64,000 bases of DNA. Source: a virus (Duplodnaviria; Caudoviricetes). A program made the position numbers and the translations under genes. Positions 1-64,000 of this stretch are shown one piece after another. How positions within the stretch are numbered: position 1 is the first letter of the stretch; each line of letters opens with the position of its first letter. The notes beneath the pieces were generated by a model that did no database searches, was not told the origin of the DNA, and saw nothing but the letters and a program-made list of their open reading frames with translations. The stretch is taken from IMG/VR virus record IMGVR_UViG_3300014208_000023, positions 1 through 64,000 of that record; one strand, written 5' to 3'.

Positions 1-176
1 AAGCGCCTTTTCGGCGGCCGGCTCTATGGCTTCTAACCTAGGAAAGATGGCTATGGTCTTCAGTAAGGCCCATAGCCCTTCCGGTAGTGAGTTATACTTT
101 TCAGCATGGCATTTCATATCAAGCCAACCCATTGAAGTAAGATACAAATTACCACAACGTATAACCCACCGTTTTT

Positions 177-593
177 TCATTGAAGACTAGTTTCTCTTTT
201 CAAAGCCAGGGCTGCTGCTTCACGCAATTTATTAATTACGTCTTCTTTGGTCTTCGCCTGATTATCATTAAAATAATAATCAAGACCGACATCGAATGCA
301 CAATTATGTGCAATCTGTAGTTGGCTTTTTACCGATCTTTGCCCCACCATAATGGCTGCCTTCTTCACATCTCTATTACCAAGGACCTCCTTGATTGCAG
401 AGTTACCACAAAATGCAATTGCGCCATGGGCACACATAGCACAAGCTCCGCTACTTTCTTCTGGCGGGGCAAGTCTGAAGAAGGCATTCTTTCCCCACTT
501 ACCTTCATTCTCAAGGTATCTTGCTGATTCAAAAAGTATCTCTGATGCTGTCTTTTCCATTTTACTGTCCATTAAGTTAAGAGTTATCGTCAC
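177..593 (-). CDS. hypothetical phage protein (W-x-K...C-x-x-GAI motif type)
   Basis: 138-aa ORF in minus-strand gene run. Confidence 0.7.
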   Translation of the reverse strand: MTITLNLMDSKMEKTASEILFESARYLENEGKWGKNAFFRLAPPEESSGACAMCAHGAIAFCGNSAIKEVLGNRDVKKAAIMVGQRSVKSQLQIAHNCAFDVGLDYYFNDNQAKTKEDVINKLREAAALALKRETSLQ

Positions 594-602
594 AACACGT
601 AT

Positions 603-923
603 CTAATATTTTCGAGACCTAACATTGTCTCCACGACGTTCAGACTTAAACTCTGCAACTTCCAGATCATATCTTTCATTGCGAGTTCTGTACGAACAGC
701 TAATGGTGTTGCCATCAACCGTAAAATTGTTGCTAGGACAATTTGGATGCCTATCTTTAAGCTCCTTAAGGCGAATAAGCAAACTATCTACTCTTCCGGC
801 TCTAAACTGTACCTGATCCATAACAAGATATGTTTTTTGTGGGGTGGCTGAAATAATATTTTCAACCTTGAAATCGGTAGTCAAATGTTCCGAGCTGTTT
901 TTCATTTTACCTACACATCCCAA
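603..923 (-). CDS. hypothetical protein
   Basis: ORF in co-directional run; no motif. Confidence 0.6.
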   Translation of the reverse strand: MGCVGKMKNSSEHLTTDFKVENIISATPQKTYLVMDQVQFRAGRVDSLLIRLKELKDRHPNCPSNNFTVDGNTISCSYRTRNERYDLEVAEFKSERRGDNVRSRKY

Positions 924-1440
924 GATTGATACAAGCTTTATGATCTAGGTCAGTAAAGTCGGGCGCCCCAAATGGGGCCATTAATGCTGCTCCGGTCTTA
1001 ATGTGACCATAACCAATAGCGTGACCCATCTCATGCATTACTACTGACTCGAAATGCGAGCGGTCTAGAATTTTTTCAGAACGCAAGTCATCTTCATCAA
1101 CAATAATATTGATGTTGCCACGATACTCCGAGGTCTGTCCAATAGCAGAATCTCTCGATGTCTTGCCAACATCAATTGCGCAATAGTCGCTATGGCCTGG
1201 CTGGACCGATGTTACTCTATATCCAACCCAGGCATTCCATCGATCAGAACTTTCCTGAATCCAAGATTGTTCTTCTGGAGAGAATGCGTCTGGGTTGTAT
1301 TTGAAAGACCCTTCACAATCAATTTTGCCAGTAGCAGAACAAGCCATTACGCTAACTGCAAAACAAAAACATGTCACAACGATACGTAATGACCTAACCA
1401 TAACGAGCCTACTTATCGGTGGCAGAGGTAATAAGAACAA
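907..1440 (-). CDS. matrixin-like zinc metalloprotease, probable lipoprotein
   Basis: HEMGHAIGYGH zincin motif, Met-turn ALMAP, hydrophobic N-terminus ending VMAC. Confidence 0.85.
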   Translation of the reverse strand: MFLLPLPPISRLVMVRSLRIVVTCFCFAVSVMACSATGKIDCEGSFKYNPDAFSPEEQSWIQESSDRWNAWVGYRVTSVQPGHSDYCAIDVGKTSRDSAIGQTSEYRGNINIIVDEDDLRSEKILDRSHFESVVMHEMGHAIGYGHIKTGAALMAPFGAPDFTDLDHKACINLGMCR

Positions 1441-1879
1441 GCTCGGCAGGAGTATATCGAGACTTGTAGTGAATGCCCTTATGAGGACCGGTCTTTAGGA
1501 CGAGAAACTTATCTGGCTGACCGGCAAGCACTGCCTGAATGCGAACTGCGGCATCCTTGCAGGTCTTATCATCGGGACAAATGCCTAGAGCATTGATTGC
1601 CATTCTAGCGAGGGTTGGGGTAGAGATATGAAGAAGGTTAGAATACTTCTTCTCGCTCCATACCTTGATAGCAGCTTCGCCTAGCTTTGCCGTAATAGGA
1701 TCGTCCTTGGCAGCAAACTCTTCTGCCGCCTTCTTTGCAGCAAGAGCAGTAGCATCAACATCAACCTTGCCATTATCACCACGAACTGGGAAATAGCAGA
1801 ACATACCATTATTGAGATTCATAGTTTTATCCTTTGGCTGGGGACGACACTGCCCCGTCACACCTAGTAACATAATCAT
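1409..1879 (-). CDS. hypothetical protein, paralog of 45571..46110 (possible winged helix)
   Basis: manual alignment, e.g. LARMAINALG vs VAKMAIGILG and GIHYKSR vs GYHYKKR. Confidence 0.7.
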   Translation of the reverse strand: MIMLLGVTGQCRPQPKDKTMNLNNGMFCYFPVRGDNGKVDVDATALAAKKAAEEFAAKDDPITAKLGEAAIKVWSEKKYSNLLHISTPTLARMAINALGICPDDKTCKDAAVRIQAVLAGQPDKFLVLKTGPHKGIHYKSRYTPAELVLITSATDK

Positions 1880-1946
1880 CGTAGCGGTATAGTCAAGGGG
1901 TGCCGAGGGCGAATCGGTGGCACGGAACGTGCAAGCTCTGCCGTGG

Positions 1947-2330
1947 CTACTTCAATCCCAGCTTCTTAAAGAGATCGATGTTATATTCGCCAAATCTGCC
2001 AGCAATCAATTCATCGAATGAGCACCAACGGCACTCAGCTTCGTTGGGTTGAGTTGCTGGCTCTCCGGTAGTATCTCCCATATAGGTAATGACAATTCCC
2101 TTGTCATACTCTCTACGATAGACTTCCACTGGCCTAGATAGGATCAGGCCTGATTCTTCTTTGCATTCTCTGATGGCGGCGGCTTCTGGGGTAGAATCAG
2201 AAATATCGATTTTCCCACCTAAAAGGCCAAATGATTTTGGATCGTTTTTTCTAGCAATTCCTACTGCTTTACCGTCTGGTAATTTATCATCTAAAATTAG
2301 AATGCAAACAGCATATATTAAATGCGTCAT
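1947..2330 (-). CDS. Nudix hydrolase
   Basis: Nudix box GGKIDISDSTPEAAAIRECKEESGL. Confidence 0.92.
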   Translation of the reverse strand: MTHLIYAVCILILDDKLPDGKAVGIARKNDPKSFGLLGGKIDISDSTPEAAAIRECKEESGLILSRPVEVYRREYDKGIVITYMGDTTGEPATQPNEAECRWCSFDELIAGRFGEYNIDLFKKLGLK

Positions 2331-2382
2331 AAAATCTTACTTATCCACCTTACAATATGAGAGTCCGTGATATATAAATGGT

Positions 2383-3195
2383 ATGACCAAACATACTTAT
2401 AATTTGCAAACGTTTTATAATGAAGACGCAATTAGCTATTATCTACTTGGCGCTTTTATAACTGATGGTTGCATTTATGTTAGAAAAACAAGACCAAACA
2501 CAAAAATCGTTTCTATTAGCAGTGCCGATCGTGATTGGATGGAAATCATTAATCGATATATTAGTCCGAATAAACCAATTCTGATTACAAAAGAAAATTG
2601 CTTCACATTACAGCTATCATCAACGGAGCTGGCTAATTGGCTAGAATTAAATGGATGTTACCCTAGAAAATCACTAACTGTGAAATTTCCAATTATACCG
2701 GAACAATATTTAATAGATTTTATTCGTGGATGTTGGGATGGAGACGGATCCCTATCTTTTACCAAAAGTGGTAATGGTGGTAAAAACTACCAATCACAGG
2801 GAAACTTAACTTCAGGAAGCCTGGCATTTTGCCAGGCCATGCGCGATCATTTAATTAAATTAAATATTGCATGCAAAATATATAAACACGGCCGATCGGA
2901 AAGACTCATAGATGGCAGGAGTCTTAAACCAAGTAATGCTTGGAGGGTCGTAATTTCTAGCGGACTAGATGTATATAAGCTTGTAAAGTTGATTTATGAA
3001 CGCCCAATAATTGTAATGCCGAGAAAAGCCAACGTTGCCAATCTAATAATTAGTCATCACGAAAAAAAATTTTTCTGTATTAAATGCGGTGGTGAGTTAC
3101 TGATTTTGGCTAATGGTTATAAAAAACAATATTGTAATCAATGTTTGCGGCTTCATCGCAACGAACGACAAAGAGAATTATACAATGCAAAATAG
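2383..3195 (+). CDS. LAGLIDADG homing endonuclease
   Basis: two motifs YLLGAFITDG and FIRGCWDGDG; AT-rich; opposite strand to neighbours; C-terminal CxxC pairs. Confidence 0.9.
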   Translation: MTKHTYNLQTFYNEDAISYYLLGAFITDGCIYVRKTRPNTKIVSISSADRDWMEIINRYISPNKPILITKENCFTLQLSSTELANWLELNGCYPRKSLTVKFPIIPEQYLIDFIRGCWDGDGSLSFTKSGNGGKNYQSQGNLTSGSLAFCQAMRDHLIKLNIACKIYKHGRSERLIDGRSLKPSNAWRVVISSGLDVYKLVKLIYERPIIVMPRKANVANLIISHHEKKFFCIKCGGELLILANGYKKQYCNQCLRLHRNERQRELYNAK

Positions 3196-3215
3196 AGCAT
3201 ATACCGCATAAATAT

Positions 3216-3572
3216 TCATTTCATCTTACCTAGAGCTCTAACGGAGCTTTCCTCAACAATTATTCCGTTTAGATAGAATATGCTGCCTTGATTATCAACA
3301 TAGGCAGGGCCATCTTCCCTATGATAGTGATTATTTTTGAGCCAGCCTTTACAATCTGGGCGATCAATTGCCGGACCATCTAATCTATGAATCTGACCGT
3401 GGTTGAACCAATGCTTGGTGGATCCATCAGACGATGTATATGCTGGGCCATCCTCCCTATGGGCTCTGCCGTCTTGGTCTGTCCAATGTTCGGAGCCGTC
3501 AATGCTGCGGCGGCATATTGAAAAATCCTCTAACTCTTCAGTTGAAAGAAACTTATCAGTTACGAACTTCAT
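3216..3572 (-). CDS. HRxDGPA-repeat protein (copy 1 of 3)
   Basis: HREDGPA/HRLDGPA repeats; ends VRALGKMK. Confidence 0.85.
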   Translation of the reverse strand: MKFVTDKFLSTEELEDFSICRRSIDGSEHWTDQDGRAHREDGPAYTSSDGSTKHWFNHGQIHRLDGPAIDRPDCKGWLKNNHYHREDGPAYVDNQGSIFYLNGIIVEESSVRALGKMK

Positions 3573-3940
3573 TTCATTTTGCCTAGCGCTCTAACGGCTT
3601 CTTCCGTTACTTCGGCGCCATTAAGAAAATACTGCTTATTGCCATTCATTTTGTTGGTGTATGCTGGACCACCTTCTCTGTGATAGAGGGCGTCGATGAA
3701 CCAACCTTCCCAACTTGGCATTGATACTGCTGGGCCATCTACCCTGTGAAATGCGCCATGCTTATACCAACTATAAGACCCGTTATTATAAATAATAGCT
3801 GGACCATCTTCTCTATGAAGGCCACCTTTCTTATCTACCCAGCGTTCTTTGTAAGAGCCAGGCGTAATCGTATCTCGTTTTGAGAAGTCTTCTAACTCTT
3901 CTTTGCAGAGGAAGATTTTATTTCCGACAACAAGGATCAT
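3569..3940 (-). CDS. HRxDGPA-repeat protein (copy 2 of 3)
   Basis: HREDGPA/HRVDGPA repeats; ends VRALGKMK; ATGA overlaps. Confidence 0.85.
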   Translation of the reverse strand: MILVVGNKIFLCKEELEDFSKRDTITPGSYKERWVDKKGGLHREDGPAIIYNNGSYSWYKHGAFHRVDGPAVSMPSWEGWFIDALYHREGGPAYTNKMNGNKQYFLNGAEVTEEAVRALGKMK

Positions 3941-4302
3941 TTCATTTTTCCTAAAGCCCTAACATCGGACTCTGAAGCTGGTTTGCCGTGTAGAAAATAC
4001 AATGACGGAAGACCATCCCTGATAAGGGCCGGGCCATCTTCTCTATGGGTAATGCCGTTGATTAGCCATTGCGTTACTCCTGGCGTTTCAATAGCTGGAC
4101 CGTCTGTCCTATGTAGTTGGCCATGACAATACCAGTATTTGACTTGGCCGCCATTGCCTATGTAAGCTGGGCCATCCTCTCGATGGCAGTTGCCTTGCTT
4201 ATCAATCCATTTAGTAGAATCGCCAGCAATGAATGTGGTATCGATGATAGAGAAATCCTCTAGCTGTTCTGTAGAAAGAAACTTTTCTGTTACGAATTTC
4301 AT
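3937..4302 (-). CDS. HRxDGPA-repeat protein (copy 3 of 3)
   Basis: HREDGPA/HRTDGPA repeats; ends VRALGKMK. Confidence 0.85.
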   Translation of the reverse strand: MKFVTEKFLSTEQLEDFSIIDTTFIAGDSTKWIDKQGNCHREDGPAYIGNGGQVKYWYCHGQLHRTDGPAIETPGVTQWLINGITHREDGPALIRDGLPSLYFLHGKPASESDVRALGKMK

Positions 4303-4320
4303 TTGTGTCTTTCCAATTAG

Positions 4321-4393
4321 CGTCCCCGGCAGGACTTGAACCTGCGACCGATCGGTTAGAAACCGATTGCTCTATCCACTGAGCTACAGGGAC
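4321..4393 (-). tRNA. trnR: tRNA-Arg(UCU)
   Basis: cloverleaf GTCCCTG..CGGGGAC, AC arm ATCGG TT-TCT-AA CCGAT, T loop TTCAAGT; CCA not encoded. Confidence 0.95.
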
Positions 4394-4399
4394 ATAGTA

Positions 4400-4855
4400 T
4401 CACTTAACGATAGTTGAAACTAACCAATAGATGATTGCGTAGTGAGTCATGTGATGAACGAACTGATCAAAACCAATGCTCCACCAAAAGAAAGTATTGC
4501 CTCTAACTTGTTTCGGCGTTGCTGCTAGATATGTCTCGGCCGTGAGGGGCTTAAACCTCCCAAGAAACTTTCTTGATGCCTTTATCCTATCCATAGCAAA
4601 ATGGCAGGCCCCATCCCATATCGGAAGCAAGAAGCAATTCATTCTCCAATGAGTATTGTTGGGATCCACAATTGCATAGAATCCAAGCAATATAACAAAA
4701 GTTATAACGGCATGAACTGCGGCATGAGCAAGTAACGGCTTTTCCCATCCACTATCCTTAAACTTACCAAGCATATACTTGGTTTGTAGAGGATAGTCCG
4801 CAACGAAATGCTTGACCTGAAATGCCACGAGCAATATGATTATTGTAGTTATCAT
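4400..4855 (-). CDS. DUF3307-like membrane protein
   Basis: HFVADYPLQ, HAAVH, HFAMD, DQFVH His motifs with TM segments. Confidence 0.8.
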   Translation of the reverse strand: MITTIIILLVAFQVKHFVADYPLQTKYMLGKFKDSGWEKPLLAHAAVHAVITFVILLGFYAIVDPNNTHWRMNCFLLPIWDGACHFAMDRIKASRKFLGRFKPLTAETYLAATPKQVRGNTFFWWSIGFDQFVHHMTHYAIIYWLVSTIVK

Positions 4856-5100
4856 CTGATATTTTTTCTAGGAAATCCTACGATAAAAAGATTAATCATC
4901 GCATAAAAGAATGCGCCGAAGAAAGAATTAAACACTCTTGTATTCTCATCGTAGAGCCAAGTGTGGCCTTCATTATCGCAGAATAAATCTCCCCACCCCA
5001 GAATCCATCCACCTGATCTAGGAAAACGATCCCTAAGTAAATAGGGCAATAGCATTGGTGGTTCGGCAGGAGGGCGTTTCATTTTTGATCTGGAATCCAA
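4852..5100 (-). CDS. hypothetical protein
   Basis: ORF overlapping neighbour by ATGA. Confidence 0.55.
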   Translation of the reverse strand: MDSRSKMKRPPAEPPMLLPYLLRDRFPRSGGWILGWGDLFCDNEGHTWLYDENTRVFNSFFGAFFYAMINLFIVGFPRKNIR

Positions 5101-5624
5101 GTTGTTAATGGCCGCCCAAGAAGCTCTGTTGCTTCAAAATATCCAAAGCCACTACGCTCTGCGATCCGTTCTGCGCTTTGACTGCGGCCATATTGGATCG
5201 CATATTTTTCCCACACTTCAAGATGCTCTCTCCAAGAGATTGAACCAGGCTCTTTAGTGGGATACTTTTTACGCATCCAATTATCTGGTGGAGTCCAGTA
5301 GGGACCAGTGCCTTGAACTGGCGCGCGTCGGATTCTGATTGAGCAATCTTTACACCACGGACCAGGCTTCGGCCAATTATGATACTCTGCCCATTTTCCG
5401 CAAACGCAACGATCGTGCGCTTCACATGGAGAATCTGATTCGGAGCAGATACAATTTGGTTTATCTGCCGACCAATCAGAAGGATGCTCCGTGGGCAGAT
5501 TGGACGAATCCATCTTACTTGGCAGCCTTGTATGCCTTGCCAAGCTCCGTAAGGCAGAGCCCACCCTTGTATCGGCCCTTATTGCTTTCAACTCGCTCAT
5601 CGCGGTTAATGAAAAGGCTGACAA
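5079..5624 (-). CDS. Cys-rich hypothetical protein (true start probably at MDSSNL, ~5510)
   Basis: ORF; 5' part overlaps 5515..5802. Confidence 0.55.
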   Translation of the reverse strand: MSAFSLTAMSELKAIRADTRVGSALRSLARHTRLPSKMDSSNLPTEHPSDWSADKPNCICSESDSPCEAHDRCVCGKWAEYHNWPKPGPWCKDCSIRIRRAPVQGTGPYWTPPDNWMRKKYPTKEPGSISWREHLEVWEKYAIQYGRSQSAERIAERSGFGYFEATELLGRPLTTWIPDQK

Positions 5625-5802
5625 GAGGAGCGACGAGAGAAAGGCTCAGTCCGGTCTCTGCTGCAAGATCCTTGGCAAGGATGGTTGTGCCATACTTCTC
5701 AGGCATCTTACCATCAATGAAGTCCTCAATCATCTCGGCGGTGCGAGCGATGATGCGGTTGCAGTCTTGCGTGGTCTCTTCGGTAGCTTTTTCTTTAGAC
5801 AT
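5515..5802 (-). CDS. putative winged-helix protein
   Basis: AKDLAAETGLSLSLV helix pattern plus wing-like VESNKGRYKGG. Confidence 0.55.
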   Translation of the reverse strand: MSKEKATEETTQDCNRIIARTAEMIEDFIDGKMPEKYGTTILAKDLAAETGLSLSLVAPLVSLFINRDERVESNKGRYKGGLCLTELGKAYKAAK

Positions 5803-6058
5803 TTTGTTTTCCTGTATCTTGCTTTTTAAACCAAGGACTATTAGGGTTCCTTGGTGTAGGAGTTTGTTTTTCTAGATAGTCTGCCTGAGCAATAGCCTCA
5901 CCGTCACTCAATGCTTTATCGTAATCTTTATAGCCTGACTGTTCGTGAATATGTTCGTTGCCACATTTTACGAAAAGCCATCCTCCATGGCTTCCAGTCA
6001 GGACTGAGACCTTATATGTAAGAGAACCTATTACGATCTCTTTTTCTTTCTCATCCAT
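5795..6058 (-). CDS. hypothetical protein
   Basis: ORF in run. Confidence 0.6.
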   Translation of the reverse strand: MDEKEKEIVIGSLTYKVSVLTGSHGGWLFVKCGNEHIHEQSGYKDYDKALSDGEAIAQADYLEKQTPTPRNPNSPWFKKQDTGKQNV

Positions 6059-6199
6059 TGTTCTAAAATCCGTAAATGGGGGAAGGTAGGTTGCCGCTTG
6101 AATTAATTTTCAATGACTTGATAACTCGCTTAGAACGAATGTGATGCATCATCGGCTTAACAATGCTATTGAGCTTTAGAAGAATGCGATTGAAGAATC

Positions 6200-6424
6200 T
6201 CATTTCTCATCTCTAAAACAAAATAGGCCATTGCCACTAGAAGTCCATGACATATAACATGTCACTTGTCCAACGTCATCATGAATTTTTACTACTGAAA
6301 GAGTGCCTGGCCCATCAAACTCTTCGGTGATGCGTAGATTTGATTTCGCTTTGGTTTCTGAACTTACATCACAAGCAACTAGAGTAACGATGGCTGCTGC
6401 AATTACAAAAAGAAAACTCTTCAT
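6200..6424 (-). CDS. small lipoprotein
   Basis: signal peptide with LVAC lipobox. Confidence 0.7.
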   Translation of the reverse strand: MKSFLFVIAAAIVTLVACDVSSETKAKSNLRITEEFDGPGTLSVVKIHDDVGQVTCYMSWTSSGNGLFCFRDEK

Positions 6425-6569
6425 TGTTACCTGCCTATAGCTTTAAAACAACTTACGATGGCGACGTTGCAGCCATACATAAAAAATATAATTGAAATGA
6501 TTACTGCCCCACTAACCAGGAGTAGCTTGCACCATTCAAAAAATGGCATATTAATTCTGTTCTTCATTT

Positions 6570-6848
6570 TTAAGTTTCTTCAAATCTAAAATTGAAGTTT
6601 TTCATTGCTCCACTGAATGTTGAGCGATAGGCCGGCTCTGTAAAAGATCCGTGTTCCCACCGCCAATTATGCTTGTCCCACTTGAGGCGTTCTCTATATA
6701 CGGAGTATGGGATCTTACTAATTGGTAATACCGTAACTACAAAACGTTCTGCCGAAGTAACACTACTAAAAACAATTGGTGATGCCGTAATTATATTTGC
6801 CTGATTATAAATCTGGCTAATTACCGCGTTTTTACTTGGCTCTATCAT
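6570..6848 (-). CDS. hypothetical protein
   Basis: ORF in run. Confidence 0.55.
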   Translation of the reverse strand: MIEPSKNAVISQIYNQANIITASPIVFSSVTSAERFVVTVLPISKIPYSVYRERLKWDKHNWRWEHGSFTEPAYRSTFSGAMKNFNFRFEET

Positions 6849-6869
6849 TAGATACGTTTTGTCTTTCTT

Positions 6870-7118
6870 TTATAGTTGCGACTGTTCTTCTTCTACTGGC
6901 GGGTAGTTCTGAACAATAAATTTCTTGAGGTCGGAAGGAGTAACCATACCATCGGCGGTCTTATTTTCCTTGCCGAAACGGATGGCTTCGGCCGACCTAC
7001 CAGTCACCTTTTCAAGGGTTAGGATTGTTTTCTTTTCATCCCTTGGGTTTTTTAGAACAACGTTGTTCTTGCCAATCATGTATTCCCAAGTTTCGTTATC
7101 GACCACAATCTTACGCAT
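6870..7118 (-). CDS. hypothetical protein
   Basis: ORF in run. Confidence 0.65.
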   Translation of the reverse strand: MRKIVVDNETWEYMIGKNNVVLKNPRDEKKTILTLEKVTGRSAEAIRFGKENKTADGMVTPSDLKKFIVQNYPPVEEEQSQL

Positions 7119-7132
7119 TACTTTTTAATTAC

Positions 7133-7348
7133 CTAATAGAGGTGAGGGTTGTTTCTTTTATCGCAAATTGAGTAACGGTATTTTTTACTATCTACAAATA
7201 GTTTTAATTTGTCCATAGTATGAGGGCCAGTTGGGCAATAGGCCACTTGCTGTTCTCGTGCTCCATATACGAAATGTATTCCATATCTTGAACCACAAGC
7301 AGAGCATAGCCTATCATAATTTCGATCTATGATATTCGGTCTTCCCAT
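7133..7348 (-). CDS. hypothetical protein
   Basis: ORF with GAGGG RBS downstream of a sigma70 promoter. Confidence 0.65.
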   Translation of the reverse strand: MGRPNIIDRNYDRLCSACGSRYGIHFVYGAREQQVAYCPTGPHTMDKLKLFVDSKKYRYSICDKRNNPHLY

Positions 7349-7363
7349 CGCCCTCTACCTTTC

Positions 7364-7392
7364 ATAATACGCACGATCAGCACGCCTGTCAA
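7364..7392 (-). promoter_or_regulatory. sigma70-type promoter
   Basis: TTGACA-17 nt-TATTAT. Confidence 0.75.
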
Positions 7393-7601
7393 GAGGGTGG
7401 TCGTCGGGAAAATAGCGTGCCAGCGTCATCCCCATCCCGGCCGAGATTTGGTTCCCACTATGAGCTGACATTGGAGATAATAGATTATCTCTTCTTTATT
7501 TTTTTTATCGGGTTCTTCAATGCCAACATAGGCTGCCAGCCGTCGCAGGTATTCTTCGCTAGAATCTCTGGCGGCTTTCTCTGATATCTGACGGGCCACG
7601 A

Positions 7602-7838
7602 TTATTCATCATGTTTCTTGTAGGACATTTCTAGCGTCACTTTTACTTGCCATTCACCGATAGGCTTAATACTGCCACGACTTTCTCCTACTTTAAGATC
7701 GTGGCTCTTATACATTGTGAAGTGCGATTTGTTATCCGATTCTATAATCGGATCCTTATCAGCCCCATCAGCACTACCAAACGTTTTTGACTTCATTAAA
7801 GAAGACATAACATCTTCGGTTACTTCTTTTATATTCAT
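7602..7838 (-). CDS. hypothetical protein
   Basis: ORF in run. Confidence 0.6.
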   Translation of the reverse strand: MNIKEVTEDVMSSLMKSKTFGSADGADKDPIIESDNKSHFTMYKSHDLKVGESRGSIKPIGEWQVKVTLEMSYKKHDE

Positions 7839-7943
7839 TTGGTGTGTGCCTTATGTTTTACCTTGGTATGATACCAGGCATGGAGTTTATGGAAGAATGC
7901 TCCTATGAAAGGAAATGTAGATATTAAAAGCAATGTCTCGTCA

Positions 7944-8720
7944 TTACACCAATGCATTGATATAATCCTTCCATCTAATGGATTTTCTACTCATTTGTTT
8001 GGGCATATAATCTTTTATATATTCAATATATTTAAGGACTTCCGATTTTTTACTTATATAAAGATAAAATCCTTTATCTAAATCCTTCATTGAATTTTTT
8101 CTAGCAATTTTGAATTGTATATCTATTGCTTGGTGTAGCAAGCTTTGTAAGAATTCCACTTCTTTTTTTAAGAAGGAATCAGTATATAAAGAAATCCTTA
8201 ATCCTTTTTTGGATGAGCCGCAACGAACAACGCTTCCGTCGTCACAAAACCAAATTGCACATATTAAAGGTGTTAGTCTTAACTCTAAAGGAATTATTTT
8301 GGTTGCGTTGATATACCACTTATTTTTAATCGACGAAATGACCGGGGACACCTGCGTCCTAAACGAACAGCTTTTGTATATCTTATTGGTTCTGGCGTCT
8401 AAAGTATTAGTTACTTTAATGCCAGACATACAAAAATCTTTATATAAATAGAATTGGTATTCTAAATATTCCAAATCAATTATTGATCTCTTAATTGAGA
8501 TGCCAGAATTGATTTGGTTTTTGTATTGATACAACGAAGTGTCGCCAAGGAGTCCTCCAATCAAAACTTGAAGTTGAGTTTCGGTTAAAGAAGTAGGTGG
8601 TTTAGAATTAAACTTCCAAGCACCATTACTTATTTTATAGTATCTGGCCTTATCATAACAAGGCTTACATTTTTTCTGACCAGTGGAGGGCGCGTCATTT
8701 TGACATGTTATACACTTCAT
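7944..8720 (-). CDS. LAGLIDADG homing endonuclease (two-motif type)
   Basis: VLIGGLLGDTSL and AIWFCDDGS motifs; AT-rich; N-terminal CxxC. Confidence 0.9.
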   Translation of the reverse strand: MKCITCQNDAPSTGQKKCKPCYDKARYYKISNGAWKFNSKPPTSLTETQLQVLIGGLLGDTSLYQYKNQINSGISIKRSIIDLEYLEYQFYLYKDFCMSGIKVTNTLDARTNKIYKSCSFRTQVSPVISSIKNKWYINATKIIPLELRLTPLICAIWFCDDGSVVRCGSSKKGLRISLYTDSFLKKEVEFLQSLLHQAIDIQFKIARKNSMKDLDKGFYLYISKKSEVLKYIEYIKDYMPKQMSRKSIRWKDYINALV

Positions 8721-8770
8721 AAAAAGTATATATCATATCATTCACTTTTGTGAAGTAGAAACTACGCTAA

Positions 8771-9322
8771 TCAGTTTTTGAACTGCGAGAAACAATTGTT
8801 TGAGCAAGAATTCAGCGCCTTGCCATCGTCCGAACTAAAGATGGTAATCCAAAGATTGCAGCACGTTGGAGTCTTGGCTAGACAATCAGAACAATCCTGT
8901 GATGGAGTGCTAATCGGATAACTATTAGCCCTTACTGTATCACAAGTCGGGCCGGCGTCAGGATCAACTGACGGCTGATAGTTCTTACCAACAACAAGAC
9001 CGTTGCAGACTGGTTCGCAACTTCCAGCCAGAAAGCAACTGTTATCTAGCTGCTTATTCTGCGCGGCCTGCTTTGGATATTTTGACTCACAAACCGCGAC
9101 ACACTCTGCCTGGTTGGTTGGAGTCTTCGGCCCGGCGTCAGTAACCGCTGTGGCGTCCTCTACGGAGAGGCCAGCATCGCTAGCGGCTTCATTGCCGGCA
9201 TCGTCATAGGATGGCTGCGTAGAATCGCTGTGATTACTCGTTGGGCTCGGTGACTTGTCAGCCGAGCTGGAACCACACGCCACGACCGCTAGCATCAGAC
9301 CAATAGACATAAACGTTTTCAT
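8771..9322 (-). CDS. Cys-rich lipoprotein, myxobacterial style
   Basis: VVAC lipobox, DAG-rich low-complexity linker, about 12 Cys. Confidence 0.8.
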   Translation of the reverse strand: MKTFMSIGLMLAVVACGSSSADKSPSPTSNHSDSTQPSYDDAGNEAASDAGLSVEDATAVTDAGPKTPTNQAECVAVCESKYPKQAAQNKQLDNSCFLAGSCEPVCNGLVVGKNYQPSVDPDAGPTCDTVRANSYPISTPSQDCSDCLAKTPTCCNLWITIFSSDDGKALNSCSNNCFSQFKN

Positions 9323-9624
9323 TTTACTTCCTCATAACTCGTAGTTTTACTTACGATTAGTAACTAGTGATTAGGTATCCGAATTAAACTTCTTTAAATA
9401 AATTCCGCCCTAAACAATCCTTGGCAGCGATCGGTTGTAGAGCGGAAACTCCTATGTATTATGGACCATATCCTGTAGTGGATCCATTTCAAATAGACGA
9501 CGAGCTTCATTGATCGAAGCGGTAGATACCGTTCCAACATCAACATCGCATCCTGTTTGATCGAAATCATTAATGATGTTCTTGAGGGCCTGCTCAAGAT
9601 CGGTTCTGGTTACGTCCGCAATAC

Positions 9625-9942
9625 TCATTCGTTTCCTTTACATCGGCAAATCCACCAAACCGGCGTGGTATCGGATCGCGTAAGAAACTGATCTGGCCTA
9701 CATTCTACTTTTGCATAAGCTCCAGTAGAATACACTGTATCTTGACAATCACTAGTAATTTTGCTAACTACTTTTGTCTTCACAAAAGTATTTACAACTA
9801 GTGCTCCAACTAGAAAGCCTACAAAAGCAGACCCTAGATATTTAACTGGCCTAGAATAGTTCTTTGGAATTTTTATGTCGTCTAGTTTCATTGATCTGTA
9901 TGGAGAGTCATATGAAGATTGAATTTCACGAGATGGAGTCAT
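9625..9942 (-). CDS. membrane-anchored hypothetical protein
   Basis: single hydrophobic segment. Confidence 0.6.
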   Translation of the reverse strand: MTPSREIQSSYDSPYRSMKLDDIKIPKNYSRPVKYLGSAFVGFLVGALVVNTFVKTKVVSKITSDCQDTVYSTGAYAKVECRPDQFLTRSDTTPVWWICRCKGNE

Positions 9943-10111
9943 TAGTTAGACTTCAGGCCAGAGGTTTTAGTTTGAGTGATAACCATACCAACTTCTTTTG
10001 CCCAAAGATTTTGATAATGTTCAAACATAGATTTGTTATGAAACGAGGATTCGATAAGCTTTTTTAGCTTTGCTTTTCGCGTTGGCTTATTCTTCTTAAC
10101 GAATATAGTCA

Positions 10112-10522
10112 TCAGTAAAGCTCCAATCCAGAAGTGACGCCTTCAAACTTATCATAGGAATGAGGACCAATCGCACAACAAGTATTAGTTGCGACTCCAT
10201 TAAACTCTGTCTTACCGGAGTCAGTTACGAGATGGACCGTAAGACCAGCAGCTTTTGCTTTCTCAACTACCTCAAGTAGCTCCGCCTCATTTTTTACTTG
10301 GCAGGTAACTTTCTTGTAGGAATTGCCAATCCAATTCACTTCATCTCTAGTTAGCATTACTTCGTGAAGTAGGTGGTTATCATCGGCACCACCTTTACCT
10401 TCATAAGCAGGCTGAAGTTTTCTGGTTAGAAAAGCTAGGACGGAATGACCACCTTGAGCAATCTCTTTGCCACGTCTCATCTTTAGATCGCGACGCATAA
10501 CAATAACTTGTTTTGTGCTCAT
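10112..10522 (-). CDS. pth2: peptidyl-tRNA hydrolase type 2 (Pth2)
   Basis: KQVIVMRRDLKMRRGKEIAQGGH, DSGKTEF and TCCAIGP match Pth2 family motifs. Confidence 0.92.
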   Translation of the reverse strand: MSTKQVIVMRRDLKMRRGKEIAQGGHSVLAFLTRKLQPAYEGKGGADDNHLLHEVMLTRDEVNWIGNSYKKVTCQVKNEAELLEVVEKAKAAGLTVHLVTDSGKTEFNGVATNTCCAIGPHSYDKFEGVTSGLELY

Positions 10523-10524
10523 AG

Positions 10525-10716
10525 TTAATCCTTTGGTGGCTTTAGAATTTCTAAGTCACCAACACTAATTGCGATACTTGGCACTCCTAGAATAGCTGCC
10601 TTAATAGAATTGAAGGCTAGACGAAGAAGATCATACCTTGACATAGTAAAAGCAATTCTGCCAGGGCGAGCATCATCTGCATTAAAAATGGCGGCCTTCA
10701 TTTCTAAAACCTTCAC
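10525..10716 (-). CDS. hypothetical protein
   Basis: ORF in run. Confidence 0.55.
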   Translation of the reverse strand: MKVLEMKAAIFNADDARPGRIAFTMSRYDLLRLAFNSIKAAILGVPSIAISVGDLEILKPPKD

Positions 10717-10982
10717 TTCTTTAGCTCGGTAGAAAAGATACTCTTATACTCTTGACGCTTACTGCACCTAGAGCAAGTCCTATGTTTTCTAACCGCACTA
10801 CCAGACCATTCTACTTTTGGTAGAGGCCACATATGACTAGTAGCTTCACAATAGAAGCCAAGGATATGCGACCTATAAAACTCAACCAATCGTTTGATAA
10901 CTAGCGCTGGAGTTAGTCGCCTTGTCCAAAAGAAGATGAACAACTTTGTCTTTAGTAGAAGGAATTTATTCTTTAGGCTCAT
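10713..10982 (-). CDS. hypothetical protein
   Basis: ORF in run; C-terminal HRTCSRC. Confidence 0.55.
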   Translation of the reverse strand: MSLKNKFLLLKTKLFIFFWTRRLTPALVIKRLVEFYRSHILGFYCEATSHMWPLPKVEWSGSAVRKHRTCSRCSKRQEYKSIFSTELKK

Positions 10983-11229
10983 CGGATGCTTTCAGTAGTT
11001 TGATGAAATGATCATAAACAGGAATCCTCATTGCTGGGTGAGGGGCTCCCGTTCCATTGGTCCAACGAGTTATTGATGGTCTACTAATTCCAAATCTACG
11101 GGCGAGATTATGATCTGACAAAGATAACGCCTCCATACACTGGACTACCATCTGTTGGAATAGCAGATTATTTTCTTTGTCAATCTTGGCCTGTTCAAGC
11201 TCGGCAATTAACTCAATATTAGTTTTCAT
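10966..11229 (-). CDS. XRE-type helix-turn-helix protein
   Basis: LSDHNLARRFGISRPSITRWTNG. Confidence 0.8.
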   Translation of the reverse strand: MKTNIELIAELEQAKIDKENNLLFQQMVVQCMEALSLSDHNLARRFGISRPSITRWTNGTGAPHPAMRIPVYDHFIKLLKASDEPKE

Positions 11230-11232
11230 AAC

Positions 11233-11421
11233 TTATACTTCTAATGAACACTTGCTGTAACATTTATTGCAGCAATTACATTTTGTAGATGGTAAATCAA
11301 ATGGAGGTATCACGTCATTCAGTGGGCAAACCCTATCTTTAGAGGAGCCGCTTGCGCCACACTTGCAAACGTTTTCTGGGTCTAGAACTTTTGGTCCTTT
11401 TTTATTCATAACGAATATCAA
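11233..11421 (-). CDS. small Cys-rich protein
   Basis: 7 Cys in 62 aa. Confidence 0.55.
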   Translation of the reverse strand: MIFVMNKKGPKVLDPENVCKCGASGSSKDRVCPLNDVIPPFDLPSTKCNCCNKCYSKCSLEV

Positions 11422-11694
11422 TTCTCAAGCAAGTCTTCAATTACCTGAAGATAGAGTAGCCAGGCTTCTCGTTTGTTTGTTACGTTGGCAGAGCACCTAC
11501 GTGCTAAGTGCAGAGCATAGTCAAGAACGTTTAGCTCTCGATAGTTATACATCAAGTGTCCCGTAGCTGGTTTGCTTTTTCAATCACAACGGCTCTAGTT
11601 CGAGCTACTTCGACGCGGTTGTCATACTCATTATTTTTAGAGCACGCCGCGCCGTAGTTATCCAGAGCTTCCTCAAATTCTTTCATTGCATCTT

Positions 11695-13191
11695 TCACTT
11701 AAACCTCATACAGCGACCACCTGACAATGCGCTCTTTACTTCTGGGCGTTGAAGTCGAAGAATAGTTTCGCCAGGCATTTGTGTTGCGTTTAGATCGGAC
11801 CTAGAGCTTCCATAGCCGATACCTCGGAACATCAGTCCGAAGAGACCTGTTTTAGAATCTAGCACGGCTTCGTTAAGGTTGCCAGCAAGATCCATCCAGC
11901 CGCCAACATTGTCTGCCGTTACTCGGCCAGGAGCAGCGATAGTCCATGTCTTATCGCTCGTGCTATTACCTAGATCGGGATAATGGTAAACGTGGTTGTT
12001 GAGAAAGCTGCCAGGAACCGGAAGGTTATCTCCAGCATCGAACGTTGCGTTGATTGTATTCACCGCAGGACACTTGCCGCCAGACTGAACCGTATTGGTT
12101 AGAATGTTGCCAAGTAGTTCTCCGTGGTTATCATATTGAATACCACAACCAGAAATGTCCTGGCTTCTAGCCGGGGATTCCGTTACTGCATTCATTACTT
12201 CAGCGGTAGCAAGCTGGCCTCCATCCCATACGCAGAATGCGGCAAGCATAGCGTTAGTAATGCAGTTCATCGACTTGGTGTCGAGATACTCTTGGGCCGG
12301 AATAGTTTCGCTGTTATACCCAATAGCATTCTCGCGAGGAACTTCATTGTTCTTTGTTAGAACGCTTGGCGGATAGTAGTAGGTCGGAAATCCAAATGAT
12401 CCAGCAAACACTCCGCAGTTATTACCGTGAAGGTCAGTATAAACCTGGGCTCCGAACTGATGATTCATTCCTAGGTTAGCTGCCTGATCGGTAGGAGGTG
12501 GAAGAATTACTCCGGGCCCAGCCTGCTCTTGGGTCTGACCATCATGTCGAGGATCACCAAGAAGCAATCGATTGATTGTAATCTGTCCGCCTTCAACATC
12601 AGAAGGAAGGAATGTGCTCCAGCTATTGTTCCAATAGGCTGGCTGATTAGAAACAAGCCAGCCCTTTACGTCCGGCTTACCACCCATCTGATTTGTGATG
12701 GCAGTAACGAATGCTCTAATGCGGCCAGCAGTAATCTCATACTTATCGAGATAGACTTGCTTACCAGGATGAGCGGCATCTGTAAAGCCAGCAACCGGAA
12801 GTGACTGGCAACAACTCTCGTGGGTTACGCCAGCAGAACCAACTTCACCAGAGCCACAAGTATCGCCACCGAAATGAACCTTACAACTAGGAGCCATAAC
12901 GCAAACGTGATCGTAATTACAACTTACGGTGCAGTCACTATCAACTAGGCAATTTCTGCCGCCGCCACATTTGGGAGCGTTGGGTCCGCCGCAACCAACA
13001 TCGGTCTCTCCACTATCGGGGACTGGCGGAGTAGATCCATCAACACCATTACTCGCATCAATCCCAGCATCAACAAAGGAAGGTGGTGACGGATCTGTTG
13101 TTGATGGGGTTTGATTACTCGCAGAATTAGTGATATCATGCTGCATACATCCCACAAGAACAAGGAGGGCGACACCAAACTTTGTCTTCAT
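11695..13191 (-). CDS. lipoprotein with FGE-sulfatase (SUMF1-like) domain
   Basis: LVGC lipobox, DAG linker, Cys-rich segment, YLDKYEITAGRIRAF and MDLAGNLNE motifs. Confidence 0.75.
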   Translation of the reverse strand: MKTKFGVALLVLVGCMQHDITNSASNQTPSTTDPSPPSFVDAGIDASNGVDGSTPPVPDSGETDVGCGGPNAPKCGGGRNCLVDSDCTVSCNYDHVCVMAPSCKVHFGGDTCGSGEVGSAGVTHESCCQSLPVAGFTDAAHPGKQVYLDKYEITAGRIRAFVTAITNQMGGKPDVKGWLVSNQPAYWNNSWSTFLPSDVEGGQITINRLLLGDPRHDGQTQEQAGPGVILPPPTDQAANLGMNHQFGAQVYTDLHGNNCGVFAGSFGFPTYYYPPSVLTKNNEVPRENAIGYNSETIPAQEYLDTKSMNCITNAMLAAFCVWDGGQLATAEVMNAVTESPARSQDISGCGIQYDNHGELLGNILTNTVQSGGKCPAVNTINATFDAGDNLPVPGSFLNNHVYHYPDLGNSTSDKTWTIAAPGRVTADNVGGWMDLAGNLNEAVLDSKTGLFGLMFRGIGYGSSRSDLNATQMPGETILRLQRPEVKSALSGGRCMRFK

Positions 13192-13199
13192 TGTAGTAA

Positions 13200-13484
13200 T
13201 TACTCGGTGTGAGTTTCTTTTAGCTTCAAGGCTATTTTCATTACTCTATTCCATTCTTGGAGCAAAGCAACATCTTCTCTTAAGTCTTTTGAGCGCTGGT
13301 ATTTTGGGCGAAGCGTATTATGTTCTATTGCCCATAGAACATCGAAACACATAATAGAATTAGCTGATGTAAAACCATTACCGTTGTATGCCGCTTTCTT
13401 TAAGTCGAGCAGCTTACGATTAGCTTCATATTCTAATTTCATTTTTTCTTTTTTAAACGCAAATGCTTTCTGCACAAAATACAT
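13200..13484 (-). CDS. hypothetical protein
   Basis: ORF in run. Confidence 0.55.
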   Translation of the reverse strand: MYFVQKAFAFKKEKMKLEYEANRKLLDLKKAAYNGNGFTSANSIMCFDVLWAIEHNTLRPKYQRSKDLREDVALLQEWNRVMKIALKLKETHTE

Positions 13485-13624
13485 GTTACGTTAGAAAGAA
13501 ATATCGTGGCTCTACACCAAGGCCCATTGGGGTGGGTTTTGTTGTAGGCCATCTTCTTTTTTTGTCCCCAACATAAAGGGTAATGATTGCCAGGGAAAAC
13601 TATATGAGTCTTTAGCTTGCTCAC
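13439..13624 (-). CDS. hypothetical protein
   Basis: ORF in run. Confidence 0.5.
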   Translation of the reverse strand: MSKLKTHIVFPGNHYPLCWGQKKKMAYNKTHPNGPWCRATIFLSNVTCILCRKHLRLKKKK

Positions 13625-13848
13625 TGTAGTCGGCGGCCGTCTAGCGTTGTAACCACCACTCGCGGATCAAGAGGCTTTCTATAATCCATAGTGATACATC
13701 GCTCTCCACCAGAGAAGCCATCGGCTGTTCCGAATAGCGCGGTGCCTTCAATTTTAGTAACCGTATATGTTACGTGGGCAGCCTTGGTGCCCATCTTTAC
13801 TTTATCACCCAGCTTCAGGCTGTGGCGCAACTGAATTACGTTCGACAT
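13621..13848 (-). CDS. hypothetical protein
   Basis: ORF in run. Confidence 0.55.
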   Translation of the reverse strand: MSNVIQLRHSLKLGDKVKMGTKAAHVTYTVTKIEGTALFGTADGFSGGERCITMDYRKPLDPRVVVTTLDGRRLQ

Positions 13849-14245
13849 TAATTTTCTCGATTAGTTTCTTGGGATCCCAAATTGGTTTCATTACGTGAGA
13901 ATCAGCACCAGGAACTTCCTTCTTTAGATTCTCTATTTGCCTTCCGCTGAGCAGCACTACATTTTTAGGCTTGCGATCACCGAGAGCATTTAAAAGATCG
14001 GTAGCGGTCTCATTGCCGATATGATAATCGGTAACTAGGGAATGAATATTGTCGTGAGTATTGGCTAGCTCTACCGCTTCTTTAACTGAAGAGGCTGATA
14101 GTATTGAGTATCCCTTACTAGATAACATCATCTCTATCATCTGCAAAGTATCTTCATCATCCTCAACGCAAAGAACTACTGGCTTATGTCCCGCTATTTT
14201 AATAGACATTGCCAGAAACTCGCTAGCCAGGACTTCTAATCTCAT
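13805..14245 (-). CDS. stand-alone response-regulator receiver domain (CheY-like)
   Basis: VLCVEDDE acidic pocket, phospho-Asp in VTDYHIG, LLSG, MKP; start may be 14209. Confidence 0.9.
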   Translation of the reverse strand: MRLEVLASEFLAMSIKIAGHKPVVLCVEDDEDTLQMIEMMLSSKGYSILSASSVKEAVELANTHDNIHSLVTDYHIGNETATDLLNALGDRKPKNVVLLSGRQIENLKKEVPGADSHVMKPIWDPKKLIEKINVERNSVAPQPEAG

Positions 14246-14406
14246 AGCTATATGAGATATTATGCGCCGTCAGTGTCAGCCCTATCGTCAGTCTCATCTT
14301 CCAACTCCTCGATAAGCTTGGACAAATCGCCCTCGGCTTCTTCTGGGTCTTCCCCAATTAATTCAAGGACCGAGCGCAGTTTATTCAGAAGTGTTTCGTT
14401 ATCCAT

Positions 14407-14604
14407 TTATTCCTTTGGGCCACAGATTTCAGAACCATTACTGGCAAACTCAACGATAGCGTTAAGCTGCTCTTTGGAGGAGGGCGACATGAACCCTGCC
14501 TGCCTGCTTTTAGACAGTATGGTTCTAGCTATAAGCTTGTCAAAAGCTTCTACGACTTTTCGCTGCTCTGGGGTGTGGTCATTACAATCTACTTTATCAC
14601 ACAT
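14407..14604 (-). CDS. hypothetical protein
   Basis: ORF in run. Confidence 0.55.
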   Translation of the reverse strand: MCDKVDCNDHTPEQRKVVEAFDKLIARTILSKSRQAGFMSPSSKEQLNAIVEFASNGSEICGPKE

Positions 14605-14616
14605 AGCGCTTTCCTT

Positions 14617-14847
14617 TCAGTCTTCACTGAGCTTGTTTAGCTGGCCCATATGAATGACAAAAATGGTTCCATCATCCTGCTTAACTCCAACTTCAGGAGT
14701 TGAGAGGGCGTTATGATGACCTGGAAGATCCGGCACTCCGTTATCCTTCATTGGAATGGCGGTCTTTTTAATAAGATATCCTTCCTTGCCGGAATGATTC
14801 TCGTGACTAGACTTAACCTGAACTCGATTGCCAACGCGAAGACGCAT
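14617..14847 (-). CDS. KOW/SH3-like small protein
   Basis: LRVGNRVQV..GKEGYL pattern. Confidence 0.55.
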   Translation of the reverse strand: MRLRVGNRVQVKSSHENHSGKEGYLIKKTAIPMKDNGVPDLPGHHNALSTPEVGVKQDDGTIFVIHMGQLNKLSED

Positions 14848-14901
14848 TATGTTTATTCCTTATGACAGTTGTTTAGCAATCAAAACCGAAATGTATTATC
14901 G

Positions 14902-15150
14902 TTAATGAGGTGGTGGATTTTTTTCGCTGTGTTTGGCAGCGCATTTCTTGCCACACACAATTGATGTGTTATCAGAGAAGGTGCGGCCCCAAGTGCCCGA
15001 GAAGCTTCCGTTATTACTGATGACGCCACCCTTGCGGCGAAACTCCACTAGAAGCTCGTCGTCTTTCTTTTTTCCGCAAACATCACATACCAGCTTCACT
15101 TTAATAAAAACAGACATTTTATTTTTCTTTCTTTGGAAGCCAACCCTCAA
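14902..15150 (-). CDS. putative zinc-ribbon protein
   Basis: CDVCG...CGKKC. Confidence 0.55.
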   Translation of the reverse strand: MRVGFQRKKNKMSVFIKVKLVCDVCGKKKDDELLVEFRRKGGVISNNGSFSGTWGRTFSDNTSIVCGKKCAAKHSEKNPPPH

Positions 15151-15586
15151 TTAGCCTATCCAGCTTTAGGTCTCCGGCCATCTCTGGTGAGTTTGCTACG
15201 ATTGCGCCAAGCATAATATCAACGGCGGCAGTATTCATTTCTGCCTTGATGGCAGAGATTGTTTTCACAGAATGCCCCTGCAATGCAAGAGTATCAACTA
15301 GGCCATCAACAAAGCCGGCCTTAATTTGACTGCGGGCCTCACGATACTTTTCTTCAATGAGATCGGAAACGATCTTATCTGCAAGAAGCAGGAAATATTC
15401 TGCTTGAGAAATTTCTTTCCCTTCGTGGATAGTTCGACACCCTTCGCCATCACCAAGAGTTTCTTTGGTATTTGTAGATTCAATTCCTTGATGGAATTTG
15501 AAAATGCATCTATCGGTTCCTGCGTCGCCGGCTCCAGTCCAATAAAGATTGAGAAGGTGAGCCGCTAGACGTTCTTTTGAAATCAT
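15119..15586 (-). CDS. hypothetical protein
   Basis: ORF in run. Confidence 0.65.
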   Translation of the reverse strand: MISKERLAAHLLNLYWTGAGDAGTDRCIFKFHQGIESTNTKETLGDGEGCRTIHEGKEISQAEYFLLLADKIVSDLIEEKYREARSQIKAGFVDGLVDTLALQGHSVKTISAIKAEMNTAAVDIMLGAIVANSPEMAGDLKLDRLIEGWLPKKEK

Positions 15587-16239
15587 TTCTTTTTACTTTC
15601 ATAAACAGCTTTTTTGCCAGCCCTAACAACTCTATCAAGTTCTTCTCTAAAATCGCCATTGCGCTTTATTTTACTTGGATCATCAAGCTCAACAAGCTTG
15701 GCAATAAGCAACGATACTTTGGTAGGATAAAAATTATCCTTTTTGTCCGAATTAATTGCCTTGAGCAATTCTTCTGCCGCTAATCGCAGCGCATCTTTTT
15801 CCAGTAGATAGCAGCAGGCCATACAAACCCTACCAAATTGGGCAGTATAGATATTAAATCCGCCACAATGGTTACAGCGATTATGTTCATCAATTGCTTC
15901 GCACTTTTCAAGTGGGGCCTTATCTAGAAAGTAATCGCATGACCAACACCAACTACTTGAAAGTGGAGCTTGAACAATGCGGCCTCTTTTCAGAAGAGTA
16001 TTTGCTTCTTCAATAGTTTTCGGGCAAACGGTTTTATTGTTTGCATCAATAAAGTGTCTGGTCTTTCCAGAGAACCCATCGTCTATCTTGATAGGTTTCT
16101 GACCTTCAACGCTCCATACAATTTGTCCTGGGTAATACATCGCTATTTTCCTTTGCGCTTTCCATGTTCCCAGAGAACAACATCCTTTAGTCGGAAGGAT
16201 TGAGATAGACAATTTCCAGTATTGACATCTTGAACCCAA
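15583..16239 (-). CDS. Cys-rich hypothetical protein (true start probably MYYPGQ, ~16140)
   Basis: CxxC motifs; 5' part overlaps upstream gene. Confidence 0.6.
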   Translation of the reverse strand: MGSRCQYWKLSISILPTKGCCSLGTWKAQRKIAMYYPGQIVWSVEGQKPIKIDDGFSGKTRHFIDANNKTVCPKTIEEANTLLKRGRIVQAPLSSSWCWSCDYFLDKAPLEKCEAIDEHNRCNHCGGFNIYTAQFGRVCMACCYLLEKDALRLAAEELLKAINSDKKDNFYPTKVSLLIAKLVELDDPSKIKRNGDFREELDRVVRAGKKAVYESKKK

Positions 16240-16385
16240 CCATCATCGGTAACGCCAATGACGGAGCAAGTATGCTTAATACCATTGTTGTCTGCTCTCC
16301 AACCATACACCACATAGTCGCCCTTCTTGAATGTCTTCTTAAGATATTCAACTTCGGGAAAAGGATCTGATACTAGTTCGTGCAT
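16143..16385 (-). CDS. hypothetical protein
   Basis: ORF with AGAGGA RBS. Confidence 0.65.
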   Translation of the reverse strand: MHELVSDPFPEVEYLKKTFKKGDYVVYGWRADNNGIKHTCSVIGVTDDGWVQDVNTGNCLSQSFRLKDVVLWEHGKRKGK

Positions 16386-16399
16386 TGTATTTCCTCTTT

Positions 16400-16740
16400 A
16401 AATAATAGGGAAGGTTTCAATATGCCCCAACAGCATATTTCTTGTAGCCGATAGTTATTACCATAGGGTTGGCAAGCTTATATGCTCCCTCTATCGGATT
16501 TCCCAATATCTCGGGCGGCCTTATAATGCCTACCGTTGATACCTGCAAGTCTCGCCATTCTCTGCTTAATGCTACGCCTTGGCTGAAGGGTAGCCCTTAT
16601 AGACAACAGAGTAATCTACCGTTTTACTTTCTCATTCGCAGATACTTCAAAACGGCACTTGGCATTGTCGATGACTTTGCCACGGAGATTTCTCTCCAGT
16701 ATCTACTACTCTTCTTTTCTTTGGGGAAAGAAGCAAAACT
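16400..16740 (-). ncRNA. candidate structured ncRNA/leader
   Basis: ~340-nt intergenic region with several 5-7 bp helices and a possible pseudoknot. Confidence 0.35.
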
Positions 16741-16742
16741 TA

Positions 16743-17675
16743 TTACTTGAAGAAGTCAATCAACTGATTGAATCTATTTTCAGTTTCACGCTGGCGACGA
16801 TTGTTTGAGAAGTCCTCATCTGCCTTTCGCTTTTCACGCGAAATCCTAAACTCATCATCAAGAATTTCTTTCAGACTAGAAGAGTCTAGCTCTGAAAGTT
16901 TCCTATAGAAGAAAAGGGCGGCTTCAGAAAGATAGAGGGGCTTACAGTTAAAATCAGTAGGTGTTTCCTTATCTACCTCAACAAGATGAATACCTTTAGA
17001 ATGGTGACCGAAATTAGCAGTGGCGCACCAAAGCAGTTCATCATCGCTAGCCTGCTCTGCTTTGCTTGGCAATCTCTTATCTCTGGCGGCGTTATAGTTG
17101 CGAGCCTTTACTGACCGAGCATCAGCCTCATGCCAACGTTCTCCGTGCTTGTCATAGAAAGCCTCCTTTGACATTCCAAGAATGAATTTTGAGTTACAGT
17201 TCTTACAGTTAGCGTGAATCTCTTCTTTCCATTCGCGGACAGAGTTTGAATCAACGCCATATGTTTCCGGGTCTTCAGTGGATTCGTATCGATCACAAAT
17301 CTTGAATTGTGATGGAAGCTCTTTGTTAGCCGCAACAAGCTCCTTAAGTCGCCAAGTAATTTCATTTTCAAAAGAATTAACTTTATCCTGATAATCAAAC
17401 TTCGTGTAAAGCTCACAAAGCTTTTTGGAAGGGGCAACGATATCAATTTCGAGATAGGTATAAATCTCTGCGCCAGGGTGCTTCTTGAAGACGCTACGAG
17501 CAGTTTCATGCATTACTCGTTCTGATTGAGCAAGAACTACGTGACCTCTTTCATTGTTAGTCCACCACTGCATAAGTAGCATCTTGCCACCAAGCGGATA
17601 ATGAACCGGAAATGTATTTGATGTATTCATTTGACTAACAATCGTTATGATGTTACTGGCATATTGTGCAGCCAT
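16743..17675 (-). CDS. hypothetical protein
   Basis: 310-aa ORF; no motif recognised. Confidence 0.7.
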   Translation of the reverse strand: MAAQYASNIITIVSQMNTSNTFPVHYPLGGKMLLMQWWTNNERGHVVLAQSERVMHETARSVFKKHPGAEIYTYLEIDIVAPSKKLCELYTKFDYQDKVNSFENEITWRLKELVAANKELPSQFKICDRYESTEDPETYGVDSNSVREWKEEIHANCKNCNSKFILGMSKEAFYDKHGERWHEADARSVKARNYNAARDKRLPSKAEQASDDELLWCATANFGHHSKGIHLVEVDKETPTDFNCKPLYLSEAALFFYRKLSELDSSSLKEILDDEFRISREKRKADEDFSNNRRQRETENRFNQLIDFFK

Positions 17676-18262
17676 TTAGTGGCTACCCACTTATGGCCCT
17701 TAATTACCGGAGTGCCGGCATGAAGCGTATCTCGCTCAGTAGATTTTTCATCTAGCTTCGTATTGAAGAATAGAAGTGCCGAGCCCTTTTTTGGCTTCAC
17801 TGAAAGCTTGAGAACTGGAAACTCCGTTGTGCCGCCTTCTTCTGGCTCGTTTAGATACATTAGGAATGTAGCAATACGCTGGCCTCCCACGATGCTTGGC
17901 GATACATAGTTATAGAAATCGTGATGAGGACGAAACTCCTGGCCAACCTCATATCGAATGACATGCATCATCTCTGCATGAGAAGCCGGAAAGAATGTAA
18001 GGCGAGCGATTCTTTCTTCGATCGCCTTAACAATCTTATCCTTACTGCCGGATAGGTTAGAAGCGAAACACGTTCTAGCATCACTAATATGCCTTGCGCT
18101 ATCGCCATAACCTACCGAGCACCTTGCAAGTCCTGGTGTCGCCTGCTCAATGAGGTGGTCGCACTCATTGACAGAAAGAAAATTACTGAACGAGAAAATC
18201 CTCGGAGACCAATTCAAAACTTTGGCTAGAGGTTCCGCTCGATAATCATTCCTTCTTGACAT
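17645..18262 (-). CDS. prolyl 4-hydroxylase (2OG-Fe(II) oxygenase)
   Basis: RYEVGQEFRPHHD (HxD), RIATFLMYLN, TLHAGTPVIKGHKWVATKW. Confidence 0.92.
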   Translation of the reverse strand: MSRRNDYRAEPLAKVLNWSPRIFSFSNFLSVNECDHLIEQATPGLARCSVGYGDSARHISDARTCFASNLSGSKDKIVKAIEERIARLTFFPASHAEMMHVIRYEVGQEFRPHHDFYNYVSPSIVGGQRIATFLMYLNEPEEGGTTEFPVLKLSVKPKKGSALLFFNTKLDEKSTERDTLHAGTPVIKGHKWVATKWLHNMPVTS

Positions 18263-18565
18263 TTACTTTCCTCGTTTTTTCAGAAATTCTTCTGCTGCAT
18301 CGGCAAGGATTCTATCTTCAATATTAAAGATGTCATCCATCTTTTTAGAATCGGAAATACTAGAATTGTATGGAATAACATTCTCAATGAGCTGACCCAA
18401 TCGAAGCTCAGGAACCTTCTCCCAAACTTTGAGAAGGCGATTCATAACGGCACGCTTCTCGCTGGAGGAGATTGCTCTGCCAATAGAGCGGAGACGATCT
18501 TCATTGGACTTACGAAGCCATTCTTTATGAGCGGCCTTATCTTCGGTAGCGGGAGACTTTGCCAT
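18263..18565 (-). CDS. hypothetical protein
   Basis: ORF in run; PELRLGQLI motif. Confidence 0.7.
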   Translation of the reverse strand: MAKSPATEDKAAHKEWLRKSNEDRLRSIGRAISSSEKRAVMNRLLKVWEKVPELRLGQLIENVIPYNSSISDSKKMDDIFNIEDRILADAAEEFLKKRGK

Positions 18566-18576
18566 GACAGTTAGAC

Positions 18577-18939
18577 TCAGGGTTTGTTTTCTAGAACTTC
18601 TACTTCAGTAACAACGTGGTCATTCCAACACCAAGTGAATCGGGCAACGTTGTAATGAAGCTTAACCAATTTGTTTTCATTGATGGCCTTGGTAAGCAGA
18701 TCCGAATTCTTCTTATCAGGAACCGTAAGCTGCATATCTTGCGTTGATACGGACCCAACGCCATCCTTCATAAAGCCCATGCTAACATCGAGATCAACAC
18801 GATCTTTGCATAGGAGCGGTGTTACATTATGAAGCCTCTTTGGCTGACCAACCAACTCATTATTGGCAGAAGAGTTTCCGCAAGCATCACAGCCAGTAAC
18901 AAGAAGCGGAAGAAGCAGAGCAATGATTCGCATTTTCAT
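18577..18939 (-). CDS. lipoprotein
   Basis: LVTGC lipobox. Confidence 0.75.
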   Translation of the reverse strand: MKMRIIALLLPLLVTGCDACGNSSANNELVGQPKRLHNVTPLLCKDRVDLDVSMGFMKDGVGSVSTQDMQLTVPDKKNSDLLTKAINENKLVKLHYNVARFTWCWNDHVVTEVEVLENKP

Positions 18940-18964
18940 ATTGAAATCCTTTATGATTTAAAAG

Positions 18965-19160
18965 TAAATGGTTGAGAATACCAGCCCCCGTGTCAGCATG
19001 CCGAGGCATTAACATTTCTGACATCCATTTTGTAAGTCGCATCTTACTGATGGTAAGCCAGAAAACTGCCGACACTTTGCTATCTAGGTCCCATGCGTAG
19101 GACCCAGGTAAAGCTACATTGCTAGTATCCTCATTGCTAAACAATTTTAATTGTTTAGGG
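18965..19160 (-). ncRNA. candidate structured RNA in tRNA-Thr 3' trailer
   Basis: nested 9-, 8- and 5-bp helices with minus-strand G-U pairs. Confidence 0.45.
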
Positions 19161-19189
19161 GTGAAGGCACAAGCTTTGTTTTAAAGTAG

Positions 19190-19260
19190 AGCCCATAGAA
19201 GGAGTCGAACCCTCAAGACCTAGGTACAAACTAGGGATTTTACCGTTAAATTACATGGGC
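19190..19260 (-). tRNA. trnT: tRNA-Thr(UGU)
   Basis: GCCCATG..TATGGGC, AC arm CCTAG TT-TGT-AC CTAGG, T loop TTCGACT. Confidence 0.9.
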
Positions 19261-19279
19261 CTGTGATATATGTTATGAT

Positions 19280-27485: not shown

Positions 27486-27674
27486 TTAAGCAGTAAGCTT
27501 TTTAGAATTAAGAAATCTTCCAGGCCCACATACCTGCGCACAATCGCTTTGTGACTTCTCATCTTCTCCCTGACAGAAGCCGATGCATTTCCATCCGGTG
27601 ATAATGTTTAGAGAGATGCGCAGCGAATCGCTCATCTTTTCTTTAGAAGCACATATGAGTTGTTTGGCATCCAT
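27486..27674 (-). CDS. hypothetical protein
   Basis: ORF in run. Confidence 0.5.
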   Translation of the reverse strand: MDAKQLICASKEKMSDSLRISLNIITGWKCIGFCQGEDEKSQSDCAQVCGPGRFLNSKKLTA

Positions 27675-27675
27675 A

Positions 27676-28200
27676 CTACTTCTTGAGTGATTTGATTTTG
27701 ACGATCAAACCAAGAAAGAATAGTTGAGCAAACATCCAGAGATGAATGATGAATTTGTACGGTGGAGTAATGATGTTTGCATTGACCCAATCTGCAAGCC
27801 TAACAATTGGTCGGGCACGTACGGCTCCCAAACAATTTGCCCAGATGCGATTCGTTTCGATATTCACTTCTCGAAGACGCTGAATCTCAAGGTGCAACGG
27901 AGCGGCGACTCCATCGTTATAGCATGGAAGACACTTATCTCCAAGCCAATCATTGACAAGCTTGCCACATACAGAACACTTACATTTGGGATTGGGCATT
28001 TTCTTTTTCTTACTAACTTGATATTTGGTGAGGGGTGAAAGCTTGGTTGCCCTAACTTTCAGTTCTGCGGGAACCCATCCTTTAGATTGGATGGGCAATG
28101 TGATTTTAGATGAGGGCTTAATCCTCACTGACCTACCACCGCTTAGGTAGGTGATGCTTTCAATACGAACCATTGTATAGTTCCTTTGTGGTGATCCCAA
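27676..28200 (-). CDS. hypothetical membrane protein (start uncertain)
   Basis: CSVCG..CLPC and C-terminal TM; 5' end overlaps tRNA-Glu 3' end. Confidence 0.5.
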   Translation of the reverse strand: MGSPQRNYTMVRIESITYLSGGRSVRIKPSSKITLPIQSKGWVPAELKVRATKLSPLTKYQVSKKKKMPNPKCKCSVCGKLVNDWLGDKCLPCYNDGVAAPLHLEIQRLREVNIETNRIWANCLGAVRARPIVRLADWVNANIITPPYKFIIHLWMFAQLFFLGLIVKIKSLKK

Positions 28201-28264
28201 CGAGATTTGAACTCGTGTGCTCGGAGTGAAAATCCGATATCCTAAACCGCTAGATGATGGGACC
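28189..28264 (-). tRNA. trnE: tRNA-Glu(UUC), CCA encoded
   Basis: GGTCCCA..TGGGATC-A-CCA, AC arm TCGGA TT-TTC-AC TCCGA, T loop TTCAAAT. Confidence 0.95.
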
Positions 28265-28678
28265 TAAACGTAACCAGTTATTTTCTTTGGCAGTCTTACG
28301 ACGGTGACAGTTAGAGCATCTAACTACACACTTTTCTATCTCCAGATCAATTTTAGTTTTACTCATTCCGTAGCGCAACAGTGTTGATATGCCTGCAACC
28401 TTTTCGCCAGTAACGTGGTCGAAATCTAAAACGACAGGATCCTTTTCGCCGCAATCAACACATCCATCTTTCATTCTGCCAATGACGTAGTACGCAAGTA
28501 GTTTCTTGCGCTCTTTATTTCTAGCAAAATGCTTATCTTTATTTGCTAGATAAAAATCGCGGCTGATTGCTTTTGAGCAATCTCTACAGTTAGGTTGTAA
28601 TCCAGACCTCTTTTTGTTGAAATCAGATACGGGTTTAGATGAGCGACACGAGCTACATACTTTGAAAGACAAAGACAT
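28250..28678 (-). CDS. HNH homing endonuclease
   Basis: CVDCG...LDFDHV...CVVRCSNCHRRKT; N-terminal CSSC..CRDC. Confidence 0.92.
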   Translation of the reverse strand: MSLSFKVCSSCRSSKPVSDFNKKRSGLQPNCRDCSKAISRDFYLANKDKHFARNKERKKLLAYYVIGRMKDGCVDCGEKDPVVLDFDHVTGEKVAGISTLLRYGMSKTKIDLEIEKCVVRCSNCHRRKTAKENNWLRLGPII

Positions 28679-28687
28679 ACTTTGATA

Positions 28688-28966
28688 TCAAAGTATGCAT
28701 ACTTTCCATGAAATTAACTGCGTCCAAGAAAAAATATATGATGACCTCACTAGTACGCGATCATATATTTCCCTTGGGCGACTTGCAATCAACAATTTGA
28801 TGTGGAATCGAACCACAGTGTTAGTGATATTCACCCACCCATTACCAGTAGCCAATTGTTGACTGCCATTATCTAAATAATTGCGCCCTACTATTAGCTC
28901 CAACCAATAGCGGGACGACTTGCAATATAATACATGGAGGCGCATAGATGGATTTGAACCATACAT
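28688..28966 (-). CDS. hypothetical protein
   Basis: ORF; start overlaps a T-arm-like hairpin. Confidence 0.4.
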   Translation of the reverse strand: MYGSNPSMRLHVLYCKSSRYWLELIVGRNYLDNGSQQLATGNGWVNITNTVVRFHIKLLIASRPREIYDRVLVRSSYIFSWTQLISWKVCIL

Positions 28967-28988
28967 TATCCTGCCTGGTATGCTAGTA

Positions 28989-29255
28989 TTATGTTGCCAT
29001 AACTTTACATTTCGACGCTGTTCCTTTAGGAAGTTTAATTCCTATTTGATCTAGGAGATGAGCAGGCTTGCTTCCACAAAAGCCATGCCAGTTTTCTCTA
29101 TTAAGCCTATATATAGCTTTATAGTTAACCAGGCAAACTTCTTTGTTTAAGTTAAACCATTCCCATGTTGATCTAAACCAACCATTAAAGGATGGAATGC
29201 AACCGTCCTTACGTCTGGCAGGACAACATTTGTTTTCAGAAATCATTGTTACCAA
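28989..29255 (-). CDS. hypothetical protein
   Basis: ORF in run. Confidence 0.55.
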   Translation of the reverse strand: MVTMISENKCCPARRKDGCIPSFNGWFRSTWEWFNLNKEVCLVNYKAIYRLNRENWHGFCGSKPAHLLDQIGIKLPKGTASKCKVMAT

Positions 29256-29418
29256 AAACCATTTATCGACTTGAAACGAAGAGTCTCAAGGTAACCAGTA
29301 GGGTTCTTTAAGGTAGGAGGCTCTACGTCTTCCTCTTCCTTATGTTCTAATTCAGATTCAACTTGCTCGTCATCCTCTTCCACTTCTTCGGTGGAGAGAT
29401 TAATTGCAGGAATATTCA

Positions 29419-29970
29419 TTATAGGTCTCCCACAGACTTACTTCCATGGGCAGTTGCGCCAACACAGAACGACACCTTTGTATCGGTTGGCTTGGTTGGA
29501 ATAGTGCCGGTTCCAATGAAGTCCATTGTTGCGGAACCCTTCTTCAAGAGGGTAAGAAGCTTGTCTTGATCAACTGATACCGGAAGATCCAATCCAGAAA
29601 ACGGAGCATCAGACAACACAAGCTCATTAGAGGCGTCGTTGGTTGGATGAATCGTAACCTTGACGTGATGAAGGAATTTCAAATCCGAATCTGATTCCAT
29701 CACAAGCTTTACAGTCGTGAGCTTAACGGTTGCGAAGTCAGAAACCTTATCTAGCGTAGCGGACATATCGGACGGACTAGAAGATACCTTGGCCGTTCGC
29801 TCTCCGTAATGAGCGCTTACGCTTTCCGGCACTCCAGGGAAACTGATCTCTTTGGAGGAGCAAACGCTTTCGATATCAATGGTTGCAGACACGCAACTGG
29901 CAGAAAGAAGTGCAGTGATGAAGAGAGGGATGATGCGTTTCATTTTAGTTCGCTGCTTTCTTGGCAACAC
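29419..29970 (-). CDS. lipoprotein/secreted beta-rich protein
   Basis: MKRIIPLFITALLSASC lipobox. Confidence 0.75.
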   Translation of the reverse strand: MLPRKQRTKMKRIIPLFITALLSASCVSATIDIESVCSSKEISFPGVPESVSAHYGERTAKVSSSPSDMSATLDKVSDFATVKLTTVKLVMESDSDLKFLHHVKVTIHPTNDASNELVLSDAPFSGLDLPVSVDQDKLLTLLKKGSATMDFIGTGTIPTKPTDTKVSFCVGATAHGSKSVGDL

Positions 29971-30229
29971 GAAATCCGTAAATCACTTTTCCAATGTTGA
30001 AATGGAATGGGTAAAATACTTTTTGATTGCCAACTCCCCACACCCTGCCAAGGTTGTCGAGAAAAAGAAATCCTGATTCAAATCCCATCTTCATCCACTT
30101 CTTTGTGAGATAGTAATCAGGGTCCTTATCCTTACACTCCTCAGAGTCAATGTCAAGCCACTTATCAACCTTAACGGTTGATTGCTTGTCAAGCTCTGCG
30201 GGGGGAAGAGGTAGAACATTCATTTTCAA
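29945..30229 (-). CDS. hypothetical protein
   Basis: ORF in run. Confidence 0.6.
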   Translation of the reverse strand: MKMNVLPLPPAELDKQSTVKVDKWLDIDSEECKDKDPDYYLTKKWMKMGFESGFLFLDNLGRVWGVGNQKVFYPFHFNIGKVIYGFRVAKKAAN

Positions 30230-30435
30230 ATCTTTCTTGGGAAGGTTACTGTTCCCCTATAAATATTAGACATAGATGGAGCATCTACCATATCGTATTC
30301 GTATTCTCCATACACAATACAATTGGGATCGATCATTCTACCTTGAAGAGATTCAAAGTCGGCCCACGCTTTATCAAGGTTTGATTTAATTTCTTCTACG
30401 GAATTTCCATGAATTAGCAAATGGAGAGATTTCAT
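30226..30435 (-). CDS. hypothetical protein
   Basis: ORF in run. Confidence 0.6.
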   Translation of the reverse strand: MKSLHLLIHGNSVEEIKSNLDKAWADFESLQGRMIDPNCIVYGEYEYDMVDAPSMSNIYRGTVTFPRKI

Positions 30436-30444
30436 CTTTAACCT

Positions 30445-31005
30445 TTACCAAACAATTTCAAACCCCGTAACAAAAGTAGGAACGATCCACGCACTAACCT
30501 TTGGGTTACTCACCTTCACGTTGGTGGTTCCATTGTTATCGACGTAGTGCTGGAAGTTACTAGTATTAGCTACCAGCATAGTAGGCCCAACTTCAAGAAG
30601 CCAATGAAAGTTCCTTGCCCTTCCAAAACGCAATCCTCCATAGAAATTCAGATAATCATATCCGAGCGGAGGAAGATTAGTTGTGCCAGGAATACTTCCC
30701 TGGCCAGCAATGCCTCCCTGTAGATCGAAAAACAATCCAACCGGATTCCTAGGAAACAATGCCAATGGGTCAAGTTTGATTGACGCTCTGCCACCAAGAT
30801 TCATTGCGTTGTAAGTCATTGAAACTTGCGCTCTGAATGCGCAATAGTTATCACATGCAACAATGCCAATAGAGGCGCCGGAAGGCACTCCAACATCGGC
30901 GCCAAGGCCAAGGCGAATTACTCTCGCCTCCTCATCGGCAGATGCTACCGAACTAACCAGTAGCGCAGTCACGAGAGCAGCGCCAAACAAAAATGACTTA
31001 CGCAT
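30445..31005 (-). CDS. putative small outer-membrane beta-barrel protein
   Basis: signal peptide ending ASA; amphipathic Gly/aromatic strands; C-terminal GFEIVW beta-signal-like end. Confidence 0.65.
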   Translation of the reverse strand: MRKSFLFGAALVTALLVSSVASADEEARVIRLGLGADVGVPSGASIGIVACDNYCAFRAQVSMTYNAMNLGGRASIKLDPLALFPRNPVGLFFDLQGGIAGQGSIPGTTNLPPLGYDYLNFYGGLRFGRARNFHWLLEVGPTMLVANTSNFQHYVDNNGTTNVKVSNPKVSAWIVPTFVTGFEIVW

Positions 31006-31009
31006 TTGA

Positions 31010-31258
31010 TTACACCTTGATTATTTCTAGACGAATTGCCGGCTTACCATGACGAGCAAGCATGAAGGCATAAAACCCTCTGGCATCTTTTTCAACATGA
31101 GTGCAGAGCTTTAGCTGGTTATCTTTATAGATGTTGTAAAACACGTACTCCTTGTCTTGACCGAGACAATCGATCACATACATTGCAATCAGCATCTTGG
31201 ATGCCATCATTATACCGACTACTGGAAGACATAGCATCAGGAGAAGATAGTCATGCAC
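31010..31258 (-). CDS. membrane hypothetical protein
   Basis: N-terminal TM. Confidence 0.55.
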   Translation of the reverse strand: MHDYLLLMLCLPVVGIMMASKMLIAMYVIDCLGQDKEYVFYNIYKDNQLKLCTHVEKDARGFYAFMLARHGKPAIRLEIIKV

Positions 31259-31270
31259 CTATTCACCTTT

Positions 31271-31453
31271 TCAGATAAATCTTTGATCTACAATTTTATT
31301 ATCTTGTAGAAATACAACTTCATCACCATCATCGGGAATTGGATAGCCCTGATCTTTACAAGCCTTAAGTAGCGTTTCGGTATCGCTATCGATTACATCG
31401 ATAACATAAAGTGCGTACTGACTTCCCTGTTCCCAATGGTATACTGCTATCAT
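31271..31453 (-). CDS. hypothetical protein
   Basis: ORF with GGAG RBS. Confidence 0.6.
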   Translation of the reverse strand: MIAVYHWEQGSQYALYVIDVIDSDTETLLKACKDQGYPIPDDGDEVVFLQDNKIVDQRFI

Positions 31454-31469
31454 TTAATCTCCTGCCAAA

Positions 31470-31760
31470 TTAGGCCTGAGCGAATTCTTTCGCATTATCT
31501 TCTTCGTCATCAATATCGAAATTGAGATGGCCGACAACTTTTGGTGCCGCTTGCGGGGCCAACCGGCTATCAGCATCTCCATTCACAATGAAATAGACTT
31601 CGGAAAGATTGTTGCGCCCAACCGTTCCTTCGCAGACAAGCTCAATCATCTGCTCACGAACTTCAGGCAACCTGATTGAGAATGTTCCTGAATCGAATTC
31701 CTTCGTAGCAGTGGTAACGCTTGTTCCATCATTGAAGATGCCAAGAATGAGATACTTCAT
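31470..31760 (-). CDS. hypothetical protein
   Basis: ORF in run. Confidence 0.65.
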   Translation of the reverse strand: MKYLILGIFNDGTSVTTATKEFDSGTFSIRLPEVREQMIELVCEGTVGRNNLSEVYFIVNGDADSRLAPQAAPKVVGHLNFDIDDEEDNAKEFAQA

Positions 31761-32122
31761 GTTACTCCAGCGCAGAACATAAAGCCCGGCGCGAACTGCC
31801 TTTCAGTATTGATGTTGAGCGGAACAATTCCACCAACACCATAGACAACACCGCTTTCATACGGAAAGTAGTTTTCCTCGTGAAAGATATGAGAAGCCTT
31901 CCACTCATTGCCTTCTAGCTTATACCACTCGAAGCAAGCTCCACGAGAACCTTTGCTCTCAACGAAGCCAGTTGTATCAGAGACAACCTTCATTCGGGCC
32001 GGCATCTTAAGCTCGGCCATTGTAGGCGTACGAACGGTGCAGTCAGTAGGTCGAGGCAAAGCATCTAGATTCATTTTCTTATCTCTTATATCTTGCCATC
32101 TGTAGAACGTCATTTCCTTCAT
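31757..32122 (-). CDS. hypothetical protein
   Basis: ORF in run. Confidence 0.65.
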   Translation of the reverse strand: MKEMTFYRWQDIRDKKMNLDALPRPTDCTVRTPTMAELKMPARMKVVSDTTGFVESKGSRGACFEWYKLEGNEWKASHIFHEENYFPYESGVVYGVGGIVPLNINTERQFAPGFMFCAGVT

Positions 32123-32351
32123 AGGTCAGCCATACTTTCTCATGCTGAGAAGCAAGAACCGAATAGTCTTTCGATTCCTTCTCGGTAACATTCAGAACCT
32201 TCATTGCGGCAGAGAATAGAAGCTTCTCATTCGTCATACGATCATGTGCCATCTTAACCGGGCCGATTCCTTTAAGGTTCGGCATATCAGCGAAGTCAAT
32301 CCTAATGCGATTAACTCTTCCGTCTTTGTAGTAAAGAATCATTTTTGTCAA
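32079..32351 (-). CDS. hypothetical protein
   Basis: ORF in run. Confidence 0.6.
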   Translation of the reverse strand: MTKMILYYKDGRVNRIRIDFADMPNLKGIGPVKMAHDRMTNEKLLFSAAMKVLNVTEKESKDYSVLASQHEKVWLTYEGNDVLQMARYKR

Positions 32352-32632
32352 TCTACGATGATTAGCTCATCGTCAAAAAAATGCATTGAGAATTTCCAAG
32401 GAACTTTTACGAACCAACCACATGGTTCGCCAGCATGAGTCCAACCTTCAGGATAGTAGCCTCGACTAACTATTTTTCCTACATCATTAGTTTTAGGAAG
32501 GGCAAATAATTTTTCCTGAACTGAAATGATTCGCACCTTACACCCAAGATGTAAAGTATAGTTTGGTAACGATACTGCTGTCCTATAAGCCATTACTATT
32601 TGGCCGATCCATCTGGATTGTAAATCAAACAA
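32348..32632 (-). CDS. hypothetical protein
   Basis: ORF in run. Confidence 0.55.
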   Translation of the reverse strand: MFDLQSRWIGQIVMAYRTAVSLPNYTLHLGCKVRIISVQEKLFALPKTNDVGKIVSRGYYPEGWTHAGEPCGWFVKVPWKFSMHFFDDELIIVD

Positions 32633-32964
32633 TCTGCTTTGTGCAGATCGTCATCAGTATGTGATCCGCATCCGAGACAATAGGGTCGCTCCAAAGATTC
32701 CCTGTCAGCATCACGAAGTGCATTGCGAAGGTTGGCAATAAGCTTCTCCGCAGAATGCGCTCTCCTATACGTATGAGTAAAGAAGTCTCCTGGGAAAGCT
32801 TCGTCCTGTCCGGCAACCAATCTAGGCCTATTGGTTATGAGGCGCAACTTTAGTGGCGACAATGCTCTGCTGTTAGGATTCATTAGATTCCCATCCCGTA
32901 ATGATGAAGTCAGGATACCAACCACCACCAATGTTATAAACTCTAATGGTGGCCTTATACCCAA
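32596..32964 (-). CDS. hypothetical protein (start uncertain)
   Basis: C-terminal YCLGCG..HKADC. Confidence 0.5.
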   Translation of the reverse strand: MGIRPPLEFITLVVVGILTSSLRDGNLMNPNSRALSPLKLRLITNRPRLVAGQDEAFPGDFFTHTYRRAHSAEKLIANLRNALRDADRESLERPYCLGCGSHTDDDLHKADCLIYNPDGSAK

Positions 32965-33145
32965 TCTTCGGGGGGCGCGGTGTCCATCCTTTGATGGTGC
33001 CGTGCTCTGTTAGAACCGCAACACATACTTCTTCGTCAGGGTCGCTAGGATCGTCTTTATCCTCAAGCTTCATAACGGTACCAACTAGATCAACAAAAGG
33101 ACCGGTGGAGTCCGATGGATAACTCACGCCGGGCTTGAAAATCAT
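32873..33145 (-). CDS. hypothetical protein
   Basis: ORF in run. Confidence 0.6.
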   Translation of the reverse strand: MIFKPGVSYPSDSTGPFVDLVGTVMKLEDKDDPSDPDEEVCVAVLTEHGTIKGWTPRPPKIGYKATIRVYNIGGGWYPDFIITGWESNES

Positions 33146-33354
33146 TTGGAACCTCTGAATCTCCCACGAATGTCAATCAGCTTACACGCATACGGGGTCG
33201 GGTGAGTTTCTCCGTAGTGAAAACACTGACCAACCTTCTTCGTCTCACACCTAGAAGCGAACGGACAAGACTCTCCTCGCGGAATGAATCCACCATTAAG
33301 CTTCATAGCTGGCTCGGCGTCTTTATGATCGAGACTCCATTTGGTAGTCAGCAT
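33142..33354 (-). CDS. hypothetical Cys-containing protein
   Basis: ORF in run. Confidence 0.55.
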   Translation of the reverse strand: MLTTKWSLDHKDAEPAMKLNGGFIPRGESCPFASRCETKKVGQCFHYGETHPTPYACKLIDIRGRFRGSK

Positions 33355-33365
33355 TTGATTTACTT

Positions 33366-33536
33366 TCAGTCAGAGGTGAAGAGATGATACTCCCATCCAG
33401 TTTCTCCCTGAGCCCTACCATTCTTCGTCCACCTAACCATGGCCTTCTGCGCCCCTTCATATGAATATGAAGAGAACGTTCCAAGACTTTTATTACCAGT
33501 CTGGATATGAATCGTTAGATAGACGAAGAGTAACAC
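33366..33536 (-). CDS. 56-aa ORF absent from track, preceded by TGATATATC-N6-GTG
   Basis: hand translation VLLFVYLTIHIQTGNKSLGTFSSYSYEGAQKAMVRWTKNGRAQGETGWEYHLFTSD; fills the gap exactly. Confidence 0.55.
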   Translation of the reverse strand: MLLFVYLTIHIQTGNKSLGTFSSYSYEGAQKAMVRWTKNGRAQGETGWEYHLFTSD

Positions 33537-33548
33537 ATCAGAGATATA

Positions 33549-33761
33549 TCAGGCGAGGGTCGGCTTCCAAGTTTTGAGGAAGGATTCGGCAAACTTACGG
33601 GGAAGACGTTCATCGCCGTCACCATCAATTTGCAGATGATAATCCTTATCCTCACTGCCATGAATAGAAAACTTCTCGTGTGGAAATTTCTTGATAAGCT
33701 CCGGCATCATATCAATGAGAGGCGGAAGCTTCTTTCTATTAACTAGAACTACAAACATCAT
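33549..33761 (-). CDS. hypothetical protein
   Basis: ORF in run. Confidence 0.65.
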   Translation of the reverse strand: MMFVVLVNRKKLPPLIDMMPELIKKFPHEKFSIHGSEDKDYHLQIDGDGDERLPRKFAESFLKTWKPTLA

Positions 33762-33952
33762 TCTTTCTTATCTCGATCTACGTCGGCAAGAGTTACGCGA
33801 ATCTGATATGCCGCCGTCCTATATCGACTCAGCTCCTCAAGGGAGTTAGCTAATCTTTTTCTTGATTGTTCGGTTAGAAACACACACGGCGCATCACGAA
33901 GCAATGCCGCAATCTCTTCCAGAGTATGGTTTTGCGAGTCGATGTATTTCAT
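33758..33952 (-). CDS. hypothetical protein
   Basis: ORF in run. Confidence 0.6.
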   Translation of the reverse strand: MKYIDSQNHTLEEIAALLRDAPCVFLTEQSRKRLANSLEELSRYRTAAYQIRVTLADVDRDKKE

Positions 33953-34167
33953 GATCTTACCGCCGGAGTATATCCGTACGAATGTAAAATGTTAGTTGCC
34001 GGAATATACATTGCCTCGGTAACTTCCCATCGATAGAACCGATCCTCATCACATGCGGTAGAATGAGAAACCTTATTCATTGCCTCTACTAGACGAGGAG
34101 AAAGGTTCTCAACACAATCATGAATAGTAATATGCCCCGTATGCGGACTGCCAATATAATTCTTCAT
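33949..34167 (-). CDS. hypothetical protein
   Basis: ORF in run. Confidence 0.55.
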   Translation of the reverse strand: MKNYIGSPHTGHITIHDCVENLSPRLVEAMNKVSHSTACDEDRFYRWEVTEAMYIPATNILHSYGYTPAVRS

Positions 34168-34727
34168 GAATGATTACCTTCTAGGCTCTTTTTTACGCCT
34201 GCCGATATCTTCGCCTTATGCTCTGCGCTTTTTGGCCTACCCTTTTGGGTATTTGATATTTTCTGTTTTGTCTCGGCAGACATATGTAAACCAGTTCGCC
34301 CAGAACTTATTTTCTTTCTTGTCTGTTCTGAAACAATCCGTTGGGATAAAACCTTTTTGGTTTCATCCGAATGATGTTTACCGAAAAAAGAATTGCGGTC
34401 TCCCATTTTACTGCGAGAAATTTTCTCTTTAGTCTCCTCAGAAAGAGGAGGGTTAGCTCCGCCAGACTGCAAATTGAAACCGTTATTAACGGAATTATAT
34501 TCGATAATGTAATTTGTTTCTAAAACGTTAGCTTGCTGCAACGTGGCGCATTCATCAATGACTGATATGTCAAACTCATTTGCGCCGTATTTTTGGATAG
34601 CATTGCGTATCCGCGTGCAGCCACTAGTTTTAAGTTTATGATTTCTCCACCTGCTTAATGGATTGGTAGTTAGTCCAATGTAGGATCTGTTGGATTTACG
34701 ATGAAGAATCCGGTAGATATAATACAT
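34164..34727 (-). CDS. GIY-YIG homing endonuclease with NUMOD3-type repeats
   Basis: YYIYRI..SYIGLT..RWRNH..E..YI..GFN; repeats SEETKEKIS, HHSDETKK, SAETKQKIS. Confidence 0.93.
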   Translation of the reverse strand: MYYIYRILHRKSNRSYIGLTTNPLSRWRNHKLKTSGCTRIRNAIQKYGANEFDISVIDECATLQQANVLETNYIIEYNSVNNGFNLQSGGANPPLSEETKEKISRSKMGDRNSFFGKHHSDETKKVLSQRIVSEQTRKKISSGRTGLHMSAETKQKISNTQKGRPKSAEHKAKISAGVKKSLEGNHS

Positions 34728-34815
34728 AACTGTTATATACCACCCTGCTTACGACTTTTACTGGGATAAGCGAGTATACAGATGGAACACTAACGTTCCT
34801 AACAAAAGGAATCTT

Positions 34816-35013
34816 ATGTCTCTACTTACAATCGTAATCGTTCTCATTCTCGCTGGCGTTGGGCTCTACGTCATAAACTCTATTATCCCAATGGACGCAA
34901 CCATAAAGAAGGTAATCAATATCGTTGTTATCGTGGTTGTTTGTCTGTGGTTAGTAATGAGTCTATTTGGCGGAGCTGGAGCTGTGGGTATTCACATGCC
35001 CCGCATTAACTGA
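34816..35013 (+). CDS. small two-TM membrane protein (Thivi_2564-like)
   Basis: GVGLYVINSIIPMDATIKKVINIVV pattern; AAGGA RBS; own terminator. Confidence 0.8.
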   Translation: MSLLTIVIVLILAGVGLYVINSIIPMDATIKKVINIVVIVVVCLWLVMSLFGGAGAVGIHMPRIN

Positions 35014-35034
35014 TTAGTAATTAGTTTTTACCCT

Positions 35035-35068
35035 AAACCCGCTTGGTATAACCAAGCGGGGTTTTTTA
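35035..35068. terminator. bidirectional intrinsic terminator
   Basis: CCCGCTTGGT/ACCAAGCGGG flanked by AAA and TTTTTT between convergent genes. Confidence 0.85.
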
Positions 35069-35266
35069 TTCAAGCTCAATCATTACGACACGAAGCTGTT
35101 CGTATTGTTCTTTTTCGCGAATATATTTACCATCAACAATGGTTTCACGAACTTCATCAAGACTGTCTAGAGAGCCAGGGCCGAACGGCCCCATAGTTGA
35201 TCCGACCCATACAGGCAAGCTTTGATCCATTGTCTGGAGTTTAGCAATCAATTCTGCAACGGTCAT
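35066..35266 (-). CDS. hypothetical phage protein (MTVAELIAKL type)
   Basis: common phage N-terminal motif. Confidence 0.7.
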   Translation of the reverse strand: MTVAELIAKLQTMDQSLPVWVGSTMGPFGPGSLDSLDEVRETIVDGKYIREKEQYEQLRVVMIELE

Positions 35267-35277
35267 TTCATTTTCCT

Positions 35278-35805
35278 TTAGAACTTACAGAAGGCTGAGG
35301 TCATGGAAACGTTCGCCTTTTCCCAAAGAACCAATTGTTCTTTGGCCTTAATGATCTTTTCCTCGAAAGGAGGAGGGCCATCTTCTCCTCTGAAAGAGAA
35401 GGTTGGACGACCAGCAATCGTCACTCTTGCCATTGCCTGCTTGCCATCAATCCAATCGCGAAGCATCTGCTTGCGATCAGTTGGAAACTCCACGCCAGGA
35501 AATGACTCGAAGAAATCCGAGAAGACCTTTGCTTCACTATACTCGTTGAGACCGATCCATTGAACATGACCGTTCTCATCGAGAAACATACACGCAGCCA
35601 GGCGAGCGTATGTGCTTTCAACCGCCTTGTTCCAGATATTGCCCTTCTTTGGGTTGGTGGTCTGGTAACAGAATCGGAAACCCTTATTGGGTTTCAACTC
35701 CAACCAGCATCGCTTCTTACAGCGAAGACTGAAGCCATAAGGGTAATCACCAATCAGATACGCGGTATCTTGCGACGTATGACCGTAAAGCGGCGTGACA
35801 ACCAT
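35278..35805 (-). CDS. hypothetical phage protein
   Basis: DYPYGFSLRC..TTNPK..WNK..STY; GAGG RBS. Confidence 0.75.
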   Translation of the reverse strand: MVVTPLYGHTSQDTAYLIGDYPYGFSLRCKKRCWLELKPNKGFRFCYQTTNPKKGNIWNKAVESTYARLAACMFLDENGHVQWIGLNEYSEAKVFSDFFESFPGVEFPTDRKQMLRDWIDGKQAMARVTIAGRPTFSFRGEDGPPPFEEKIIKAKEQLVLWEKANVSMTSAFCKF

Positions 35806-35819
35806 TGTGGCCTCGTTGT

Positions 35820-35848
35820 AGTGTAAGGCCGGCGTGAGGTCACGTCAA
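35820..35848 (-). promoter_or_regulatory. sigma70-type promoter
   Basis: TTGACG-17 nt-TACACT. Confidence 0.7.
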
Positions 35849-35861
35849 GGCCGTTGTATTG

Positions 35862-36209
35862 CTAGGGAATAGAATTGCCTGGGTGTGCGGGAACTGTCTT
35901 CCAAGCCTCGGGAATGGTGAAAAAAGAAACCAATGGCCCCTTAAGGATGTACGATTTAATAATCGTATCATCATTAAGTACTCCAACATACTCTCTGCAT
36001 TCACTAGCCTCAAGAAGTCTTGTTGGAAGAACCTCATTATTACCATAGGTATCCCAATCTCCAATTGGGCACTCCTCAATGATAACTCCATCGCGAGCAT
36101 ACCACTTTTCCGCACACTTAAGTGCTTCTTGAGTATTCAAGAAGAACCCATGAACTACGTGGCCATCATCCATGCCAAGATCCGTATAGACTCGAAGAAT
36201 TGATTTCAT
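35862..36209 (-). CDS. hypothetical protein
   Basis: ORF in run. Confidence 0.6.
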   Translation of the reverse strand: MKSILRVYTDLGMDDGHVVHGFFLNTQEALKCAEKWYARDGVIIEECPIGDWDTYGNNEVLPTRLLEASECREYVGVLNDDTIIKSYILKGPLVSFFTIPEAWKTVPAHPGNSIP

Positions 36210-36532
36210 TCTAGTGCCGTCTCAATCTCTTTTCCTACAACGATGGAGACTCCCACGACTACTGGAATTGCAAGCAATGTAAAAATCCCAACGAGCCAAT
36301 ACGCTACTGAACTGCCATTTCCAGTAATATGGTGGAGCCCATACAGATTATCACTAATGAATTGGCCGAACATAGCTACGCCTGGAAACACAAACAAGCC
36401 AACCACTACCGTGGTAACTGCACCAAGAATGGCTCGGCCAATCTTGTATGCAATAGGATATGAGCGCTTGAATGGAACTACTTCCTTGGGCTCGGGAGGC
36501 TCGGTAGGCGGAGGGCAATTAGTTCGATACAT
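36206..36532 (-). CDS. two-TM membrane protein
   Basis: two hydrophobic segments. Confidence 0.65.
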   Translation of the reverse strand: MYRTNCPPPTEPPEPKEVVPFKRSYPIAYKIGRAILGAVTTVVVGLFVFPGVAMFGQFISDNLYGLHHITGNGSSVAYWLVGIFTLLAIPVVVGVSIVVGKEIETALE

Positions 36533-36779
36533 TAGTAAATCCTTTGGACGAGAGTGTCCGCTTTATGTGAGCGAAGCGAGCGATACCGAACTGGATCTAG
36601 TTATCCAGATGATCAAACTACTTTATTATTATTCAGTATAACTATTCCCAGACCGAGAGCTTTGTGGGCCGCGCTACCGCTTGGCCTGCTATACTCGATC
36701 GTCGAAGACTGCTGACCTCACCAAGTGAGGTATATCACAGGATCTTAAAGTTTAAAGAATAGTAATAAAATACTTTATG

Positions 36780-37115
36780 TCAGTTGAGTATCATCCACCT
36801 ACGCCCACTATCAGGGTCAATATTGTACCGATGATACTCAGGCATCGTGAAGCCATTCTTCTTGTATAGATGAATAGCTCTAGCGTTACCGCTAAGAACG
36901 TCAAGGGTAATCGTCGTCATACCACGGTTACGAGCTTCTTGAATAAGCTCAAGCATCATCATGTGACCGTGACCCTTATCACGATTCGCCTCGGAGATAA
37001 CGTAGTTACAAATGAAACCAACCTCATCTCCATGAAGATCAAACCTGCCAGTTACTTTGGGATCCGAATCACATACCCACGCATAGTGATTGTGTGTTTT
37101 GATAAGCATGGGCAT
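36780..37115 (-). CDS. GNAT acetyltransferase
   Basis: motif A ISEANRDKGHG, ITLDVLSGNARAIHLYKKNGF. Confidence 0.9.
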   Translation of the reverse strand: MPMLIKTHNHYAWVCDSDPKVTGRFDLHGDEVGFICNYVISEANRDKGHGHMMMLELIQEARNRGMTTITLDVLSGNARAIHLYKKNGFTMPEYHRYNIDPDSGRRWMILN

Positions 37116-37121
37116 GTCCTT

Positions 37122-37376
37122 TCATTTTTTAGTTTCGAGATATGGAATGGGGGATGGAACGACTTCGCAATATGTAAAGGCTTTTCGATAACCTTCCCAC
37201 CAAGCTTTACCAGTAGCAAGACGCTGCTTTAGCCAAGCATCTTTCCAAGAATCTCTTTCGGCCATAAGGCTTTTCAATTTTGAATTCAAGCCATTGATTT
37301 CTTGATTAGCTTTAGCTAAAAGCTTTCGGTCATATTCAACTTGAGGAAATGGATCTGATTCAAACTCATATTGCAT
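37122..37376 (-). CDS. coiled-coil hypothetical protein (start MQYEFESD)
   Basis: GGAG RBS before internal Met of track ORF 37122..37541. Confidence 0.65.
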   Translation of the reverse strand: MQYEFESDPFPQVEYDRKLLAKANQEINGLNSKLKSLMAERDSWKDAWLKQRLATGKAWWEGYRKAFTYCEVVPSPIPYLETKK

Positions 37377-37632
37377 ATGTGCTCCATTGAAAAAGCTTGA
37401 GAGACACGGTGCTTGGTAGTGGTAGGCTGATGCCAAACTTATAACCACTTTAGCCGTTAGCCTGACTTGCTGATTACTACTAGGGGAGCTACCCGGTTCG
37501 CAAGGTAGAGCGATACCCCAAAAAGGGGAACCAATACGCAATCAACAAAAATAAATTCCATTTTAGGGAATATATTCCAGACCTTGGTAATACTCTGCTA
37601 AAAAATATTACCTTTACCATCCAATCTCTCAG

Positions 37633-37701
37633 TGGTTCGCATAGGACTTGCACCTACATGCCAGGGTGGGAGCCCTGTATACTGCTTTGTATGAACGAAC
37701 C
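37633..37701 (-). tRNA. trnG: atypical tRNA-Gly(CCC)
   Basis: GGTTCGT..GCGAACC-A; AC CAGGG CT-CCC-A CCCTG (6-nt loop if fully paired); T loop TGCAAGT. Confidence 0.6.
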
Positions 37702-38090
37702 TAATTCACATTCTTACGTGGAATGCGACATGTAACGGCCATGATAGTCATGTTATCATTATTCAATACTGAATGGGTCGTGTCCTTGATTGACACCTTA
37801 ACGTTTGGGAAATTCAACTTTAGTAATCGAACGGCCTTCTTTAGGAGAAGGTCAAACTTCTCTGGAGTTAAACTTGAGACATCTTTGGCCAAGTAGTATG
37901 GCTCAGTCATTAGCTCTATAGTAACTTCAAAATGAGAGGGATGCTCTTCCAAATTATTATCTGCAACGAATGGGTATAGGTCTTTCATAACCGCATCCAT
38001 TCTATCTCTTACAGAATCCTTCTCTGTATCTCCCGATACTTCATCTAGAAATTCATCGGCTAACTTAATGAGTTCTGAATTGGCTGCCAT
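37701..38090 (-). CDS. hypothetical protein
   Basis: ORF; stop abuts tRNA. Confidence 0.7.
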   Translation of the reverse strand: MAANSELIKLADEFLDEVSGDTEKDSVRDRMDAVMKDLYPFVADNNLEEHPSHFEVTIELMTEPYYLAKDVSSLTPEKFDLLLKKAVRLLKLNFPNVKVSIKDTTHSVLNNDNMTIMAVTCRIPRKNVN

Positions 38091-38099
38091 TATGTAATG

Positions 38100-38700
38100 A
38101 TAGAATATTCACAGAAGTGTATTAGATTACTCGGAGAGTACGAACCGATAGTTGGAGTCATCGATGGAAGGTTAAAGGCCATCACCAATGTTCCGAGGCA
38201 TCCCTCTAACTGGTTGCTGAACAACCCGCACATAGAACATAATCTAACACACTTCAGTCGGTCCTTGATTATAGGCCTTTGGGGGAGGAGAATCCATAAT
38301 CAAGGACTGACTGAAAAGCGTTAGAGATTAATGATTTTAAACCAGCCCCTAACTTTTGGGCGCCTTCTAACTATGAGAGACTACCTCTACGGTCGAGGGT
38401 GAGATCAAGCACCCAGCGGCAAAGGGATCGTTTTACATCATAGAGTTAGCGGGCTGATTGAAAAGCGTTAGTGATACGGTAGAGCCAGCTACCGAACCTT
38501 TATTCAATTACCATTACTGGATGGTTGCCGCTATTACATTGCGGCTTCGCCTACTGATAACCAGGAATCAATTCTGCGGGGATAAGGAGGTTTTAGTCAG
38601 TTCCCTAACCTTGCGTCGGATTTAACCGCGAGTGTTTATCTTTGAGCTGCATCATGGACTTATGCTCGATTCAAATGCTGTTACGCACACACAAGCTCAT
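38100..38700 (-). ncRNA. candidate large (~600 nt) structured ncRNA
   Basis: 20-bp near-perfect helix, 22-nt direct repeat, pseudoknot potential, no credible ORF. Confidence 0.55.
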
Positions 38701-38865
38701 TGTCAATAGGTATGTATCATTTCAACCTAAAGACTCAGCATTCTACTTACATCCCTGTATCCTACCTGATGTAATCAAATAGGCCGGGGATAAAGACTAG
38801 AAACTACTATCTGACTTATAGTTTCCATTACCGGCAAATTGTATTTCAATTCAGACCGGATTGAT

Positions 38866-39141
38866 TTATTCCGCTGCCTCTTCCGGGATCGGAAGGCGCA
38901 GGCTATTGAGCAGAGCGTTGCGATCCTCCTTGCCTTCCGGCATAGGCCTTCCAGCGAGAATCCAAGCCTTGCGCTTGACGTGATAGTTGCGATGCCCGGT
39001 GAATCGGGCTTCGTTGCAGTTCTCGGCATTGATAGCCTTCTCTGCACGCACACGAGTGAAGCCCTTTTTGGCAGCACTCAAGTTCTGACGCTTGATGCCC
39101 AACTGGATCTTACTCTTCGTTCCGCTTCGTCCCCTAGACAT
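38866..39141 (-). CDS. basic hypothetical protein
   Basis: Arg/Lys-rich ORF with AAGGAG RBS. Confidence 0.7.
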   Translation of the reverse strand: MSRGRSGTKSKIQLGIKRQNLSAAKKGFTRVRAEKAINAENCNEARFTGHRNYHVKRKAWILAGRPMPEGKEDRNALLNSLRLPIPEEAAE

Positions 39142-39180
39142 GTTCGTTCTCCTTATTTTGTTGTGATATATCTAATCATA

Positions 39181-39597
39181 ATGCATAAAAAATCTAGAGA
39201 CAGACTCCATCCCATGATGGTTAGCGCCAGACAAACTTATAATCACTCCTATAAGAAGAAAGATAAAAATTGCTGTGATTTTGAAACCTTCTATCGGTTA
39301 TCACAACTACCTTGCCATTACTGTGGGAGAAACCCATTTAGAATTTACAATATAGGAAATTGTAGGGAAGGTAGCTATTATACGACCGATGAGCAGAAGG
39401 AGAATGGTAATTTTGTTTATAACGGAATTGACCGAATAGACAGTACGAAAAGTCATACTTCAGATAATTTAGTTCCGTGTTGTTGGGTATGCAACCGAGC
39501 GAAGGCAAATAAGCCTGTAGAAGAATTTCTTGAATGGATTGAGTTAGTATATAATTATACTAAACTAACTCATCGAACATCCGACACAACCGTTTAA
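39181..39597 (+). CDS. HNH-like homing endonuclease
   Basis: PCHYCG..NGIDRIDSTKSHTSDNLVPCCWVCNRAK; start reassigned to 39181 after TGATATATC motif. Confidence 0.85.
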   Translation: MHKKSRDRLHPMMVSARQTYNHSYKKKDKNCCDFETFYRLSQLPCHYCGRNPFRIYNIGNCREGSYYTTDEQKENGNFVYNGIDRIDSTKSHTSDNLVPCCWVCNRAKANKPVEEFLEWIELVYNYTKLTHRTSDTTV

Positions 39598-39829
39598 TGA
39601 TATAGATGTTATGCATCCTACAACGGAAGCCAATATATACCCATGGTTGCACTAATTCATATTGCCCTTTATACTCGGGAACCTTTTTGAAGGCCTCACA
39701 ATATTTTGCCGAAAAGAATTTCGACTGTGTATTGTATGCCAAGTATGACATAATTTTATGTGTGCCGCTTTCTGCTAACTTTAGTGCCAGACGGAAAATT
39801 TGATATAAGATCGCAGATGTCACAATCAT
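39560..39829 (-). CDS. hypothetical protein
   Basis: ORF in run. Confidence 0.45.
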   Translation of the reverse strand: MIVTSAILYQIFRLALKLAESGTHKIMSYLAYNTQSKFFSAKYCEAFKKVPEYKGQYELVQPWVYIGFRCRMHNIYIIKRLCRMFDELV

Positions 39830-40061
39830 TTGAATTGTGACTGCTCATCGAGTTAATGGTATCTCGAAGCTCTCTCATTGGCTTGCCAGGCGGACCCTCA
39901 AACCAACAGAAGTCTCCACGCCCATCATCGTATTGAGATATGACTCCATCGGATACCGCCTTCTTAAGCAGCGGTTCGGGGTCTTCTTTCCACGGACCAT
40001 GTATTTCGTATTTTACAATACGACTCTTCGATGGTCCGAATTGTTTATTACGCTTACTCAT
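39756..40061 (-). CDS. hypothetical protein
   Basis: ORF in run. Confidence 0.55.
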   Translation of the reverse strand: MSKRNKQFGPSKSRIVKYEIHGPWKEDPEPLLKKAVSDGVISQYDDGRGDFCWFEGPPGKPMRELRDTINSMSSHNSNDCDICDLISNFPSGTKVSRKRHT

Positions 40062-40570
40062 TTTATTAATCTATGAATACATGAATAGGTTGCGCATATA
40101 CATGGCTGAACAGTTAGGCCATCGCCGCCATCAGGGTCGGGCACATGAGGAACTGAAACAACCTTGCCATCTAGTCTAACGCATTCATCTAACTCATGCA
40201 ACAAGGCAAAGGCAATTAGATTGCGGACAGCACACACAACGTCTAGCTCTAGCATATCTTCTGGGTTGATATACTTCGCCGTGCTTAGCCTTACCCAATT
40301 GTAAGGAGGACAATTAGACTTGACGCTGAAGTAAATCTTCAGCATCACACCAGAGTTATGCTTGTTACATTCAATGAGGATGTCCATTAGCGATGGATAC
40401 TTTTTAATATCCACACGTCCAATCACGGAGATTGCTTCGTCCTGCGTCATCCGTTTTACCTTCAATGTTTTATGTCTATCGCCGGAACGGATAAAGGTGC
40501 GATCGACACGATTAAGAGAGTAAAGAATAATTGAGGAATCGAACCTCTGATCCGTCGATCTTGTTGCCAA
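40058..40570 (-). CDS. hypothetical protein (start uncertain)
   Basis: ORF; LLHELDE motif. Confidence 0.6.
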   Translation of the reverse strand: MATRSTDQRFDSSIILYSLNRVDRTFIRSGDRHKTLKVKRMTQDEAISVIGRVDIKKYPSLMDILIECNKHNSGVMLKIYFSVKSNCPPYNWVRLSTAKYINPEDMLELDVVCAVRNLIAFALLHELDECVRLDGKVVSVPHVPDPDGGDGLTVQPCICATYSCIHRLIK

Positions 40571-40620
40571 ACTAAAAGGGAATCGAACCCTATCCTAGCC
40601 AGGTATCCTTTACTCTCAGC
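40571..40620 (-). pseudogene. truncated tRNA-like RNA (T-arm plus weak acceptor)
   Basis: AGGG TTCGATT CCCT; no D-arm. Confidence 0.4.
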
Positions 40621-40719
40621 GCCCATGGTAGGAGTCGAACCTACAACGACCCGGAAAGACTACGCACCTTCTACGGTGGATAATCCGGCCAGTATGTCTG
40701 CCAATTGCATCACACGGGC
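40620..40719 (-). ncRNA. tRNA-Leu-like RNA with elongated anticodon arm
   Basis: GCCCGTG..CATGGGC acceptor, Leu-type D-loop AATTGGCAGAC, T-arm GTAGG TTCGACT CCTAC; ~38-nt AC arm ending CACC GTAGAA GGTG. Confidence 0.7.
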
Positions 40720-40726
40720 GGAAGGA

Positions 40727-41071
40727 TCAACCTTCGTGAATCGTATCGCCGGCCTTCACGTCAGAAGCAACAATGTTCTTTCCATTGCGCATGACCGTGA
40801 ATGCTCCACTGATAGGAAACTGATTCTCCTCCAGCGGCGTGCCTTCCTTACCAGGAGTAAAGCCCGCCGCCTTACATGCACGTCGAAGCTCTCGCGTCTT
40901 GCCCTTGAGTGACTTTTCAAATGCCATTTTCTTTTTATTCCTTTCCGCTATCTCAGCGGCCAGATATTCCCTAGCGGCACAATCGCCACAATAAGGATCG
41001 CCACATCCATCACACGCACTCACGGCTCGCCTCCGTTTGCTTCCCATACTGATAGCGTAGACTTGACCCAA
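40727..41071 (-). CDS. hypothetical zinc-binding protein
   Basis: CDGCGDPYCGDC. Confidence 0.6.
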   Translation of the reverse strand: MGQVYAISMGSKRRRAVSACDGCGDPYCGDCAAREYLAAEIAERNKKKMAFEKSLKGKTRELRRACKAAGFTPGKEGTPLEENQFPISGAFTVMRNGKNIVASDVKAGDTIHEG

Positions 41072-41424
41072 TAGTCACAATATGCAATACATTCGTGTAT
41101 GCATCCATGAACGGTGGGCCCATAAATATCTCCCAAGTTAAGTCTACACATATAAACTTGATGACACTCTTCGCACCGCCACAAATCTCCGGTCTTCAAA
41201 ACTACAGGTGGCTTTTCAATTACATTGGAAAAGTATTGCCACCAATGTTTCTTGGATCCAAGATCAGGCTTAGGAAGCTTGCAGGTGTGAGTGACTAGTG
41301 GTGGAGAGATGGATTTCTTGACGGGCTTAGGAGGTGATGCCGGAACCACAATTAATCCAAACCTTTTTATGGGGACCTCTACATACACCACCATCTCTGC
41401 CGGTTGTCTATATGGCATTACCAA
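41020..41424 (-). CDS. hypothetical protein
   Basis: HTC..WRCEECH. Confidence 0.6.
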   Translation of the reverse strand: MVMPYRQPAEMVVYVEVPIKRFGLIVVPASPPKPVKKSISPPLVTHTCKLPKPDLGSKKHWWQYFSNVIEKPPVVLKTGDLWRCEECHQVYMCRLNLGDIYGPTVHGCIHECIAYCDYWVKSTLSVWEANGGEP

Positions 41425-41801
41425 AGATCCTCGGAGTAAAGATCAGGGCCATCGTATCCGCCCTTACGGCGATTAATCTGACCAGACTCGGTTGCGATTA
41501 CAAACGCTTCCTTACGTGTAAGAAACTTGCCGGCATCATCAACGAAGCCTTGAGTATCGCGCTCTTTACCAACCTTGCCAGCCATCATGCCCGAATGCAG
41601 AATATGATGGTGGCGGTTTGGTTTAGGTAGAGAGTAGGTAACTCCATCCCTAACGATTGCTACATGAGTAATCATTATCTTTTTCCCACACCAAGCAAGG
41701 ATGCCTAACGGCCCACGATGCGCTATACGGCGATTGAGTGCGATGAAAGAAGCATTTCCTCTATCACACCAAAAGCAGTTCGCCTCTACACGAGTAGTCA
41801 T
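41418..41801 (-). CDS. conserved hypothetical phage protein
   Basis: RHHHILH..QGFVDDAGKFLTRKEAF..LYSEDLW. Confidence 0.7.
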   Translation of the reverse strand: MTTRVEANCFWCDRGNASFIALNRRIAHRGPLGILAWCGKKIMITHVAIVRDGVTYSLPKPNRHHHILHSGMMAGKVGKERDTQGFVDDAGKFLTRKEAFVIATESGQINRRKGGYDGPDLYSEDLW

Positions 41802-42347
41802 TCACATATGCTCGGAAGCAACCTTACTAAACATCCAAGGCTTCGTCTCGAATGTCTCTACGGCCTTGCCATTACTGAATGGTTCTAGGAAGACGGAACG
41901 ATCAGTAACTTCCGGCCCCTCGAAGAACAGAACGCTTGCTCCCCTAGAGAATCGAATGCTATGAATTTCATCTGCCTTCATGGAGTACGTATCACCAGAC
42001 TGGTATCTATTCTGAAACTCCTCATAGACTTCAGGAACACCAGTTCTGGTAATATCATACTCCCCATGAGTAGTGCTTGACCGACGCATGAATCCAATCG
42101 CATAGCTATCGCCATGTTCGGAAGGCTTAAAGATGATATTATCCACAATACCATTCAGAACCAGGCAGGAGAAGTCAAACCGATGACTATGCGGAGTAAT
42201 CCACTCGCGTGAATTTCTATCGGTAGTAAAGAGTCGGACCATTCCGTGACCCTCACCACCAACAAGCTCTGACGTAAGGCCAGGAACCACATACTGATGT
42301 ATGGGATTGTTGGCCATAGACTTCACAATCTCAAGAAGATTTTTCAT
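41802..42347 (-). CDS. cupin-like protein
   Basis: PHSHRFDFSCLVLNG and IHSIRF cupin-type His motifs. Confidence 0.65.
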   Translation of the reverse strand: MKNLLEIVKSMANNPIHQYVVPGLTSELVGGEGHGMVRLFTTDRNSREWITPHSHRFDFSCLVLNGIVDNIIFKPSEHGDSYAIGFMRRSSTTHGEYDITRTGVPEVYEEFQNRYQSGDTYSMKADEIHSIRFSRGASVLFFEGPEVTDRSVFLEPFSNGKAVETFETKPWMFSKVASEHM

Positions 42348-42618
42348 TATCGATATGGCCCTTCAATACCTTGAGGGTGCGATTGTTATCGTCTTCCCAT
42401 GCCTTGATTGTTTTCTTATTGCTTTTTTCCCAAGCAATATAGATTCGCTCATTACTTTCTCTCCACGCATCAATGACTCTATTGGCGGCATTGTATCCAC
42501 CAATAGCAAAGCCAACGGTAAAGGAAAGTGCAGCAACACACGCGATTGCAATTATGATTAGCATTTGTCCCCGCTCCACCGTCTCTTTTTTAATTAGAAG
42601 ACGGAAACTAATCGTCAC
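42331..42618 (-). CDS. single-TM protein
   Basis: hydrophobic segment. Confidence 0.6.
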   Translation of the reverse strand: MTISFRLLIKKETVERGQMLIIIAIACVAALSFTVGFAIGGYNAANRVIDAWRESNERIYIAWEKSNKKTIKAWEDDNNRTLKVLKGHIDNEKSS

Positions 42619-43448
42619 TAGCTCTTTAGACTAGGACTGACGGAAATTGTTTGTCCCTTTGCATATCCGCGACTCATTGCGATATGGTCTCTCTGCGCCT
42701 TACTGGCCGCAGCCTTACCAATCTTCGCTTCAGGATTCTTATTGAGATAAGCCTCCTCCGCATTCTTTGCCTTATTGCTAACGAGAACCATTGCCCCGGA
42801 AGAACCAGCACGAAGAACGGCATTACGTTCGGCATTCATCTTGTCAACGAATCCACGGACACAACCAAGTGCCCAAGATTCCTTTTCAGGATTGACGCCG
42901 CGTTTGTTACGAAGTCTTCCTTCATCATCCACAAAGATGTTACCTGCCGGATGAGCGGCATCAACAAGCTCTTGAATGAGACCGACAAGATACTCGAACA
43001 TATAAAGAGCAACTTCAATGTCACTCTTACATCCGAAGACGCGGTAACGACTACCGCGTCCAGTAGAAGACTTGTGATACTTCAGACAGTAAAGTCCGTT
43101 AAGCTCGGCAATCTTCCATGCCAGCTCTGCCTTCCAAGGAGTAGAGCGTCCGGTGTCATAGATGATATGCTCACCTTCAACATCGATATCTTCGGCAGTA
43201 GCTTCTCCGCGAGAAACTAATTCTGCTTCCGAGATTTGAAACTCAGCCATGTACTTGGATGCAGCTTTCGCGGCAGCTTCGGCTTCATGGATAGAATGAG
43301 TCCCATTCGCAAGACGGCGCAGATTGAGAATGCGTGCCTTGATCTTTTCGAGATTGGTAGTCTCACTCATAGTGATATTCCTTTGCGTAGGAGGACGTTG
43401 GTTTTTACAATCTCCTCTGAACCAACAAAACAGGCTCGTCGTTCTCAT
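42618..43448 (-). CDS. DUF2786-domain protein
   Basis: KIKARILNLRRLA..HEAEAAAKAASKYMAEFQI N-terminal domain; start probably MSETT. Confidence 0.8.
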   Translation of the reverse strand: MRTTSLFCWFRGDCKNQRPPTQRNITMSETTNLEKIKARILNLRRLANGTHSIHEAEAAAKAASKYMAEFQISEAELVSRGEATAEDIDVEGEHIIYDTGRSTPWKAELAWKIAELNGLYCLKYHKSSTGRGSRYRVFGCKSDIEVALYMFEYLVGLIQELVDAAHPAGNIFVDDEGRLRNKRGVNPEKESWALGCVRGFVDKMNAERNAVLRAGSSGAMVLVSNKAKNAEEAYLNKNPEAKIGKAAASKAQRDHIAMSRGYAKGQTISVSPSLKS

Positions 43449-43479
43449 GCCGAGGAATGAGAATCAACAATCTCCTTAT

Positions 43480-43635
43480 AGTTCTGAGGTTGAGAATCAG
43501 ACAGCAGTATGGATTGACGTGGGATGATATCGAGGAATGTGCGCGTGGTTAATTACTCCAATTGCAATCAGACCTACTATCTCCTCGTCGCCTTATGTAG
43601 CCATGGTCCGCTATCTGATTCTCAATCCCAGAACT
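43480..43635 (-). repeat. long intergenic inverted repeat related to the CCTTCT-stem family
   Basis: AGTTCTG/CAGAACT plus TTGAGAATCAGA/TCTGATTCTCAA; followed by AAGGAG. Confidence 0.65.
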
Positions 43636-43642
43636 GGTTATT

Positions 43643-43870
43643 TCACTGACTCATATCAGGACATGTGCAGTCTTCTTGCTCACAATCCACACAATGGAAA
43701 GCTTCCTTGGGAACGCCTCGAAGACAGGCCTCAATCATTTTGGTTTGCAGGTATGAAGTATTGAATACTCTATACAAAGTAACCCAAAACAATACTACTA
43801 TCTTGCACCAAAAAGACTTGGCAGGAATCACTTTTACAGTGACAACTGGTTTTGCGTTATTTCTATACAT
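43643..43870 (-). CDS. hypothetical protein
   Basis: C-terminal HCVDC..CTC. Confidence 0.5.
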   Translation of the reverse strand: MYRNNAKPVVTVKVIPAKSFWCKIVVLFWVTLYRVFNTSYLQTKMIEACLRGVPKEAFHCVDCEQEDCTCPDMSQ

Positions 43871-43873
43871 AAC

Positions 43874-44173
43874 CTATTGTCCGAACGGTGGAGGGTCAGG
43901 AAGGTCTTTCCAAGGAGGAGTCCATCCGGGGTAACACTTACCATCCAGCTTCACCGTACCATCGTCACACTCATAAACATCGATGCGGCAATTACCACCG
44001 CTAACCGACCTAGTAATGTAACAGACCGACCCAGGAGTCTTTGAATGATCTTCAACTGGAGCCGGTCTTTGCGGCGGTTCGTTTGCAACCGGAACCGGAT
44101 AAGGATCCGGGTCTCCATCTGCCGCACAACCACACATAGAGATTGAAACAAGAATCACAATTGAACGTAACAT
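43874..44173 (-). CDS. Cys/Pro-rich lipoprotein
   Basis: ISMCGC lipobox; DGDPDP linker. Confidence 0.7.
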   Translation of the reverse strand: MLRSIVILVSISMCGCAADGDPDPYPVPVANEPPQRPAPVEDHSKTPGSVCYITRSVSGGNCRIDVYECDDGTVKLDGKCYPGWTPPWKDLPDPPPFGQ

Positions 44174-44181
44174 TATGACTC

Positions 44182-44430
44182 CTAGTTCCAGTTTTTGTCT
44201 ATCTCATTCAGAAGATCAGACTCGCTCCATCCAATAGACTTTAGGACAGAATCAAAACCATCGACGTACTCAGAGAGTAGATCAATATCTACTGTAAAGA
44301 TACATGTGATTACGTTTCCATTTTTGATGGAAAAAATATTGCTATCTGAGGAATTCCTAGATACTTTTCTAGTAAGAGGGCGCATCCTTTTTGCGATAGA
44401 AGTAAGTGTAATCATTGTGTGCATTTCCAA
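44182..44430 (-). CDS. hypothetical protein
   Basis: ORF in run. Confidence 0.55.
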   Translation of the reverse strand: MEMHTMITLTSIAKRMRPLTRKVSRNSSDSNIFSIKNGNVITCIFTVDIDLLSEYVDGFDSVLKSIGWSESDLLNEIDKNWN

Positions 44431-44636
44431 GTAGTCATAGCCATGCAGGTATTATGCCAGCGACGATTTAAGTATGCATTCCAATTCGACTTGCACCAGT
44501 TAGTCGTATAAGCCCAGCTTTTGTAACGACGAATATCGTTCTCGCATCTACGAAAGAAAGAGACGCAACTACAGGAGTAGCAATTGGACATGCTATTGGG
44601 GCACTGATTACTTCTGGGTCCGACAATTGCGTTCAT
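44412..44636 (-). CDS. hypothetical protein
   Basis: ORF; weak. Confidence 0.4.
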   Translation of the reverse strand: MNAIVGPRSNQCPNSMSNCYSCSCVSFFRRCENDIRRYKSWAYTTNWCKSNWNAYLNRRWHNTCMAMTTWKCTQ

Positions 44637-44922
44637 TCGCGTACTCCTAGTATTAGGAGCCTTGTCTCATCTTTCAACTTTCATCTTGCGAATTTACGCA
44701 CGGTTATTTTGAACGAAGACAGCGGCTCGGACATGCAGCACTCGCACCCGTAGATGCTCCTCTTTCCTCTGCGCCTCCCGTATAGGAAGGGGCATTTGCT
44801 TTTCTGGAATCTTCTAAACTCGTCTTTGCACAATCATTCACCCACCGCGCTCTCATAAGACTTCCGACGCTTCTTCTTAGCCATTGTTATTGCCTCTAAC
44901 TCGTCTTGGTATTCAGAGAACT

Positions 44923-45225
44923 TCATTCTCTTTTACCCATCGGGTTGTCTTTGGTTGATTGCAAGCCAGTTACCAAGCCATTCTCCGTCATAAAGCACGG
45001 AAGCTCGCATGCATCGCAATAACAGTCCTCGTCAGAGTAACAAGTTTTTGCGCGAAGGTTGCAAGCGCACTGACAGTAAGGGCACTTGTCTTGCCCAATA
45101 CAATCAGTACATGGAGGGTCAAGTTCATTTGAGGGTGACACATTTGATTGTGTGAGCCCATATCCATCAGGTGATGCATCACAATAGATGCAGCCGCCGC
45201 ATCCAGCATACGCGGGACATGACAT
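44923..45225 (-). CDS. Cys-rich protein
   Basis: 14 Cys in 100 aa. Confidence 0.6.
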   Translation of the reverse strand: MSCPAYAGCGGCIYCDASPDGYGLTQSNVSPSNELDPPCTDCIGQDKCPYCQCACNLRAKTCYSDEDCYCDACELPCFMTENGLVTGLQSTKDNPMGKRE

Positions 45226-45570
45226 GTAGTCTCCTACTTGGAAAGGTAGAGCAACGCAACCACAACCACAACCACGGTAATGAAAGCTACCATGTCACGT
45301 CACCGGGCCGTAGATGGTATCAAGATGACTCAACCTTTTGGCAACCATCCTGCGCGTCCAACGTCCGCTGAAACGCTCCAGCCGATCCTCGATCGGCTGG
45401 AAGACATTCTGATAGACAACCGTTGCCAGCCTGGACAGCACCGAGTTATTGAGAAACGGATTCAGATCCACGGGCGTATCGTTGTAGTTCATTGACTTTC
45501 CTTTTAGGGTTAGAAACTTCCCGCCACCCCCAAGCTTACACTTGGGAGTGGAACGGAAGGGCCTTACTCC

Positions 45571-46110
45571 TTACTTCGCGTTGGCGTTTGCAGCGGGCTT
45601 GGCAGCCTCGGCAGCCTTCGCCGCCTCGACAAGCTTCGCAGCAGCCGCAAGCTCGGCAGCCGCATCTGCCTCACGCTTCGCATCTGCCGTTGCCTTCTCC
45701 TTCGTGAGCTTCTCCACAAGCTCAGCAGAGAGGCGCTTCTTGTAGTGGTAGCCGGCGTTGCGACCGCGCTCGATGTGGATAAACTCGCCCGGCTTGGAAT
45801 CGAGGAACGCACGGACGCGAACCTCGTACTCCGAACAAAGCTTCTCCGTGGGAACTTCCCCAAGGATACCGATCGCCATCTTCGCGACGATGCCAGGAGA
45901 CATGTTGCTCATCTTGGCGTACTTCTCGTCCGTCATGATCTTGGTCGTGGTGGTGACGACGGCACTCGTGATGCCCTTGTCCTCCTCCGCGTACTTGGTA
46001 GCAACCTCGCGAGCGTTCTTGACGCACGCCTCGATATCCACACCCGTGCCATTGCGGGCAACGGGAACCTCGAACGACGGGACCTTGGATTCGGTAGCGA
46101 TCTTAGCCAT
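45571..46110 (-). CDS. putative DNA-binding protein with Ala/Lys-rich tail; paralog of 1409..1879
   Basis: wing-like IERGRNAGYHY; AAKAAEAAK tail; strong GC3 bias; own sigma70 promoter. Confidence 0.75.
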   Translation of the reverse strand: MAKIATESKVPSFEVPVARNGTGVDIEACVKNAREVATKYAEEDKGITSAVVTTTTKIMTDEKYAKMSNMSPGIVAKMAIGILGEVPTEKLCSEYEVRVRAFLDSKPGEFIHIERGRNAGYHYKKRLSAELVEKLTKEKATADAKREADAAAELAAAAKLVEAAKAAEAAKPAANANAK

Positions 46111-46200
46111 GATGATAGTCTCTTTTCTTTTGAATGTTGAGTGTTTGTTTAAGAGCAGGAGCGACCCTCAACCCGTCGCGGTGCTCTGTGCTTGAAGTGT

Positions 46201-46229
46201 AAGATAGTTACTGCGACCGGCCTTGTCAA
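46201..46229 (-). promoter_or_regulatory. sigma70-type promoter
   Basis: TTGACA-17 nt-TATCTT. Confidence 0.75.
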
Positions 46230-46253
46230 GTACCGGCTTGTCGTTTTACGTTC

Positions 46254-46862
46254 TCATCCACGTGAGAACTTGGCGACGAAGTTCTTGGCCGTGCATCGAT
46301 GACCCAACCCCGCGGAAGTCTTTGCGGTTTTCTTGGTTGCCGTCTTACCACCGGGCCCGTGCCCGAGGATGCGACGCATTGCATCAACGCGGTGGATACG
46401 GGTAGTGACCCCATCTGCCATAGCGTCGATATAGACCGAGCTCTCATTCTGAAAGAGCTTGCGGTCGGCAATCTTCATTACCTCCGTATAGAGGTCTGCG
46501 TCATACACGGCAGTGCAGACTTCGCTCTCTCCGTCCTTCTCGAAAAGGAACATCTGGTACCTCTTCGGAAGGCCACGCTTCTTCGGCTCCGTAACCTTCT
46601 CGATCACCTTCGTGATCTCGCCGGTCTCCCTATTGATCTTCTCCGTAACCTTCTGAGGTTTCTCGGTGAGAGGATCCTTTTCCAGAGCCATCAGCGTAAC
46701 GATCTGCTGGAGAGCGCCGGTAGGGAAGATTGTCTTCTCTTCCAACATAGCGAGAACCGGCATGACAGTCGGAAAGGTGCAGAGAAAGTTTCGATGCTCA
46801 GCGAGAAACGTTGCAGCATCCACATGTCCAACTGCACGCTTCATAAAAGTATCGATCTTCAT
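46254..46862 (-). CDS. hypothetical protein
   Basis: 202-aa ORF with strong codon bias. Confidence 0.75.
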   Translation of the reverse strand: MKIDTFMKRAVGHVDAATFLAEHRNFLCTFPTVMPVLAMLEEKTIFPTGALQQIVTLMALEKDPLTEKPQKVTEKINRETGEITKVIEKVTEPKKRGLPKRYQMFLFEKDGESEVCTAVYDADLYTEVMKIADRKLFQNESSVYIDAMADGVTTRIHRVDAMRRILGHGPGGKTATKKTAKTSAGLGHRCTAKNFVAKFSRG

Positions 46863-47149
46863 TATTGATTCCTTTTCGGTATCATTGAGAACCCTACTTT
46901 ATCAGCAAGGCTCGTAGCCAGGTTTAGAACGCGCCCAGCCGGAAACTTATTGTTGGCGGGCAAAAGCACTTTCATGTAATAGTATCCGCCGTTACGACTA
47001 ACGGTACCAACTACTAACCAAGCATCCGTTGCGGTATGCGTCTTAATGATTGTAACACGCATATCGCGAAAGTCATCCGTAATAGAAACATCGTGAGAGT
47101 GGAACTTATTGTCAATCCCTTTCGTCACGAACTTAACTGACGGTCTCAT
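46862..47149 (-). CDS. hypothetical protein
   Basis: ORF in run. Confidence 0.65.
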   Translation of the reverse strand: MRPSVKFVTKGIDNKFHSHDVSITDDFRDMRVTIIKTHTATDAWLVVGTVSRNGGYYYMKVLLPANNKFPAGRVLNLATSLADKVGFSMIPKRNQ

Positions 47150-47169
47150 TCAGAATCCTTTCTTTAATA

Positions 47170-47203
47170 CCGGCCACTAACTTACATATAAACTAGTGGC
47201 CGG
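47170..47203. terminator. 10-bp perfect hairpin after basic peptide gene
   Basis: CCGGCCACTA/TAGTGGCCGG. Confidence 0.5.
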
Positions 47204-47225
47204 GGTTTAAAGAAGTGAGCCTTAC

Positions 47226-47375
47226 TTACTTCTTCGTGGCGGCCTTCTTCGTGGTGGTCTTCTTGGCATTCGCTCGACGAGTCGCCCATGCCTTGTTCGC
47301 AGCGACGGTACCGGGGCTGACCTTCGGCGTGGACTTGCGGGCGGTCTTCTTCGTGGACTTGGTATTGGTAGCCAT
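47226..47375 (-). CDS. 49-aa histone-H1-like basic peptide, absent from track
   Basis: hand translation MATNTKSTKKTARKSTPKVSPGTVAANKAWATRRANAKKTTTKKAATKK. Confidence 0.8.
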   Translation of the reverse strand: MATNTKSTKKTARKSTPKVSPGTVAANKAWATRRANAKKTTTKKAATKK

Positions 47376-47386
47376 ATTCTTCTTTC

Positions 47387-48070
47387 TTACGTTGTCGGTT
47401 TGTTAATGCAAACAATGTTTCCATTGCTCACACGCATTACTACAAGTCCCATCGGGCTACCGTCACATACGGCAGTATTGGATTGGTACCTGTAAAGGTT
47501 ACTCTTCCTAAAAGGAAGATGCTGGTTGGTTTCACACCTCGCTTTCTTATTCGTACGATACACGTTATCGTTCAGATAGTCAAGCCTTTTTGTATCGCAA
47601 GGTCCGTTCTTGCATTCACTACACAACACGCCGTTACATGCAAGATCATCCTTGTATCCAACTGCGAACGTAAGCATCACAATCCCATCCCAATGGGCCT
47701 TGTGTAGCAAGCGAAGACATTCATTCAGAACTTCTACGCTAGTAGGCAGAATGTTGCAGAGATCAATATTGACAGACGAGAGCGTTGCCGGAACACGATC
47801 CAGCAATGTATCTCTCACTCGTTGCTGAATACTACAGTAAACCGCATCGACTCCTCGCGCATATGCTAGGATCACGGCATTGTGATTAAGGTCACAAGCC
47901 AGAATCCTTTCGTTCCTAACTCCTCTGCCTTGAAGCTCGTCAATATCACCTCCATGTTCGGAAGCGATAATGATGTGGTTCTTACTGAAAAGATCCTTTT
48001 CGGGAATCTGATCGTATGCCCAGGACCTAGCAACCACCTTTGCGGGTGAGTCGCCGCGATACTTACTCAT
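47387..48070 (-). CDS. putative class I SAM-methyltransferase-like protein
   Basis: ASEHGGDI, LACDLN, VNIDLC, LTFAVG pattern; paralog of 62399..63037. Confidence 0.45.
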   Translation of the reverse strand: MSKYRGDSPAKVVARSWAYDQIPEKDLFSKNHIIIASEHGGDIDELQGRGVRNERILACDLNHNAVILAYARGVDAVYCSIQQRVRDTLLDRVPATLSSVNIDLCNILPTSVEVLNECLRLLHKAHWDGIVMLTFAVGYKDDLACNGVLCSECKNGPCDTKRLDYLNDNVYRTNKKARCETNQHLPFRKSNLYRYQSNTAVCDGSPMGLVVMRVSNGNIVCINKPTT

Positions 48071-48075
48071 TGATA

Positions 48076-48483
48076 CTAGCTCTGAGTTTTGCTAGTGTCA
48101 AGCTTGAACTTCTCGATCTGCTTGGTCGAGAAATTCTGACTGAGACCGGACTCCTTACACCACTTCAGGTAATTGACTACCAACGTGGTGTTGTCCTTAC
48201 TGAATCCGCACTTAACCCAATTGCTACTGCCGCATCCACGCGGCCACCGAAAGTTCTCCTCTACCAGAGAAAGTTTGGTCTTGATACCAGGAGCCTTCGC
48301 GACCGTAGGAGCCGAGCGAGTAGGCAGAAGGTGAGGAAACTGCTCGGTAGCAATCTTTGCCGGCTTCTTCTCGAATGAGATCGTTGAAGCGAGATCCCTC
48401 AGAATCACCGGCTTGAACGCCGCCGGGACTTCAGCGAAGAGATCGTGAAGCTCATTGAGTGTGTCACGCAGAGTCTTGGACAT
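48076..48483 (-). CDS. hypothetical protein
   Basis: ORF with GGAG RBS. Confidence 0.65.
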   Translation of the reverse strand: MSKTLRDTLNELHDLFAEVPAAFKPVILRDLASTISFEKKPAKIATEQFPHLLPTRSAPTVAKAPGIKTKLSLVEENFRWPRGCGSSNWVKCGFSKDNTTLVVNYLKWCKESGLSQNFSTKQIEKFKLDTSKTQS

Positions 48484-48589
48484 ACGAATACTCCTTTACG
48501 GTCGTAGTTGGAACGGATAGAGCGGGGATATTACCAATCCAGCTACCAGACCGATAACGATACAGATTGATAGAAACCACACCCACCAT

Positions 48590-48913
48590 TCAATTTCTTT
48601 TTGCATCACCCTTACTCTTGGGCTTGCGTTCGTAGTAACCATTCTTGGCATGAATGAACTGGCCGATCCAGTCATCATACTCAGACTTAGCTTCTAGCAG
48701 CATCTTGTTATAGGTGCCGTACTGAGTGAGAGCCGCATACTCAATCACGCTTGCCATCGTGCTAGGACCGGCAAACGCAATTCTCGCGGCAATCAATTCA
48801 GCTTCGCTTGCCGAATGAGCATCCACAATAACAACCTTGTAGGTGGTTACTACGATTTCCTTGCCGGCCTTGCTAGCTGATTCTAGCCTCACGAACCAAG
48901 TAGCTACGCTCAC
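48590..48913 (-). CDS. hypothetical protein
   Basis: ORF in run. Confidence 0.6.
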   Translation of the reverse strand: MSVATWFVRLESASKAGKEIVVTTYKVVIVDAHSASEAELIAARIAFAGPSTMASVIEYAALTQYGTYNKMLLEAKSEYDDWIGQFIHAKNGYYERKPKSKGDAKRN

Positions 48914-49635
48914 GAATGACTACTCCAGTCGTGCCCGCCATCACGAGAGTGATTGATAATCCCTCCGTGATAGAAAGCCTTTCCGTTCGGGTAGCAGGCT
49001 TGCCAGTCAAACTCATTCTCGTTTCTCATGTAGAGACGAAGAGTCGCGGTCTGATGGAAGCCGTTGGTTGCGTTGCGAACCATTGCCATGCGTCCCTCTG
49101 CGCAGTGACGGAAAGTATCTCCACCATTCTTGAGGAGATTATTCCAGTGCGCTTCCGCTTCCTCGGCCTTGTACTCTCCGAAGTCGAGACGAACATTGCC
49201 AAGCCCCTGACCGTAGAGACGGCATGAACGCTTGCGGTGTTCGGCAGAGACTTCAATAACAGTTTTGCCTTCATAGCTAAGACCATTATTGTGGCGAAGC
49301 CACCAAATCTTAGTGGCGAGCCTAAGAACGGCCTTCATAAAGGTTCCGGGCATCCAAGCCTTGTAGTACGGAATCTCCGCAATACCGGCCTTTGTGTTCG
49401 GCATACCATCCATGTTGTAGAACGTCCACTGGTCCCCATACACGGTAACTTTGTGGTAGCCATCTTCGGCAGAATGCGCTTTGCCGTGGATGAGATCCGC
49501 GAAGACTTTCTTGGTCATCATAAACCATACCCATCGAAGTCCAGGGGCATCCTTCTCTCGGTCGCCGTGAATGGCGATCAAGTCACTGGTACCATCGTTC
49601 CACACTTCGATACGCAGCTTGGTAAAGTTTTCCAT
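48910..49635 (-). CDS. hypothetical protein
   Basis: 241-aa ORF; ends GGIINHSRDGGHDWSSHS. Confidence 0.75.
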   Translation of the reverse strand: MENFTKLRIEVWNDGTSDLIAIHGDREKDAPGLRWVWFMMTKKVFADLIHGKAHSAEDGYHKVTVYGDQWTFYNMDGMPNTKAGIAEIPYYKAWMPGTFMKAVLRLATKIWWLRHNNGLSYEGKTVIEVSAEHRKRSCRLYGQGLGNVRLDFGEYKAEEAEAHWNNLLKNGGDTFRHCAEGRMAMVRNATNGFHQTATLRLYMRNENEFDWQACYPNGKAFYHGGIINHSRDGGHDWSSHS

Positions 49636-49829
49636 GAACCTTCTCCCTTGTAATTCGTTTAGTGGACGGCCATGCTTTGTAGCATGAGCCTACGACACCT
49701 TGCAAGCTTGTGCATAGTAGAATAACGAAGGGCGAGACCGAGATAGACTTGTTTGACTTGCGGGGTCTCAGCAAGAATCGCTAGTGATTCTGCGATACCC
49801 ATCTTCACGAGCAATTCTGTTTCCAGCAT

Positions 49830-50021
49830 TCAATCCTCGTGAATGGTTACGGTCATAACCTGGAGAGTTTTATTATCCTGAAACTTACGCTCCAGAATGT
49901 CCTTCAGGATGCCAGCAATCGGAATTGATTCCAGAGCCTCATTGAGAGCCTCCATCTCACAATCCTCGACTACGGTACCGGGACAATGAATATTGACCGT
50001 GTATGTTTTGAATAGAGACAT
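49830..50021 (-). CDS. hypothetical protein
   Basis: ORF in run. Confidence 0.6.
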   Translation of the reverse strand: MSLFKTYTVNIHCPGTVVEDCEMEALNEALESIPIAGILKDILERKFQDNKTLQVMTVTIHED

Positions 50022-50170
50022 TACTTGCCTTTGCGCTTGGACTTGTACTTGTCCGTCTTTGGCTTTTTATTTGCGTTCTCTCCGCCGTGTGGAGGACAGA
50101 AAGGACACTTCTTAGTGGCCTTAGTAATCTTCTTCCACCTACGTCGCTTGCTCTTTGGCGTAGCCCCCAT
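50021..50170 (-). CDS. 49-aa basic peptide with CPFCPPH motif, absent from track
   Basis: hand translation MGATPKSKRRRWKKITKATKKCPFCPPHGGENANKKPKTDKYKSKRKGK; GGAG RBS; TAATG coupling. Confidence 0.75.
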   Translation of the reverse strand: MGATPKSKRRRWKKITKATKKCPFCPPHGGENANKKPKTDKYKSKRKGK

Positions 50171-50172
50171 TG

Positions 50173-50406
50173 TCACTCCACCTTTACGAATGCAATTGCT
50201 CGACGATGCTCATCGATGGTTTCATTGCACTCATTGAGAAACTGTAGAAAGTTTCTTGCGGCCCCAAGCTTTTCGTTTGCTCCTACATGATCGCCAAGTG
50301 CCATTCGATAGACAGCTTCCAATTGAGCCTGGGTAGCTCGTAACTTGTAAAGCTCAAACTGCCGCTCCGCGAATGCTAGCCGATGCGCATGTTCTTGCTT
50401 ATCCAT
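50173..50406 (-). CDS. hypothetical protein
   Basis: ORF with AAGGA RBS. Confidence 0.65.
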   Translation of the reverse strand: MDKQEHAHRLAFAERQFELYKLRATQAQLEAVYRMALGDHVGANEKLGAARNFLQFLNECNETIDEHRRAIAFVKVE

Positions 50407-51216
50407 AGGAATCCTTTATCGGTAGGGAGAAGAGAGTTGCCCTCTAACACGAGAGGCATGATGCTCCATTATCCAGTATCGAGCATTAGCTTGGCGCCTT
50501 TTACGAGCACGCCACTTATCTCTAATAACTAGATGTAGCAGATTGAGCCAAGTACCAGCCAGCATTACTGACCAAACAACATACTCGTTCATCATTTACC
50601 CGTCAGAATGAATGGGCGAGACCACGGGCAGTTTTCGCACGGCCTTTTGTGCGTATGCTTCGGATGCTTACAGGCTTCTTGCCAGCGAGCCCAGGCATCA
50701 GCAGCCTCTTCTTCTTTGGACCTTTTCATTTACGTCTCCGAAGATTTTCCCGTATTACAGATCCGCCATATACAGAATAGAAAGTGTCCAGTCCTTTCGG
50801 GTCAATGGCGTATGGCTGGTAAAGATGACAGATATAACACTGCGCCTTGTATCGTTTGATGTATTGCTTCATACACCCTCCCATAGACACAAGAGCAATC
50901 TTGTAGCTATGGGAAGAGGCCAGGCTTAGGGCCTGGCGTTCCTCGGTAACTATTGGTATTAGCGGTTCAAAGGATTAGTTCACTTCATATCAGTTGTGTT
51001 CTTTACGAAGACAGTCAATCCCAGTGACAGATCCAATGTGTGGCATACTAGCCGTTCGGGACAGGATGCGGACAATATAATCCGCTGGTATCCAGACTAG
51101 TTTAGCCATTACCTTAGCGCAAGGGCAGGTACCCGTTTTCATCTATTGGTTGTTATAATTAGATTCGGCTCAAGTATGGCCGTTACTGACCTAGACCTAT
51201 CGATCTAGGTACGTCT

Positions 51217-51441
51217 TTAGCCGGTCACGTCCGTACGACGTGACGGATATGTTCTACCGGACTCCTGACAGCGCCTAGTGATCGGTGCGTCGTCTTCAAG
51301 AAGATGAGACTGAATCTTATCCCTCAGAGCCGCAACACGCTGATACTTGGAAACGAATGTTGAGGAGCTTGACCGAAGATGCACGGCCTTGTCATGCAGA
51401 GCATCCTGAATCATAGCCAACTCTTCTCGCGAGAACTTCAT
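51217..51441 (-). CDS. hypothetical protein
   Basis: ORF with GGAG RBS. Confidence 0.6.
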   Translation of the reverse strand: MKFSREELAMIQDALHDKAVHLRSSSSTFVSKYQRVAALRDKIQSHLLEDDAPITRRCQESGRTYPSRRTDVTG

Positions 51442-51767
51442 TCGATTGCGCTCCTACCGGAGAGTTAGTCCGACTTGATACGTGTTACCGTGATGCCAGA
51501 CCTTTACAGTCAGACGATCACTTGAGTATGGAATTAGAGCTTCATACGCGCTCCATGCCTTGACAGCCTCCTTATCGGTGCCGGACTTGGCTAGAACCAG
51601 AAGCGTGTATGCAGAAATTCTCATCCATCCATTCCCATAGCAATCAGGATCTTGCTTTTGTTCCTACGCAGCTTTGCATTCCTGCGCTTCACTACTCGCC
51701 GGGAATTGAAGCCCGGCCCAGCAATTACCTTATCTGCGAGAATGTGATCCTTACGAAGCTTTCTCAT

Positions 51768-52223
51768 TCAGAGACCTTTCGGTAGGTGTGACTTGCTACG
51801 ATAGAAACCGGAAGCCTTACCTCGCTTGATATAGGGCACCTTATTCGCGGCAATCTCCTCGTCAAGATGAGTCTTGACTAGAGCAATGTTACAGTCCAGC
51901 AGACTGAAGTTGCCGTACAGTGAATCCAATCGCGCGGCAATAAAGCCTGCCATTGCCTGCTTGGCAATTTGAATGCACGTAGGATACTTGTCCCAAACCC
52001 AATCATAGGCGGCCATGATCTGCTCGCGGGTAGGAGAGAGCATCTCCACCGACGTAACGTTTGAATCCCAAGTTTCAACGACCGCCTCTGAATCTCCACT
52101 AAGGAAACCATTCGCCGCGATGTGGTTGATTGCATGTTGGTGCAATCGATTGGTTGCATCCTGTTCATCTTCGGGAACGTTGTCGAGAACCACCCTAATC
52201 GTGATAGTCGAATACAGGCGCAT
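51768..52223 (-). CDS. hypothetical protein
   Basis: C-terminal IKRGKASGFY wing-like motif. Confidence 0.65.
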   Translation of the reverse strand: MRLYSTITIRVVLDNVPEDEQDATNRLHQHAINHIAANGFLSGDSEAVVETWDSNVTSVEMLSPTREQIMAAYDWVWDKYPTCIQIAKQAMAGFIAARLDSLYGNFSLLDCNIALVKTHLDEEIAANKVPYIKRGKASGFYRSKSHLPKGL

Positions 52224-52478
52224 CTAGTTCTTTCTCAGTTGGGCAACGATTGAGGTTACGGCAACCTTGATTGCTTCCGTAACCATCAGTTGATTCACGT
52301 CCTTCACAAAGGGAGGTTCGAGCTTAGCGAATGCCTCATTAGCAGCTCGCATGCCTTCCGCGCTGATCTTGCTAAGGTCCCAGATATTGATCTGAGCGCC
52401 TTGAATGCACGTCTTGACAATCGCCTCCACCTTAGCTTCGAGAGCCTTCTCTTCTTTCGTTCTTCGCGGCTTACCCAT
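52224..52478 (-). CDS. hypothetical protein
   Basis: ORF with AGGA RBS. Confidence 0.65.
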   Translation of the reverse strand: MGKPRRTKEEKALEAKVEAIVKTCIQGAQINIWDLSKISAEGMRAANEAFAKLEPPFVKDVNQLMVTEAIKVAVTSIVAQLRKN

Positions 52479-52588
52479 GTGGTTGTTCCTATGAAGTGAC
52501 GGAGACCTAAACCGCCGTGCATCAGTCCGATTAGGAGTATGACGGCGAATTGCACACTTATGAATATCCAGTTAGCCATTAGACTTTT

Positions 52589-52792
52589 CTTCCAACCAAG
52601 AGACAGACTGATTAGCGGCCCTTTGTTCGACACGGATAACTAGTAAGGAAATACTAGATTAGCCTTGGCGGCCGAGTATGTATGACGCCCTAAAGCTAGC
52701 CACACATACCCATTGACACCGTGCCTACTTTCTTTGCCTATTCGCGCATAATCAGTCTGACTCTTGGTTAGAAGGCGGAGCCGAAGCTCCGC
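52589..52792 (-). repeat. GC-hairpin + CCTTCT long-stem element
   Basis: GCGGAGC TTCG GCTCCGC then AACCAAGAG/CTCTTGGTT plus CAGACTGATTA/TAATCAGTCTG; ~135-nt loop. Confidence 0.8.
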
Positions 52793-53011
52793 ATCCTAAT
52801 CATCCGATGTAGATGTTTCCCTCTTCGGAGATATCCACGCTGTATCTCCCTTCGTTGTCTTCGGTCTTACGCAGAAGCACAATCAGCGCTTGCTTATCTG
52901 CCTTGACCCAAGTTTTCCCTTCCTTGAAACCATCCTCACTTACCGTGAGAATGACTCCAACATACACATCTGCGCCGACTGATACCGTTGCCAGCGTCTC
53001 TTTGCGAGTCA

Positions 53012-53305
53012 TCAGCATGACATGAGCCTTGCGAGCGGCTTCTTGGTTCCGCTCATCATCAGCCGCTTCTTGTATCCACAACCGATGTTGATACAATTGA
53101 AGTAGAAGACGGCCTTTGCGAGATCGGCCTTGATTGTGTATCGGGACTTGTAGGCACCCTTCACATGCCTACCGACTTCTACGGTAAAGACCGTCTCCGA
53201 CGAGAATGCGATCGGCTTACCGTTGAAGTTGGCGGTAATGATTCTCACCTGCTTATCGTCTTCCGGCATCTTTTTCACTCCTGTATATCCAGCAATGACT
53301 ACCAT
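53012..53305 (-). CDS. hypothetical phage protein
   Basis: ORF in run. Confidence 0.65.
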   Translation of the reverse strand: MVVIAGYTGVKKMPEDDKQVRIITANFNGKPIAFSSETVFTVEVGRHVKGAYKSRYTIKADLAKAVFYFNCINIGCGYKKRLMMSGTKKPLARLMSC

Positions 53306-53718
53306 CAGAAAGGCTTTCCGGGCTCACCCTTCCAGGTGTAGGTGGACTTGATATCCTTGACGGGATTGGCTTCCGAGATTGCCGAATAGATGCTAGTCCA
53401 TCCGTTCTGGCTGAGAAGCTGAACCTCATCACGATTGAGAAGAGAGGCATTCTTCAGAAAGGCCGGATGGGCAGGAACCCAATGGCGCCATTCGAGGTTG
53501 TGCAAGTAAAGAGACTCCATCTTGGCATCCCAATACCCACGCAGATACTCCTTAGCATGCACCGGAAGGTCTGTCCAGCGTGGATCGCTGAAAAGATCCT
53601 TCTCTCTCTGCTGTAGAAGAACTTCGTGTTTCGGCCGAGAGTAGATTGCCAGCAGGAAGATGTTGCAAACTCTCTCCGCAAAAATCTTCTTGCGCTCGAT
53701 AACCTGATTGGTTCTCAT
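53305..53718 (-). CDS. hypothetical protein
   Basis: ORF in run. Confidence 0.65.
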   Translation of the reverse strand: MRTNQVIERKKIFAERVCNIFLLAIYSRPKHEVLLQQREKDLFSDPRWTDLPVHAKEYLRGYWDAKMESLYLHNLEWRHWVPAHPAFLKNASLLNRDEVQLLSQNGWTSIYSAISEANPVKDIKSTYTWKGEPGKPF

Positions 53719-54005
53719 TAGAGCTTCACTCCTAGATACGGATGAACATGACCGGCCGGGAAGTGGCCTACGTCATTGACCGCACCACAATAAGGGCACG
53801 GTGACATTGAAAGGTAAGGCGGCTCGGTCCTCAAGTCAACCACCCCACCGCGAGGAAGTTTCCATGCAACATCGATACCGTTCGGGTCGGTAAAGACCGT
53901 GATGCCGTCTTCTTCCGTACGGCAAGTTACCCGTACGAATGTTTCCGGCTTCGCCTTAGCCTTTCGTTTCTCACTCATCGGAGCTTGAAAACATAGTCGT
54001 CCCAT
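53718..54005 (-). CDS. hypothetical protein
   Basis: CPYCG..H; start probably MSEKRK. Confidence 0.55.
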   Translation of the reverse strand: MGRLCFQAPMSEKRKAKAKPETFVRVTCRTEEDGITVFTDPNGIDVAWKLPRGGVVDLRTEPPYLSMSPCPYCGAVNDVGHFPAGHVHPYLGVKL

Positions 54006-54301
54006 GCCTCTTCTAGATCGTTCCAGGTTTCTGAGCCGAGATAGAAAGACCCGTCCGTTGCGTCGATACTTCTACGGCAGAAAGCAGCGAAGTAATCTTT
54101 GTGACTAGACGAGTGAATGGTTGCGGCGGCTTCTTTGATCAGCTTATCGTAAACACGCTCGCTGATTCCATGACCGATCACCTCGGGGCTTAGACCATCT
54201 TCGATGATCTCCTCTGACTGGACTGCACCAGGATAGAGACCCCACGACTTGAAGAATGCACGAACGCTAGTGAACGGGGCCAGCATGTTCTTACTTGCCA
54301 T
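53975..54301 (-). CDS. hypothetical protein
   Basis: ORF in run. Confidence 0.65.
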   Translation of the reverse strand: MASKNMLAPFTSVRAFFKSWGLYPGAVQSEEIIEDGLSPEVIGHGISERVYDKLIKEAAATIHSSSHKDYFAAFCRRSIDATDGSFYLGSETWNDLEEAWDDYVFKLR

Positions 54302-54772
54302 TCATGCTCCGTGGTAGGTGACGAGGATCCATTCGACAAGATCCATGTTGAACTGAGCGATCCAGATAGGATGATTCAGATGCATCCACTCGGCCGTCTC
54401 TTGCCTGTAAGAATCGTTCAGACGAATCCCAGGCCTATCATCGGCAGCAGCGGCGGCCAAAGAGTAATACTTGCTTACGGCCGCCTTGAGAATTTCCGAG
54501 TTGAAGGCAGGCGCGAGATAGTTACCGCGAGCATACTCCGTCAGCGCGAAAGTATGGCCGGGAATGTTCTCCTTCGCCCACTCGTAAGCCTTAGCCTTAC
54601 TAGCGAAGCATCCTCGGGTAATGATGGAGAACGGGCCGGACTTCTCCGTAGGATGCCACTTCGTTGCTCCAACATGAACATAGGAGAGTAGAATGCTCCA
54701 ATACGTTCGCGGGTCTTCGACGTTGCAGTTACAGACCAGCTCCGTTTGATTGCAGTGAATGCAGAGACTCAT
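54302..54772 (-). CDS. hypothetical protein
   Basis: ORF with GAGGA RBS. Confidence 0.65.
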   Translation of the reverse strand: MSLCIHCNQTELVCNCNVEDPRTYWSILLSYVHVGATKWHPTEKSGPFSIITRGCFASKAKAYEWAKENIPGHTFALTEYARGNYLAPAFNSEILKAAVSKYYSLAAAAADDRPGIRLNDSYRQETAEWMHLNHPIWIAQFNMDLVEWILVTYHGA

Positions 54773-54919
54773 TCCTCATCCTTAGTCCTCTCCGATAGAA
54801 GAGGTGGTAGTGAGACATTCTTCGGAAGCTACGCACCGGACTGTAGTAACAATCCCGGCAAAGCCTGTAGTCGGAAAGAGGGTGTAGGTCTTCTCCTTTA
54901 CACCCGAGAGTGCTGCACT

Positions 54920-55138
54920 TCAATTCTCGCCTGAGTAAGAGTGACGCTTGCACTCCTTAGCTTGAGCGACGGCCGCCACTTGCGAGTCATGCGAGAAGTA
55001 GTATTGCCCAACCGAAGGACAGGTGCAAGGCCGAGATAGCACAATTCTTTTGCAGTCTTCGTGAGTGCAATCGATCATGCCGCATCGGGCAGAAGCCTTG
55101 GAGCAATTACGCATCATCAATACTCCTTTGCGTACCAT
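54920..55138 (-). CDS. small Cys-rich protein
   Basis: ORF in run. Confidence 0.45.
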   Translation of the reverse strand: MVRKGVLMMRNCSKASARCGMIDCTHEDCKRIVLSRPCTCPSVGQYYFSHDSQVAAVAQAKECKRHSYSGEN

Positions 55139-55443
55139 TCGATACAGGTGATACCAGGCTTCACTTCTCCGTCAGAAGTGAGAATCTTGACTACATCGGC
55201 TCGCAGATAGTAGCAAACCAATTGAGTCAACCTCGTGCGCCAATCGTACCCTTCGCGAGTTTCCATGTCAGCAGGGTACTGCGTAATGAAACTAGGACAC
55301 GTGATGTTGGAGACGATGATGTTTCCTTCCACGCTCTTATGGACAGTCCAATCATCCGTATGTGGCTCCCCACCGATACCTTTCGGGTTATGGACCGTCC
55401 ACGTTTCCAGCAGAGAAAGCTTCGCGGTAGGGGTCAGTTTCAT
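55117..55443 (-). CDS. hypothetical protein
   Basis: ORF with GAGGA RBS. Confidence 0.65.
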   Translation of the reverse strand: MKLTPTAKLSLLETWTVHNPKGIGGEPHTDDWTVHKSVEGNIIVSNITCPSFITQYPADMETREGYDWRTRLTQLVCYYLRADVVKILTSDGEVKPGITCIEWYAKEY

Positions 55444-55549
55444 TCGTCCTCGTCCTTATCCGCGTTATGAACCACGAATCCGCCCCTCTCACATAGGGGA
55501 ATGATTTCTGACTCAGGAGGGGATTCCAACTCTCCCTTGTTCGGATCCA

Positions 55550-55882
55550 TCAGTTACTCTCTTGCAGCTTGTGGGCCGCTTCGAGCTTGGCGAACCCTTC
55601 TGCGTGAGAATTGAATACCTTACAGGCATCCGATCCTTCTTCGCCACGATAGGACCTTTCGCTCTCGTGGCTATTGGGTTTGCTCACGTCTACCTCATAG
55701 ACCACGACATCATCGCCCTGCTTGAGCAATGAGATCACGCGGCCACATGCGGTGTTGGATTCGATCAACACCGCACCATCAGGAAGGTCTGCGCGACTCT
55801 GGCTGATAATGGAATAGATCGCCTTGATCTCTCCACCAACCGCGACACCGGCATGATCCCGCTCGACCTTGACTTCACTCAT
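55550..55882 (-). CDS. hypothetical protein
   Basis: ORF in run. Confidence 0.65.
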   Translation of the reverse strand: MSEVKVERDHAGVAVGGEIKAIYSIISQSRADLPDGAVLIESNTACGRVISLLKQGDDVVVYEVDVSKPNSHESERSYRGEEGSDACKVFNSHAEGFAKLEAAHKLQESN

Positions 55883-56093
55883 TGGGAGTTTCCTTTTGCT
55901 TGGGCGGATACAGAAGCCAGGACGAAGTTACCGGTCCAGGCTCTCTACGAATTAGTCCTGCCCGAAGACAGCGACTAACAACATCATAACCAGCCGATTG
56001 TCCAGCGCCAGCCTCTTTTGCAGCTTCGCGAATAATCTTGCCGGGATTCTCAGTAACAAACTGAATGACCTTTTTCATCTTAGGTCCGATCAT
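55875..56093 (-). CDS. putative winged-helix protein
   Basis: NPGKIIREAAKEAG..GYDVVSRCLRAGLI. Confidence 0.6.
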   Translation of the reverse strand: MIGPKMKKVIQFVTENPGKIIREAAKEAGAGQSAGYDVVSRCLRAGLIRREPGPVTSSWLLYPPKQKETPNE

Positions 56094-56094
56094 A

Positions 56095-56728
56095 TTCCCT
56101 CGTGAGCTAACTCTTTATCCCCGGCTAGACTATCAATCTAGCCGGGGATGGTCCGCTCCGTAACAGGCAACCGAATTGGCAGCCTAAAGAGAATGGTTAC
56201 TGACATAGACAGGCTTCTATGGCTGGAGTCCAAAATAGCCTCCGCCTATTCCATATCTGCTAACAAGGATACTACCCGGCCCATATGCTACGGATGAGTC
56301 CGTTAGCGTTACCCGTGGTTCGCGTTACCTGTTAGCATTGTAACCACACTCTTTAGAATGTCAATAGACTATCCCTCCCGATTATCCCATAATCCGTTGC
56401 AACGGCTTGGGGTCGGGAGGGGATCTCCACTACACAATTACTAACTTAGGAATGAGAGTAGCTACTTCTCATAACCATTACAACGAACGGCCCTCATCAG
56501 TAACCGCTTCACGGTTATACGTATTCACCATAGCGCCTGGCCTTTGATACTTGATCAGTTCCTAGTTAGGAAGCCAGTCTGTTGGAATGCCACCTACGTT
56601 CAGTCGTAGGCGTGAATACGTTACGGCCTCTCACGTGTCTTTGAAGCTTCCCCCATACCCAGACGTTCCGGGGGAAGCATTAGCACCCATAGGGAAGCTT
56701 ACGCTTCCGGTAGTCTAGGGCTGTTCTC
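56095..56728. other. 630-bp gene-free hairpin-dense region
   Basis: at least 10 inverted repeats; contains TTGACA-16-TACAAT on minus strand. Confidence 0.6.
56337..56364 (-). promoter_or_regulatory. sigma70-type promoter
   Basis: TTGACA-16 nt-TACAAT. Confidence 0.65.
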
Positions 56729-57025
56729 CTAGGCTTTCCAGCGACTCTCTTTCAGAGGAGAGCCATTGAAGGATCGCCACTCACGAAAGTATCGTCCCTT
56801 GGAATCCCTTTCGTTGTAGTTCGGGCGGACGATTACCGCCTTTCCCTTTGCACGCAGACTCTCTCCGAGAGAGATTGCGTGTTCCAGGTTGGTGAATGTC
56901 GCATCCACGAAACGATCCCCGTATGTGGTAAGATCGCCAACGCACTTACAGGTGATTACAGAGATAGTAGCCTTAGCCATTGAGCCTTGGTCTCCTGGTA
57001 GCTTCTTTTTTTGAACCATCCCCAT
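56729..57025 (-). CDS. hypothetical protein
   Basis: ORF; start probably MAKATIS. Confidence 0.55.
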   Translation of the reverse strand: MGMVQKKKLPGDQGSMAKATISVITCKCVGDLTTYGDRFVDATFTNLEHAISLGESLRAKGKAVIVRPNYNERDSKGRYFREWRSFNGSPLKESRWKA

Positions 57026-57168
57026 AGAGACAGGGGCCTAAGCTCCTGTTTACGTCGCTTGGTTGCCTTGATCCGATTGTGATAGATCGCCATAGCCGTG
57101 TGACCACTAAAGAGCCACTTGATCGGAGAGATCATTCCTTGCGTTTGATACCTACCGTACTGCTTCAT
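56956..57168 (-). CDS. hypothetical protein
   Basis: ORF in run. Confidence 0.5.
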   Translation of the reverse strand: MKQYGRYQTQGMISPIKWLFSGHTAMAIYHNRIKATKRRKQELRPLSLWGWFKKRSYQETKAQWLRLLSL

Positions 57169-57368
57169 TCCTTGCCCGCATTGGCAATGATGTTATGGCA
57201 GATTGCTCGGTAGTGCGCAACCACTTTCGGATCGTTCGTGACCTTTCCGGTGCCGGGAATGAACTTCCACTGGATGAACTTCCATGCCAGCTTGTACCTA
57301 CGATCCTGTTCCGGTGTGAGAAACGAGAATAGCTTTCTCGCTTCAACTTCTCTGTCAGAGAGACTCAT
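57165..57368 (-). CDS. hypothetical protein
   Basis: ORF in run. Confidence 0.6.
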   Translation of the reverse strand: MSLSDREVEARKLFSFLTPEQDRRYKLAWKFIQWKFIPGTGKVTNDPKVVAHYRAICHNIIANAGKE

Positions 57369-57811
57369 GTTACGAGAGCTTTCTTGGTGATAGAGTCGGC
57401 CACTTTCTTGAGAGCGAGCACTTCGGCTTCCGCCTTCTCAGCTCTAGCCGTGAGCCTACGAGTAGCAGAATCCGATCCATCGATGAATGCTTCGTTGATC
57501 ACGCGGAACGTTTCGTTGATCTCGTCCTGATCGCGAAGACTCAGATAGTCCTCGATGGTCATGCACTCGTTGACGCAAGCCACATGGTTGAGCTTGTTCA
57601 GGAAGTACCAGGATGCGTAGGAAGTCGTGTTCTGGCAAACCCAGGAACCGGCACCCTCATTCCACGATCCATCCTCTTCTTCGTAACAACCCTCTCCGAT
57701 GTAGCCGAGCGGAAGCGTGAACTTCCGCATGTAGTAACCATCGAAGTTGGCCTTATTACAGATAGCGACGTAGGTGCGAGAAGGTGAAGAGACGATCTTC
57801 TTTTCAGACAT
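57365..57811 (-). CDS. hypothetical protein
   Basis: ORF with GGAGG RBS. Confidence 0.7.
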   Translation of the reverse strand: MSEKKIVSSPSRTYVAICNKANFDGYYMRKFTLPLGYIGEGCYEEEDGSWNEGAGSWVCQNTTSYASWYFLNKLNHVACVNECMTIEDYLSLRDQDEINETFRVINEAFIDGSDSATRRLTARAEKAEAEVLALKKVADSITKKALVT

Positions 57812-57816
57812 TACTG

Positions 57817-57966
57817 CCTCCTAATTCGGGCCTGTAACAACTTCTGTGTAGCACATGGGTTTAGATTTTACGAGCTATCAGAGGAGACTCGAACCCCTCC
57901 AGCCATGGACTTCACATTATATGCTACAAACCCGAATTAGAAGGGGGAAGGTAGTTAGTCTTCCCC
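57817..57966 (-). repeat. GC-hairpin + CCTTCT long-stem element
   Basis: GGGGAAG..CTTCCCC then CCTTCTAATTCGGG/CCCGAATTAGGAGG; loop holds TATAAT and a T-arm. Confidence 0.8.
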
Positions 57967-58232
57967 GATCCTTTCTTACTGATAGAGCCAGGCATTGACT
58001 GCCCGGCGAACCTCCGTGCATGCAGCCCGAACATCGAAGGCATTGATCGTGTGCTCCATCACAAGAGGAGGAGGAATCTTGCCCTCCTTCTTGAGAGACA
58101 CCACAACCTCACCCACATACGGATTCTTCGGAATCATTCGACTCTCCTACTTGAACCAGCGTCTAGCTCTTGCTCGGAATGCACGAATCGCTCGTTTCAG
58201 GCAAAGAGAACAATGCCTGGCGTCTCCTTCCT

Positions 58233-58487
58233 TCATGCCTTGAACTTCTCCATGAGAGCCTTGGCATCCGGGTAGCCGAAAGGTTTCAGAGCCTCCTCGG
58301 CTTGTTCCAGAGCTTTCGGATCGTTCTCGCGTAGAAACGCATTGATCTTCGGGTCGAGAACCATCATCAGTAGCGTTCGAGCCGCTGACTTGCCCTTGCA
58401 CTCTTTCGGGGGAATAAGCTTCTCAATAGCAGCTTGCCTTTCGGGACCGGGAGGAGGCAACATGATGCCATGTCCAGTGCCAGCCAT
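58233..58487 (-). CDS. hypothetical protein
   Basis: ORF; TGATG coupling. Confidence 0.7.
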   Translation of the reverse strand: MAGTGHGIMLPPPGPERQAAIEKLIPPKECKGKSAARTLLMMVLDPKINAFLRENDPKALEQAEEALKPFGYPDAKALMEKFKA

Positions 58488-58678
58488 CAGTGTTGCCCCA
58501 ACGTCTTACGTAATCCTCGATTACCAGACCCAGCGTAGCCTAGGCTGCGGTAGAAACCTCTTACGTAGGCTTCCCAATGTGAGAAGGTAGGAAACTCCTG
58601 CTTGAACCTCATACAATCTTTGGAGGATTGTTTCTGACGTTGGCCATCACTGCGACCCAATTCGCTCGACTGACGCAT
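58487..58678 (-). CDS. hypothetical protein (start MRQSSE)
   Basis: TAATG coupling; ends KTLGQH. Confidence 0.45.
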   Translation of the reverse strand: MRQSSELGRSDGQRQKQSSKDCMRFKQEFPTFSHWEAYVRGFYRSLGYAGSGNRGLRKTLGQH

Positions 58679-59010
58679 TAGTGCTGCCCCCACGTCTTTC
58701 CGCCATCGTGAGAATGAACACCAGCAGCGATTGCCTTGGGATTGACCTTTCGTCCGCTCATTCCCTCGGCCTTGAGTATCGCCTGACGGAGAACCCACGA
58801 GTTAGTGGCCCGAAGAGAATTGAAGGCACACACGTCAGAGATACCGTCCCGATCCTTCCATCCTTGGAAGACGATCGCGCCGTTCGTTCCGATTCCGATT
58901 CTCACGGTACCGGTCTGAATGTACTGTTCCAGACGCTTGAGAGCTTGTTCCACTTGAGACATTCTCTGAGTGAGAGTCTGACCCTGAGATAGCGCTGTCA
59001 TGCACGCCAT
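58678..59010 (-). CDS. hypothetical protein in AAA-ATPase module
   Basis: GAGG RBS; ends GVHSHDGGKTWGQH. Confidence 0.75.
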   Translation of the reverse strand: MACMTALSQGQTLTQRMSQVEQALKRLEQYIQTGTVRIGIGTNGAIVFQGWKDRDGISDVCAFNSLRATNSWVLRQAILKAEGMSGRKVNPKAIAAGVHSHDGGKTWGQH

Positions 59011-59033
59011 TGTGATTACCTCGTTTGAGTTAT

Positions 59034-59139
59034 CCTTCTAACTCTATTCAATAGACATGCGCCAGATAAGCTCCGGCCTAGTTCCTATCTGAATCTATTG
59101 AATAGAGCTAGAAGGGGGAGACTTGGTTAGAGTCTCCCC
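59034..59139 (-). repeat. GC-hairpin + CCTTCT long-stem element
   Basis: GGGGAGACT/AGTCTCCCC then 22-bp CCTTCTAGCTCTATTCAATAGA/TCTATTGAATAGAGTTAGAAGG (one G-U). Confidence 0.85.
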
Positions 59140-59146
59140 TCATCTA

Positions 59147-59977
59147 TCAGTTAGAAAGATCTAGAGAGTCGTCCGCGGCCATGGGATTCAGGGCCATCGT
59201 TCCGGCGACGGTTCCGACTTCTTCGGAGAAGTCGAGATCCTGCGCCGCCACTTGCGGAGCCTCCTCTTCTTTCGTGAGCGTAGGCGGTTCCTCATAGTCG
59301 AGGAACACTTTCTGAGCCTTCTCCAGTGCGAGAAGACTGACGCGGTAGTCCTGAACCACGTCGATAGCGACCGATCCCTTCTTCTTGATCGTCTTCGCCA
59401 TCTCACGTGCGGCGGTTCGTGCAAGCTCGATTGCAGTCCTCGCCTCGCCCTGTTCCTTCTCTTGCATCATCTCGGCCAGTTGATTGGCCTTAGCGATTGC
59501 TTCCCGAATGGCCTCGGGATCCATCTTGTTGATCGCCCCGCTCATCTCAGCGAGAAGACTGCGCATCTCTCCGGCGATTGCCATTGCAGTCTGCTCGTCG
59601 TTGGCGAGAAGCTTTGCCTTGAGGATGTAGAAGCGCACCTTCGTGTAGACAGACTTCGCATTGAAGTCGTCCATGAGTTGCCGGGCGATCTTGATTCCCT
59701 GGTCCAGCTCCGCCTCCTTATCTTCCGGGCAGAGAAGACAGAACGGAGTTTTGACGCAGAGACGACGGATCTGGTACAGGACATTGCCCCGCACCTTGAC
59801 CGCTTCCTCGTGCTCCTCCACGTCGAAGATTGTCTTCTTCGTGGTCTTCTCTTCGGTGAGCACGCCTTCGGTGCTCTGATCGCTCTCCTCGTGGAGAGTC
59901 TCGTATTCGATACCTCCCTTCATGCGGGAAGTCAGTGCGATCATGAATCCGGGTCGAAGCAGTTGCATCTTTGCCAT
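59147..59977 (-). CDS. coiled-coil-rich hypothetical protein in AAA-ATPase module
   Basis: start MAKMQLL after GAGGA RBS; acidic tail. Confidence 0.8.
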   Translation of the reverse strand: MAKMQLLRPGFMIALTSRMKGGIEYETLHEESDQSTEGVLTEEKTTKKTIFDVEEHEEAVKVRGNVLYQIRRLCVKTPFCLLCPEDKEAELDQGIKIARQLMDDFNAKSVYTKVRFYILKAKLLANDEQTAMAIAGEMRSLLAEMSGAINKMDPEAIREAIAKANQLAEMMQEKEQGEARTAIELARTAAREMAKTIKKKGSVAIDVVQDYRVSLLALEKAQKVFLDYEEPPTLTKEEEAPQVAAQDLDFSEEVGTVAGTMALNPMAADDSLDLSN

Positions 59978-59997
59978 TGTGTCCTCGTTTGGAGTTA

Positions 59998-60117
59998 TCC
60001 CTCTAACTCGGTTCAATTAGACTCGGGCGCTCAACCAAGGGACAACGCCCGGTATATTGCTAAGCCACCACCTAATTGAACCGAGTTAGAAGGGGGAGTC
60101 TGTGTTAGAAACTCCCC
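59998..60117 (-). repeat. GC-hairpin + CCTTCT long-stem element
   Basis: GGGGAG..CTCCCC then perfect 19-bp TCTAACTCGGTTCAATTAG/CTAATTGAACCGAGTTAGA. Confidence 0.85.
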
Positions 60118-60129
60118 TCCTAATTGCCG

Positions 60130-61749
60130 TCAGTCCAGATCCAGCAGATCGTTGGAGCCAGACTTAGCGGCCACCTTCTCAGGCTTGCTTGCGCTCAGGG
60201 CCTTGTCTGCCATGAACGTACGAATCTCTCCGAGCTTGACCGCCATCGTCAGAGACAATGGTACCACATTCTCGGCCGCCGTCAAGAGATCCTTTGTCGT
60301 GATCTGACGTTCTCCGTCGTTGAAGGCCGCGAACATGGCTTCCGGGATGATGGAAGCAATCTCCGCGCCGACCCATCCTTCCGTTTTCTTAGTGAGAGCC
60401 GGAACGTCGATCCCTTCTACCCTACCAGACTGCTTGAGGCAGGTAGAGAGAATCTGTTCCCGATCCGTTGCGGTCGGAAGGTCCACCCAAAACACTTGGT
60501 CGAACCTACCTTTACGCATCAGCTCAGGCGGAAGTGCCCGAACGTCGTTTGCCGTAGCAATGACGAACACCGGGGCCTTGCACTCTTGCATCCAGGTAAG
60601 AATCGTTCCAAGCTGATCCTTGGAAACTCCGCCATCCTCACCACCGGCAGCCCCGAGAGACTTGTCGATCTCATCGAGCCAGAGAACGCAAGGGGCAAGG
60701 GCTTCTGCCATTGCGAGAGCCTTACGAATGCTGGCTTCAGAGTCTCCGACATACTTGGACTTGCGTGCTCCAAGGTCGCACTTGAGTAGCGGCATCTGCC
60801 ATGCGGAAGACACGCACTTCGCCGTGAGACTCTTTCCACCACCGGGAACACCGGCAAGTAGAATGCCCTTCGGAGACTTGAGCCCGTAAGCCCTTGCCGC
60901 CGCTGAAAACCCGTTCTTACGGATACTCAGCCAGTCTTTCAGGACTTCCAGACCGCCGACCGCTTCCATGCCGAGCGGATCGGGGTCGATCCATTCCAGC
61001 ACTTTCTCACGTGCAATGACTTGCTTCTTTTCGGAAGAGATCACTGCCGGGTCGATGCGCTTGAGAGTAACGAGACTCCGATTGAAGCAGCTCTGAATCT
61101 CGGCCGCCGACAACCCAAGAGCCGCATCGATTGCAGACTCACGGGTAGTTGCGTTCGGAATCTCCACCTTGGCCGGATCTAGGCGGAGAGAATCGAAGAT
61201 CCTTTCCACGTCAGAACGGTCAGGCATCGGGTAGTCGATCAGATTGGCCTGACCGATGAGATCCTGGGGAATCTCCGAAGACGGCGTGAGAATGACGATC
61301 GCTCTCTGTTCAGCAGAGGGGGACGTTCCCGCTTCCGTCGCCGTGTTCCGAATTGCCCGGAGAGTGATTGGATCCTTGAAGGCATTGATATCCTTCAAGA
61401 CATACAGACACCGATCTGGGACTTCGCGAATTGCCTGTAGGACCACGAGAGGATCCGTACAGGGCTGACCACCGCTAGAAAGCGGCGTGATGCTTGCAGC
61501 CTTCTTCTCTCCGTAAGAAGACTGCGCCTGAGTGAATCCGAGAGTGACGAGCTTTGTTTCGCCCTTCTCGGTTCCGTATTCCGTCAGACCACTCACGCAA
61601 TCCCAGAAGCGGATTCGCATGTTGGCCGGAAGGGCATTGATAAGCGCCCCTTCCACACGCTTCTCCTCACGAGAGGAGATCCAGAGAAGAGAGACTCTGG
61701 CACGAAGAAGTGCCGTAATCTCCGCATTGACCTTTGCAGATCGAGACAT
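60130..61749 (-). CDS. AAA+ ATPase, Ycf46-like
   Basis: Walker A GVPGGGKS, Walker B LWLDEIDK, ATAN..LPPELMRKGRFD; degenerate N-terminal AAA-like domain. Confidence 0.92.
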   Translation of the reverse strand: MSRSAKVNAEITALLRARVSLLWISSREEKRVEGALINALPANMRIRFWDCVSGLTEYGTEKGETKLVTLGFTQAQSSYGEKKAASITPLSSGGQPCTDPLVVLQAIREVPDRCLYVLKDINAFKDPITLRAIRNTATEAGTSPSAEQRAIVILTPSSEIPQDLIGQANLIDYPMPDRSDVERIFDSLRLDPAKVEIPNATTRESAIDAALGLSAAEIQSCFNRSLVTLKRIDPAVISSEKKQVIAREKVLEWIDPDPLGMEAVGGLEVLKDWLSIRKNGFSAAARAYGLKSPKGILLAGVPGGGKSLTAKCVSSAWQMPLLKCDLGARKSKYVGDSEASIRKALAMAEALAPCVLWLDEIDKSLGAAGGEDGGVSKDQLGTILTWMQECKAPVFVIATANDVRALPPELMRKGRFDQVFWVDLPTATDREQILSTCLKQSGRVEGIDVPALTKKTEGWVGAEIASIIPEAMFAAFNDGERQITTKDLLTAAENVVPLSLTMAVKLGEIRTFMADKALSASKPEKVAAKSGSNDLLDLD

Positions 61750-61797
61750 TCGTTTTCTCCCTAAAAAGAGATTATCTACGATAGAGTCTGTAACGTT

Positions 61798-61867
61798 CCT
61801 CCTACCTTGAGACTGTAACTCATACGAGCTAGAGTGTCAAGGTAGAAGGGGAGGATTGCGCCTCCCC
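61798..61867 (-). repeat. GC-hairpin + CCTTCT long-stem element containing a sigma70 promoter
   Basis: GGGGAGG/CCTCCCC then CTTCTACCTTGA/TCAAGGTAGGAG; TTGACA-17-TACAGT inside. Confidence 0.8.
61812..61840 (-). promoter_or_regulatory. sigma70-type promoter of AAA ATPase
   Basis: TTGACA-17 nt-TACAGT. Confidence 0.75.
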
Positions 61868-61880
61868 AACTACCGATCGG

Positions 61881-62063
61881 CTACTTCGTGTAGACGTTGA
61901 TCCCGATCTTCATGCCCATGTCGGAAACGTCCGGGGGCGAAACCGGGCCTTCCGTGGTAGCGACGATGGTGGTCTTCCCGCTGGCAGAAGGACCGAACTT
62001 TTTGGTCAGGTCGATCTTGATCACGAGGATATCACCCTCGCGGCTCATCTGAATGTTTTTCAT
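61881..62063 (-). CDS. conserved small beta-rich protein (MKNIQMSREG..GPSASGKT)
   Basis: GGGAG RBS; widespread IDLTKxFGPSxSGKT family pattern. Confidence 0.75.
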   Translation of the reverse strand: MKNIQMSREGDILVIKIDLTKKFGPSASGKTTIVATTEGPVSPPDVSDMGMKIGINVYTK

Positions 62064-62091
62064 TGACTTGGACTCCCGATTGTGAGTGAGA

Positions 62092-62349
62092 CTACGAAGA
62101 GAGATCCTGGAAAGGAATCTCCTTCTCCACACGCCTACGGTTCTCCCTGATCTGCCGTTGTAGATCCTTGATTGCGTTGTCTGCCGTGTTACCTGCGCCG
62201 GTAAAACCGATGCAAGCCTTGACCGCTTGCCAGAGAGGTTTCTTACCTCCTCTGACTTTCTGGCAAGTCACATGCCAGTAAAAGGGAACCGGCTTCACTT
62301 GGGATGGCTCGTGATGGTGAATGCCGCACTCCACGCCTTGATCCCCCAC
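62092..62349 (-). CDS. hypothetical protein
   Basis: ORF in run. Confidence 0.55.
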   Translation of the reverse strand: MGDQGVECGIHHHEPSQVKPVPFYWHVTCQKVRGGKKPLWQAVKACIGFTGAGNTADNAIKDLQRQIRENRRRVEKEIPFQDLSS

Positions 62350-62398
62350 CTACCACCATAAAGGTGGTTCATGCGGAATTGCGTGGAAGCGGCAACGA

Positions 62399-63037
62399 TC
62401 ATGCCTTCGATGATTGCTTCCATCTGATATCCACAATACACATTGCGGATCCTTTCTTGCGCTTGGCGTTGCTTTCGAGACCTTGAGACACGTAGGGACG
62501 AACAGAAACGATCTTGGCTCCTACGTCAGAACAGGACTGACGCAGATAGTCAATCCGACCATCCAGATCGGAGAAGCCATCATCCCGGCCGTTCCTAAAG
62601 GTAACAAGAGTCTTACCTTTGTACTTGGCTTCGGTCAAGGCCTGTAGGACCGGAAGTGCAATGTGGGTCGCTTCTACGACATTGCAAGCCAGATCGATAT
62701 CGACGGCCCCGAGATTCTTAGCCCCACGACGAATGAGGTAAGGGCGAATCATGTCCTGAATGGGCCGGTGAATAGGAGGAAGTATGTGTAGGCGCGACTT
62801 CAACTTGCGGAAGTCTGGAATCACATACTCGGTTGCCTTGATCACTCCAATGTCGGTATCGACCACTTGGATCGCACCCTTCCACCGAAGGACATTCAGC
62901 ACCCCCAAGAGACCGTGACTGATTGTTAGAATCTCCTTGGTAGGAAGAATCTTATACAACCACTCACACCTCTCATTGTCTTTGGCGTAGGAGATCGGAG
63001 TGTGCTGCATTGAGCACACATTGTTCCGCTTTCCCAC
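62399..63037 (-). CDS. putative methyltransferase-like protein, paralog of 47387..48070
   Basis: VVDTD, VDIDLAC, VTFRNGRDD, YVSQ..GSAMCIVDIR. Confidence 0.45.
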   Translation of the reverse strand: MGKRNNVCSMQHTPISYAKDNERCEWLYKILPTKEILTISHGLLGVLNVLRWKGAIQVVDTDIGVIKATEYVIPDFRKLKSRLHILPPIHRPIQDMIRPYLIRRGAKNLGAVDIDLACNVVEATHIALPVLQALTEAKYKGKTLVTFRNGRDDGFSDLDGRIDYLRQSCSDVGAKIVSVRPYVSQGLESNAKRKKGSAMCIVDIRWKQSSKA

Positions 63038-63223
63038 TTAGACCTGAGCCGAAGCCCAGACCACGAAGCATGCCAGACCGACGAAGATCAGATTGGCCCC
63101 GGTGATTGCGTAACCACCGACAACCATGGCGACGTGATGGATGCTCGGGAACCAAGTCCCGAGAAGACCGAGAAGCAAGATGCTTCCCAGAGTGAGGAGA
63201 ACGAAGACGATTGCGTTTGCCAT
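63038..63223 (-). CDS. two-TM membrane protein
   Basis: hydrophobic; GAGGGA RBS. Confidence 0.7.
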   Translation of the reverse strand: MANAIVFVLLTLGSILLLGLLGTWFPSIHHVAMVVGGYAITGANLIFVGLACFVVWASAQV

Positions 63224-63230
63224 TGTCCCT

Positions 63231-63431
63231 CTACTTGTGAGAGCCGGAATCGTATCCGGGCGTAGGTGACTCAGCCCAACGGAGAATCCTTTGATCTTCC
63301 GCCTGCTTACGCTCCTCCTCCCTCTGAATCCCGGTTTGCACGCCTTCGACCGTATGAACGACCTTGACGAAGCCTACCACGAACACGAGAGTGACGCCAA
63401 GAACAATCAGACAGAGAATGAGCTTGAGCAT
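63231..63431 (-). CDS. single-TM membrane protein
   Basis: N-terminal TM; GGGAG RBS. Confidence 0.7.
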   Translation of the reverse strand: MLKLILCLIVLGVTLVFVVGFVKVVHTVEGVQTGIQREEERKQAEDQRILRWAESPTPGYDSGSHK

Positions 63432-63606
63432 TGATTCTCCCTTAGAAACAACTAGAGGCAGTCTAACGCGCTACACATTCCTAGACGTTCGGCCTTCAGT
63501 GACCCTTACTAGATCCAGCCGAGGCTAGATGCTTCAGGAGTATGCACGCCCTAGTTATCCGGTAGTGTTTTTCTCACATACGTTTTCATGTATGTGGCGC
63601 ATTAGA

Positions 63607-63730
63607 ATCCCTCTAATCAAGTCCCAAGAACACTTGCCATTGTGATCCTGCTGCTAGTTAGACTAGAGGAGGTTTCCAGACGAGCGGCATGGAACTTGAT
63701 TAGAGGGATGAGAGGGATCGGCCCCTCATC
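63607..63730 (-). repeat. GC-hairpin + long-stem element
   Basis: GATGAGGGG..CCCTCTCATC overlapping perfect 16-bp ATCCCTCTAATCAAGT/ACTTGATTAGAGGGAT. Confidence 0.75.
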
Positions 63731-64000
63731 CGTCTATGTCAGAAGTACGGCTTAGGCTTCTTACCTTTGCCGAGGTTGATGTTCTGGATGAGAAGCTCCT
63801 TAGCCGCCTCATCCAACTGAGAGGTGTCGAGAGGAAACTCCCCCTTGTACGGGGGAGAATGCTCCTCGGTCTCGTGCTCCTCATCGGGATCGAACCTACG
63901 CGACTTGCCCACTTCTACTTCGCCTTTCTACGTAAGAGTACGAACGTTCCCAGGAGTAGCAGACCAACACATCCAAACGGTTGCGGCGGCTTGCTTGACC

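What the first reader, a model, noticed from the sequence alone, without database searches (positions are those of the whole stretch)
2368..39183. Unrelated homing endonucleases share one leaderless start signal, TGATATATA-N6-8-ATG/GTG
Seen: LAGLIDADG 2383 (+) TGATATATA-6-ATG; LAGLIDADG 8720 (-) TGATATATA-6-ATG; HNH 19280 (+) TGATATATG-7-ATG; HNH-like 23978 (-) TGATATATA-6-GTG; GIY-YIG 34727 (-) TGGTATATA-6-ATG; HNH-like 39181 (+) TGATATATC-8-ATG. None has a Shine-Dalgarno, whereas many neighbouring genes do. The motif also predicts a missed 56-aa ORF (33543 TGATATATC-6-GTG). Inference: three non-homologous nuclease families, on both strands, use one promoter that starts transcription at the start codon. 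It resembles an extended -10 lacking the -7 T, or a phage late-sigma promoter. This may be a genome-wide timing control for selfish nucleases.
Basis: partly seen in the sequence, partly recalled or inferred. Interest (0 to 1): 0.8.

Follow-up and report, generated by a model that had tools for sequence, protein, structure and literature searches.

The report
Phage promoter fused to homing-endonuclease start codons
A short DNA signal (T-GATATAT-A/C) is a general promoter of this 428-kb groundwater phage and its relatives, and selfish nuclease genes of several unrelated families preferentially carry it placed so that transcription should begin at or within a few bases of their start codon.

Summary
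All seven cited sites exist at the stated coordinates, and 7 of the 9 TGRTATAT copies in the window sit 6-8 nt before a gene start (chance about 1e-16).

GATATAT is the most enriched upstream 7-mer of the whole genome. It also precedes the portal, Thg1-like, nuclease, AAA ATPase and epimerase genes, with or without a Shine-Dalgarno leader. It is kept upstream of the portal gene in eight relatives. It has no -35 element and avoids T at the -7 position. I read it as a clade-wide, phage-specific promoter, not a nuclease-only signal.

Homing endonucleases are nevertheless strongly over-represented in the leaderless arrangement: 9 of 26 against 9 of 633 other genes (p = 2e-9). Eight of the 11 such genes in the putative early region are endonucleases. 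In relatives the same signal precedes LAGLIDADG, GIY-YIG, HNH and two TnpB genes. Homologues in unrelated phages use TATAAT plus a Shine-Dalgarno leader instead.

Two endonucleases that lie co-oriented inside operons have strong hairpins that would bury the start codon in read-through RNA. This resembles the control of T4 I-TevI.

One sigma-70-family gene was found and no phage RNA polymerase. No RNA data were available, so no transcription start is mapped. Other first-stage notes of this scan had recorded the motif elsewhere in this genome.

The parts
2368..2376 (+). Motif TGATATATA, 6 nt before the ATG at 2383
2383..3195 (+). LAGLIDADG_3 homing endonuclease (270 aa), antisense to the surrounding minus-strand genes
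   Evidence: Pfam PF14528, 1.2e-10; a homologue aligns from residue 3
8727..8735 (-). Motif TGATATATA, 6 nt before the ATG at 8720
   Evidence: The motif and the whole 50-nt intergenic stretch are homologous to the region upstream of the 59%-identical gene in L039.
7944..8720 (-). LAGLIDADG_2 homing endonuclease (258 aa)
   Evidence: Pfam PF03161, 2.2e-29
8701..8740 (-). Predicted hairpin. Its 5' arm is the motif plus spacer and its 3' arm is codons 1-6. It encloses the AUG and can form only in RNA that starts upstream of the motif.
   Evidence: -17.7 kcal/mol, z = -4.7, 0 of 200 shuffles. RNA starting at the AUG folds at only -3.1 kcal/mol.
19264..19272 (+). Motif TGATATATG, 7 nt before the ATG at 19280
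19280..19921 (+). HNH endonuclease (213 aa), antisense, next to tRNA-Thr
   Evidence: phrog_10822, 5.7e-18; weak PF01844 match; tRNA
23985..23993 (-). Motif TGATATATA, 6 nt before the GTG at 23978
23415..23978 (-). Endonuclease VII / HNH-like nuclease (187 aa). The GTG start is supported by homologues that align from residue 1.
   Evidence: phrog_3322, 1.4e-21
23946..23996 (-). Predicted hairpin that pairs the motif's 3' end, the spacer and the GU of the start codon with codons 4-8
   Evidence: -21.8 kcal/mol, z = -4.8, 0 of 200 shuffles; repeat gave z = -4.1, 2 of 200
33543..33551 (-). Motif TGATATATC, 6 nt before the GTG at 33536. Its TGA is the stop codon of the upstream gene 33549-33761.
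33366..33536 (-). 56-aa orphan ORF. It is already called in the source annotation and has no homologues.
34734..34742 (-). Variant motif TGGTATATA, 6 nt before the ATG at 34727
   Evidence: GGTATAT is only weakly enriched upstream of genes: 4 against 1.8 expected.
34164..34727 (-). GIY-YIG + NUMOD3 homing endonuclease (187 aa), first gene of a tightly coupled run of small genes
   Evidence: Pfam
39164..39172 (+). Motif TGATATATC, 8 nt before the ATG at 39181
39181..39597 (+). Truncated HNH endonuclease (138 aa) of a five-member family (39181, 72604, 92551, 314297, 314620)
19983..19991 (+). Orphan copy of TGATATATA with no ORF behind it; it points antisense into minus-strand genes
   Evidence: Not explained.
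28250..28678 (-). HNH endonuclease (paralogue of 67672) without the motif. Upstream is TTGATATCA-aagt-ATG.

Best explanation
T-GATATAT-(A/C) is a compact, -35-independent promoter used throughout this 428-kb phage and its relatives. It is probably read by host RNA polymerase that the phage has re-targeted. The one phage-encoded sigma-70-family protein (114,627-115,274) is the obvious candidate for that role.

The promoter drives ordinary genes, either through a short Shine-Dalgarno leader or with the start codon 6-8 nt downstream. In the second arrangement the mRNA should begin at, or 1-3 nt before, AUG/GUG, so it would be leaderless.

Free-standing homing endonucleases, and TnpB genes in a relative, are autonomous insertions. 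They are often antisense to the local operon. They preferentially use the leaderless arrangement, which amounts to a roughly 15-bp self-contained expression module.

A start codon without a Shine-Dalgarno is translatable mainly when it lies at the 5' end of the RNA. The nuclease would therefore be made only from transcripts fired by its own promoter, not from operon read-through. At two co-oriented genes a hairpin reinforces this.

Shown here: the motif, its geometry, its genome-wide use, its conservation, its enrichment at endonucleases and the predicted hairpins. Inferred: promoter activity, the exact transcription start, which sigma reads it, and the timing.
For: 1. Promoter-like behaviour.
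- GATATAT is the top upstream 7-mer: 37 genes against 5.3 expected.
- 32 of 130 copies lie at -45..-8 of a gene, against 3.8 expected. Single-base variants are mostly not enriched.
- 30% of copies are intergenic, against 8% of the genome.
- There is no -35 element.
- The same motif sits 18-60 nt upstream of SD-containing leaders.
- It occurs as palindromic divergent pairs serving two genes, at 67679/67686 and 410589/410596.
- It occurs 17 bp downstream of a TTGTCGAGA box (box enrichment 6 against 0.8).
- Copies near genes differ from other copies by T at -1 (22/37 against 29/93) and A/C rather than T after the 7-mer (29/37 against 43/93).

2. Conservation.
- TGATATAG is kept upstream of the portal gene in eight relatives at about 68% amino-acid identity, there with an AAGGAA leader.
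- The leaderless geometry is kept at Thg1 in the 406-kb relative.

3. Leaderless geometry.
- The distance from G to the start codon peaks sharply at 14-16 nt.
- The spacer has no room for a Shine-Dalgarno, and starts are confirmed by homologue N-termini.

4. Endonuclease bias.
- 9/26 against 9/633 (odds ratio 37, p = 2e-9). Among genes with an upstream gap of at least 15 nt the figures are 9/15 against 6/228.
- 6 of 8 plus-strand endonuclease genes carry it.
- In relatives, GATATAT-N7-9-ATG occurs 27 times against 6 for the control pattern.
- The long ORFs behind those sites include LAGLIDADG x2, GIY-YIG, HNH x2 and TnpB x2.
- Homologues in unrelated phages have TATAAT plus an SD leader instead.

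5. Gating hairpins at 8720 and 23978: z = -4.7 and -4.8, 0 of 200 shuffles. Plus-strand endonuclease genes have none. The L039 homologue also pairs the motif with its AUG through a different sequence (z = -2.1).

6. Machinery.
- One full sigma-70-family gene: TIGR02937, 54 bits against a cut-off of 42.9.
- No RNA polymerase beta, beta' or T7-type match.

7. Precedent. T4 endonucleases under their own middle or late promoters, with hairpin-blocked translation of longer transcripts (PMC2988022). Single-element promoters read by the phiEco32 sigma (PMC8948821).
Against: - No transcription start site or expression data exist.
- GATATAT is not depleted inside genes. There are 130 copies against about 125 expected from base composition (my own arithmetic). 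Either extra determinants exist or internal firing is tolerated.
- Significant gating hairpins occur at only 2 of about 11 leaderless endonuclease genes.
- Two sites use GTG, which is a weak leaderless start in E. coli (established knowledge). The host is unknown.
- At least 11 endonuclease genes lack the motif, so it is not a universal nuclease control.
- The gene set comes from my own simple gene caller, and the endonuclease list may be incomplete.
- Four of the 26 'endonucleases' (the HNH-C family) rest on a DH..P..NLRP..N motif and sub-threshold HNH_4 hits only. Without them the test is 8/22 against 10/637, p = 1.4e-8.
Confidence: 0.6

Rival explanations
1. The motif is an ordinary extended -10 promoter (TGnTATAAT class) read by the host's primary sigma. 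A small phage factor that disables -35 recognition would create the temporal switch, as gp39 does in Thermus phage P23-45. No phage sigma would be involved.
For: - TG-A-TATAT matches the TG-n-hexamer geometry, and there is no -35 element.
- The putative early promoters of this phage are of the -10/-35 type with an upstream GTG.
- P23-45 middle and late promoters are of the extended -10 class and escape gp39 (PMC3950348).
Against: - In the extended -10 register the -7 base is A or C in 29 of 37 promoter-like copies and T in only 5. T is common (36/93) in copies that are not near genes.
- No register gives both A-11 and T-7, which are the two bases primary sigmas read most strictly (established knowledge).
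- The near-invariant 7-mer looks more like a dedicated specificity.
- The phage does encode a full sigma.
Confidence: 0.2
2. The motif acts at the RNA level as a Shine-Dalgarno substitute or AU-rich translational enhancer, placed where an SD would be. It would not be a promoter.
For: - Its 3' end lies 6-8 nt from the start codon, which is the usual SD spacing.
- The genome's SD signal is weak overall: about a third of genes have a 4-mer.
Against: - The same motif lies 18-60 nt upstream of genes that have their own AAGGA-type SD. This includes the portal gene of eight relatives.
- It forms palindromic divergent pairs.
- It sits at 17 bp from a -35-like box.
- Antisense endonuclease genes with intergenic gaps of only 16-52 nt have no other promoter candidate.
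- At 8720 and 23978 the motif RNA would pair with the start codon and block it.
Confidence: 0.07
3. The shared signal is hitch-hiking. The cassettes, or their co-conversion tracts, were copied with one flanking sequence, so the similarity reflects common descent of DNA and not selection for a common control.
For: - The 8720 cassette and its L039 homologue share the whole 50-nt upstream region.
- The GIY-YIG genes 390169 and 391067 are tandem paralogues.
Against: - At least seven non-homologous or very distant nuclease families carry it.
- Outside the 9-mer the upstream sequences are unrelated.
- Within families, presence of the motif follows context: it is present in antisense or isolated copies and absent in operon-embedded copies with an SD.
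- Core genes such as portal and Thg1 use it too.
Confidence: 0.05
4. The motif is an RNA processing site. A sequence-specific endoribonuclease would cut operon transcripts just before the start codon and so create leaderless mRNAs after transcription.
For: The fixed distance to the start codon, and occurrence inside co-oriented operons.
Against: - Six endonuclease genes with the motif are antisense to the operons and need a promoter anyway.
- The palindromic divergent pairs and the -35-like partner box point to a function at the DNA level.
- No candidate RNase was looked for.
Confidence: 0.05

Closest known systems
Regulation of T4 homing endonucleases (I-TevI, I-TevII, I-TevIII, segB, Aeh1 mobE): a phage middle or late promoter immediately upstream, plus an RNA hairpin that blocks translation of longer early transcripts (PMC2988022)
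   Same: - A phage-specific, -35-less promoter sits directly in front of nuclease genes that are embedded in earlier transcription units.
- At 8720 and 23978 a strong hairpin can form only in read-through RNA and buries the start codon.
- Other endonuclease genes in the same genome are promoter-less cassettes in operons, as with T4 segC, segF and segG.
   Different: - There is no Shine-Dalgarno at all. The start codon itself is placed at the predicted 5' end, so gating would work through leaderless initiation and not through freeing an RBS.
- The motif is GATATAT, not TATAAATA.
- No gp55/gp33 system was tested.
- The arrangement is shared by many more families, including TnpB in a relative.
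- Timing is unknown.
Single-element promoters read by a phage-encoded sigma (phiEco32 gp36; PMC8948821), and the T4 late promoter TATAAATA
   Same: - One short, nearly invariant element near -10 with no -35.
- The phage encodes a sigma-70-family protein and no RNA polymerase of its own.
   Different: - The sequence is different.
- The link between the sigma and this motif is untested.
- A subset of promoters pairs a GATATA/GATAAG -10 with a TTGTCGAGA box 17 bp upstream. That would suit a sigma with regions 2 and 4.
Extended -10 middle and late promoters of Thermus phage P23-45 (PMC3950348), and leaderless genes predicted from promoter position in Cluster O mycobacteriophages (PMC4351075)
   Same: - A TG-n-hexamer look with no -35.
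- A promoter positioned so that +1 coincides with the first codon.
   Different: - T at -7 is avoided here.
- Leaderless geometry is confined mostly to this one motif class and is not a genome-wide habit: there is no general TAnnnT peak at leaderless distance.

Membership tests
Extended -10 (TGnTATAAT) sigma-70-type promoter | TG one base upstream of the -10 hexamer | tested here: met
   G is fixed by the search. T precedes it in 22 of 37 promoter-like copies, against 29 of 93 other copies.
Extended -10 (TGnTATAAT) sigma-70-type promoter | Conserved A at -11 and T at -7 of the hexamer | tested here: not met
   In the TG-n register -11 is A, but -7 is A or C in 29 of 37 copies and T in 5 of 37. 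No other register gives both bases.
Extended -10 (TGnTATAAT) sigma-70-type promoter | No requirement for a -35 element | tested here: met
   No information content from -45 to -3 in 53 intergenic copies.
Leaderless mRNA gene | A -10-like element ending 6-8 nt before the start codon, with no Shine-Dalgarno | tested here: met
   Distance peak at 14-16 nt from G; sites listed.
Leaderless mRNA gene | Mapped 5' triphosphate end at, or within a few nt of, the start codon | not testable with these tools
   No RNA run holds this phage.
T4-type endonuclease control (own late or middle promoter plus inhibitory hairpin in longer transcripts) | Hairpin that sequesters the translation start and needs sequence upstream of the gene's own promoter start | tested here: inconclusive
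   Strong at 8720 and 23978 (z about -4.7, 0 of 200 shuffles). Weak at 34727 and 33536 and in L039. Absent at the other sites.
T4-type endonuclease control (own late or middle promoter plus inhibitory hairpin in longer transcripts) | Expression restricted to middle or late infection | not testable with these tools
   Indirect only. The sites lie in regions with TTGACA-type promoters and higher GC, and the same motif precedes the portal and replication or repair genes elsewhere.
Free-standing homing endonuclease genes | LAGLIDADG, GIY-YIG or HNH catalytic domain | tested here: met
   Pfam and PHROGs. 39181 and the HNH-C family are supported only by weak or sub-threshold matches.
Free-standing homing endonuclease genes | Presence/absence or positional polymorphism between related genomes | tested here: met
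   The HNH at 231412 lies at another site and in the other orientation, apparently broken into two reading frames, in the 406-kb relative. The HNH-C at 290437 is absent between Thg1 and the next gene in that relative. The L039 LAGLIDADG has unrelated flanks.
Sigma-70-family factor (phage-encoded) | Regions 2 to 4 detectable over a curated cut-off | tested here: met
   TIGR02937, 54.4 bits against 42.9, profile positions 8-164 of 165; PHROG sigma families. Its promoter specificity was not tested.

The most novel reading that the evidence does not exclude
A clade of huge groundwater phages has a portable promoter-start-codon fusion of about 15 bp. Unrelated selfish nucleases (LAGLIDADG, GIY-YIG, several HNH families, endo VII-like, TnpB) have adopted it convergently. 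It ties their translation strictly to firing of a phage-sigma-dependent promoter. Read-through transcripts stay silent, with no Shine-Dalgarno and in some cases a reinforcing hairpin. This would be a leaderless version of the T4 late-promoter/hairpin logic and would act as a common timing gate for genome parasites.
Probability: 0.35. Interest if true: 0.65.

Novelty: new variant of a known kind. Interest (0 to 1): 0.5.

Why it matters
If the start sites are confirmed, this gives three things.

1. It would define a phage-specific promoter class for an uncultured clade of phages of about 400 kb. That would help annotate their transcription units and their temporal programme.

2. It would be a clear natural example of leaderless initiation used as a gate. 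The protein is made only from the gene's own promoter, which is a simpler solution than the RBS-sequestering hairpins of T4.

3. It would show that mobile nucleases adapt their expression signals to the resident phage and do not carry them from genome to genome. This bears on how homing endonucleases and TnpB persist without harming their carrier. The 15-bp module could also be a compact expression part.

It does not reveal a new kind of system. Control of phage endonucleases by phage-specific promoters is textbook T4 biology.

Tried and rejected
- RNA evidence. Two searches of public runs were made. The first listed only DNA holders, from groundwater metagenomes that may be the source sample. 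The second, using the gene at 183,893 that an earlier first-stage note calls the capsid gene (not checked here), gave only shares of 0.04-0.07 in contig-only runs. No RNA holder was listed, and I did not lay reads.
- Near-identical phage records: none in the phage collection.
- An unconstrained EM motif search drifted to the A-rich ribosome-binding signal. A thresholded PWM refinement stayed at the exact 7-mer. Both were replaced by single-mismatch enrichment.
- The generic sigma-70 promoter and terminator scan of 1-40 kb found no more promoters than shuffles did: 46 against 43.5 and 49 against 42.9. Its hits overlapping 8735 and 19264 would put +1 inside the coding region.
- A general TAnnnT peak at leaderless distance: absent.
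- Group I introns around the endonuclease genes: none at Rfam gathering scores.
- The 200-aa orphan proteins 67694 and 71389: no Pfam or PHROG hit, only 19% identity to each other, and the Atlas gave nothing usable.
- HNH-C family. A profile against solved structures found nothing. The AlphaFold model was poor (pLDDT 54.6), so no fold search was run.
- The HNH 19280 had no relative in the viral contigs.
- Literature searches for the motif itself returned nothing relevant.
- Considered and rejected: that the motif is each endonuclease's own operator or homing site. That is implausible for families with different DNA-binding domains, and it also precedes non-nuclease genes.

Full report
**Where the window lies.** The window is the first 64 kb of a 428,320-bp virus record with direct terminal repeats. 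Its DNA is held by groundwater metagenomes. My own dicodon-based gene caller gives 659 genes, 566 of them on the minus strand. The genome is 92% coding and uses the standard code.

**Checking the observation.** All seven sites are in the sequence exactly as written. Domain searches confirm the nucleases:
- LAGLIDADG_3 at 2383, LAGLIDADG_2 at 8720 and GIY-YIG+NUMOD3 at 34727.
- HNH at 19280, and an endonuclease VII/HNH-like protein at 23978 (PHROGs).
- A weak HNH at 39181. Its paralogues align only from the ATG at 39181 onward, which supports that start.

Homologues in other phages align from residue 1-3 of 8720, 23978, 34727 and 2383. The starts are therefore sound, and there is no room for a Shine-Dalgarno in the 6-8-nt spacer.

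The raw count of TGRTATAT in the window is only marginal: 9 against 4.0 expected. The positioning is what matters: 7 of the 9 copies lie 6-8 nt before a gene start, P about 1e-16.

The 56-aa ORF at 33536 is already a called protein in the public collection and has no homologue.

**What the motif is.** Looking beyond the window changes the picture.
- GATATAT is the most enriched 7-mer in the 60 nt upstream of all genes: 37 against 5.3 expected.
- 32 of its 130 copies fall at -45..-8 of a gene, against 3.8 expected. Almost no single-base variant is enriched, so the 7-mer is nearly invariant.
- There is no -35 signal.
- Copies near genes have T before the G, and A or C after the 7-mer but rarely T. 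The functional word is therefore T-GATATAT-A/C.
- The distance from G to the start codon has a sharp peak at 14-16 nt and a flat tail out to 60 nt. In the tail an AAGGA-type Shine-Dalgarno lies between the motif and the ATG.

Genes behind the motif include:
- the portal protein (phrog_16240)
- a Thg1-like enzyme
- a PD-(D/E)XK nuclease
- an AAA ATPase
- an epimerase
- an IMPDH/GMP-reductase-like gene
- an FAD oxidoreductase

.

Two palindromic copies (GATATATC) each serve two divergent genes. Several promoters combine GATATA or GATAAG with a TTGTCGAGA box 17 bp upstream. One of these lies in front of the phage's sigma gene.

In eight relatives whose portal is about 68% identical, TGATATAG is retained upstream of the portal gene. 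There it is followed by a 17-nt leader with AAGGAA. These properties fit a promoter. They do not fit a ribosome-binding element or a processing site.

**Other promoter classes and machinery.** Two other promoter-like classes exist.
- TTGACA-N15-18-TAnnnT sites, usually with an upstream GTG. The clearest copies, read by eye from the full list, cluster at about 346-428 kb and 7-76 kb, where GC is higher. In the stricter gene-upstream tally the pattern is more scattered.
- AATAWWNNNRYAT in front of large genes at 171-228 kb: 14 in upstream zones against 2.8 expected. Other first-stage notes had already listed this motif.

The genome encodes one full sigma-70-family protein (TIGR02937, 54 bits against a cut-off of 42.9) and one protein with region 4 only. 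There is no detectable RNA polymerase beta, beta' or T7-type enzyme.

**Is there a special link with selfish nucleases?** Yes, although it is not exclusive. I listed 26 endonuclease genes from family searches and paralogy. Four of these form an 'HNH-C' family that is recognised only by a DH..P...NLRP..N motif and sub-threshold HNH_4 hits.
- The strict leaderless arrangement (GATATAT 13-17 nt before ATG/GTG) occurs at 9 of 26 endonuclease genes against 9 of 633 other genes (odds ratio 37, p = 2e-9).
- Among genes with at least 15 nt of upstream intergenic DNA it occurs at 9 of 15 against 6 of 228.
- Without the HNH-C family the result is 8/22 against 10/637, p = 1.4e-8.
- Six of the eight plus-strand (antisense) endonuclease genes have it.
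- Endonuclease genes that lack it are co-oriented in operons and use an SD or translational coupling. T4 has similar 'promoter-less cassettes' (PMC2988022).
- In the putative early region (1-66 kb and 346-428 kb), 8 of the 11 leaderless-motif genes are endonucleases. Elsewhere the figure is 3 of 18.

**Replication in other genomes.** In five related records GATATAT-N7-9-ATG occurs 27 times, against 6 for the reversed control pattern. Fourteen of these sites open ORFs of at least 140 aa:
- two LAGLIDADG genes
- one GIY-YIG
- two HNH
- one HNH-C
- two TnpB (OrfB_IS605 plus the Cas12f-like TNB domain)
- three Cys-rich unknowns
- the orthologues of Thg1, the PD-(D/E)XK nuclease and gene 251135

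.

By contrast, homologues of the 23978 nuclease in unrelated phages carry TATAAT plus a GGAG leader. GIY-YIG homologues there also show no GATATAT. The signal therefore belongs to the resident phage clade and is adopted by incoming nucleases.

Mobility is visible in three places:
- The HNH at 231412 lies at another site and in the other orientation in the 406-kb relative. There it appears broken into two reading frames and has no motif.
- The HNH-C at 290437 is missing between Thg1 and its neighbour in that relative.
- The L039 LAGLIDADG has unrelated flanks, yet it shares the whole 50-nt upstream region, motif included, with 8720.

**Mechanism.** If the -10-like element is TATATN or GATATA, +1 falls on, or 1-3 nt before, the start codon. 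A start codon without a Shine-Dalgarno is used efficiently only at a 5' end (established knowledge of leaderless initiation). The nuclease would therefore be translated only from its own promoter's transcripts.

Two co-oriented genes add a second lock. RNA that reads through from upstream would fold the motif and spacer against the first codons:
- 8720: -17.7 kcal/mol, z = -4.7.
- 23978: -21.8 kcal/mol, z = -4.8.

Neither value was reached by any of 200 shuffles. RNA starting at the start codon loses the fold. The L039 homologue pairs its motif with its AUG through different bases (z = -2.1). Antisense endonuclease genes, which cannot be read through from the operon, show no such hairpin.

This is the logic described for T4 I-TevI, I-TevII, I-TevIII, segB and Aeh1 mobE (PMC2988022). 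The difference is that leaderless initiation replaces a freed ribosome-binding site.

**What reads the motif.** This is open. A primary-sigma extended -10 reading, as in P23-45 (PMC3950348), fits the TG and the lack of a -35. It is contradicted by the avoidance of T at -7. A dedicated phage sigma, as in phiEco32 (PMC8948821), fits better but is untested.

**Limits.**
- No transcription start, timing or host is known.
- The 7-mer is not depleted inside genes.
- Significant hairpins occur at only two sites.
- The gene and endonuclease lists are my own.

**Verdict.** I class it as a new variant of a known kind of regulation.

Noticed in passing
window 23012-23399 (-): A tmRNA gene (Rfam RF00023, 80.7 bits) lies 16 nt downstream of the endo VII-like nuclease 23978-23415, so the TGATATATA promoter may also transcribe it. 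HNH genes also abut tRNA-Thr (19190-19260) and tRNA-Glu (28192-28264). T4 segB in its tRNA cluster is a precedent (PMC2330249, listed).
   Followed up: partly
G000 151200-151919, 155594-156421, 263596-264207, 289547-290437 (all -): A four-copy family with an invariant W.W..DHI.P.S ... NLRP.S.K.N C-terminus and long Lys-rich helices. It looks like an unannotated HNH family (HNH_4 sub-threshold in 3 of 5 members). One copy is absent at the orthologous site of the 406-kb relative.
   Followed up: partly
L098:1517-2635 and L115:1516-2745 (406-kb relative, IMGVR_UViG_3300044797_000098): Two TnpB genes (OrfB_IS605 plus the Cas12f-like TNB domain) start 8-9 nt after TGATATATA, the same leaderless-type signal as the homing endonucleases. 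By phmmer, the window's genome has no TnpB.
   Followed up: partly
G000 88136, 115323, 122658, 253872, 255583, 263236, 272511 and others: A TTGTCGAGA(A) box lies 17 bp upstream of GATATA, GATAAG or TATAAT, including in front of the sigma-factor gene. It is a candidate -35 partner of the same promoter family, or an activator site.
   Followed up: partly
G000 67679/67686 and 410589/410596: The perfect palindrome GATATATC sits midway between two divergent genes, each starting 14-15 nt away. This would be overlapping face-to-face promoters within a 21-22-nt intergenic gap.
   Followed up: no
G000 67694-68323 (+) and 71389-71991 (+): Two orphan proteins of about 200 aa (19% identical, collinear). 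Each is leaderless behind the motif, antisense to its neighbours and adjacent to an HNH gene. They have no family, and their function is unknown.
   Followed up: partly
window 19983-19991 (+): An exact TGATATATA with no ORF behind it, 62 nt after the HNH gene, pointing antisense into minus-strand genes. It could be a relic promoter or an antisense RNA start.
   Followed up: no
G000 171-228 kb: AATAWWNNNRYAT lies 6-18 nt before large genes (14 in upstream zones against 2.8 expected). It is probably a separate late-promoter class, as other first-stage notes proposed.
   Followed up: partly
window 33543-33551 (-): The TGA of the motif TGATATATC is the stop codon of the upstream gene 33549-33761, so promoter and stop codon overlap.
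   Followed up: no

What the first reader, a model, noticed from the sequence alone, without database searches (positions are those of the whole stretch)
28189..28697. HNH gene fused into tRNA-Glu, with its start codon buried in a perfect palindrome
Seen: the last codons (GPII-stop) are the first 15 nt of tRNA-Glu, so RNase P maturation would remove the stop codon and create a nonstop mRNA, a tmRNA substrate. The ATG lies within the 22-bp palindrome CATACTTTGATATCAAAGTATG (28676-28697). Established: T4 I-TevI uses a hairpin to block early translation. Inference: double containment of a toxic nuclease through hairpin occlusion plus tRNA-processing-coupled tmRNA degradation.
Basis: partly seen in the sequence, partly recalled or inferred. 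Interest (0 to 1): 0.7.

Follow-up and report, generated by a model that had tools for sequence, protein, structure and literature searches.

The report
Homing nuclease gene welded to tRNA-Glu
A selfish DNA-cutting (HNH) gene in a 428-kb groundwater phage runs 15 bases into the phage's only glutamate tRNA gene and hides its start codon in a conserved RNA hairpin; both features are real, but they are family habits already seen and discussed for the tRNA-cluster nucleases of phages T4 and T5.

Summary
Both observations are confirmed at the stated coordinates. The 142-aa HNH ORF (28678..28250, minus strand) ends GPII-TAG inside tRNA-Glu(UUC) positions 1-15. Its ATG is the last triplet of a perfect 22-bp palindrome, the longest in the 428-kb phage genome.

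Neither feature is peculiar to this locus.
- **Overlap:** of 80 non-identical relatives, 40 end inside the next same-strand tRNA and 6 more abut it. The unrelated T5 genes hegC and hegD do the same. The conserved protein core stops only 8-22 nt before tRNA +1, so reading into the tRNA is close to the neutral expectation (39 seen, 34.5 expected of 50).
- **Hairpin:** it recurs in the closest relatives with compensatory changes and variable loops. The family's start regions are more structured than control genes (p = 1e-4).
- **Cassette:** nuclease clades follow tRNA identity. A remnant of a same-anticodon tRNA loop lies at a fixed distance upstream in 21 of 48 loci, including this one.

Best reading: a homing-type HNH cassette docked on tRNA-Glu and kept quiet by an AUG-sequestering leader. 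Loss of the stop codon on RNase P cutting follows from the layout; tmRNA tagging is untested. The 2008 T4 SegB paper already proposed both controls. This scan has reported the same layout on other DNA.

The parts
28250..28678 (-). HNH (beta-beta-alpha-Me) endonuclease ORF, 142 aa, with an N-terminal CxxC...CxxC zinc ribbon and a C-terminal HNH core
   Evidence: ORF; phrog_2255 E 4.7e-34; invariant C73 C76 D87 H88 C121 N123 C124 H125; 252 homologues
28189..28264 (-). tRNA-Glu(UUC) with encoded CCA; the only tRNA-Glu in the 428-kb genome
   Evidence: ARAGORN; Rfam RF00005 57.8 bits
28250..28264 (-). 15-nt overlap: the last four sense codons (GPII) and the TAG stop are tRNA positions 1-15. RNase P cutting between 28265 and 28264 would leave the ORF without a stop codon
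   Evidence: Sequence; same layout in 40 of 80 relatives and in T5 hegC and hegD
28675..28698 (-). Leader hairpin (helix 1): 10-bp stem, 4-nt loop, -10.6 kcal/mol, with the AUG start codon in the 3' arm; contains the perfect 22-bp palindrome 28676-28697
   Evidence: conserved in L065, L003, L079, L066, L063, L009, L149, L150
28654..28665 (-). Codons 5-8 (FKVC), complementary to the 5' arm of the hairpin. This is alternative helix 2 (12 bp), which leaves the AUG in the 5-nt loop of a nested mini-hairpin
   Evidence: helix 1 versus helix 2 probabilities shift with the 5' context; the same element is present in L003, L065, L066, L079
28698..28707 (-). Upstream copy of GGAAAGTATG, directly abutting the hairpin; it forms a second, overlapping 16-bp palindrome with the 5' arm
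28709..28746 (-). Putative decayed 5' half of an older tRNA-Glu gene: GGTC at its start and TTTCA (U33-anticodon-A37) at 28713-28709, 35 nt before the ATG. Support at this locus alone is weak
   Evidence: Not significant locally. The same 5-mer of the downstream tRNA lies 30-60 nt upstream in 21 of 48 family loci against about 1.5 expected, and at -33 to -37 in the hairpin clade. Clear 5'-half remnants are seen in L063, L009, L106, L089, L138

Best explanation
This is a free-standing, homing-type HNH endonuclease cassette docked directly 5' of the phage's only tRNA-Glu(UUC) gene. It belongs to a widespread phage family whose sub-lineages each sit against one tRNA identity, often with the remnant of a truncated same-anticodon tRNA just upstream. 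SHOWN: the nuclease family assignment; the 15-nt overlap; the conserved tight packing (protein core ends 8-22 nt before tRNA +1); the conserved leader hairpin that pairs the AUG. INFERRED: (1) The ORF reads into the tRNA as a by-product of this packing and borrows the tRNA's conserved TAG. This is not a selected switch. (2) The leader hairpin keeps translation of the nuclease low on read-through transcripts, in the way shown for T4 I-TevI and proposed for SegB. In this window it competes with a second helix that uses codons 5-8. (3) If, as seems likely, ORF and tRNA share one transcript, RNase P maturation of tRNA-Glu removes the last four codons and the stop. Only unprocessed precursor can then give full-length protein, and cut mRNA is decayed or yields stalled ribosomes that need rescue. 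This further limits expression as a side effect.
For: - Nuclease identity.
- Overlap.
- Family survey of 80 non-identical members: 40 overlap the next tRNA, 6 abut it, and the stops fall on tRNA positions 8-10 (17 cases) or 13-15 (9 cases).
- Unrelated T5 hegC, hegD, T5.069 and T5.057 overlap tRNAs by 14, 23, 24 and 6 nt in AY543070.
- Neutral model: 39 observed against 34.5 expected of 50.
- Tree: the window groups with L063, L064, L065 and L151, all tied to tRNA-Glu. Separate Gln and Arg(tcg) clades exist, with at least 20 partner changes.
- Same-anticodon loop remnant upstream in 21 of 48 loci within -60..-30, against about 1.5 expected.
- Hairpin: longest palindrome in the genome, -10.6 kcal/mol. 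It is conserved in relatives 47-59% identical in protein, with G-C to C-G (L063) and U-A to C-G (L009) changes and stem extensions past the AUG (L066, L150).
- Start regions: family z -1.08 against -0.17 in controls, Mann-Whitney p 1e-4.
- No sigma-70-like promoter inside the ORF that could drive the tRNA separately.
- Published precedent for both controls in T4 segB.
Against: - No RNA data exist for this uncultured phage, so co-transcription, the RNase P cut and the effect of the hairpin are unobserved.
- The phage's promoters are unknown, so an internal promoter for the tRNA cannot be excluded.
- No syntenic relative with or without the cassette was found, so mobility at this locus is not shown.
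- The upstream tRNA-Glu remnant is not significant in the window taken alone.
- In some 5' contexts the predicted ensemble prefers helix 2, in which the AUG is unpaired, though it sits inside a small loop.
- Family loci are phylogenetically related, so the counts overstate the number of independent events.
Confidence: 0.6

Rival explanations
1. One reading: the stop codon is kept inside the tRNA by selection, so that RNase P processing converts the message to a non-stop mRNA and tmRNA (host or the phage's own) tags the toxic nuclease for degradation. Together with the hairpin this would form a deliberate double lock.
For: The layout makes the stop codon separable from the ORF. The layout is frequent in the family. 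The phage carries a tmRNA 5 kb away with a canonical-looking tag ending AYAQAA. Processing-made non-stop mRNA under tmRNA control is an established mechanism for arfA (abstract of PMC10107115).
Against: Overlap frequency is about what unconstrained tails give at this packing (39 against 34.5). The junction drifts within the tRNA-Glu clade (-15, -25, +9) and changes frame within the Arg clade. Members with a stop codon 0-13 nt before the tRNA would lose 3' protection just the same. There are no tagging data.
Confidence: 0.2
2. The palindrome acts at the DNA level as an operator for a dimeric protein. One candidate is the nuclease itself, as in I-TevI autorepression. In this reading it does not act as an RNA hairpin.
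For: It is a perfect 22-bp palindrome with two further copies of its half-site within 50 bp. The core 16-mer is identical in three loci whose proteins are only 47-51% identical.
Against: Half-site spacing varies across relatives (loops of 4, 6, 8 and 10 nt). The stem shifts register while still covering the AUG (L066, L150), and pair changes are compensatory. The most conserved part is the CAU complement of the start codon. The 16-mer is at chance frequency elsewhere in IMG/VR: 29 contigs, of which only one, the contig of relative L003, carries the nuclease.
Confidence: 0.12
3. The hairpin plus the following U-rich tract (CUUUGUCUUU) is an intrinsic terminator or attenuator that insulates the nuclease and tRNA from upstream transcription.
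For: The consensus scan flags it as terminator-like (10 pairs, 4-nt loop, T-rich tail).
Against: Only 3 G-C pairs. The U tract is coding sequence and is absent after the homologous hairpins of L065, L066, L079 and L003. Termination there would also silence the phage's only tRNA-Glu unless another promoter exists, and none was found.
Confidence: 0.06
4. Chance or annotation artefact: the ORF is not a real gene, or the palindrome and the overlap are coincidences.
For: Any frame that enters a tRNA soon meets a stop. About 0.1 palindrome of this length is expected per genome by chance.
Against: There is a strong family match with intact catalytic residues and a normal length. The hairpin is conserved in relatives. 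The juxtaposition to a tRNA recurs in the family.
Confidence: 0.02

Closest known systems
Phage T4 SegB (GIY-YIG free-standing homing endonuclease in the T4 tRNA gene cluster; Brok-Volchanskaya et al. 2008, PMC2330249)
   Same: A nuclease gene embedded among tRNA genes, on the same strand and directly upstream of a tRNA. The authors predicted a hairpin holding the SD and start codon with no promoter nearby, and proposed that maturation of the downstream tRNA cuts between the last codon and the stop codon. SegB targets tRNA genes.
   Different: A different nuclease superfamily (GIY-YIG, not HNH). In SegB the cut falls just before the stop codon, whereas here four sense codons are lost as well. 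SegB recognises the T-arm motif, while the upstream remnants in this family point to the anticodon-loop region. SegB activity and homing are shown by experiment; nothing here is.
Phage T5 tRNA-cluster HNH endonucleases hegC (F-TflI) and hegD (F-TflII), record AY543070
   Same: HNH genes inside a tRNA array whose annotated CDS overlap the 5' end of the next same-strand tRNA by 14 and 23 nt. The SegB paper mentions lowering of expression by primary-transcript processing for them.
   Different: No detectable sequence relationship to the window protein beyond the HNH motif. They are about 190 aa with a different domain order.
T4 I-TevI and other T4 genes with start regions sequestered in hairpins on early transcripts
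   Same: The start codon is paired in a stable leader hairpin of a homing endonuclease gene, which limits translation (stated as shown in PMC2330249).
   Different: In T4 a late or middle promoter inside or beside the hairpin gives open transcripts. No such promoter could be identified here. Here there is also no clear SD, and a second competing helix uses codons 5-8.
arfA mRNA of E. coli (non-stop message made by processing, repressed by trans-translation)
   Same: An endonucleolytic processing step removes the stop codon, so the product becomes a tmRNA substrate (abstract of PMC10107115).
   Different: In arfA the cut is by RNase III and the regulation is demonstrated. Here the cut would be by RNase P at a tRNA, and tagging is only inferred.
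Mitochondrial tRNA punctuation (my own knowledge: Ojala, Montoya and Attardi 1981)
   Same: mRNA 3' ends are defined by excision of the flanking tRNA, which can leave ORFs without a complete stop codon.
   Different: In mitochondria polyadenylation completes the stop codon. No such repair is known in bacteria or phages.

Membership tests
HNH (beta-beta-alpha-Me) endonucleases | Profile match to HNH families | tested here: met
   phrog_2255 E 4.7e-34 plus several other HNH PHROGs. Pfam PF01844 is below threshold for the window protein but matches 6 of 20 close homologues.
HNH (beta-beta-alpha-Me) endonucleases | Catalytic D-H ... N ... H motif framed by two CxxC zinc ligand pairs | tested here: met
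   C73, C76, D87, H88, C121, N123, C124 and H125 are invariant across 20 homologues and present in the window protein.
HNH (beta-beta-alpha-Me) endonucleases | DNA cleavage activity | not testable with these tools
   Needs purified protein.
Free-standing homing endonuclease cassettes (SegB-like) | Sits beside or within its likely target gene | tested here: met
   46 of 58 relatives that have a downstream tRNA overlap or abut it. Nuclease clades follow tRNA identity.
Free-standing homing endonuclease cassettes (SegB-like) | Presence/absence polymorphism at the same locus in related genomes | tested here: inconclusive
   No relatives of the flanking genes were found in five large phage records or in IMG/VR. 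The family is found in many different genomic contexts.
Free-standing homing endonuclease cassettes (SegB-like) | Footprint of insertion into the target | tested here: met
   Met for the family: the U33-anticodon-N37 5-mer of the downstream tRNA lies 30-60 nt upstream in 21 of 48 loci against about 1.5 expected, and longer 5'-half remnants occur in several loci. In the window only TTTCA at -35 is seen, and the longer remnant is not significant.
Start-region hairpin occlusion (T4 I-TevI / SegB type) | Start codon lies in the stem of a stable hairpin | tested here: met
   10-bp stem, -10.6 kcal/mol, AUG in the 3' arm.
Start-region hairpin occlusion (T4 I-TevI / SegB type) | Structure conserved with covariation in relatives | tested here: met
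   Nine loci carry an AUG-covering hairpin, with two double-sided pair changes, register shifts and loops of 4-10 nt. Family against control z-scores give p 1e-4. The set of sequences is small and related.
Start-region hairpin occlusion (T4 I-TevI / SegB type) | A second promoter inside or next to the hairpin that gives translatable transcripts | tested here: inconclusive
   No sigma-70-like site. TGATAT in the loop sits where sister clades have TATAAT, 6 nt before the ATG, but the spacing to any -35-like box varies from 14 to 19 nt (and reading of the sequences). The phage's own promoters are unknown.
Start-region hairpin occlusion (T4 I-TevI / SegB type) | Measured effect on translation | not testable with these tools
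   Needs reporter fusions or toeprinting.
Processing-made non-stop mRNA under tmRNA control (arfA type) | Processing site upstream of the stop codon | tested here: met
   Met by sequence only: tRNA +1 is 12 nt upstream of the TAG. The cleavage itself has not been observed.
Processing-made non-stop mRNA under tmRNA control (arfA type) | The arrangement is kept by selection | tested here: not met
   39 overlaps observed against 34.5 expected from unconstrained tails. The junction position drifts within clades.
Processing-made non-stop mRNA under tmRNA control (arfA type) | Product tagged or repressed by trans-translation | not testable with these tools
   No RNA or protein data.
LOOT RNA leader (Rfam RF03000), suggested by an earlier scan note for other nuclease leaders | Covariance-model match | tested here: not met
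   No match even at E up to 5 in 27400-29400.

The most novel reading that the evidence does not exclude
The locus is one copy of a largely undescribed class of 'tRNA-replacing' homing cassettes. The nuclease cuts a resident tRNA gene near its anticodon loop. The cassette then installs itself together with its own, presumably cut-resistant, tRNA of the same anticodon, and leaves the old 5' half to decay upstream. The leader is a two-state RNA whose fold, and therefore nuclease translation, depends on where the transcript starts or is processed.
Probability: 0.3. Interest if true: 0.6.

Novelty: new member of a known kind. Interest (0 to 1): 0.33.

Why it matters
The locus itself is ordinary: one more selfish nuclease parked in front of a phage tRNA gene, with the two brakes that were proposed for T4 SegB in 2008. 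The family-level picture has some value.
- It shows that 'stop codon inside the tRNA' needs no adaptive story.
- It gives comparative support, including compensatory changes, for start-codon sequestration as a recurrent way of keeping homing nucleases quiet.
- It indicates that these nucleases co-diversify with particular tRNA identities and leave same-anticodon remnants. This bears on how phage tRNA repertoires are shuffled and on annotation: CDS/tRNA overlaps of this kind are real and should not be trimmed.

Tried and rejected
- **Pfam and PDB sequence searches of the window protein:** nothing useful. Pfam gave only a sub-threshold DUF6510 match. The PDB gave nothing for the single sequence, and Hpy99I at E 0.097 with the family profile.
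- **Nucleotide search of 26-31 kb against deposited phages:** only the tRNA matched.
- **AAAGTATG as a genome-wide promoter motif:** rejected. 25 minus-strand copies against about 16 expected, with no other clustering.
- **The 16-mer core of the palindrome across IMG/VR:** 29 contigs, about the chance level. Only the contig of relative L003 has the nuclease. L058 carries a 34-bp palindrome around the same 22-mer but no nuclease.
- **Syntenic relatives via both flanking genes:** none found.
- **Remnant of tRNA-Glu upstream in the window by local alignment:** not significant.
- **The two upstream tRNA-like elements:** not called as tRNA or tmRNA at normal thresholds and not matched by any Rfam family.
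- **Full-text literature searches:** no paper was found that describes this protein family or a survey of nuclease ORFs ending inside tRNAs. That is not proof that none exists.
- **Not run:** structure prediction and complex prediction, because no claim here depends on them.
Full report
**Setting.** The window is the first 64 kb of a 428,320-bp virus record with direct terminal repeats. Public runs that hold the stretch are groundwater metagenomes. Nearly all genes in the window are on the minus strand. The window carries five tRNAs and a tmRNA at 23012-23399.

**Checking the observation.**
- The ORF runs 28678..28250 on the minus strand and encodes 142 aa.
- ARAGORN and Rfam place tRNA-Glu(UUC) at 28264..28189 on the same strand, at 57.8 bits.
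- Reading, the ORF ends GGT CCC ATC ATC TAG. These 15 nt are tRNA positions 1-15, so the stop codon is tRNA 13-15.
- The protein matches PHROG 2255 (HNH endonuclease) at E 4.7e-34.
- Pfam misses the window protein but hits PF01844 in 6 of 20 close homologues. The two CxxC pairs, the D-H, the N and the second H are invariant in the alignment.
- The length and the N-terminus (MSLSFKVC...) fit the family, so both ends of the ORF are credible.
- The 22-bp palindrome at 28676-28697 is perfect and ends in the ATG. It is the longest perfect palindrome in the genome, against about 0.1 expected per simulated genome.
- As RNA it forms a 10-bp hairpin of -10.6 kcal/mol.

**The overlap is a family habit.** I collected relatives from IMG/VR, JGI and ENA metagenomes and Logan assemblies. 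For each I extended the frame to its stop and called tRNAs. The 80 non-identical members split as follows:

| Position of the stop relative to the next same-strand tRNA | Members |
|---|---|
| Inside the tRNA | 40 |
| 0-5 nt before it | 6 |
| 6-40 nt before it | 5 |
| More than 40 nt before it | 7 |
| No downstream tRNA called | 20 |
| Contig ends | 2 |

- The borrowed stop is most often TAG at tRNA positions 8-10 (17 cases) or TAA/TAG at 13-15 (9 cases). Both use conserved tRNA nucleotides.
- Among the 46 members that overlap or abut a tRNA, the partners are Arg(tcg) 23, Glu(ttc) 5, Val and Pro 3 each, Gln(ttg), Met and Trp 2 each, and six other kinds once each.
In AY543070, hegD overlaps tRNA-Gln2 by 23 nt, hegC overlaps tRNA-Ser2 by 14 nt, T5.069 overlaps tRNA-Asn by 24 nt and T5.057 overlaps tRNA-Met by 6 nt.
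- The T5 nucleases are not detectably related to the window protein. The layout has therefore arisen in separate nuclease lineages.

**Is the overlap selected?**
- In the family the last conserved residue (the W of KTAKxxNW) lies only 8-22 nt before tRNA +1 in most loci, and 9 nt in the window.
- With tails this short, an unconstrained tail would run into the tRNA without an in-frame stop in 34.5 of 50 loci. The observed number is 39.
- Within the tRNA-Glu clade the junction is at -15 (window), -25 (L064) and +9 (L065). Within the Arg(tcg) clade both the -10 and the -15 frames occur.
- The tRNA-encoded tails are not conserved as protein.

What is non-random is the tight docking of the nuclease gene against the tRNA, not the position of the stop codon.

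**Cassette architecture.**
- A maximum-likelihood tree puts the window with L063, L064, L065 and L151 (SH-aLRT 81-93). All are tied to tRNA-Glu(UUC). Sister rows go with tRNA-Lys, a well-supported clade (98) with tRNA-Gln, and a large group with tRNA-Arg(tcg). At least 20 changes of tRNA partner are needed on the tree.
- Upstream of the nuclease, L063 carries the 5' half of a tRNA-Glu up to the anticodon loop and L009 carries a decayed tRNA-Arg(ACG). L106, L089, L103, L138 and L023 have significant 5'-half remnants of their downstream tRNA.
- I searched for the 5-mer U33-anticodon-N37 of the downstream tRNA. It recurs within 130 nt upstream in 24 of 48 loci, against about 6 expected, and within -60..-30 of the ATG in 21, against about 1.5 expected.
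- The hits cluster at -44 to -50 in clades that have a sigma-70-like promoter before the ATG, and at -33 to -37 in the hairpin clade.
- The window has TTTCA at -35 (28713-28709), with a GGTC 33 nt further up at the right distance for an acceptor start. Taken alone this remnant is not significant.
- This fits a cassette that entered a tRNA gene near the anticodon loop and carries, or regenerated, a full tRNA of the same anticodon downstream. Two first-reader notes of this scan proposed that reading for other genomes. I tested it here on this family.
- The window's tRNA-Glu is the phage's only one.

**The leader hairpin.** The nearest relatives share it although their proteins are only 47-59% identical to the window's. 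The table shows the arms in capitals and the loop in lower case.

| Locus | Hairpin at the start codon | Note |
|---|---|---|
| L065 | ATACTTTGatatCAAAGTATG | Same register as the window |
| L079 | CATACTTTgatataAAAGTATG | 6-nt loop |
| L003 | ACTTTGatatCAAAGT, then T, then ATG | ATG lies 1 nt after the stem |
| L066 | GGCATACTTtgaaatatAAGTATGCC | Stem extended past the AUG |
| L149 | CATACT...AGTATG | 10-nt loop |
| L150 | GCTCATA...TATGAGC | Different flanks, same anti-AUG CAU |
| L063 | CATACTTTCatatGAAAG-G-TATG | Inner G-C pair flipped to C-G |
| L009 | ACATACTTCttagGAGGTATGT, then ATG | U-A changed to C-G; SD lies in the stem |

- The element common to all is the CAU that pairs with the AUG. 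Loops vary from 4 to 10 nt.
- Across 78 members, the -45..+30 region is more structured than in 150 control ORFs of the same loci. Mean z is -1.08 against -0.17. The share with z below -2 is 27% against 7%. Mann-Whitney p is 1e-4. The AUG is also more often paired (p 0.009).
- Other clades instead carry TTGACA-17-TATAAT ending about 6 nt before the ATG.

This supports an RNA-level function, start-codon sequestration, over the two alternatives:
- **Fixed-spacing DNA operator.** The variable loop lengths argue against it.
- **Terminator.** The U-rich tail that makes the window's hairpin look terminator-like is coding sequence and is absent in the relatives.

**A second fold.** In the window the 5' arm can also pair with codons 5-8 (12 bp). 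This leaves the AUG in the 5-nt loop of a nested mini-hairpin. Which fold dominates depends on how much 5' sequence is present: helix 1 has probability 0.88, 0.50 or 0.01 in three contexts. I could not identify what relieves the block, if anything does.

**Processing and tmRNA.**
- RNase P cuts at tRNA +1 (established biochemistry). If ORF and tRNA share a transcript, the upstream product ends ...CGU UUA and lacks GPII and the stop.
- No sigma-70-like promoter lies inside the ORF, but the phage's own promoters are unknown.
- The phage tmRNA contains an in-frame ...GNDNQNAYAQAA stop.
- Processing-made non-stop mRNA under tmRNA control is established for arfA (abstract of PMC10107115).
- Nothing here shows that it happens at this locus, and no RNA run is available.

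**Comparison with the literature.**
- That nucleases live in phage and bacterial tRNA arrays is known (PMC6409571, PMC8421152).
- For T4 segB, Brok-Volchanskaya et al. 2008 (PMC2330249) wrote that a stable hairpin holds the SD and start codon, with no promoter nearby. They also wrote that processing during maturation of the downstream tRNA-Arg cuts between the last codon and the stop codon.
- They say lowering of expression by primary-transcript processing was likewise proposed for the T5 tRNA-cluster nucleases.
Only the explicit tmRNA step is added.
- I found no paper on this particular HNH family or on the same-anticodon remnant pattern.

**Verdict.** The locus is a new member of a known kind. 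The hairpin brake is likely (about 0.6). Loss of the stop codon on processing is a plausible physical consequence but probably not a selected device (about 0.2 as an adaptation). This scan has already reported nuclease ORFs ending inside tRNAs on other DNA.

Noticed in passing
window 28776-28866 and 28913-28997 (minus strand): Two paralogous tRNA-like elements lie just upstream of the nuclease. Each has a T-arm-like hairpin closed by a 12-13-bp stem and is followed by the shared tail ATTGCAAGTCG(C/T)CC, which occurs nowhere else in the genome. ARAGORN does not call them at normal thresholds and Rfam has no match. T5 annotates 'tRNA-like stable RNAs' in its own tRNA cluster.
   Followed up: partly
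window 23415-23978 (minus strand) and tmRNA 23012-23399: A second nuclease gene (phrog_3322 endonuclease, E 1.4e-21, endonuclease VII-like) ends 15 nt before the 5' end of the phage tmRNA on the same strand. This is the same docking as at tRNA-Glu, but without overlap.
   Followed up: partly
window 19280-19921 (plus strand) and tRNA-Thr 19189-19260 (minus strand): A third HNH gene (phrog_10822, E 5.7e-18) starts 20 bp from the 5' end of tRNA-Thr and is divergently oriented.
   Followed up: partly
genome 67400-67651 (L002, outside the window): A truncated paralogue of the window nuclease (48% identity, residues 55-138 only, 93-aa open frame) with no tRNA nearby. It is probably a decaying copy.
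   Followed up: no
window 23012-23399: The phage tmRNA is found by Rfam (80.7 bits) but not by ARAGORN, even at a lowered threshold. It holds an in-frame tag-like ...GNDNQNAYAQAA followed by a stop.
   Followed up: partly
L063:2430-2500: The closest homologue (59% identity) sits directly behind the 5' half of a tRNA-Glu(UUC) that is truncated just after the anticodon loop. No intact tRNA follows the nuclease there, so that copy appears to have destroyed a tRNA gene without replacing it.
   Followed up: partly
L151:520-700: Another clade member lies 2 nt after the CCA of the second of two tandem tRNA-Glu(UUC) genes. Their acceptor and D arms are identical to those of the window's tRNA-Glu. Here the nuclease is downstream of the tRNA, not upstream.
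   Followed up: no
L058:1760-1800: A 34-bp perfect palindrome that contains the window's 22-mer lies after a terminator-like hairpin in an unrelated 215-kb viral contig. No nuclease gene is next to it.
   Followed up: partly
L006, L010, L014, L022 (leaders of family members): Several clades replace the hairpin by a near-consensus TTGACA-17-TATAAT box that ends 6-7 nt before the ATG. This would give leaderless or nearly leaderless nuclease-tRNA transcripts.
   Followed up: no

What the first reader, a model, noticed from the sequence alone, without database searches (positions are those of the whole stretch)
38100..38700. ~600-nt highly structured non-coding region: candidate novel large phage RNA
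Seen: a 20-bp helix (38253-72 with 38296-315) extendable to ~30 bp, whose loop GGCCTTT can pair with AAAGGCC (38174-80) as a pseudoknot; a 22-nt direct repeat (38307-28 and 38454-75, 20/22 identical) leading two long stems; a competing 10-bp long-range pairing (38291-300 with 38651-60); GTTAGAAGG at a stem base as in the repeated element; and TTGACA-17-TAACAG upstream (38678-706). Established: large ornate RNAs (GOLLD, ROOL) occur in phage tRNA regions. I cannot assign this region to either.
Basis: partly seen in the sequence, partly recalled or inferred. Interest (0 to 1): 0.7.

Follow-up and report, generated by a model that had tools for sequence, protein, structure and literature searches.

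The report
Conserved modular non-coding RNA block in phage
A gene-free stretch of about 540 bases in a 428-kb groundwater phage is kept by selection and folds into hairpins, but it looks like a patchwork of a small five-hairpin RNA and long "separator"-type stems between two genes rather than one giant ornate RNA.

Summary
The stretch 38091-38865 has no ORF in any frame or stop-codon reassignment, and it matches no Rfam family. It lies between two minus-strand genes of a 428,320-bp phage.

A close relative (L007/L008) and a distant one (L010) split it into parts:
- **Spacer, 38629-38865.** It diverges at the neutral rate.
- **Conserved block, 38091-38628.** It changes about three times more slowly than four-fold sites of the flanking genes (7.7% against 25.6%).

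Inside the block:
- **Core, 38468-38628.** This ~160-nt core of five short hairpins is the only part shared with L010. Nine of its pairs show changes on both sides, but it is not unusually stable (z -0.66).
- **3' half.** This carries the excess stability (z -4 to -5.7), through long stems related to the phage's "separator" elements.
- **The 30-bp helix.** It lies in an 84-nt insertion that the close relative lacks. There the same arm forms a long-range stem instead. The proposed pseudoknot and 10-bp pairing lie in the insertion, so they are not conserved.

My reading: a modular intercistronic RNA block, not a GOLLD/ROOL-like RNA. I found only three lineages and no RNA data. The scan had already noted this stretch on the same genome (e1-5374041).

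The parts
38866..39141 (-). Upstream gene of 91 aa: basic, all-helical, unknown family. Context only.
   Evidence: ORF. No Pfam or PHROG match. 69 family representatives. AF2 pLDDT 81 with no PDB fold match.
38629..38865 (-). Variable spacer with local hairpins.
   Evidence: Against L008: 23% mismatches in aligned columns plus 108 gap columns, no different from 4-fold sites (p=0.76). Absent in L010. Promoter not called and not conserved.
38468..38628 (-). Conserved core of ~160 nt: an invariant 5' block AAUCCGACGCAAGG followed by five hairpins. P1 38602-38610/38580-38588; P2 38561-38564/38550-38553; P3 38541-38545/38527-38531; P4 38521-38525/38510-38514; P5 38489-38498/38473-38482.
   Evidence: 89-92% identity to L008 and 72% to L010. 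Nine pairs changed on both sides, against 0-2 in the slid controls and 0/500 shuffles. The covariance model R1 hits only this site in the 428-kb genome. z = -0.66.
38451..38475 (-). Arm A, 5' arm of a long stem: AUCACUAACGCUUUUCAAUCAGCCC.
   Evidence: 25/25 identical in L008. In L008 it pairs with arm B in a long-range helix of about 26 bp, z -4.73. In the window it pairs with 38331-38350.
38345..38450 (-). Cargo 1: a hairpin domain whose outer stem CUAACUCUAUGA / UCAUAGUUAGAAGG resembles the long stem of the phage's separators.
   Evidence: 105/106 identical to L008. Folds. Compared with canonical separators.
38260..38344 (-). Lineage-specific 84-nt insertion. It carries a second copy of arm A (A', 38304-38328) and the loop of the 30-bp hairpin (hairpin 38243-38325).
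   Evidence: Absent in L007/L008. Repeat and helix.
38240..38259 (-). Arm B (GAAGUGUGUUAGAUUA). It can pair upstream with A or A', or downstream with arm C.
   Evidence: 19/20 identical to L008. Inverted repeats I1 and I3. Consensus helix of 17 bp with arm C.
38130..38239 (-). Cargo 2: a multi-hairpin domain that includes the hairpin GGUUG-UUCAG-CAACC (38212-38226) and GUUAGAGGG (38202-38210).
   Evidence: 87% identity to L008. Two compensatory pairs in the hairpin, GC->AU and UA->CG.
38111..38129 (-). Arm C, 3' arm of the B:C helix. It ends 20 nt before the start codon of the next gene.
   Evidence: I3. The only changes seen (L008, run X9) turn Watson-Crick pairs into G-U pairs on the minus strand.
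38091..38110 (-). Leader of the 129-aa gene, with no Shine-Dalgarno sequence. It is the end of an open frame (38090-38233) that stops in UAAUG.
   Evidence: 20/20 identical to L008. Translations.
37701..38090 (-). Downstream gene of 129 aa, unknown function. Context only.
   Evidence: ORF. 91% identical homologue P0001. No Pfam or PHROG match.

Best explanation
The conserved part (38091-38628, minus strand) is a modular, structured intercistronic RNA block. I think it is transcribed together with the flanking leftward genes.

It has two kinds of part:
1. A ~160-nt core of five short hairpins sits at the 3' side of the 91-aa gene. It is a small RNA or RNA element with an unknown partner.
2. Long, near-perfect helices (A:B, or A':B plus A:B*, then B:C) each enclose a hairpin 'cargo'. 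They are derived from the phage's repeated separator stems.

Inferred mechanism. The 17-30-bp helices act as double-stranded RNA sites where a host RNase III-type enzyme cuts, or which insulate and stabilise the RNA. This would free the core and cargo RNAs and set the 5' end of the next message. The B:C helix, the fully conserved leader without a Shine-Dalgarno sequence, and an open frame ending in UAAUG would together control translation of the 129-aa gene.

Shown here: no coding capacity, selection at the nucleotide level, compensatory changes, single copy, modular rearrangement.
Inferred only: transcription, strand of the core, cleavage, translational control.
For: **Non-coding.** Stops occur in all frames. 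The only sizeable frame, 55 aa on the plus strand, is frame-shifted in L008 and L010.

**Selection.** The block differs from L008 at 35 of 456 aligned sites (7.7%). Four-fold sites of the two flanking genes differ at 23 of 90 (25.6%), p=6e-6. The adjoining spacer diverges at 23%.

**Structure.**
- Nine core pairs changed on both sides; no shuffle of 500 reached this, and the slid controls gave 0-2.
- Two compensatory pairs lie in the cargo-2 hairpin.
- The A:B helix of L008 and the A':B helix of the window differ by compensating changes (read by eye).

**Strand of the 3' half.** There are many G-U pairs on the minus strand. At 38101-38300, z is -3.98 on the minus strand against -0.28 on the plus strand. 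All neighbouring genes are on the minus strand.

**Co-transcription.** In L010 the core starts 8 nt after the stop codon. No conserved promoter or terminator was found.

**Modularity.** There is an 84-nt indel, a different sequence after the core in L010, and a third junction in run X12.

**Relation to separators.** Nine stems in the window share CCUUCUAAC...GUUAGAAGG, and the 3' end serves as the Shine-Dalgarno sequence of the next gene. Cargo 1 and the A/B arms carry CUAAC...GUUAG.

**No peptide constraint.** There is no synonymous change in the 21 identical codons of the open frame, and every change seen alters the residue.
Against: - No RNA data exist for this phage, so transcription, RNA ends and cleavage are untested.
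- There are only three independent sequences, so the covariation evidence is thin.
- The strand of the core is ambiguous: 6 G-U pairs favour the minus strand and 4 the plus strand. Variants in run X10 split 1:1.
- The core has no excess stability.
- The near-identity of 38345-38512 to L008 could come from recent recombination rather than selection.
- The stems here lack the defining ends of the canonical separators (CCUUCU / AGAAGG next to a GC hairpin).
- The phage encodes no RNase III, so a host enzyme has to be assumed.
Confidence: 0.5

Rival explanations
1. The whole conserved block (about 450-540 nt) is one large structured non-coding RNA of a new class. It would fold as a unit and act in trans, as the first reader proposed by analogy with GOLLD and ROOL.
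For: The block is conserved contiguously from about 38650 to 38091 against L008. Arm A directly follows P5 of the core, and part of it (UAUCAYUAA) is kept in L010. In L008 the A:B helix ties the core to the 3' half. There is no Rfam match.
Against: - Only ~160 nt is shared with L010.
- An 84-nt indel sits in the middle, and a third arrangement exists in X12.
- No covariation-supported tertiary or long-range contact was found beyond simple stems.
- There is no conserved promoter or terminator.
- The core has z -0.66.
- The family is confined to three lineages, unlike GOLLD and ROOL.
Confidence: 0.15
2. The block has no RNA function. It would be debris from decayed small genes and decayed or duplicated separator hairpins, or a DNA-level site such as a recombination hot spot or an attC-like site. 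Its apparent conservation would come from recent recombination between the two phages.
For: - Hairpin modules are gained and lost here: 84-nt and ~60-nt indels, and three junction variants.
- GUUAGAGGG followed by AUG looks like the end of a former separator plus a gene start.
- 38345-38512 is almost identical to L008, which suits a recent exchange.
- Hairpin covariation is also compatible with single-stranded DNA structures.
Against: - The core is kept at 72% in L010, where four-fold sites of the adjacent gene differ at 15 of 28.
- Compensatory changes occur in six helices.
- Changes in the B:C helix are all G-U-compatible on one strand only.
- The neighbouring spacer shows what neutral decay looks like here.
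- The phage has no tyrosine recombinase.
Confidence: 0.15
3. The stretch hides one or more small protein genes. Candidates are the 47-codon frame 38090-38233, which overlaps the next start codon in UAAUG, and the 55-codon plus-strand frame 38458-38625.
For: The minus-strand frame is open in both the window and L008. A +1 and a -1 indel restore it within 12 nt. The downstream gene has no Shine-Dalgarno sequence, so it could depend on coupling.
Against: - The peptide is not conserved: every change seen is non-synonymous, and there is no synonymous change in 21 identical codons where about 26% of silent sites should differ.
- The start codon differs between the two phages.
- The plus-strand frame is broken by single-base indels in L008 and L010.
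- The remaining ~400 nt has stops in all frames.
Confidence: 0.07

Closest known systems
RNase III processing sites between early genes of phage T7 (R0.3-R1.3). Established knowledge, Dunn and Studier; not tested here.
   Same: Long imperfect double-stranded hairpins lie between same-strand genes of a polycistronic phage transcript. They end shortly before the next start codon and need no phage-encoded enzyme.
   Different: Cleavage has not been shown here. The stems enclose 85-110-nt 'cargo' domains. Alternative pairings exist (B with A or with C). There is no sequence similarity.
This phage's own 'separator' elements: a GC hairpin followed by a ~22-bp stem CCUUCUAAC...GUUAGAAGG (earlier notes e1-5374035 and e1-5374030; re-examined).
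   Same: They share the CUAAC...GUUAG stem bases, a long stem with variable cargo, the position between minus-strand genes, and GUUAGAAGG / GUUAGAGGG motifs inside the block.
   Different: The stems here lack the CCUUCU / AGAAGG clamp, and no GC hairpin abuts them. No start codon follows GUUAGAAGG. The 129-aa gene has no Shine-Dalgarno sequence in the 3' arm.
GOLLD, ROOL and OLE large ornate RNAs (PMC12286853).
   Same: A long non-coding stretch in a phage region that also carries tRNA and tmRNA genes.
   Different: There is no match to their Rfam models at E<=10. It has no multi-junction ornate architecture supported by covariation. It is modular, rearranged between close relatives, and known from three lineages only.
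Small stable RNAs of unknown function in the phage T4 tRNA region (species 1 and 2, rnaC/rnaD). From my own knowledge; not tested.
   Same: Small (~120-160 nt) hairpin-rich phage RNAs of unknown function that are made by processing a longer transcript.
   Different: The core is not next to a tRNA gene; the nearest called one is 10 kb away.

Membership tests
GOLLD / ROOL / OLE / HEARO / RNase P RNA / group I intron (Rfam 15) | A match to the family covariance model | tested here: not met
   cmscan of the whole window at gathering score found only a tmRNA and five tRNAs. A sensitive scan of 37600-39200 at E<=10 gave only miRNA-type hairpin noise on the 30-bp helix.
Large ornate RNA (as a kind) | A long RNA (over 400 nt) whose many helices and junctions are conserved and covary across diverse homologues | tested here: not met
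   Only ~160 nt is shared with L010. An 84-nt indel and three junction variants exist. Covariation is seen only in simple hairpins.
Phage 'separator' element of this genome | A GC-rich hairpin directly followed by a 5' arm that starts with CCUUCU | tested here: not met
   Arms A, A' and B start with AUCWCUAAC or ACUGAAG. The 5' arm of cargo 1 reads CCCGCUAAC. No abutting GC hairpin is present.
Phage 'separator' element of this genome | A 3' arm that ends in AGAAGG / AGGAGG and serves as the Shine-Dalgarno sequence 5-25 nt before a start codon | tested here: not met
   GUUAGAAGG (38363-38371) is followed by no start codon. Arm C ends 20 nt before the AUG but holds no Shine-Dalgarno sequence.
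Phage 'separator' element of this genome | A long stem (17-30 bp) with CUAAC...GUUAG bases that encloses a variable cargo between same-strand genes | tested here: met
RNase III processing site (T7 type) | About 20 bp or more of double-stranded RNA in an intercistronic position | tested here: met
   A':B 20-30 bp, A:B about 26 bp in L008, B:C 17-19 bp.
RNase III processing site (T7 type) | Cleavage by RNase III in vivo or in vitro | not testable with these tools
   No RNA run holds the stretch. The phage encodes no RNase III domain.
   PF00589 gives no match in the 428-kb genome, while all 14 control genomes match.

The most novel reading that the evidence does not exclude
The whole conserved block (core, A:B domain and B:C domain; about 450-540 nt) is a single large structured phage RNA of a new class that acts in trans. 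The 160-nt five-hairpin core would be its ancient functional centre, and the separator-like stems would be peripheral domains that can be swapped.
Probability: 0.15. Interest if true: 0.7.

Novelty: new member of a known kind. Interest (0 to 1): 0.4.

Why it matters
Huge phages carry many long stretches without genes, and these are usually left unannotated. This stretch shows that one of them is kept by selection at the RNA or nucleotide level. It also shows that the stretch is assembled from reusable hairpin modules around a small conserved RNA. If the long stems are processing or insulating sites, this phage organises its early transcripts as T7 does, but with stems that carry cargo RNAs. 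The five-hairpin core would be an unnamed phage RNA motif that could be added to RNA family libraries once more homologues are known. It does not, on present evidence, add a new giant ornate RNA.

Tried and rejected
**Known RNA families.** Rfam at gathering score and at E<=10 gave no family.

**Searches for more homologues.**
- blastn of 37900-39000 against 50,697 phage records: no match.
- Self-blast against the genome: no second copy.
- Flanking proteins in viral contigs: nothing.
- Relatives found through the AAA ATPase (L002-L006) are about 45% identical in protein and have no hit to model R1.
- Motif scans of viral, metagenome and genome contigs gave nothing, except L020, a chance match inside a gene of a GC-rich organism that R1 rejects.
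- Distant homologues of the 91-aa protein (L013-L019) are followed directly by genes and have no core.

**Expression.** No RNA holder is listed for the stretch. The four runs I laid gave only short contigs of near-identical strains.

**Function of the neighbours.** The AF2 model of the 91-aa protein has no PDB fold match and no PDB sequence match.

**Targets.** A search for phage sequences complementary to the invariant core blocks found no convincing target.

**Rejected readings.**
- The pairing of the core block CGACGCAAGGUUA with 38162-38174 (11 of 13) is weakened in L008.
- The resemblance of P1 (..ACCUCCUUA) to the 3' end of 16S rRNA is not conserved in L008 or L010 and got no Rfam support.
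- CRISPR-repeat mimicry by the 25-nt repeat: there is only one copy in L008 and no CRISPR-DR hit there.
- The plus-strand terminator-like site at 38477-38494 has a tail that L010 does not keep.

Full report
**Setting.** The window is the first 64 kb of a 428,320-bp IMG/VR phage record with direct terminal repeats. Runs that hold the stretch completely are groundwater metagenomes. Almost all genes in the window lie on the minus strand. The window also carries five tRNAs and a tmRNA. The finding lies between a 91-aa gene (38866-39141) and a 129-aa gene (37701-38090), both on the minus strand. Neither matches Pfam or PHROGs.

**Checking the observation.** The 775 nt from 38091 to 38865 have several stops of all three kinds in all six frames, so no genetic code opens them. 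These features are as described:
- the 30-nt inverted repeat (87% complementary) and the 25-nt direct repeat (88%);
- GTTAGAAGG at 38371-38363;
- the hexamers TTGACA and TAACAG, readable at 38706-38678.

The whole stretch folds better than shuffles on both strands (z -4.8 and -4.2). A 200-nt scan places that excess at 38100-38450 (z -4 to -5.7) and 38700-38950 (about -3). 38400-38700 scores near 0. In the scanned 1-37,800 of the window, the background z is -1.3 +/- 1.6, and 7 of 377 windows fall below -5. The stretch is therefore among the most structured places of the scanned part, but not unique.

**Known families.** Rfam 15 gives nothing, either at gathering score or at E<=10 on 37600-39200. 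The only hits there are miRNA-type noise on the big hairpin. The stretch has no match in 50,697 phage records and is single-copy in its own genome.

**Relatives.** The flanking proteins led to short Logan contigs:
- L007, L008 and L009 come from one close relative, with proteins 91-95% identical.
- L010 is more distant, with the 91-aa protein 67% identical.

Alignments divide the stretch as follows.

| Part | Coordinates | Comparison with L008 (and others) |
|---|---|---|
| Spacer | 38629-38865 | 23% mismatches plus 108 gap columns; absent from L010 |
| Core | 38468-38628 | 89% identical; 72% identical to L010 |
| Arm A and cargo 1 | 38345-38475 | 130 of 131 identical |
| Insertion | 38260-38344 | an 84-nt segment that L008 lacks |
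| Arm B, cargo 2, arm C, leader | 38091-38259 | 87-100% identical |

Four-fold degenerate sites of the two flanking genes differ at 23 of 90 positions, or 25.6%. Against this yardstick:
- the spacer is neutral (p=0.76);
- the block 38091-38628 changes three times more slowly (7.7%, p=6e-6);
- each sub-block is significant on its own.

**The 30-bp helix.** This helix was the centrepiece of the finding, and it lies in the 84-nt insertion.
- In L008, arm B (GGGGCUGAUUGAAGUGUGUUAGAU) pairs at long range with arm A (AUCACUAACGCUUUUCAAUCAGCCC). The resulting helix of about 26 bp encloses cargo 1 (z -4.73).
- In the window, a second copy of arm A (A') sits next to B and forms the local hairpin. Arm A itself pairs with a new partner at 38331-38350.
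- By eye, the A:B and A':B helices differ by compensating changes, so a long helix at this place is kept while its layout changes.
- A 151-nt soil contig (run X12) keeps 38152-38256 but continues differently beyond arm B. That is a third arrangement.
- The loop pseudoknot (GGCCUUU / AAAGGCC) and the pairing 38291-300 / 38651-60 involve the insertion and cannot be conserved.

**The core.** Three sequences (window, L008, L010) support five hairpins, P1 to P5, after an invariant block AAUCCGACGCAAGG.
- On this structure 95% of cells pair, and nine pairs changed on both sides.
- No shuffle of 500 reached this, and sliding the partners gives 0-2 such pairs.
- The core is no more stable than shuffles (z -0.66).
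- It has no conserved ORF. The 55-codon plus-strand frame is frame-shifted in both relatives.
- G-U pairs do not settle its strand: 6 favour the minus strand and 4 the plus strand. The variants in run X10 split 1:1.
- In L010 it begins 8 nt after the stop codon of the upstream gene. This argues for co-transcription on the minus strand.

The covariance model R1 finds only the window, L007/L008 and L010. It finds nothing elsewhere in the genome, in fragments of distant relatives, or in loci holding distant homologues of the 91-aa protein, which are followed directly by genes. Motif scans of the viral, metagenome and genome collections added only one chance hit.

**The 3' half.** The consensus fold of the window and L008 gives a cargo-1 domain and a 17-bp B:C helix that encloses cargo 2.
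- There are many G-U pairs on the minus strand.
- Two compensatory pairs lie in the hairpin GGUUG...CAACC.
- At 38101-38300 the minus strand folds at z -3.98 and the plus strand at z -0.28.
- The only changes seen in arm C (L008, X9) turn Watson-Crick pairs into G-U pairs on the minus strand.
- Arm C ends 20 nt before the AUG of the 129-aa gene. That gene has no Shine-Dalgarno sequence and a leader that is 20/20 conserved.

A frame is open from 38233 to the UAAUG overlap, and it is also open in L008 after compensating indels. Its peptide is not conserved. There are no synonymous changes in the identical codons, so the constraint is on the RNA rather than on a protein.

**Relation to the repeated element.** Earlier notes of this scan (e1-5374035, e1-5374030) describe 'separators'. 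I re-examined nine of them in this window. Each has a GC hairpin followed by a long stem CCUUCUAAC...GUUAGAAGG/AGGAGG, and the 3' end is the Shine-Dalgarno sequence of the next gene. The stems in this block share the CUAAC...GUUAG bases, the length and the cargo layout. They lack the CCUUCU / AGAAGG clamp and the abutting GC hairpin, so they are degenerate relatives rather than canonical members.

The phage has no tyrosine recombinase, which argues against an attC-like site. It has no RNase III gene.

**Explanation.** I favour, at about 0.5, a modular intercistronic RNA block on the leftward transcript. It consists of a small conserved five-hairpin RNA plus long double-stranded stems. The stems would act as processing or insulating sites of the T7 RNase III kind, and the last one would control translation of the SD-less downstream gene.

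Rivals:
- one large RNA of a new class (0.15);
- non-functional hairpin and gene debris, or a DNA-level site, with conservation due to recent recombination (0.15);
- hidden small genes (0.07).

No RNA data exist for this phage, so transcription, RNA ends and cleavage remain inferred.

**Verdict.** The GOLLD/ROOL-like reading is not supported. What remains is a new, narrowly distributed phage non-coding element of a known general kind, of moderate interest.

Noticed in passing
window 38090-38233 (-); L008 1195-1338: A frame of 47 codons (37 from the first AUG in L008) stays open in both phages, through a +1/-1 indel pair, and ends in UAAUG on the start codon of the SD-less 129-aa gene. Its peptide is not conserved. 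It may be a coupling 'leader' frame.
   Followed up: partly
window 57817-57944, 52589-52774, 59034-59115, 59999-60093, 61798-61849, 63607-63709, 47158-47215, 26650-26720: In the canonical separators, the 3' end of the long stem (AGGAGG, AGAAGG, GGAAG) is the Shine-Dalgarno sequence of the next gene, 5-25 nt before its start codon, and it pairs with CCUUCU in the 5' arm. The stems therefore sequester ribosome-binding sites.
   Followed up: partly
window 38866-39141 (-): The 91-aa basic protein belongs to an unnamed family of 69 cluster representatives. R30, H50, N52 and H54 are invariant among 43 aligned members. The model is all-helical (pLDDT 81) with no Pfam or PDB match. In relative L015 it follows a DUF2786/DUF7168 gene; in L013 it follows an AAA ATPase gene.
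   Followed up: partly
window 38152-38256 versus run X12 (soil metagenome): A 151-nt contig keeps arm B and part of cargo 2 (4 differences) but continues with unrelated sequence beyond arm B. The junction at about 38257 is a hot spot for rearrangement.
   Followed up: no
window 23012-23399 (-): A phage-encoded tmRNA (Rfam RF00023, 80.7 bits). Five tRNAs are also present: Arg, Thr, Lys, Ala, Glu.
   Followed up: no
window 40618-40646 versus 19188-19216: A 29-nt stretch is 83% identical to the 3' half of tRNA-Thr (T arm and acceptor), but neither ARAGORN nor Rfam calls a tRNA there. It may be a tRNA-like element or a remnant.
   Followed up: no
window 21401-21800, 28401-28700, 34901-35100, 26601-26800, 11501-11700, 16201-16400: These other 200-nt windows have minus-strand folding z below -5.5 (12 shuffles each, so the values are noisy). 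They are further candidate structured RNA sites.
   Followed up: no
window 3216-4302 (-): Three tandem paralogous genes of about 120 aa carry internal 66-72-nt periodic repeats (families D1-D5 of the repeat search).
   Followed up: no

What the first reader, a model, noticed from the sequence alone, without database searches (positions are those of the whole stretch)
40620..40719. tRNA-Leu-like RNA with the anticodon arm stretched to about 15 bp
Seen: perfect acceptor, Leu-type D-loop and canonical T-arm, but a short variable region. The anticodon arm is CCG-GATTAT-C-CACC GTAGAA GGTG-C-GTAGTC-TTTC-CGG with TAG in the terminal loop. It cannot fit the ribosome as is. Inference: a synthetase/EF-Tu/anticodon-nuclease decoy, or a pre-tRNA with a removable ~20-nt insert; such inserts are typical of archaea and eukaryotes, not bacteria.
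Basis: partly seen in the sequence, partly recalled or inferred. Interest (0 to 1): 0.65.

Follow-up and report, generated by a model that had tools for sequence, protein, structure and literature searches.

The report
Rod-armed, non-decoding tRNA look-alike in phage
A 428-kb phage carries a gene shaped like a leucine tRNA whose codon-reading loop has been replaced by a stiff 15-base-pair rod. It almost certainly cannot read codons and is probably just cut out of the message by the cell's tRNA-trimming enzymes; whether it is kept by selection could not be tested.

Summary
On the minus strand (40719 to 40620) lies a 100-nt tRNA-shaped sequence. It has a 7-bp acceptor stem, a Leu-type D arm, a canonical T arm and a 6-nt variable region. 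In place of the anticodon arm there is a 15-bp rod tipped by the 6-nt loop GUAGAA. ARAGORN and Rfam miss it only because of about 26 extra bases.

Without those bases its body is 72-74% identical to 77-nt phage tRNA-Leu genes and 70-73% to this phage's own tRNA-Leu genes. No single excision restores a normal anticodon loop, there is no bulge-helix-bulge motif, and the phage has no splicing endonuclease. The "removable insert" reading is therefore not supported.

The discriminator is G, not the A73 that leucylation needs. The element lies 7 nt after a stop codon, as the phage's real tRNAs do, and a second tRNA-like fold follows it.

My best reading (about 0.5) is a non-decoding tRNA-derived RNA that is excised by RNase P and 3' processing, which also cuts the polycistronic message.

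Conservation is untested, because the two contigs that appear to hold close relatives could not be fetched.

This scan has noted similar rod-armed tRNA look-alikes in several other phage genomes. Published parallels are the Lak megaphage "enigmatic tRNA introns" and T4 rnaC/rnaD.

The parts
40620..40719 (-). The whole tRNA-shaped RNA: 100 nt including discriminator G at 40620. The next base is C and there is no encoded CCA.
   Evidence: Sequence; fold; alignment to phage tRNA-Leu genes. It ends in discriminator + C, as most of this phage's 16 tRNAs do.
40713..40719 (-). Acceptor stem, 5' strand (GCCCGTG). It pairs with 40621-40627 (CATGGGC).
   Evidence: 7 bp with one G-U. The stem is conserved across the 77-nt tRNA-Leu family.
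40694..40710 (-). D arm: a 3-bp stem ATG/CAT plus a C.A mismatch, with loop AATTGGCAG containing G18G19.
   Evidence: The layout matches the IMG/VR tRNA-Leu family. All 3 stem pairs show changes on both sides across that family.
40651..40692 (-). Extended 'anticodon' arm. It consists of basal CTGG/CCGG (4 bp), a 2x2 loop, GGATTAT/GTAGTCT (7 bp, three of them G-U), a C.C mismatch, CACC/GGTG (4 bp) and the hexaloop GTAGAA (40669-40674).
   Evidence: Minimum-free-energy and centroid folds; pair probabilities 0.84-1.0. The basal stem matches the family's anticodon stem, TCGG(C)/(T)CCGA.
40652..40677 (-). The 26 nt that the 77-nt relatives lack. This is MAFFT's placement of the gap; the exact insertion borders are ambiguous.
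   Evidence: Alignment A1. The sequence occurs only once in the 428-kb genome.
40628..40644 (-). T arm GTAGG-TTCGACT-CCTAC.
   Evidence: Invariant in the family. Together with the 3' acceptor strand it is an exact 24-nt match to tRNAs in 11 viral contigs.
40721..40735 (-). Small leader hairpin GAAGG-TTGAT-CCTTC. The stop codon of the upstream gene lies in its loop, and it ends 1 nt before the acceptor stem.
   Evidence: Seen in the fold of the flanked sequence. Its function is inferred only: it could serve as a 3' cap for the upstream message after RNase P cleavage.
40516..40617 (-). A second structured RNA, 2 nt downstream. A 14-bp closing stem encloses two T-arm-like hairpins (GGGTTCGATTCCC and GAGGTTCGATTCCTC) and a 4-bp hairpin capped by a tetraloop.
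   Evidence: Fold of -36.5 kcal/mol, z = -4.7, 0 of 200 shuffles as stable. ARAGORN (default settings) and Rfam do not call it.
40727..41071 (-). Upstream gene (ORF of 114 aa; the database gene call is 98 aa). Its stop codon lies 7 nt before the element.
   Evidence: No Pfam or PHROG family.
40058..40450 (-). Downstream gene of 130 aa. It starts about 65 nt after the second structure.
   Evidence: P0003 is 100% identical; P0004 is 88% identical and lies on a 3.9-kb JGI contig.

Best explanation
This is a non-decoding RNA derived from a tRNA-Leu-type gene.

About 26 extra bases have turned the 7-nt anticodon loop into a continuation of the anticodon stem. The RNA keeps a complete tRNA 'top half' and elbow (acceptor stem, T arm, D arm with G18G19), but carries a 15-bp rod with a 6-nt tip.

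It has no promoter or terminator of its own. It is transcribed inside a leftward polycistronic message, 7 nt after the stop codon of one gene.

Inferred steps:
- Host RNase P cuts at its 5' end.
- 3' trimming and CCA addition finish the other end; the phage has its own CCA-type enzyme.
- A stable L-shaped RNA of about 100 nt is released, and the flanking messages are separated in the same act, as happens for the phage's genuine tRNAs.
- The RNA is not charged (G73) and does not enter the ribosome.

What is shown: the sequence, the fold, homology to tRNA-Leu genes, the layout, and the lack of any splice-compatible junction. What is inferred: expression, cleavage, stability and the absence of charging.
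For: - The cloverleaf with rod is the minimum-free-energy and centroid structure, with pair probabilities of 0.84-1.0.
- The body is 72-74% identical to 77-nt phage tRNA-Leu genes and 70-73% to the phage's own tRNA-Leu genes, against 53-69% to its other tRNAs. The covariance model of the element hits only itself, tRNA-Thr and tRNA-Leu(TAG) in the genome.
- Removing about 25 nt in silico restores ARAGORN detection, so the tRNA body is intact.
- The D stem is kept through compensatory changes relative to the family.
- All three non-Watson-Crick pairs of the 7-bp middle helix are G-U and none is A.C. This fits RNA-level pairing on this strand.
- There is no promoter-like site on the minus strand near the element and no terminator-like site in 39.5-42.5 kb.
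- Genuine tRNAs and the tmRNA of this window sit 6-15 nt after upstream ORF stops. The element sits 7 nt after one.
- It ends in discriminator + C like most of the phage's tRNAs, and the phage encodes a CCA-type nucleotidyltransferase.
- Engineered 'tRNA scaffolds' that carry a hairpin in place of the anticodon loop are processed precisely and accumulate stably in E. coli (PMC3753655).
Against: - No relative of this locus could be examined, so there is no evidence that the rod, or even the element, is conserved.
- There are no expression data.
- A processing signal alone would not need a D arm or an elbow, and a plain hairpin would do as a separator. Punctuation may therefore be a by-product rather than the selected function.
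- The host is unknown, so the host's RNase P and identity rules are assumed to be those of ordinary bacteria.
Confidence: 0.5

Rival explanations
1. Inert relic. A once-functional phage tRNA gene was disabled by a small palindromic insertion, perhaps a repair or mobile-element footprint. It may still be processed, but it has no selected function and will decay.
For: - The phage already has tRNA-Leu(TAG) and tRNA-Leu(CAA), so a third Leu-type gene is dispensable.
- The insert is unique in the genome.
- No homologue with a similar insert was found in IMG/VR, GenBank phages or GTDB genomes.
- The apical loop (G-TAG-AA) resembles the anticodon loop of Leu(TAG) relatives, as a recent rearrangement might leave it.
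- The loss of A73 also fits a gene no longer under selection for charging.
Against: - Every stem of the body is intact although the body is about 26% diverged from any known tRNA.
- The rod is not a pristine palindrome. Its departures are three G-U pairs and one C.C, with no A.C. That is weakly non-random: P is about 0.125 if transitions were neutral.
- This phage and other phages keep many non-decoding tRNA look-alikes (PMC6784885).
Confidence: 0.22
2. The released RNA is the point. It would be a trans-acting tRNA mimic: a decoy or sponge for a tRNA-binding host factor (a tRNA-targeting defence nuclease, LeuRS or a modification enzyme), or a natural 'tRNA scaffold' that displays the rod to a phage protein.
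For: - The full elbow and the LeuRS hinge determinants (A15, G18G19, U48) are kept, although they are not needed for mere cleavage (PMC9976931).
- The specific A73-to-G73 change would block charging while leaving the rest of the tRNA body, including those hinge determinants, intact.
- Phage tRNAs are known to counter tRNA-cleaving defences (PMC10264068, PMC11464382, PMC11555353).
- The phage carries RtcB, which indicates pressure from RNA-cleaving defences (PMC7824862).
Against: - The 6-nt loop without U33 is a poor copy of an anticodon loop.
- No partner protein could be identified; the neighbouring genes have no known family.
- Complementary targets of the tip are not enriched in the genome.
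- No Ro60 (TROVE domain) is found, so this is not a Y-RNA-type system.
Confidence: 0.17
3. Intron-containing pre-tRNA. Proteins cut out the insert and RtcB rejoins the halves into a working tRNA.
For: - RtcB is encoded by the phage.
- Oversize phage tRNA genes described as intron-bearing exist in Lak megaphages (PMC6784885).
- Other IMG/VR tRNA arrays hold similar oversize genes (L133, L113).
- ARAGORN at lowered thresholds proposes a 28-nt 'intron'.
Against: - No contiguous excision gives a canonical anticodon loop (0 of 38).
- There is no bulge-helix-bulge motif.
- No EndA-type endonuclease or archease is found in the genome.
- The insert is far too small for a group I ribozyme.
- G73 does not fit Leu identity.
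Confidence: 0.05

Closest known systems
Oversize tRNA genes with 'enigmatic introns' in Lak megaphages (Devoto et al. 2019, PMC6784885)
   Same: Both are huge-phage tRNA-type genes that bacterial tRNA finders miss because of an insert in the anticodon region. The insert is too small to self-splice and its function is unknown.
   Different: The Lak cases were typed as tRNAs with an anticodon once the predicted intron was removed. Here no excision restores a canonical loop. The Lak inserts are conserved across cohorts; conservation here is untested.
Phage T4 small stable RNAs rnaC and rnaD (species 1 and 2)
   Same: Non-tRNA stable RNAs sit in tandem directly behind a tRNA gene on the same strand. 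rnaC ends in a T arm (CCGGGTTCGAATCCCGG) and has long internal rods. Their roles are unknown (PMC3014915). In our phage the rod-armed RNA is likewise followed after 2 nt by a second structured RNA.
   Different: There is no sequence similarity. The T4 RNAs are longer (119 and 139 nt) and lack a clean cloverleaf. Ours is an otherwise complete tRNA body.
Engineered 'tRNA scaffold' RNAs (Ponchon and Dardel approach; PMC3753655)
   Same: The architecture is identical: acceptor, T and D arms are kept, and the anticodon stem-loop is replaced by a longer hairpin. These constructs are processed by the cell's tRNA enzymes and accumulate stably.
   Different: They are man-made and show only what such an RNA can do in E. 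coli. They are not a natural family.
tRNA-like processing signals: plant mitochondrial t-elements (PMC1920247; not read here), MALAT1/mascRNA and mitochondrial tRNA punctuation (from my own knowledge)
   Same: A tRNA-shaped fold lies next to a coding region, and cutting by RNase P/Z defines the ends of the message.
   Different: Those are organellar or nuclear systems. Cleavage is not shown here, and t-elements usually lack a full elbow.
77-nt phage tRNA-Leu(CAA/TAG) genes with a short variable arm (IMG/VR loci L001-L011)
   Same: These are the closest sequence relatives of the body: 72-74% identical, with the same D loop (AATTGG.A), the same C/G13.A22 mismatch and an identical T arm and 3' acceptor strand.
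   Different: They have a 7-nt anticodon loop, A73 and an encoded CCA. The element has the 26-nt extension, G73 and no CCA.

Membership tests
Canonical tRNA (Rfam RF00005; ARAGORN) | 7-bp acceptor stem; T arm with T-loop consensus; D loop with G18G19 | tested here: met
Canonical tRNA (Rfam RF00005; ARAGORN) | 5-bp anticodon stem with a 7-nt loop, U33 and purine 37 | tested here: not met
   The arm has 15 bp and the 6-nt loop GUAGAA.
Canonical tRNA (Rfam RF00005; ARAGORN) | Reaches the detection thresholds of the standard tools | tested here: not met
   No ARAGORN call at default settings. No Rfam match at gathering score. Only tRNA-Sec at 16.4 bits, E = 2.6.
tRNA-Leu (bacterial identity set) | A73 discriminator; A15-U48; G18G19; A20a | tested here: not met
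   The hinge elements are present, but the discriminator is G. G73 is an antideterminant for LeuRS (PMC9976931).
Protein-spliced (archaeal/eukaryal type) intron-containing tRNA | Bulge-helix-bulge motif; excision leaves a canonical anticodon loop | tested here: not met
   The internal loops are 2x2 and 1x1. 0 of 38 deletion products have a Y-U-NNN-R loop.
Protein-spliced (archaeal/eukaryal type) intron-containing tRNA | Splicing endonuclease (PF01974) and ligase available | tested here: inconclusive
   No EndA domain in the phage and no archease. RtcB is present. The host genome is unknown.
Group I intron in a tRNA anticodon loop | Ribozyme core of roughly 200 nt or more | tested here: not met
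   The insert is about 26 nt, and Rfam reports no intron family.
Phage oversize tRNA-frame RNAs (Lak 'enigmatic introns', T4 rnaC/rnaD type) | Phage-encoded, co-oriented with tRNA and other genes; intact acceptor and T arm; oversize middle part | tested here: met
   Comparable genes in L133, L113 and L099. T4 locus.
Phage oversize tRNA-frame RNAs (Lak 'enigmatic introns', T4 rnaC/rnaD type) | Insert conserved among related phages; RNA accumulates in infection | not testable with these tools
No transcript data.
Y RNA / YrlA-type tRNA mimic with Ro60 | Ro60 (TROVE) partner; ends of the RNA in the long stem; Rfam match | tested here: not met
   No TROVE domain and no Rfam hit. The ends lie in the acceptor stem, not in the rod.
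tRNA-like RNA-processing signal (t-element / punctuation) | tRNA-like fold abutting a coding region on the same strand | tested here: met
   7 nt after the stop codon. Real tRNAs and the tmRNA sit 6-15 nt after upstream stops. No promoter or terminator of its own.
tRNA-like RNA-processing signal (t-element / punctuation) | Cleavage by RNase P or RNase Z at its borders | not testable with these tools
   Needs an in vitro cleavage assay or RNA-end mapping.

The most novel reading that the evidence does not exclude
The element belongs to a largely undescribed class of selected, non-decoding 'tRNA-frame' RNAs of large phages. In this class the tRNA top half serves as a processing and stability module, and the rod in place of the anticodon is the working part, for example as a decoy for tRNA-targeting immunity or as a handle for a phage protein. 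Leu- and Ala-type frames would be favoured because their synthetases ignore the anticodon. A still bolder variant is protein-dependent (RtcB-based) removal of mini-inserts in phage tRNAs.
Probability: 0.2. Interest if true: 0.75.

Novelty: new variant of a known kind. Interest (0 to 1): 0.45.

Why it matters
Large phages carry many tRNA genes, and annotation pipelines silently drop those that do not fit the cloverleaf. This case shows a complete tRNA body whose decoding end has been converted into a rod. It lies in a genome that holds several other non-decoding tRNA look-alikes.

If such RNAs are conserved and expressed, phages would be using the tRNA shape for purposes other than decoding: as a ticket into the host's processing and stability machinery, to punctuate long messages, or to distract tRNA-binding defence or translation factors.

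If it is only a broken gene, it is still a useful warning that 'tRNA introns' reported in phages need not be spliceable.

Tried and rejected
1. Relatives of the locus.
- blastn against 50,697 GenBank phages found nothing beyond T-arm hits.
- Protein-anchored scans of IMG/VR with both flanking genes, the 181-aa gene and RtcB gave no syntenic relative. L012 (52% identity) has no tRNA-like element.
- The metagenome scan returned only an unrelated 148-kb contig, L015.
- DNA patterns for the 5' half and for 'D loop + long gap + T arm' found nothing in IMG/VR or GTDB genomes.

2. A triple-T-loop pattern returned more than 120 loci, none related to this phage. Most hits are explained by the anticodon loops (TTCRANT) of type II tRNAs.

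3. The covariance model of the element, run on 15 large IMG/VR records, found only ordinary tRNAs. Five of those records do not share this phage's tmRNA region.

4. Spliceable intron: rejected.

5. Repeated or mobile mini-element: the insert is unique in the genome.

6. Antisense regulator: complements of the tip occur at chance frequency.

7. Y RNA with Ro60: rejected.

8. Phage LeuRS partner: no class I LeuRS-type domain was found.

9. A dedicated promoter or terminator: none.

10. A coding reading: the 54-aa ORF 40462-40626 starts inside the acceptor stem and is absent from the database gene calls.

Full report
**What the window is.** The window is the first 64 kb of a complete 428,320-bp IMG/VR phage genome with direct terminal repeats. 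ARAGORN finds 16 tRNA genes in the genome, all on the minus strand. Five tRNAs and a tmRNA lie in this window.

**The observation.** Read on the minus strand from 40719 to 40620, the sequence has these parts:
- a 7-bp acceptor stem (GCCCGTG/CATGGGC, one G-U);
- U8;
- a D arm (ATG/CAT plus a C.A mismatch, loop AATTGGCAG with G18G19);
- a long arm;
- a 6-nt variable region;
- a canonical T arm (GTAGG-TTCGACT-CCTAC);
- discriminator G.

The minimum-free-energy and centroid structures are this cloverleaf (-38.9 kcal/mol, z = -2.8). The long arm consists of CTGG/CCGG, a 2x2 loop, GGATTAT/GTAGTCT (three G-U pairs), a C.C mismatch, CACC/GGTG and the hexaloop GTAGAA. That is 15 bp, with pair probabilities of 0.84-1.0.

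ARAGORN at default settings, ARAGORN with its intron option at default thresholds, and Rfam at gathering thresholds all miss it. At E <= 10 only a 16-bit tRNA-Sec match appears.

**It is not a chance fold.**
- The 24-nt T-arm plus acceptor string matches real tRNA genes exactly in 11 viral contigs.
- Deleting about 25 nt in silico makes ARAGORN call a tRNA at default settings.
- A strict acceptor + T-arm descriptor finds 15 sites on the minus strand of the genome: 13 known tRNAs, this element and one more. It finds only 2 on the plus strand.
- Five G-U pairs and the T loop fit only the minus strand.

**What it derives from.** Aligned to 77-nt tRNA-Leu(CAA/TAG) genes from IMG/VR tRNA arrays, the element matches end to end except for 26 extra bases inside the anticodon region.
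- The body is 72-74% identical to those genes and 70-73% to the phage's own two tRNA-Leu genes, against 53-69% to its other tRNAs.
- A covariance model of the element finds only itself, tRNA-Thr and tRNA-Leu(TAG) in the genome.
- The family's anticodon stem, TCGG(C)/(T)CCGA, survives as the basal CTGG(C)/(T)CCGG.
- The D stem differs from the relatives by compensatory changes at all three pairs.
- The tip G-TAG-AA resembles the cTTAGAAg loop of the Leu(TAG) relatives, but it is one base short and lacks U33.
- The relatives have A73 and an encoded CCA. The element has G73 followed by C, the ending style of most tRNAs of this phage.

**Can the insert be removed?** I enumerated every contiguous deletion of 15-35 nt. 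None yields a 7-nt loop of the form Y32-U33-NNN-R37 on a 5-bp stem in tRNA geometry (0 of 38 candidates). The internal loops are symmetric (2x2 and 1x1), not a bulge-helix-bulge motif. The genome has no EndA-type splicing endonuclease and no archease. It does have RtcB, which jumbo phages commonly carry for RNA repair (PMC7824862). The insert is an order of magnitude too small for a group I intron. The pre-tRNA reading is therefore unlikely.

**Can it be charged or decode?** An arm about 10 bp too long cannot bridge the decoding centre and the peptidyl-transferase centre; this follows from established ribosome geometry. In E. coli, tRNA-Leu identity rests on A73 and the D/T hinge, not on the anticodon or the variable arm. 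Variants lacking the anticodon arm are still charged, and G73 is an antideterminant for LeuRS (PMC9976931). The element keeps the hinge (A15, G18G19, U48) but has G73. Leucylation is therefore unlikely, and the other G73 systems known to me read the anticodon. This is inference. The phage has no LeuRS-type synthetase of its own.

**Context.**
- The stop codon of a 114-aa ORF (40727-41071) lies 7 nt upstream, inside the loop of a small hairpin.
- Two nucleotides downstream begins a second, strongly structured RNA (40617-40516; z = -4.7). A 14-bp closing stem encloses two T-arm-like hairpins and a tetraloop hairpin.
- A 130-aa gene starts about 65 nt further on.
- There is no promoter-like site on the minus strand near the element and no terminator-like site in the scanned region.
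- The genuine tRNAs and the tmRNA of this window are wedged between same-strand ORFs in the same way, 6-15 nt after upstream stops. In this phage, excision of a tRNA necessarily cuts the message.
- The phage encodes a CCA-type nucleotidyltransferase.
- It has no Ro60, so this is not a Y-RNA system.

**Most likely mechanism (confidence about 0.5).** The element is a tRNA-derived RNA that no longer decodes. Because its top half and elbow are intact, RNase P and the 3'-end machinery should cut it out of the polycistronic transcript. That separates the flanking messages and releases a stable, uncharged, L-shaped RNA with a rod. Engineered tRNA scaffolds of exactly this design are processed and accumulate in E. 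coli (PMC3753655). The sequence, fold, homology and layout are shown here. Expression, cleavage and stability are inferred.

**Rivals.**
- An inert, recently disabled tRNA gene (0.22). The phage does not need it and no conserved homologue was found. Against this, all stems are intact and the rod's imperfections are G-U pairs.
- A trans-acting mimic or natural scaffold (0.17). The elbow and LeuRS hinge are kept, A73 has changed specifically to G73, and phage tRNAs are known counter-defence tools (PMC10264068, PMC11464382, PMC11555353). Against this, the tip is a poor anticodon-loop mimic, there is no identifiable partner, and antisense targets are not enriched.
- A spliced pre-tRNA (0.05).

**Comparison with what is known.** The closest published parallels are:
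- the oversize tRNA genes with 'enigmatic introns' of Lak megaphages (PMC6784885);
- T4 rnaC and rnaD, two stable RNAs of unknown role that sit in tandem right behind tRNA-Arg (PMC3014915). rnaC ends in a T arm and has long rods.

In my own sample of IMG/VR loci I found further oversize tRNA-frame genes. Five lie in tandem in L133 (262-937), and their inserts share a hairpin followed by ACAGCAA. Single cases lie in L113 (97-204) and L099 (5063-5171).

Earlier notes of this scan report rod-armed or anticodon-less tRNA look-alikes in several other phage genomes, and sealed-anticodon tRNA look-alikes in this same genome. I used them as leads to the two papers, not as evidence.

**Limits.** The key test, conservation of the rod in relatives, could not be run. 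All other searches for homologues were empty.

**Verdict.** It is best seen as a new variant of the little-studied phage 'tRNA-frame' RNAs. The intron idea is not supported, and the decoy idea remains open. Interest is moderate (0.45) because selection and expression are unproven and similar objects have been reported.

Noticed in passing
window 40516-40617 (-): A 102-nt structured RNA lies 2 nt after the element. A 14-bp closing stem encloses two T-arm-like hairpins and a GACG-capped hairpin (z = -4.7). It is not a cloverleaf and neither ARAGORN (default settings) nor Rfam calls it. A region with a similar layout (closing stem, small hairpin, T arm, 3-nt linker) lies at about 28790-28870.
   Followed up: partly
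window 57875-57985 (-): This is the only other unannotated strict tRNA 'top half' in the genome: acceptor stem CTATCAG/CTGATAG plus a T arm. It wraps 70 nt that include a GGGGAAGG...CCTTCCCC hairpin of the repeated separator type.
   Followed up: no
window 28935-29020 (-); genome 251175 and 371985 (-): Further T-arm motifs (GGTTCRAnTCC) lie outside annotated tRNAs, with acceptor-like closing stems and non-canonical middles.
   Followed up: no
whole genome: Only 3 of the 16 tRNA genes encode a full CCA. Nine end in discriminator + C and are then followed mostly by TA, and two end in discriminator + CC. Two 'tRNA-???' genes (371499, 371895) have CTTCGG in place of an anticodon loop.
   Followed up: partly
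window: The tRNAs and the tmRNA are scattered singly between same-strand ORFs with gaps of only 6-17 nt (for example tRNA-Arg 4320-4393 and tmRNA 23012-23399). This is a punctuation-like layout rather than one tRNA array.
   Followed up: partly
L133:262-937 (-) (IMGVR_UViG_3300014562_000073): Five oversize (97-128 nt) tRNA-frame genes lie in tandem next to a normal tRNA array. Their inserts share a hairpin (..CATG-loop-..TG..) followed by ACAGCAA, which suggests a common, possibly mobile or enzyme-recognised, insert.
   Followed up: partly
L001-L011 (IMG/VR tRNA arrays): These arrays hold 77-nt tRNA genes with Leu anticodons (CAA, TAG) but a short variable arm, unlike bacterial type II tRNA-Leu. 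They have A73 and an encoded CCA.
   Followed up: no
L021:~7090-7200 (+): A tRNA-Ser(CGA)-like gene has a variable region of about 34 nt, too long for ARAGORN. Several loci show a similar 'second T loop' that is really a TTCGAAT anticodon loop.
   Followed up: no
window 38839-39597 (+): This opposite-strand ORF has a C-terminal CHYCG...CCWVCNRAK motif that looks HNH-like by eye. Pfam gives no match at E <= 0.01.
   Followed up: partly
genome 425323-426450 (-) and 234675-235067 (-): The phage encodes RtcB RNA ligase (432 bits) and a CCA-type nucleotidyltransferase domain inside a 565-aa frame. No archease, EndA, Ro60 or LeuRS-type domain was found.
   Followed up: partly
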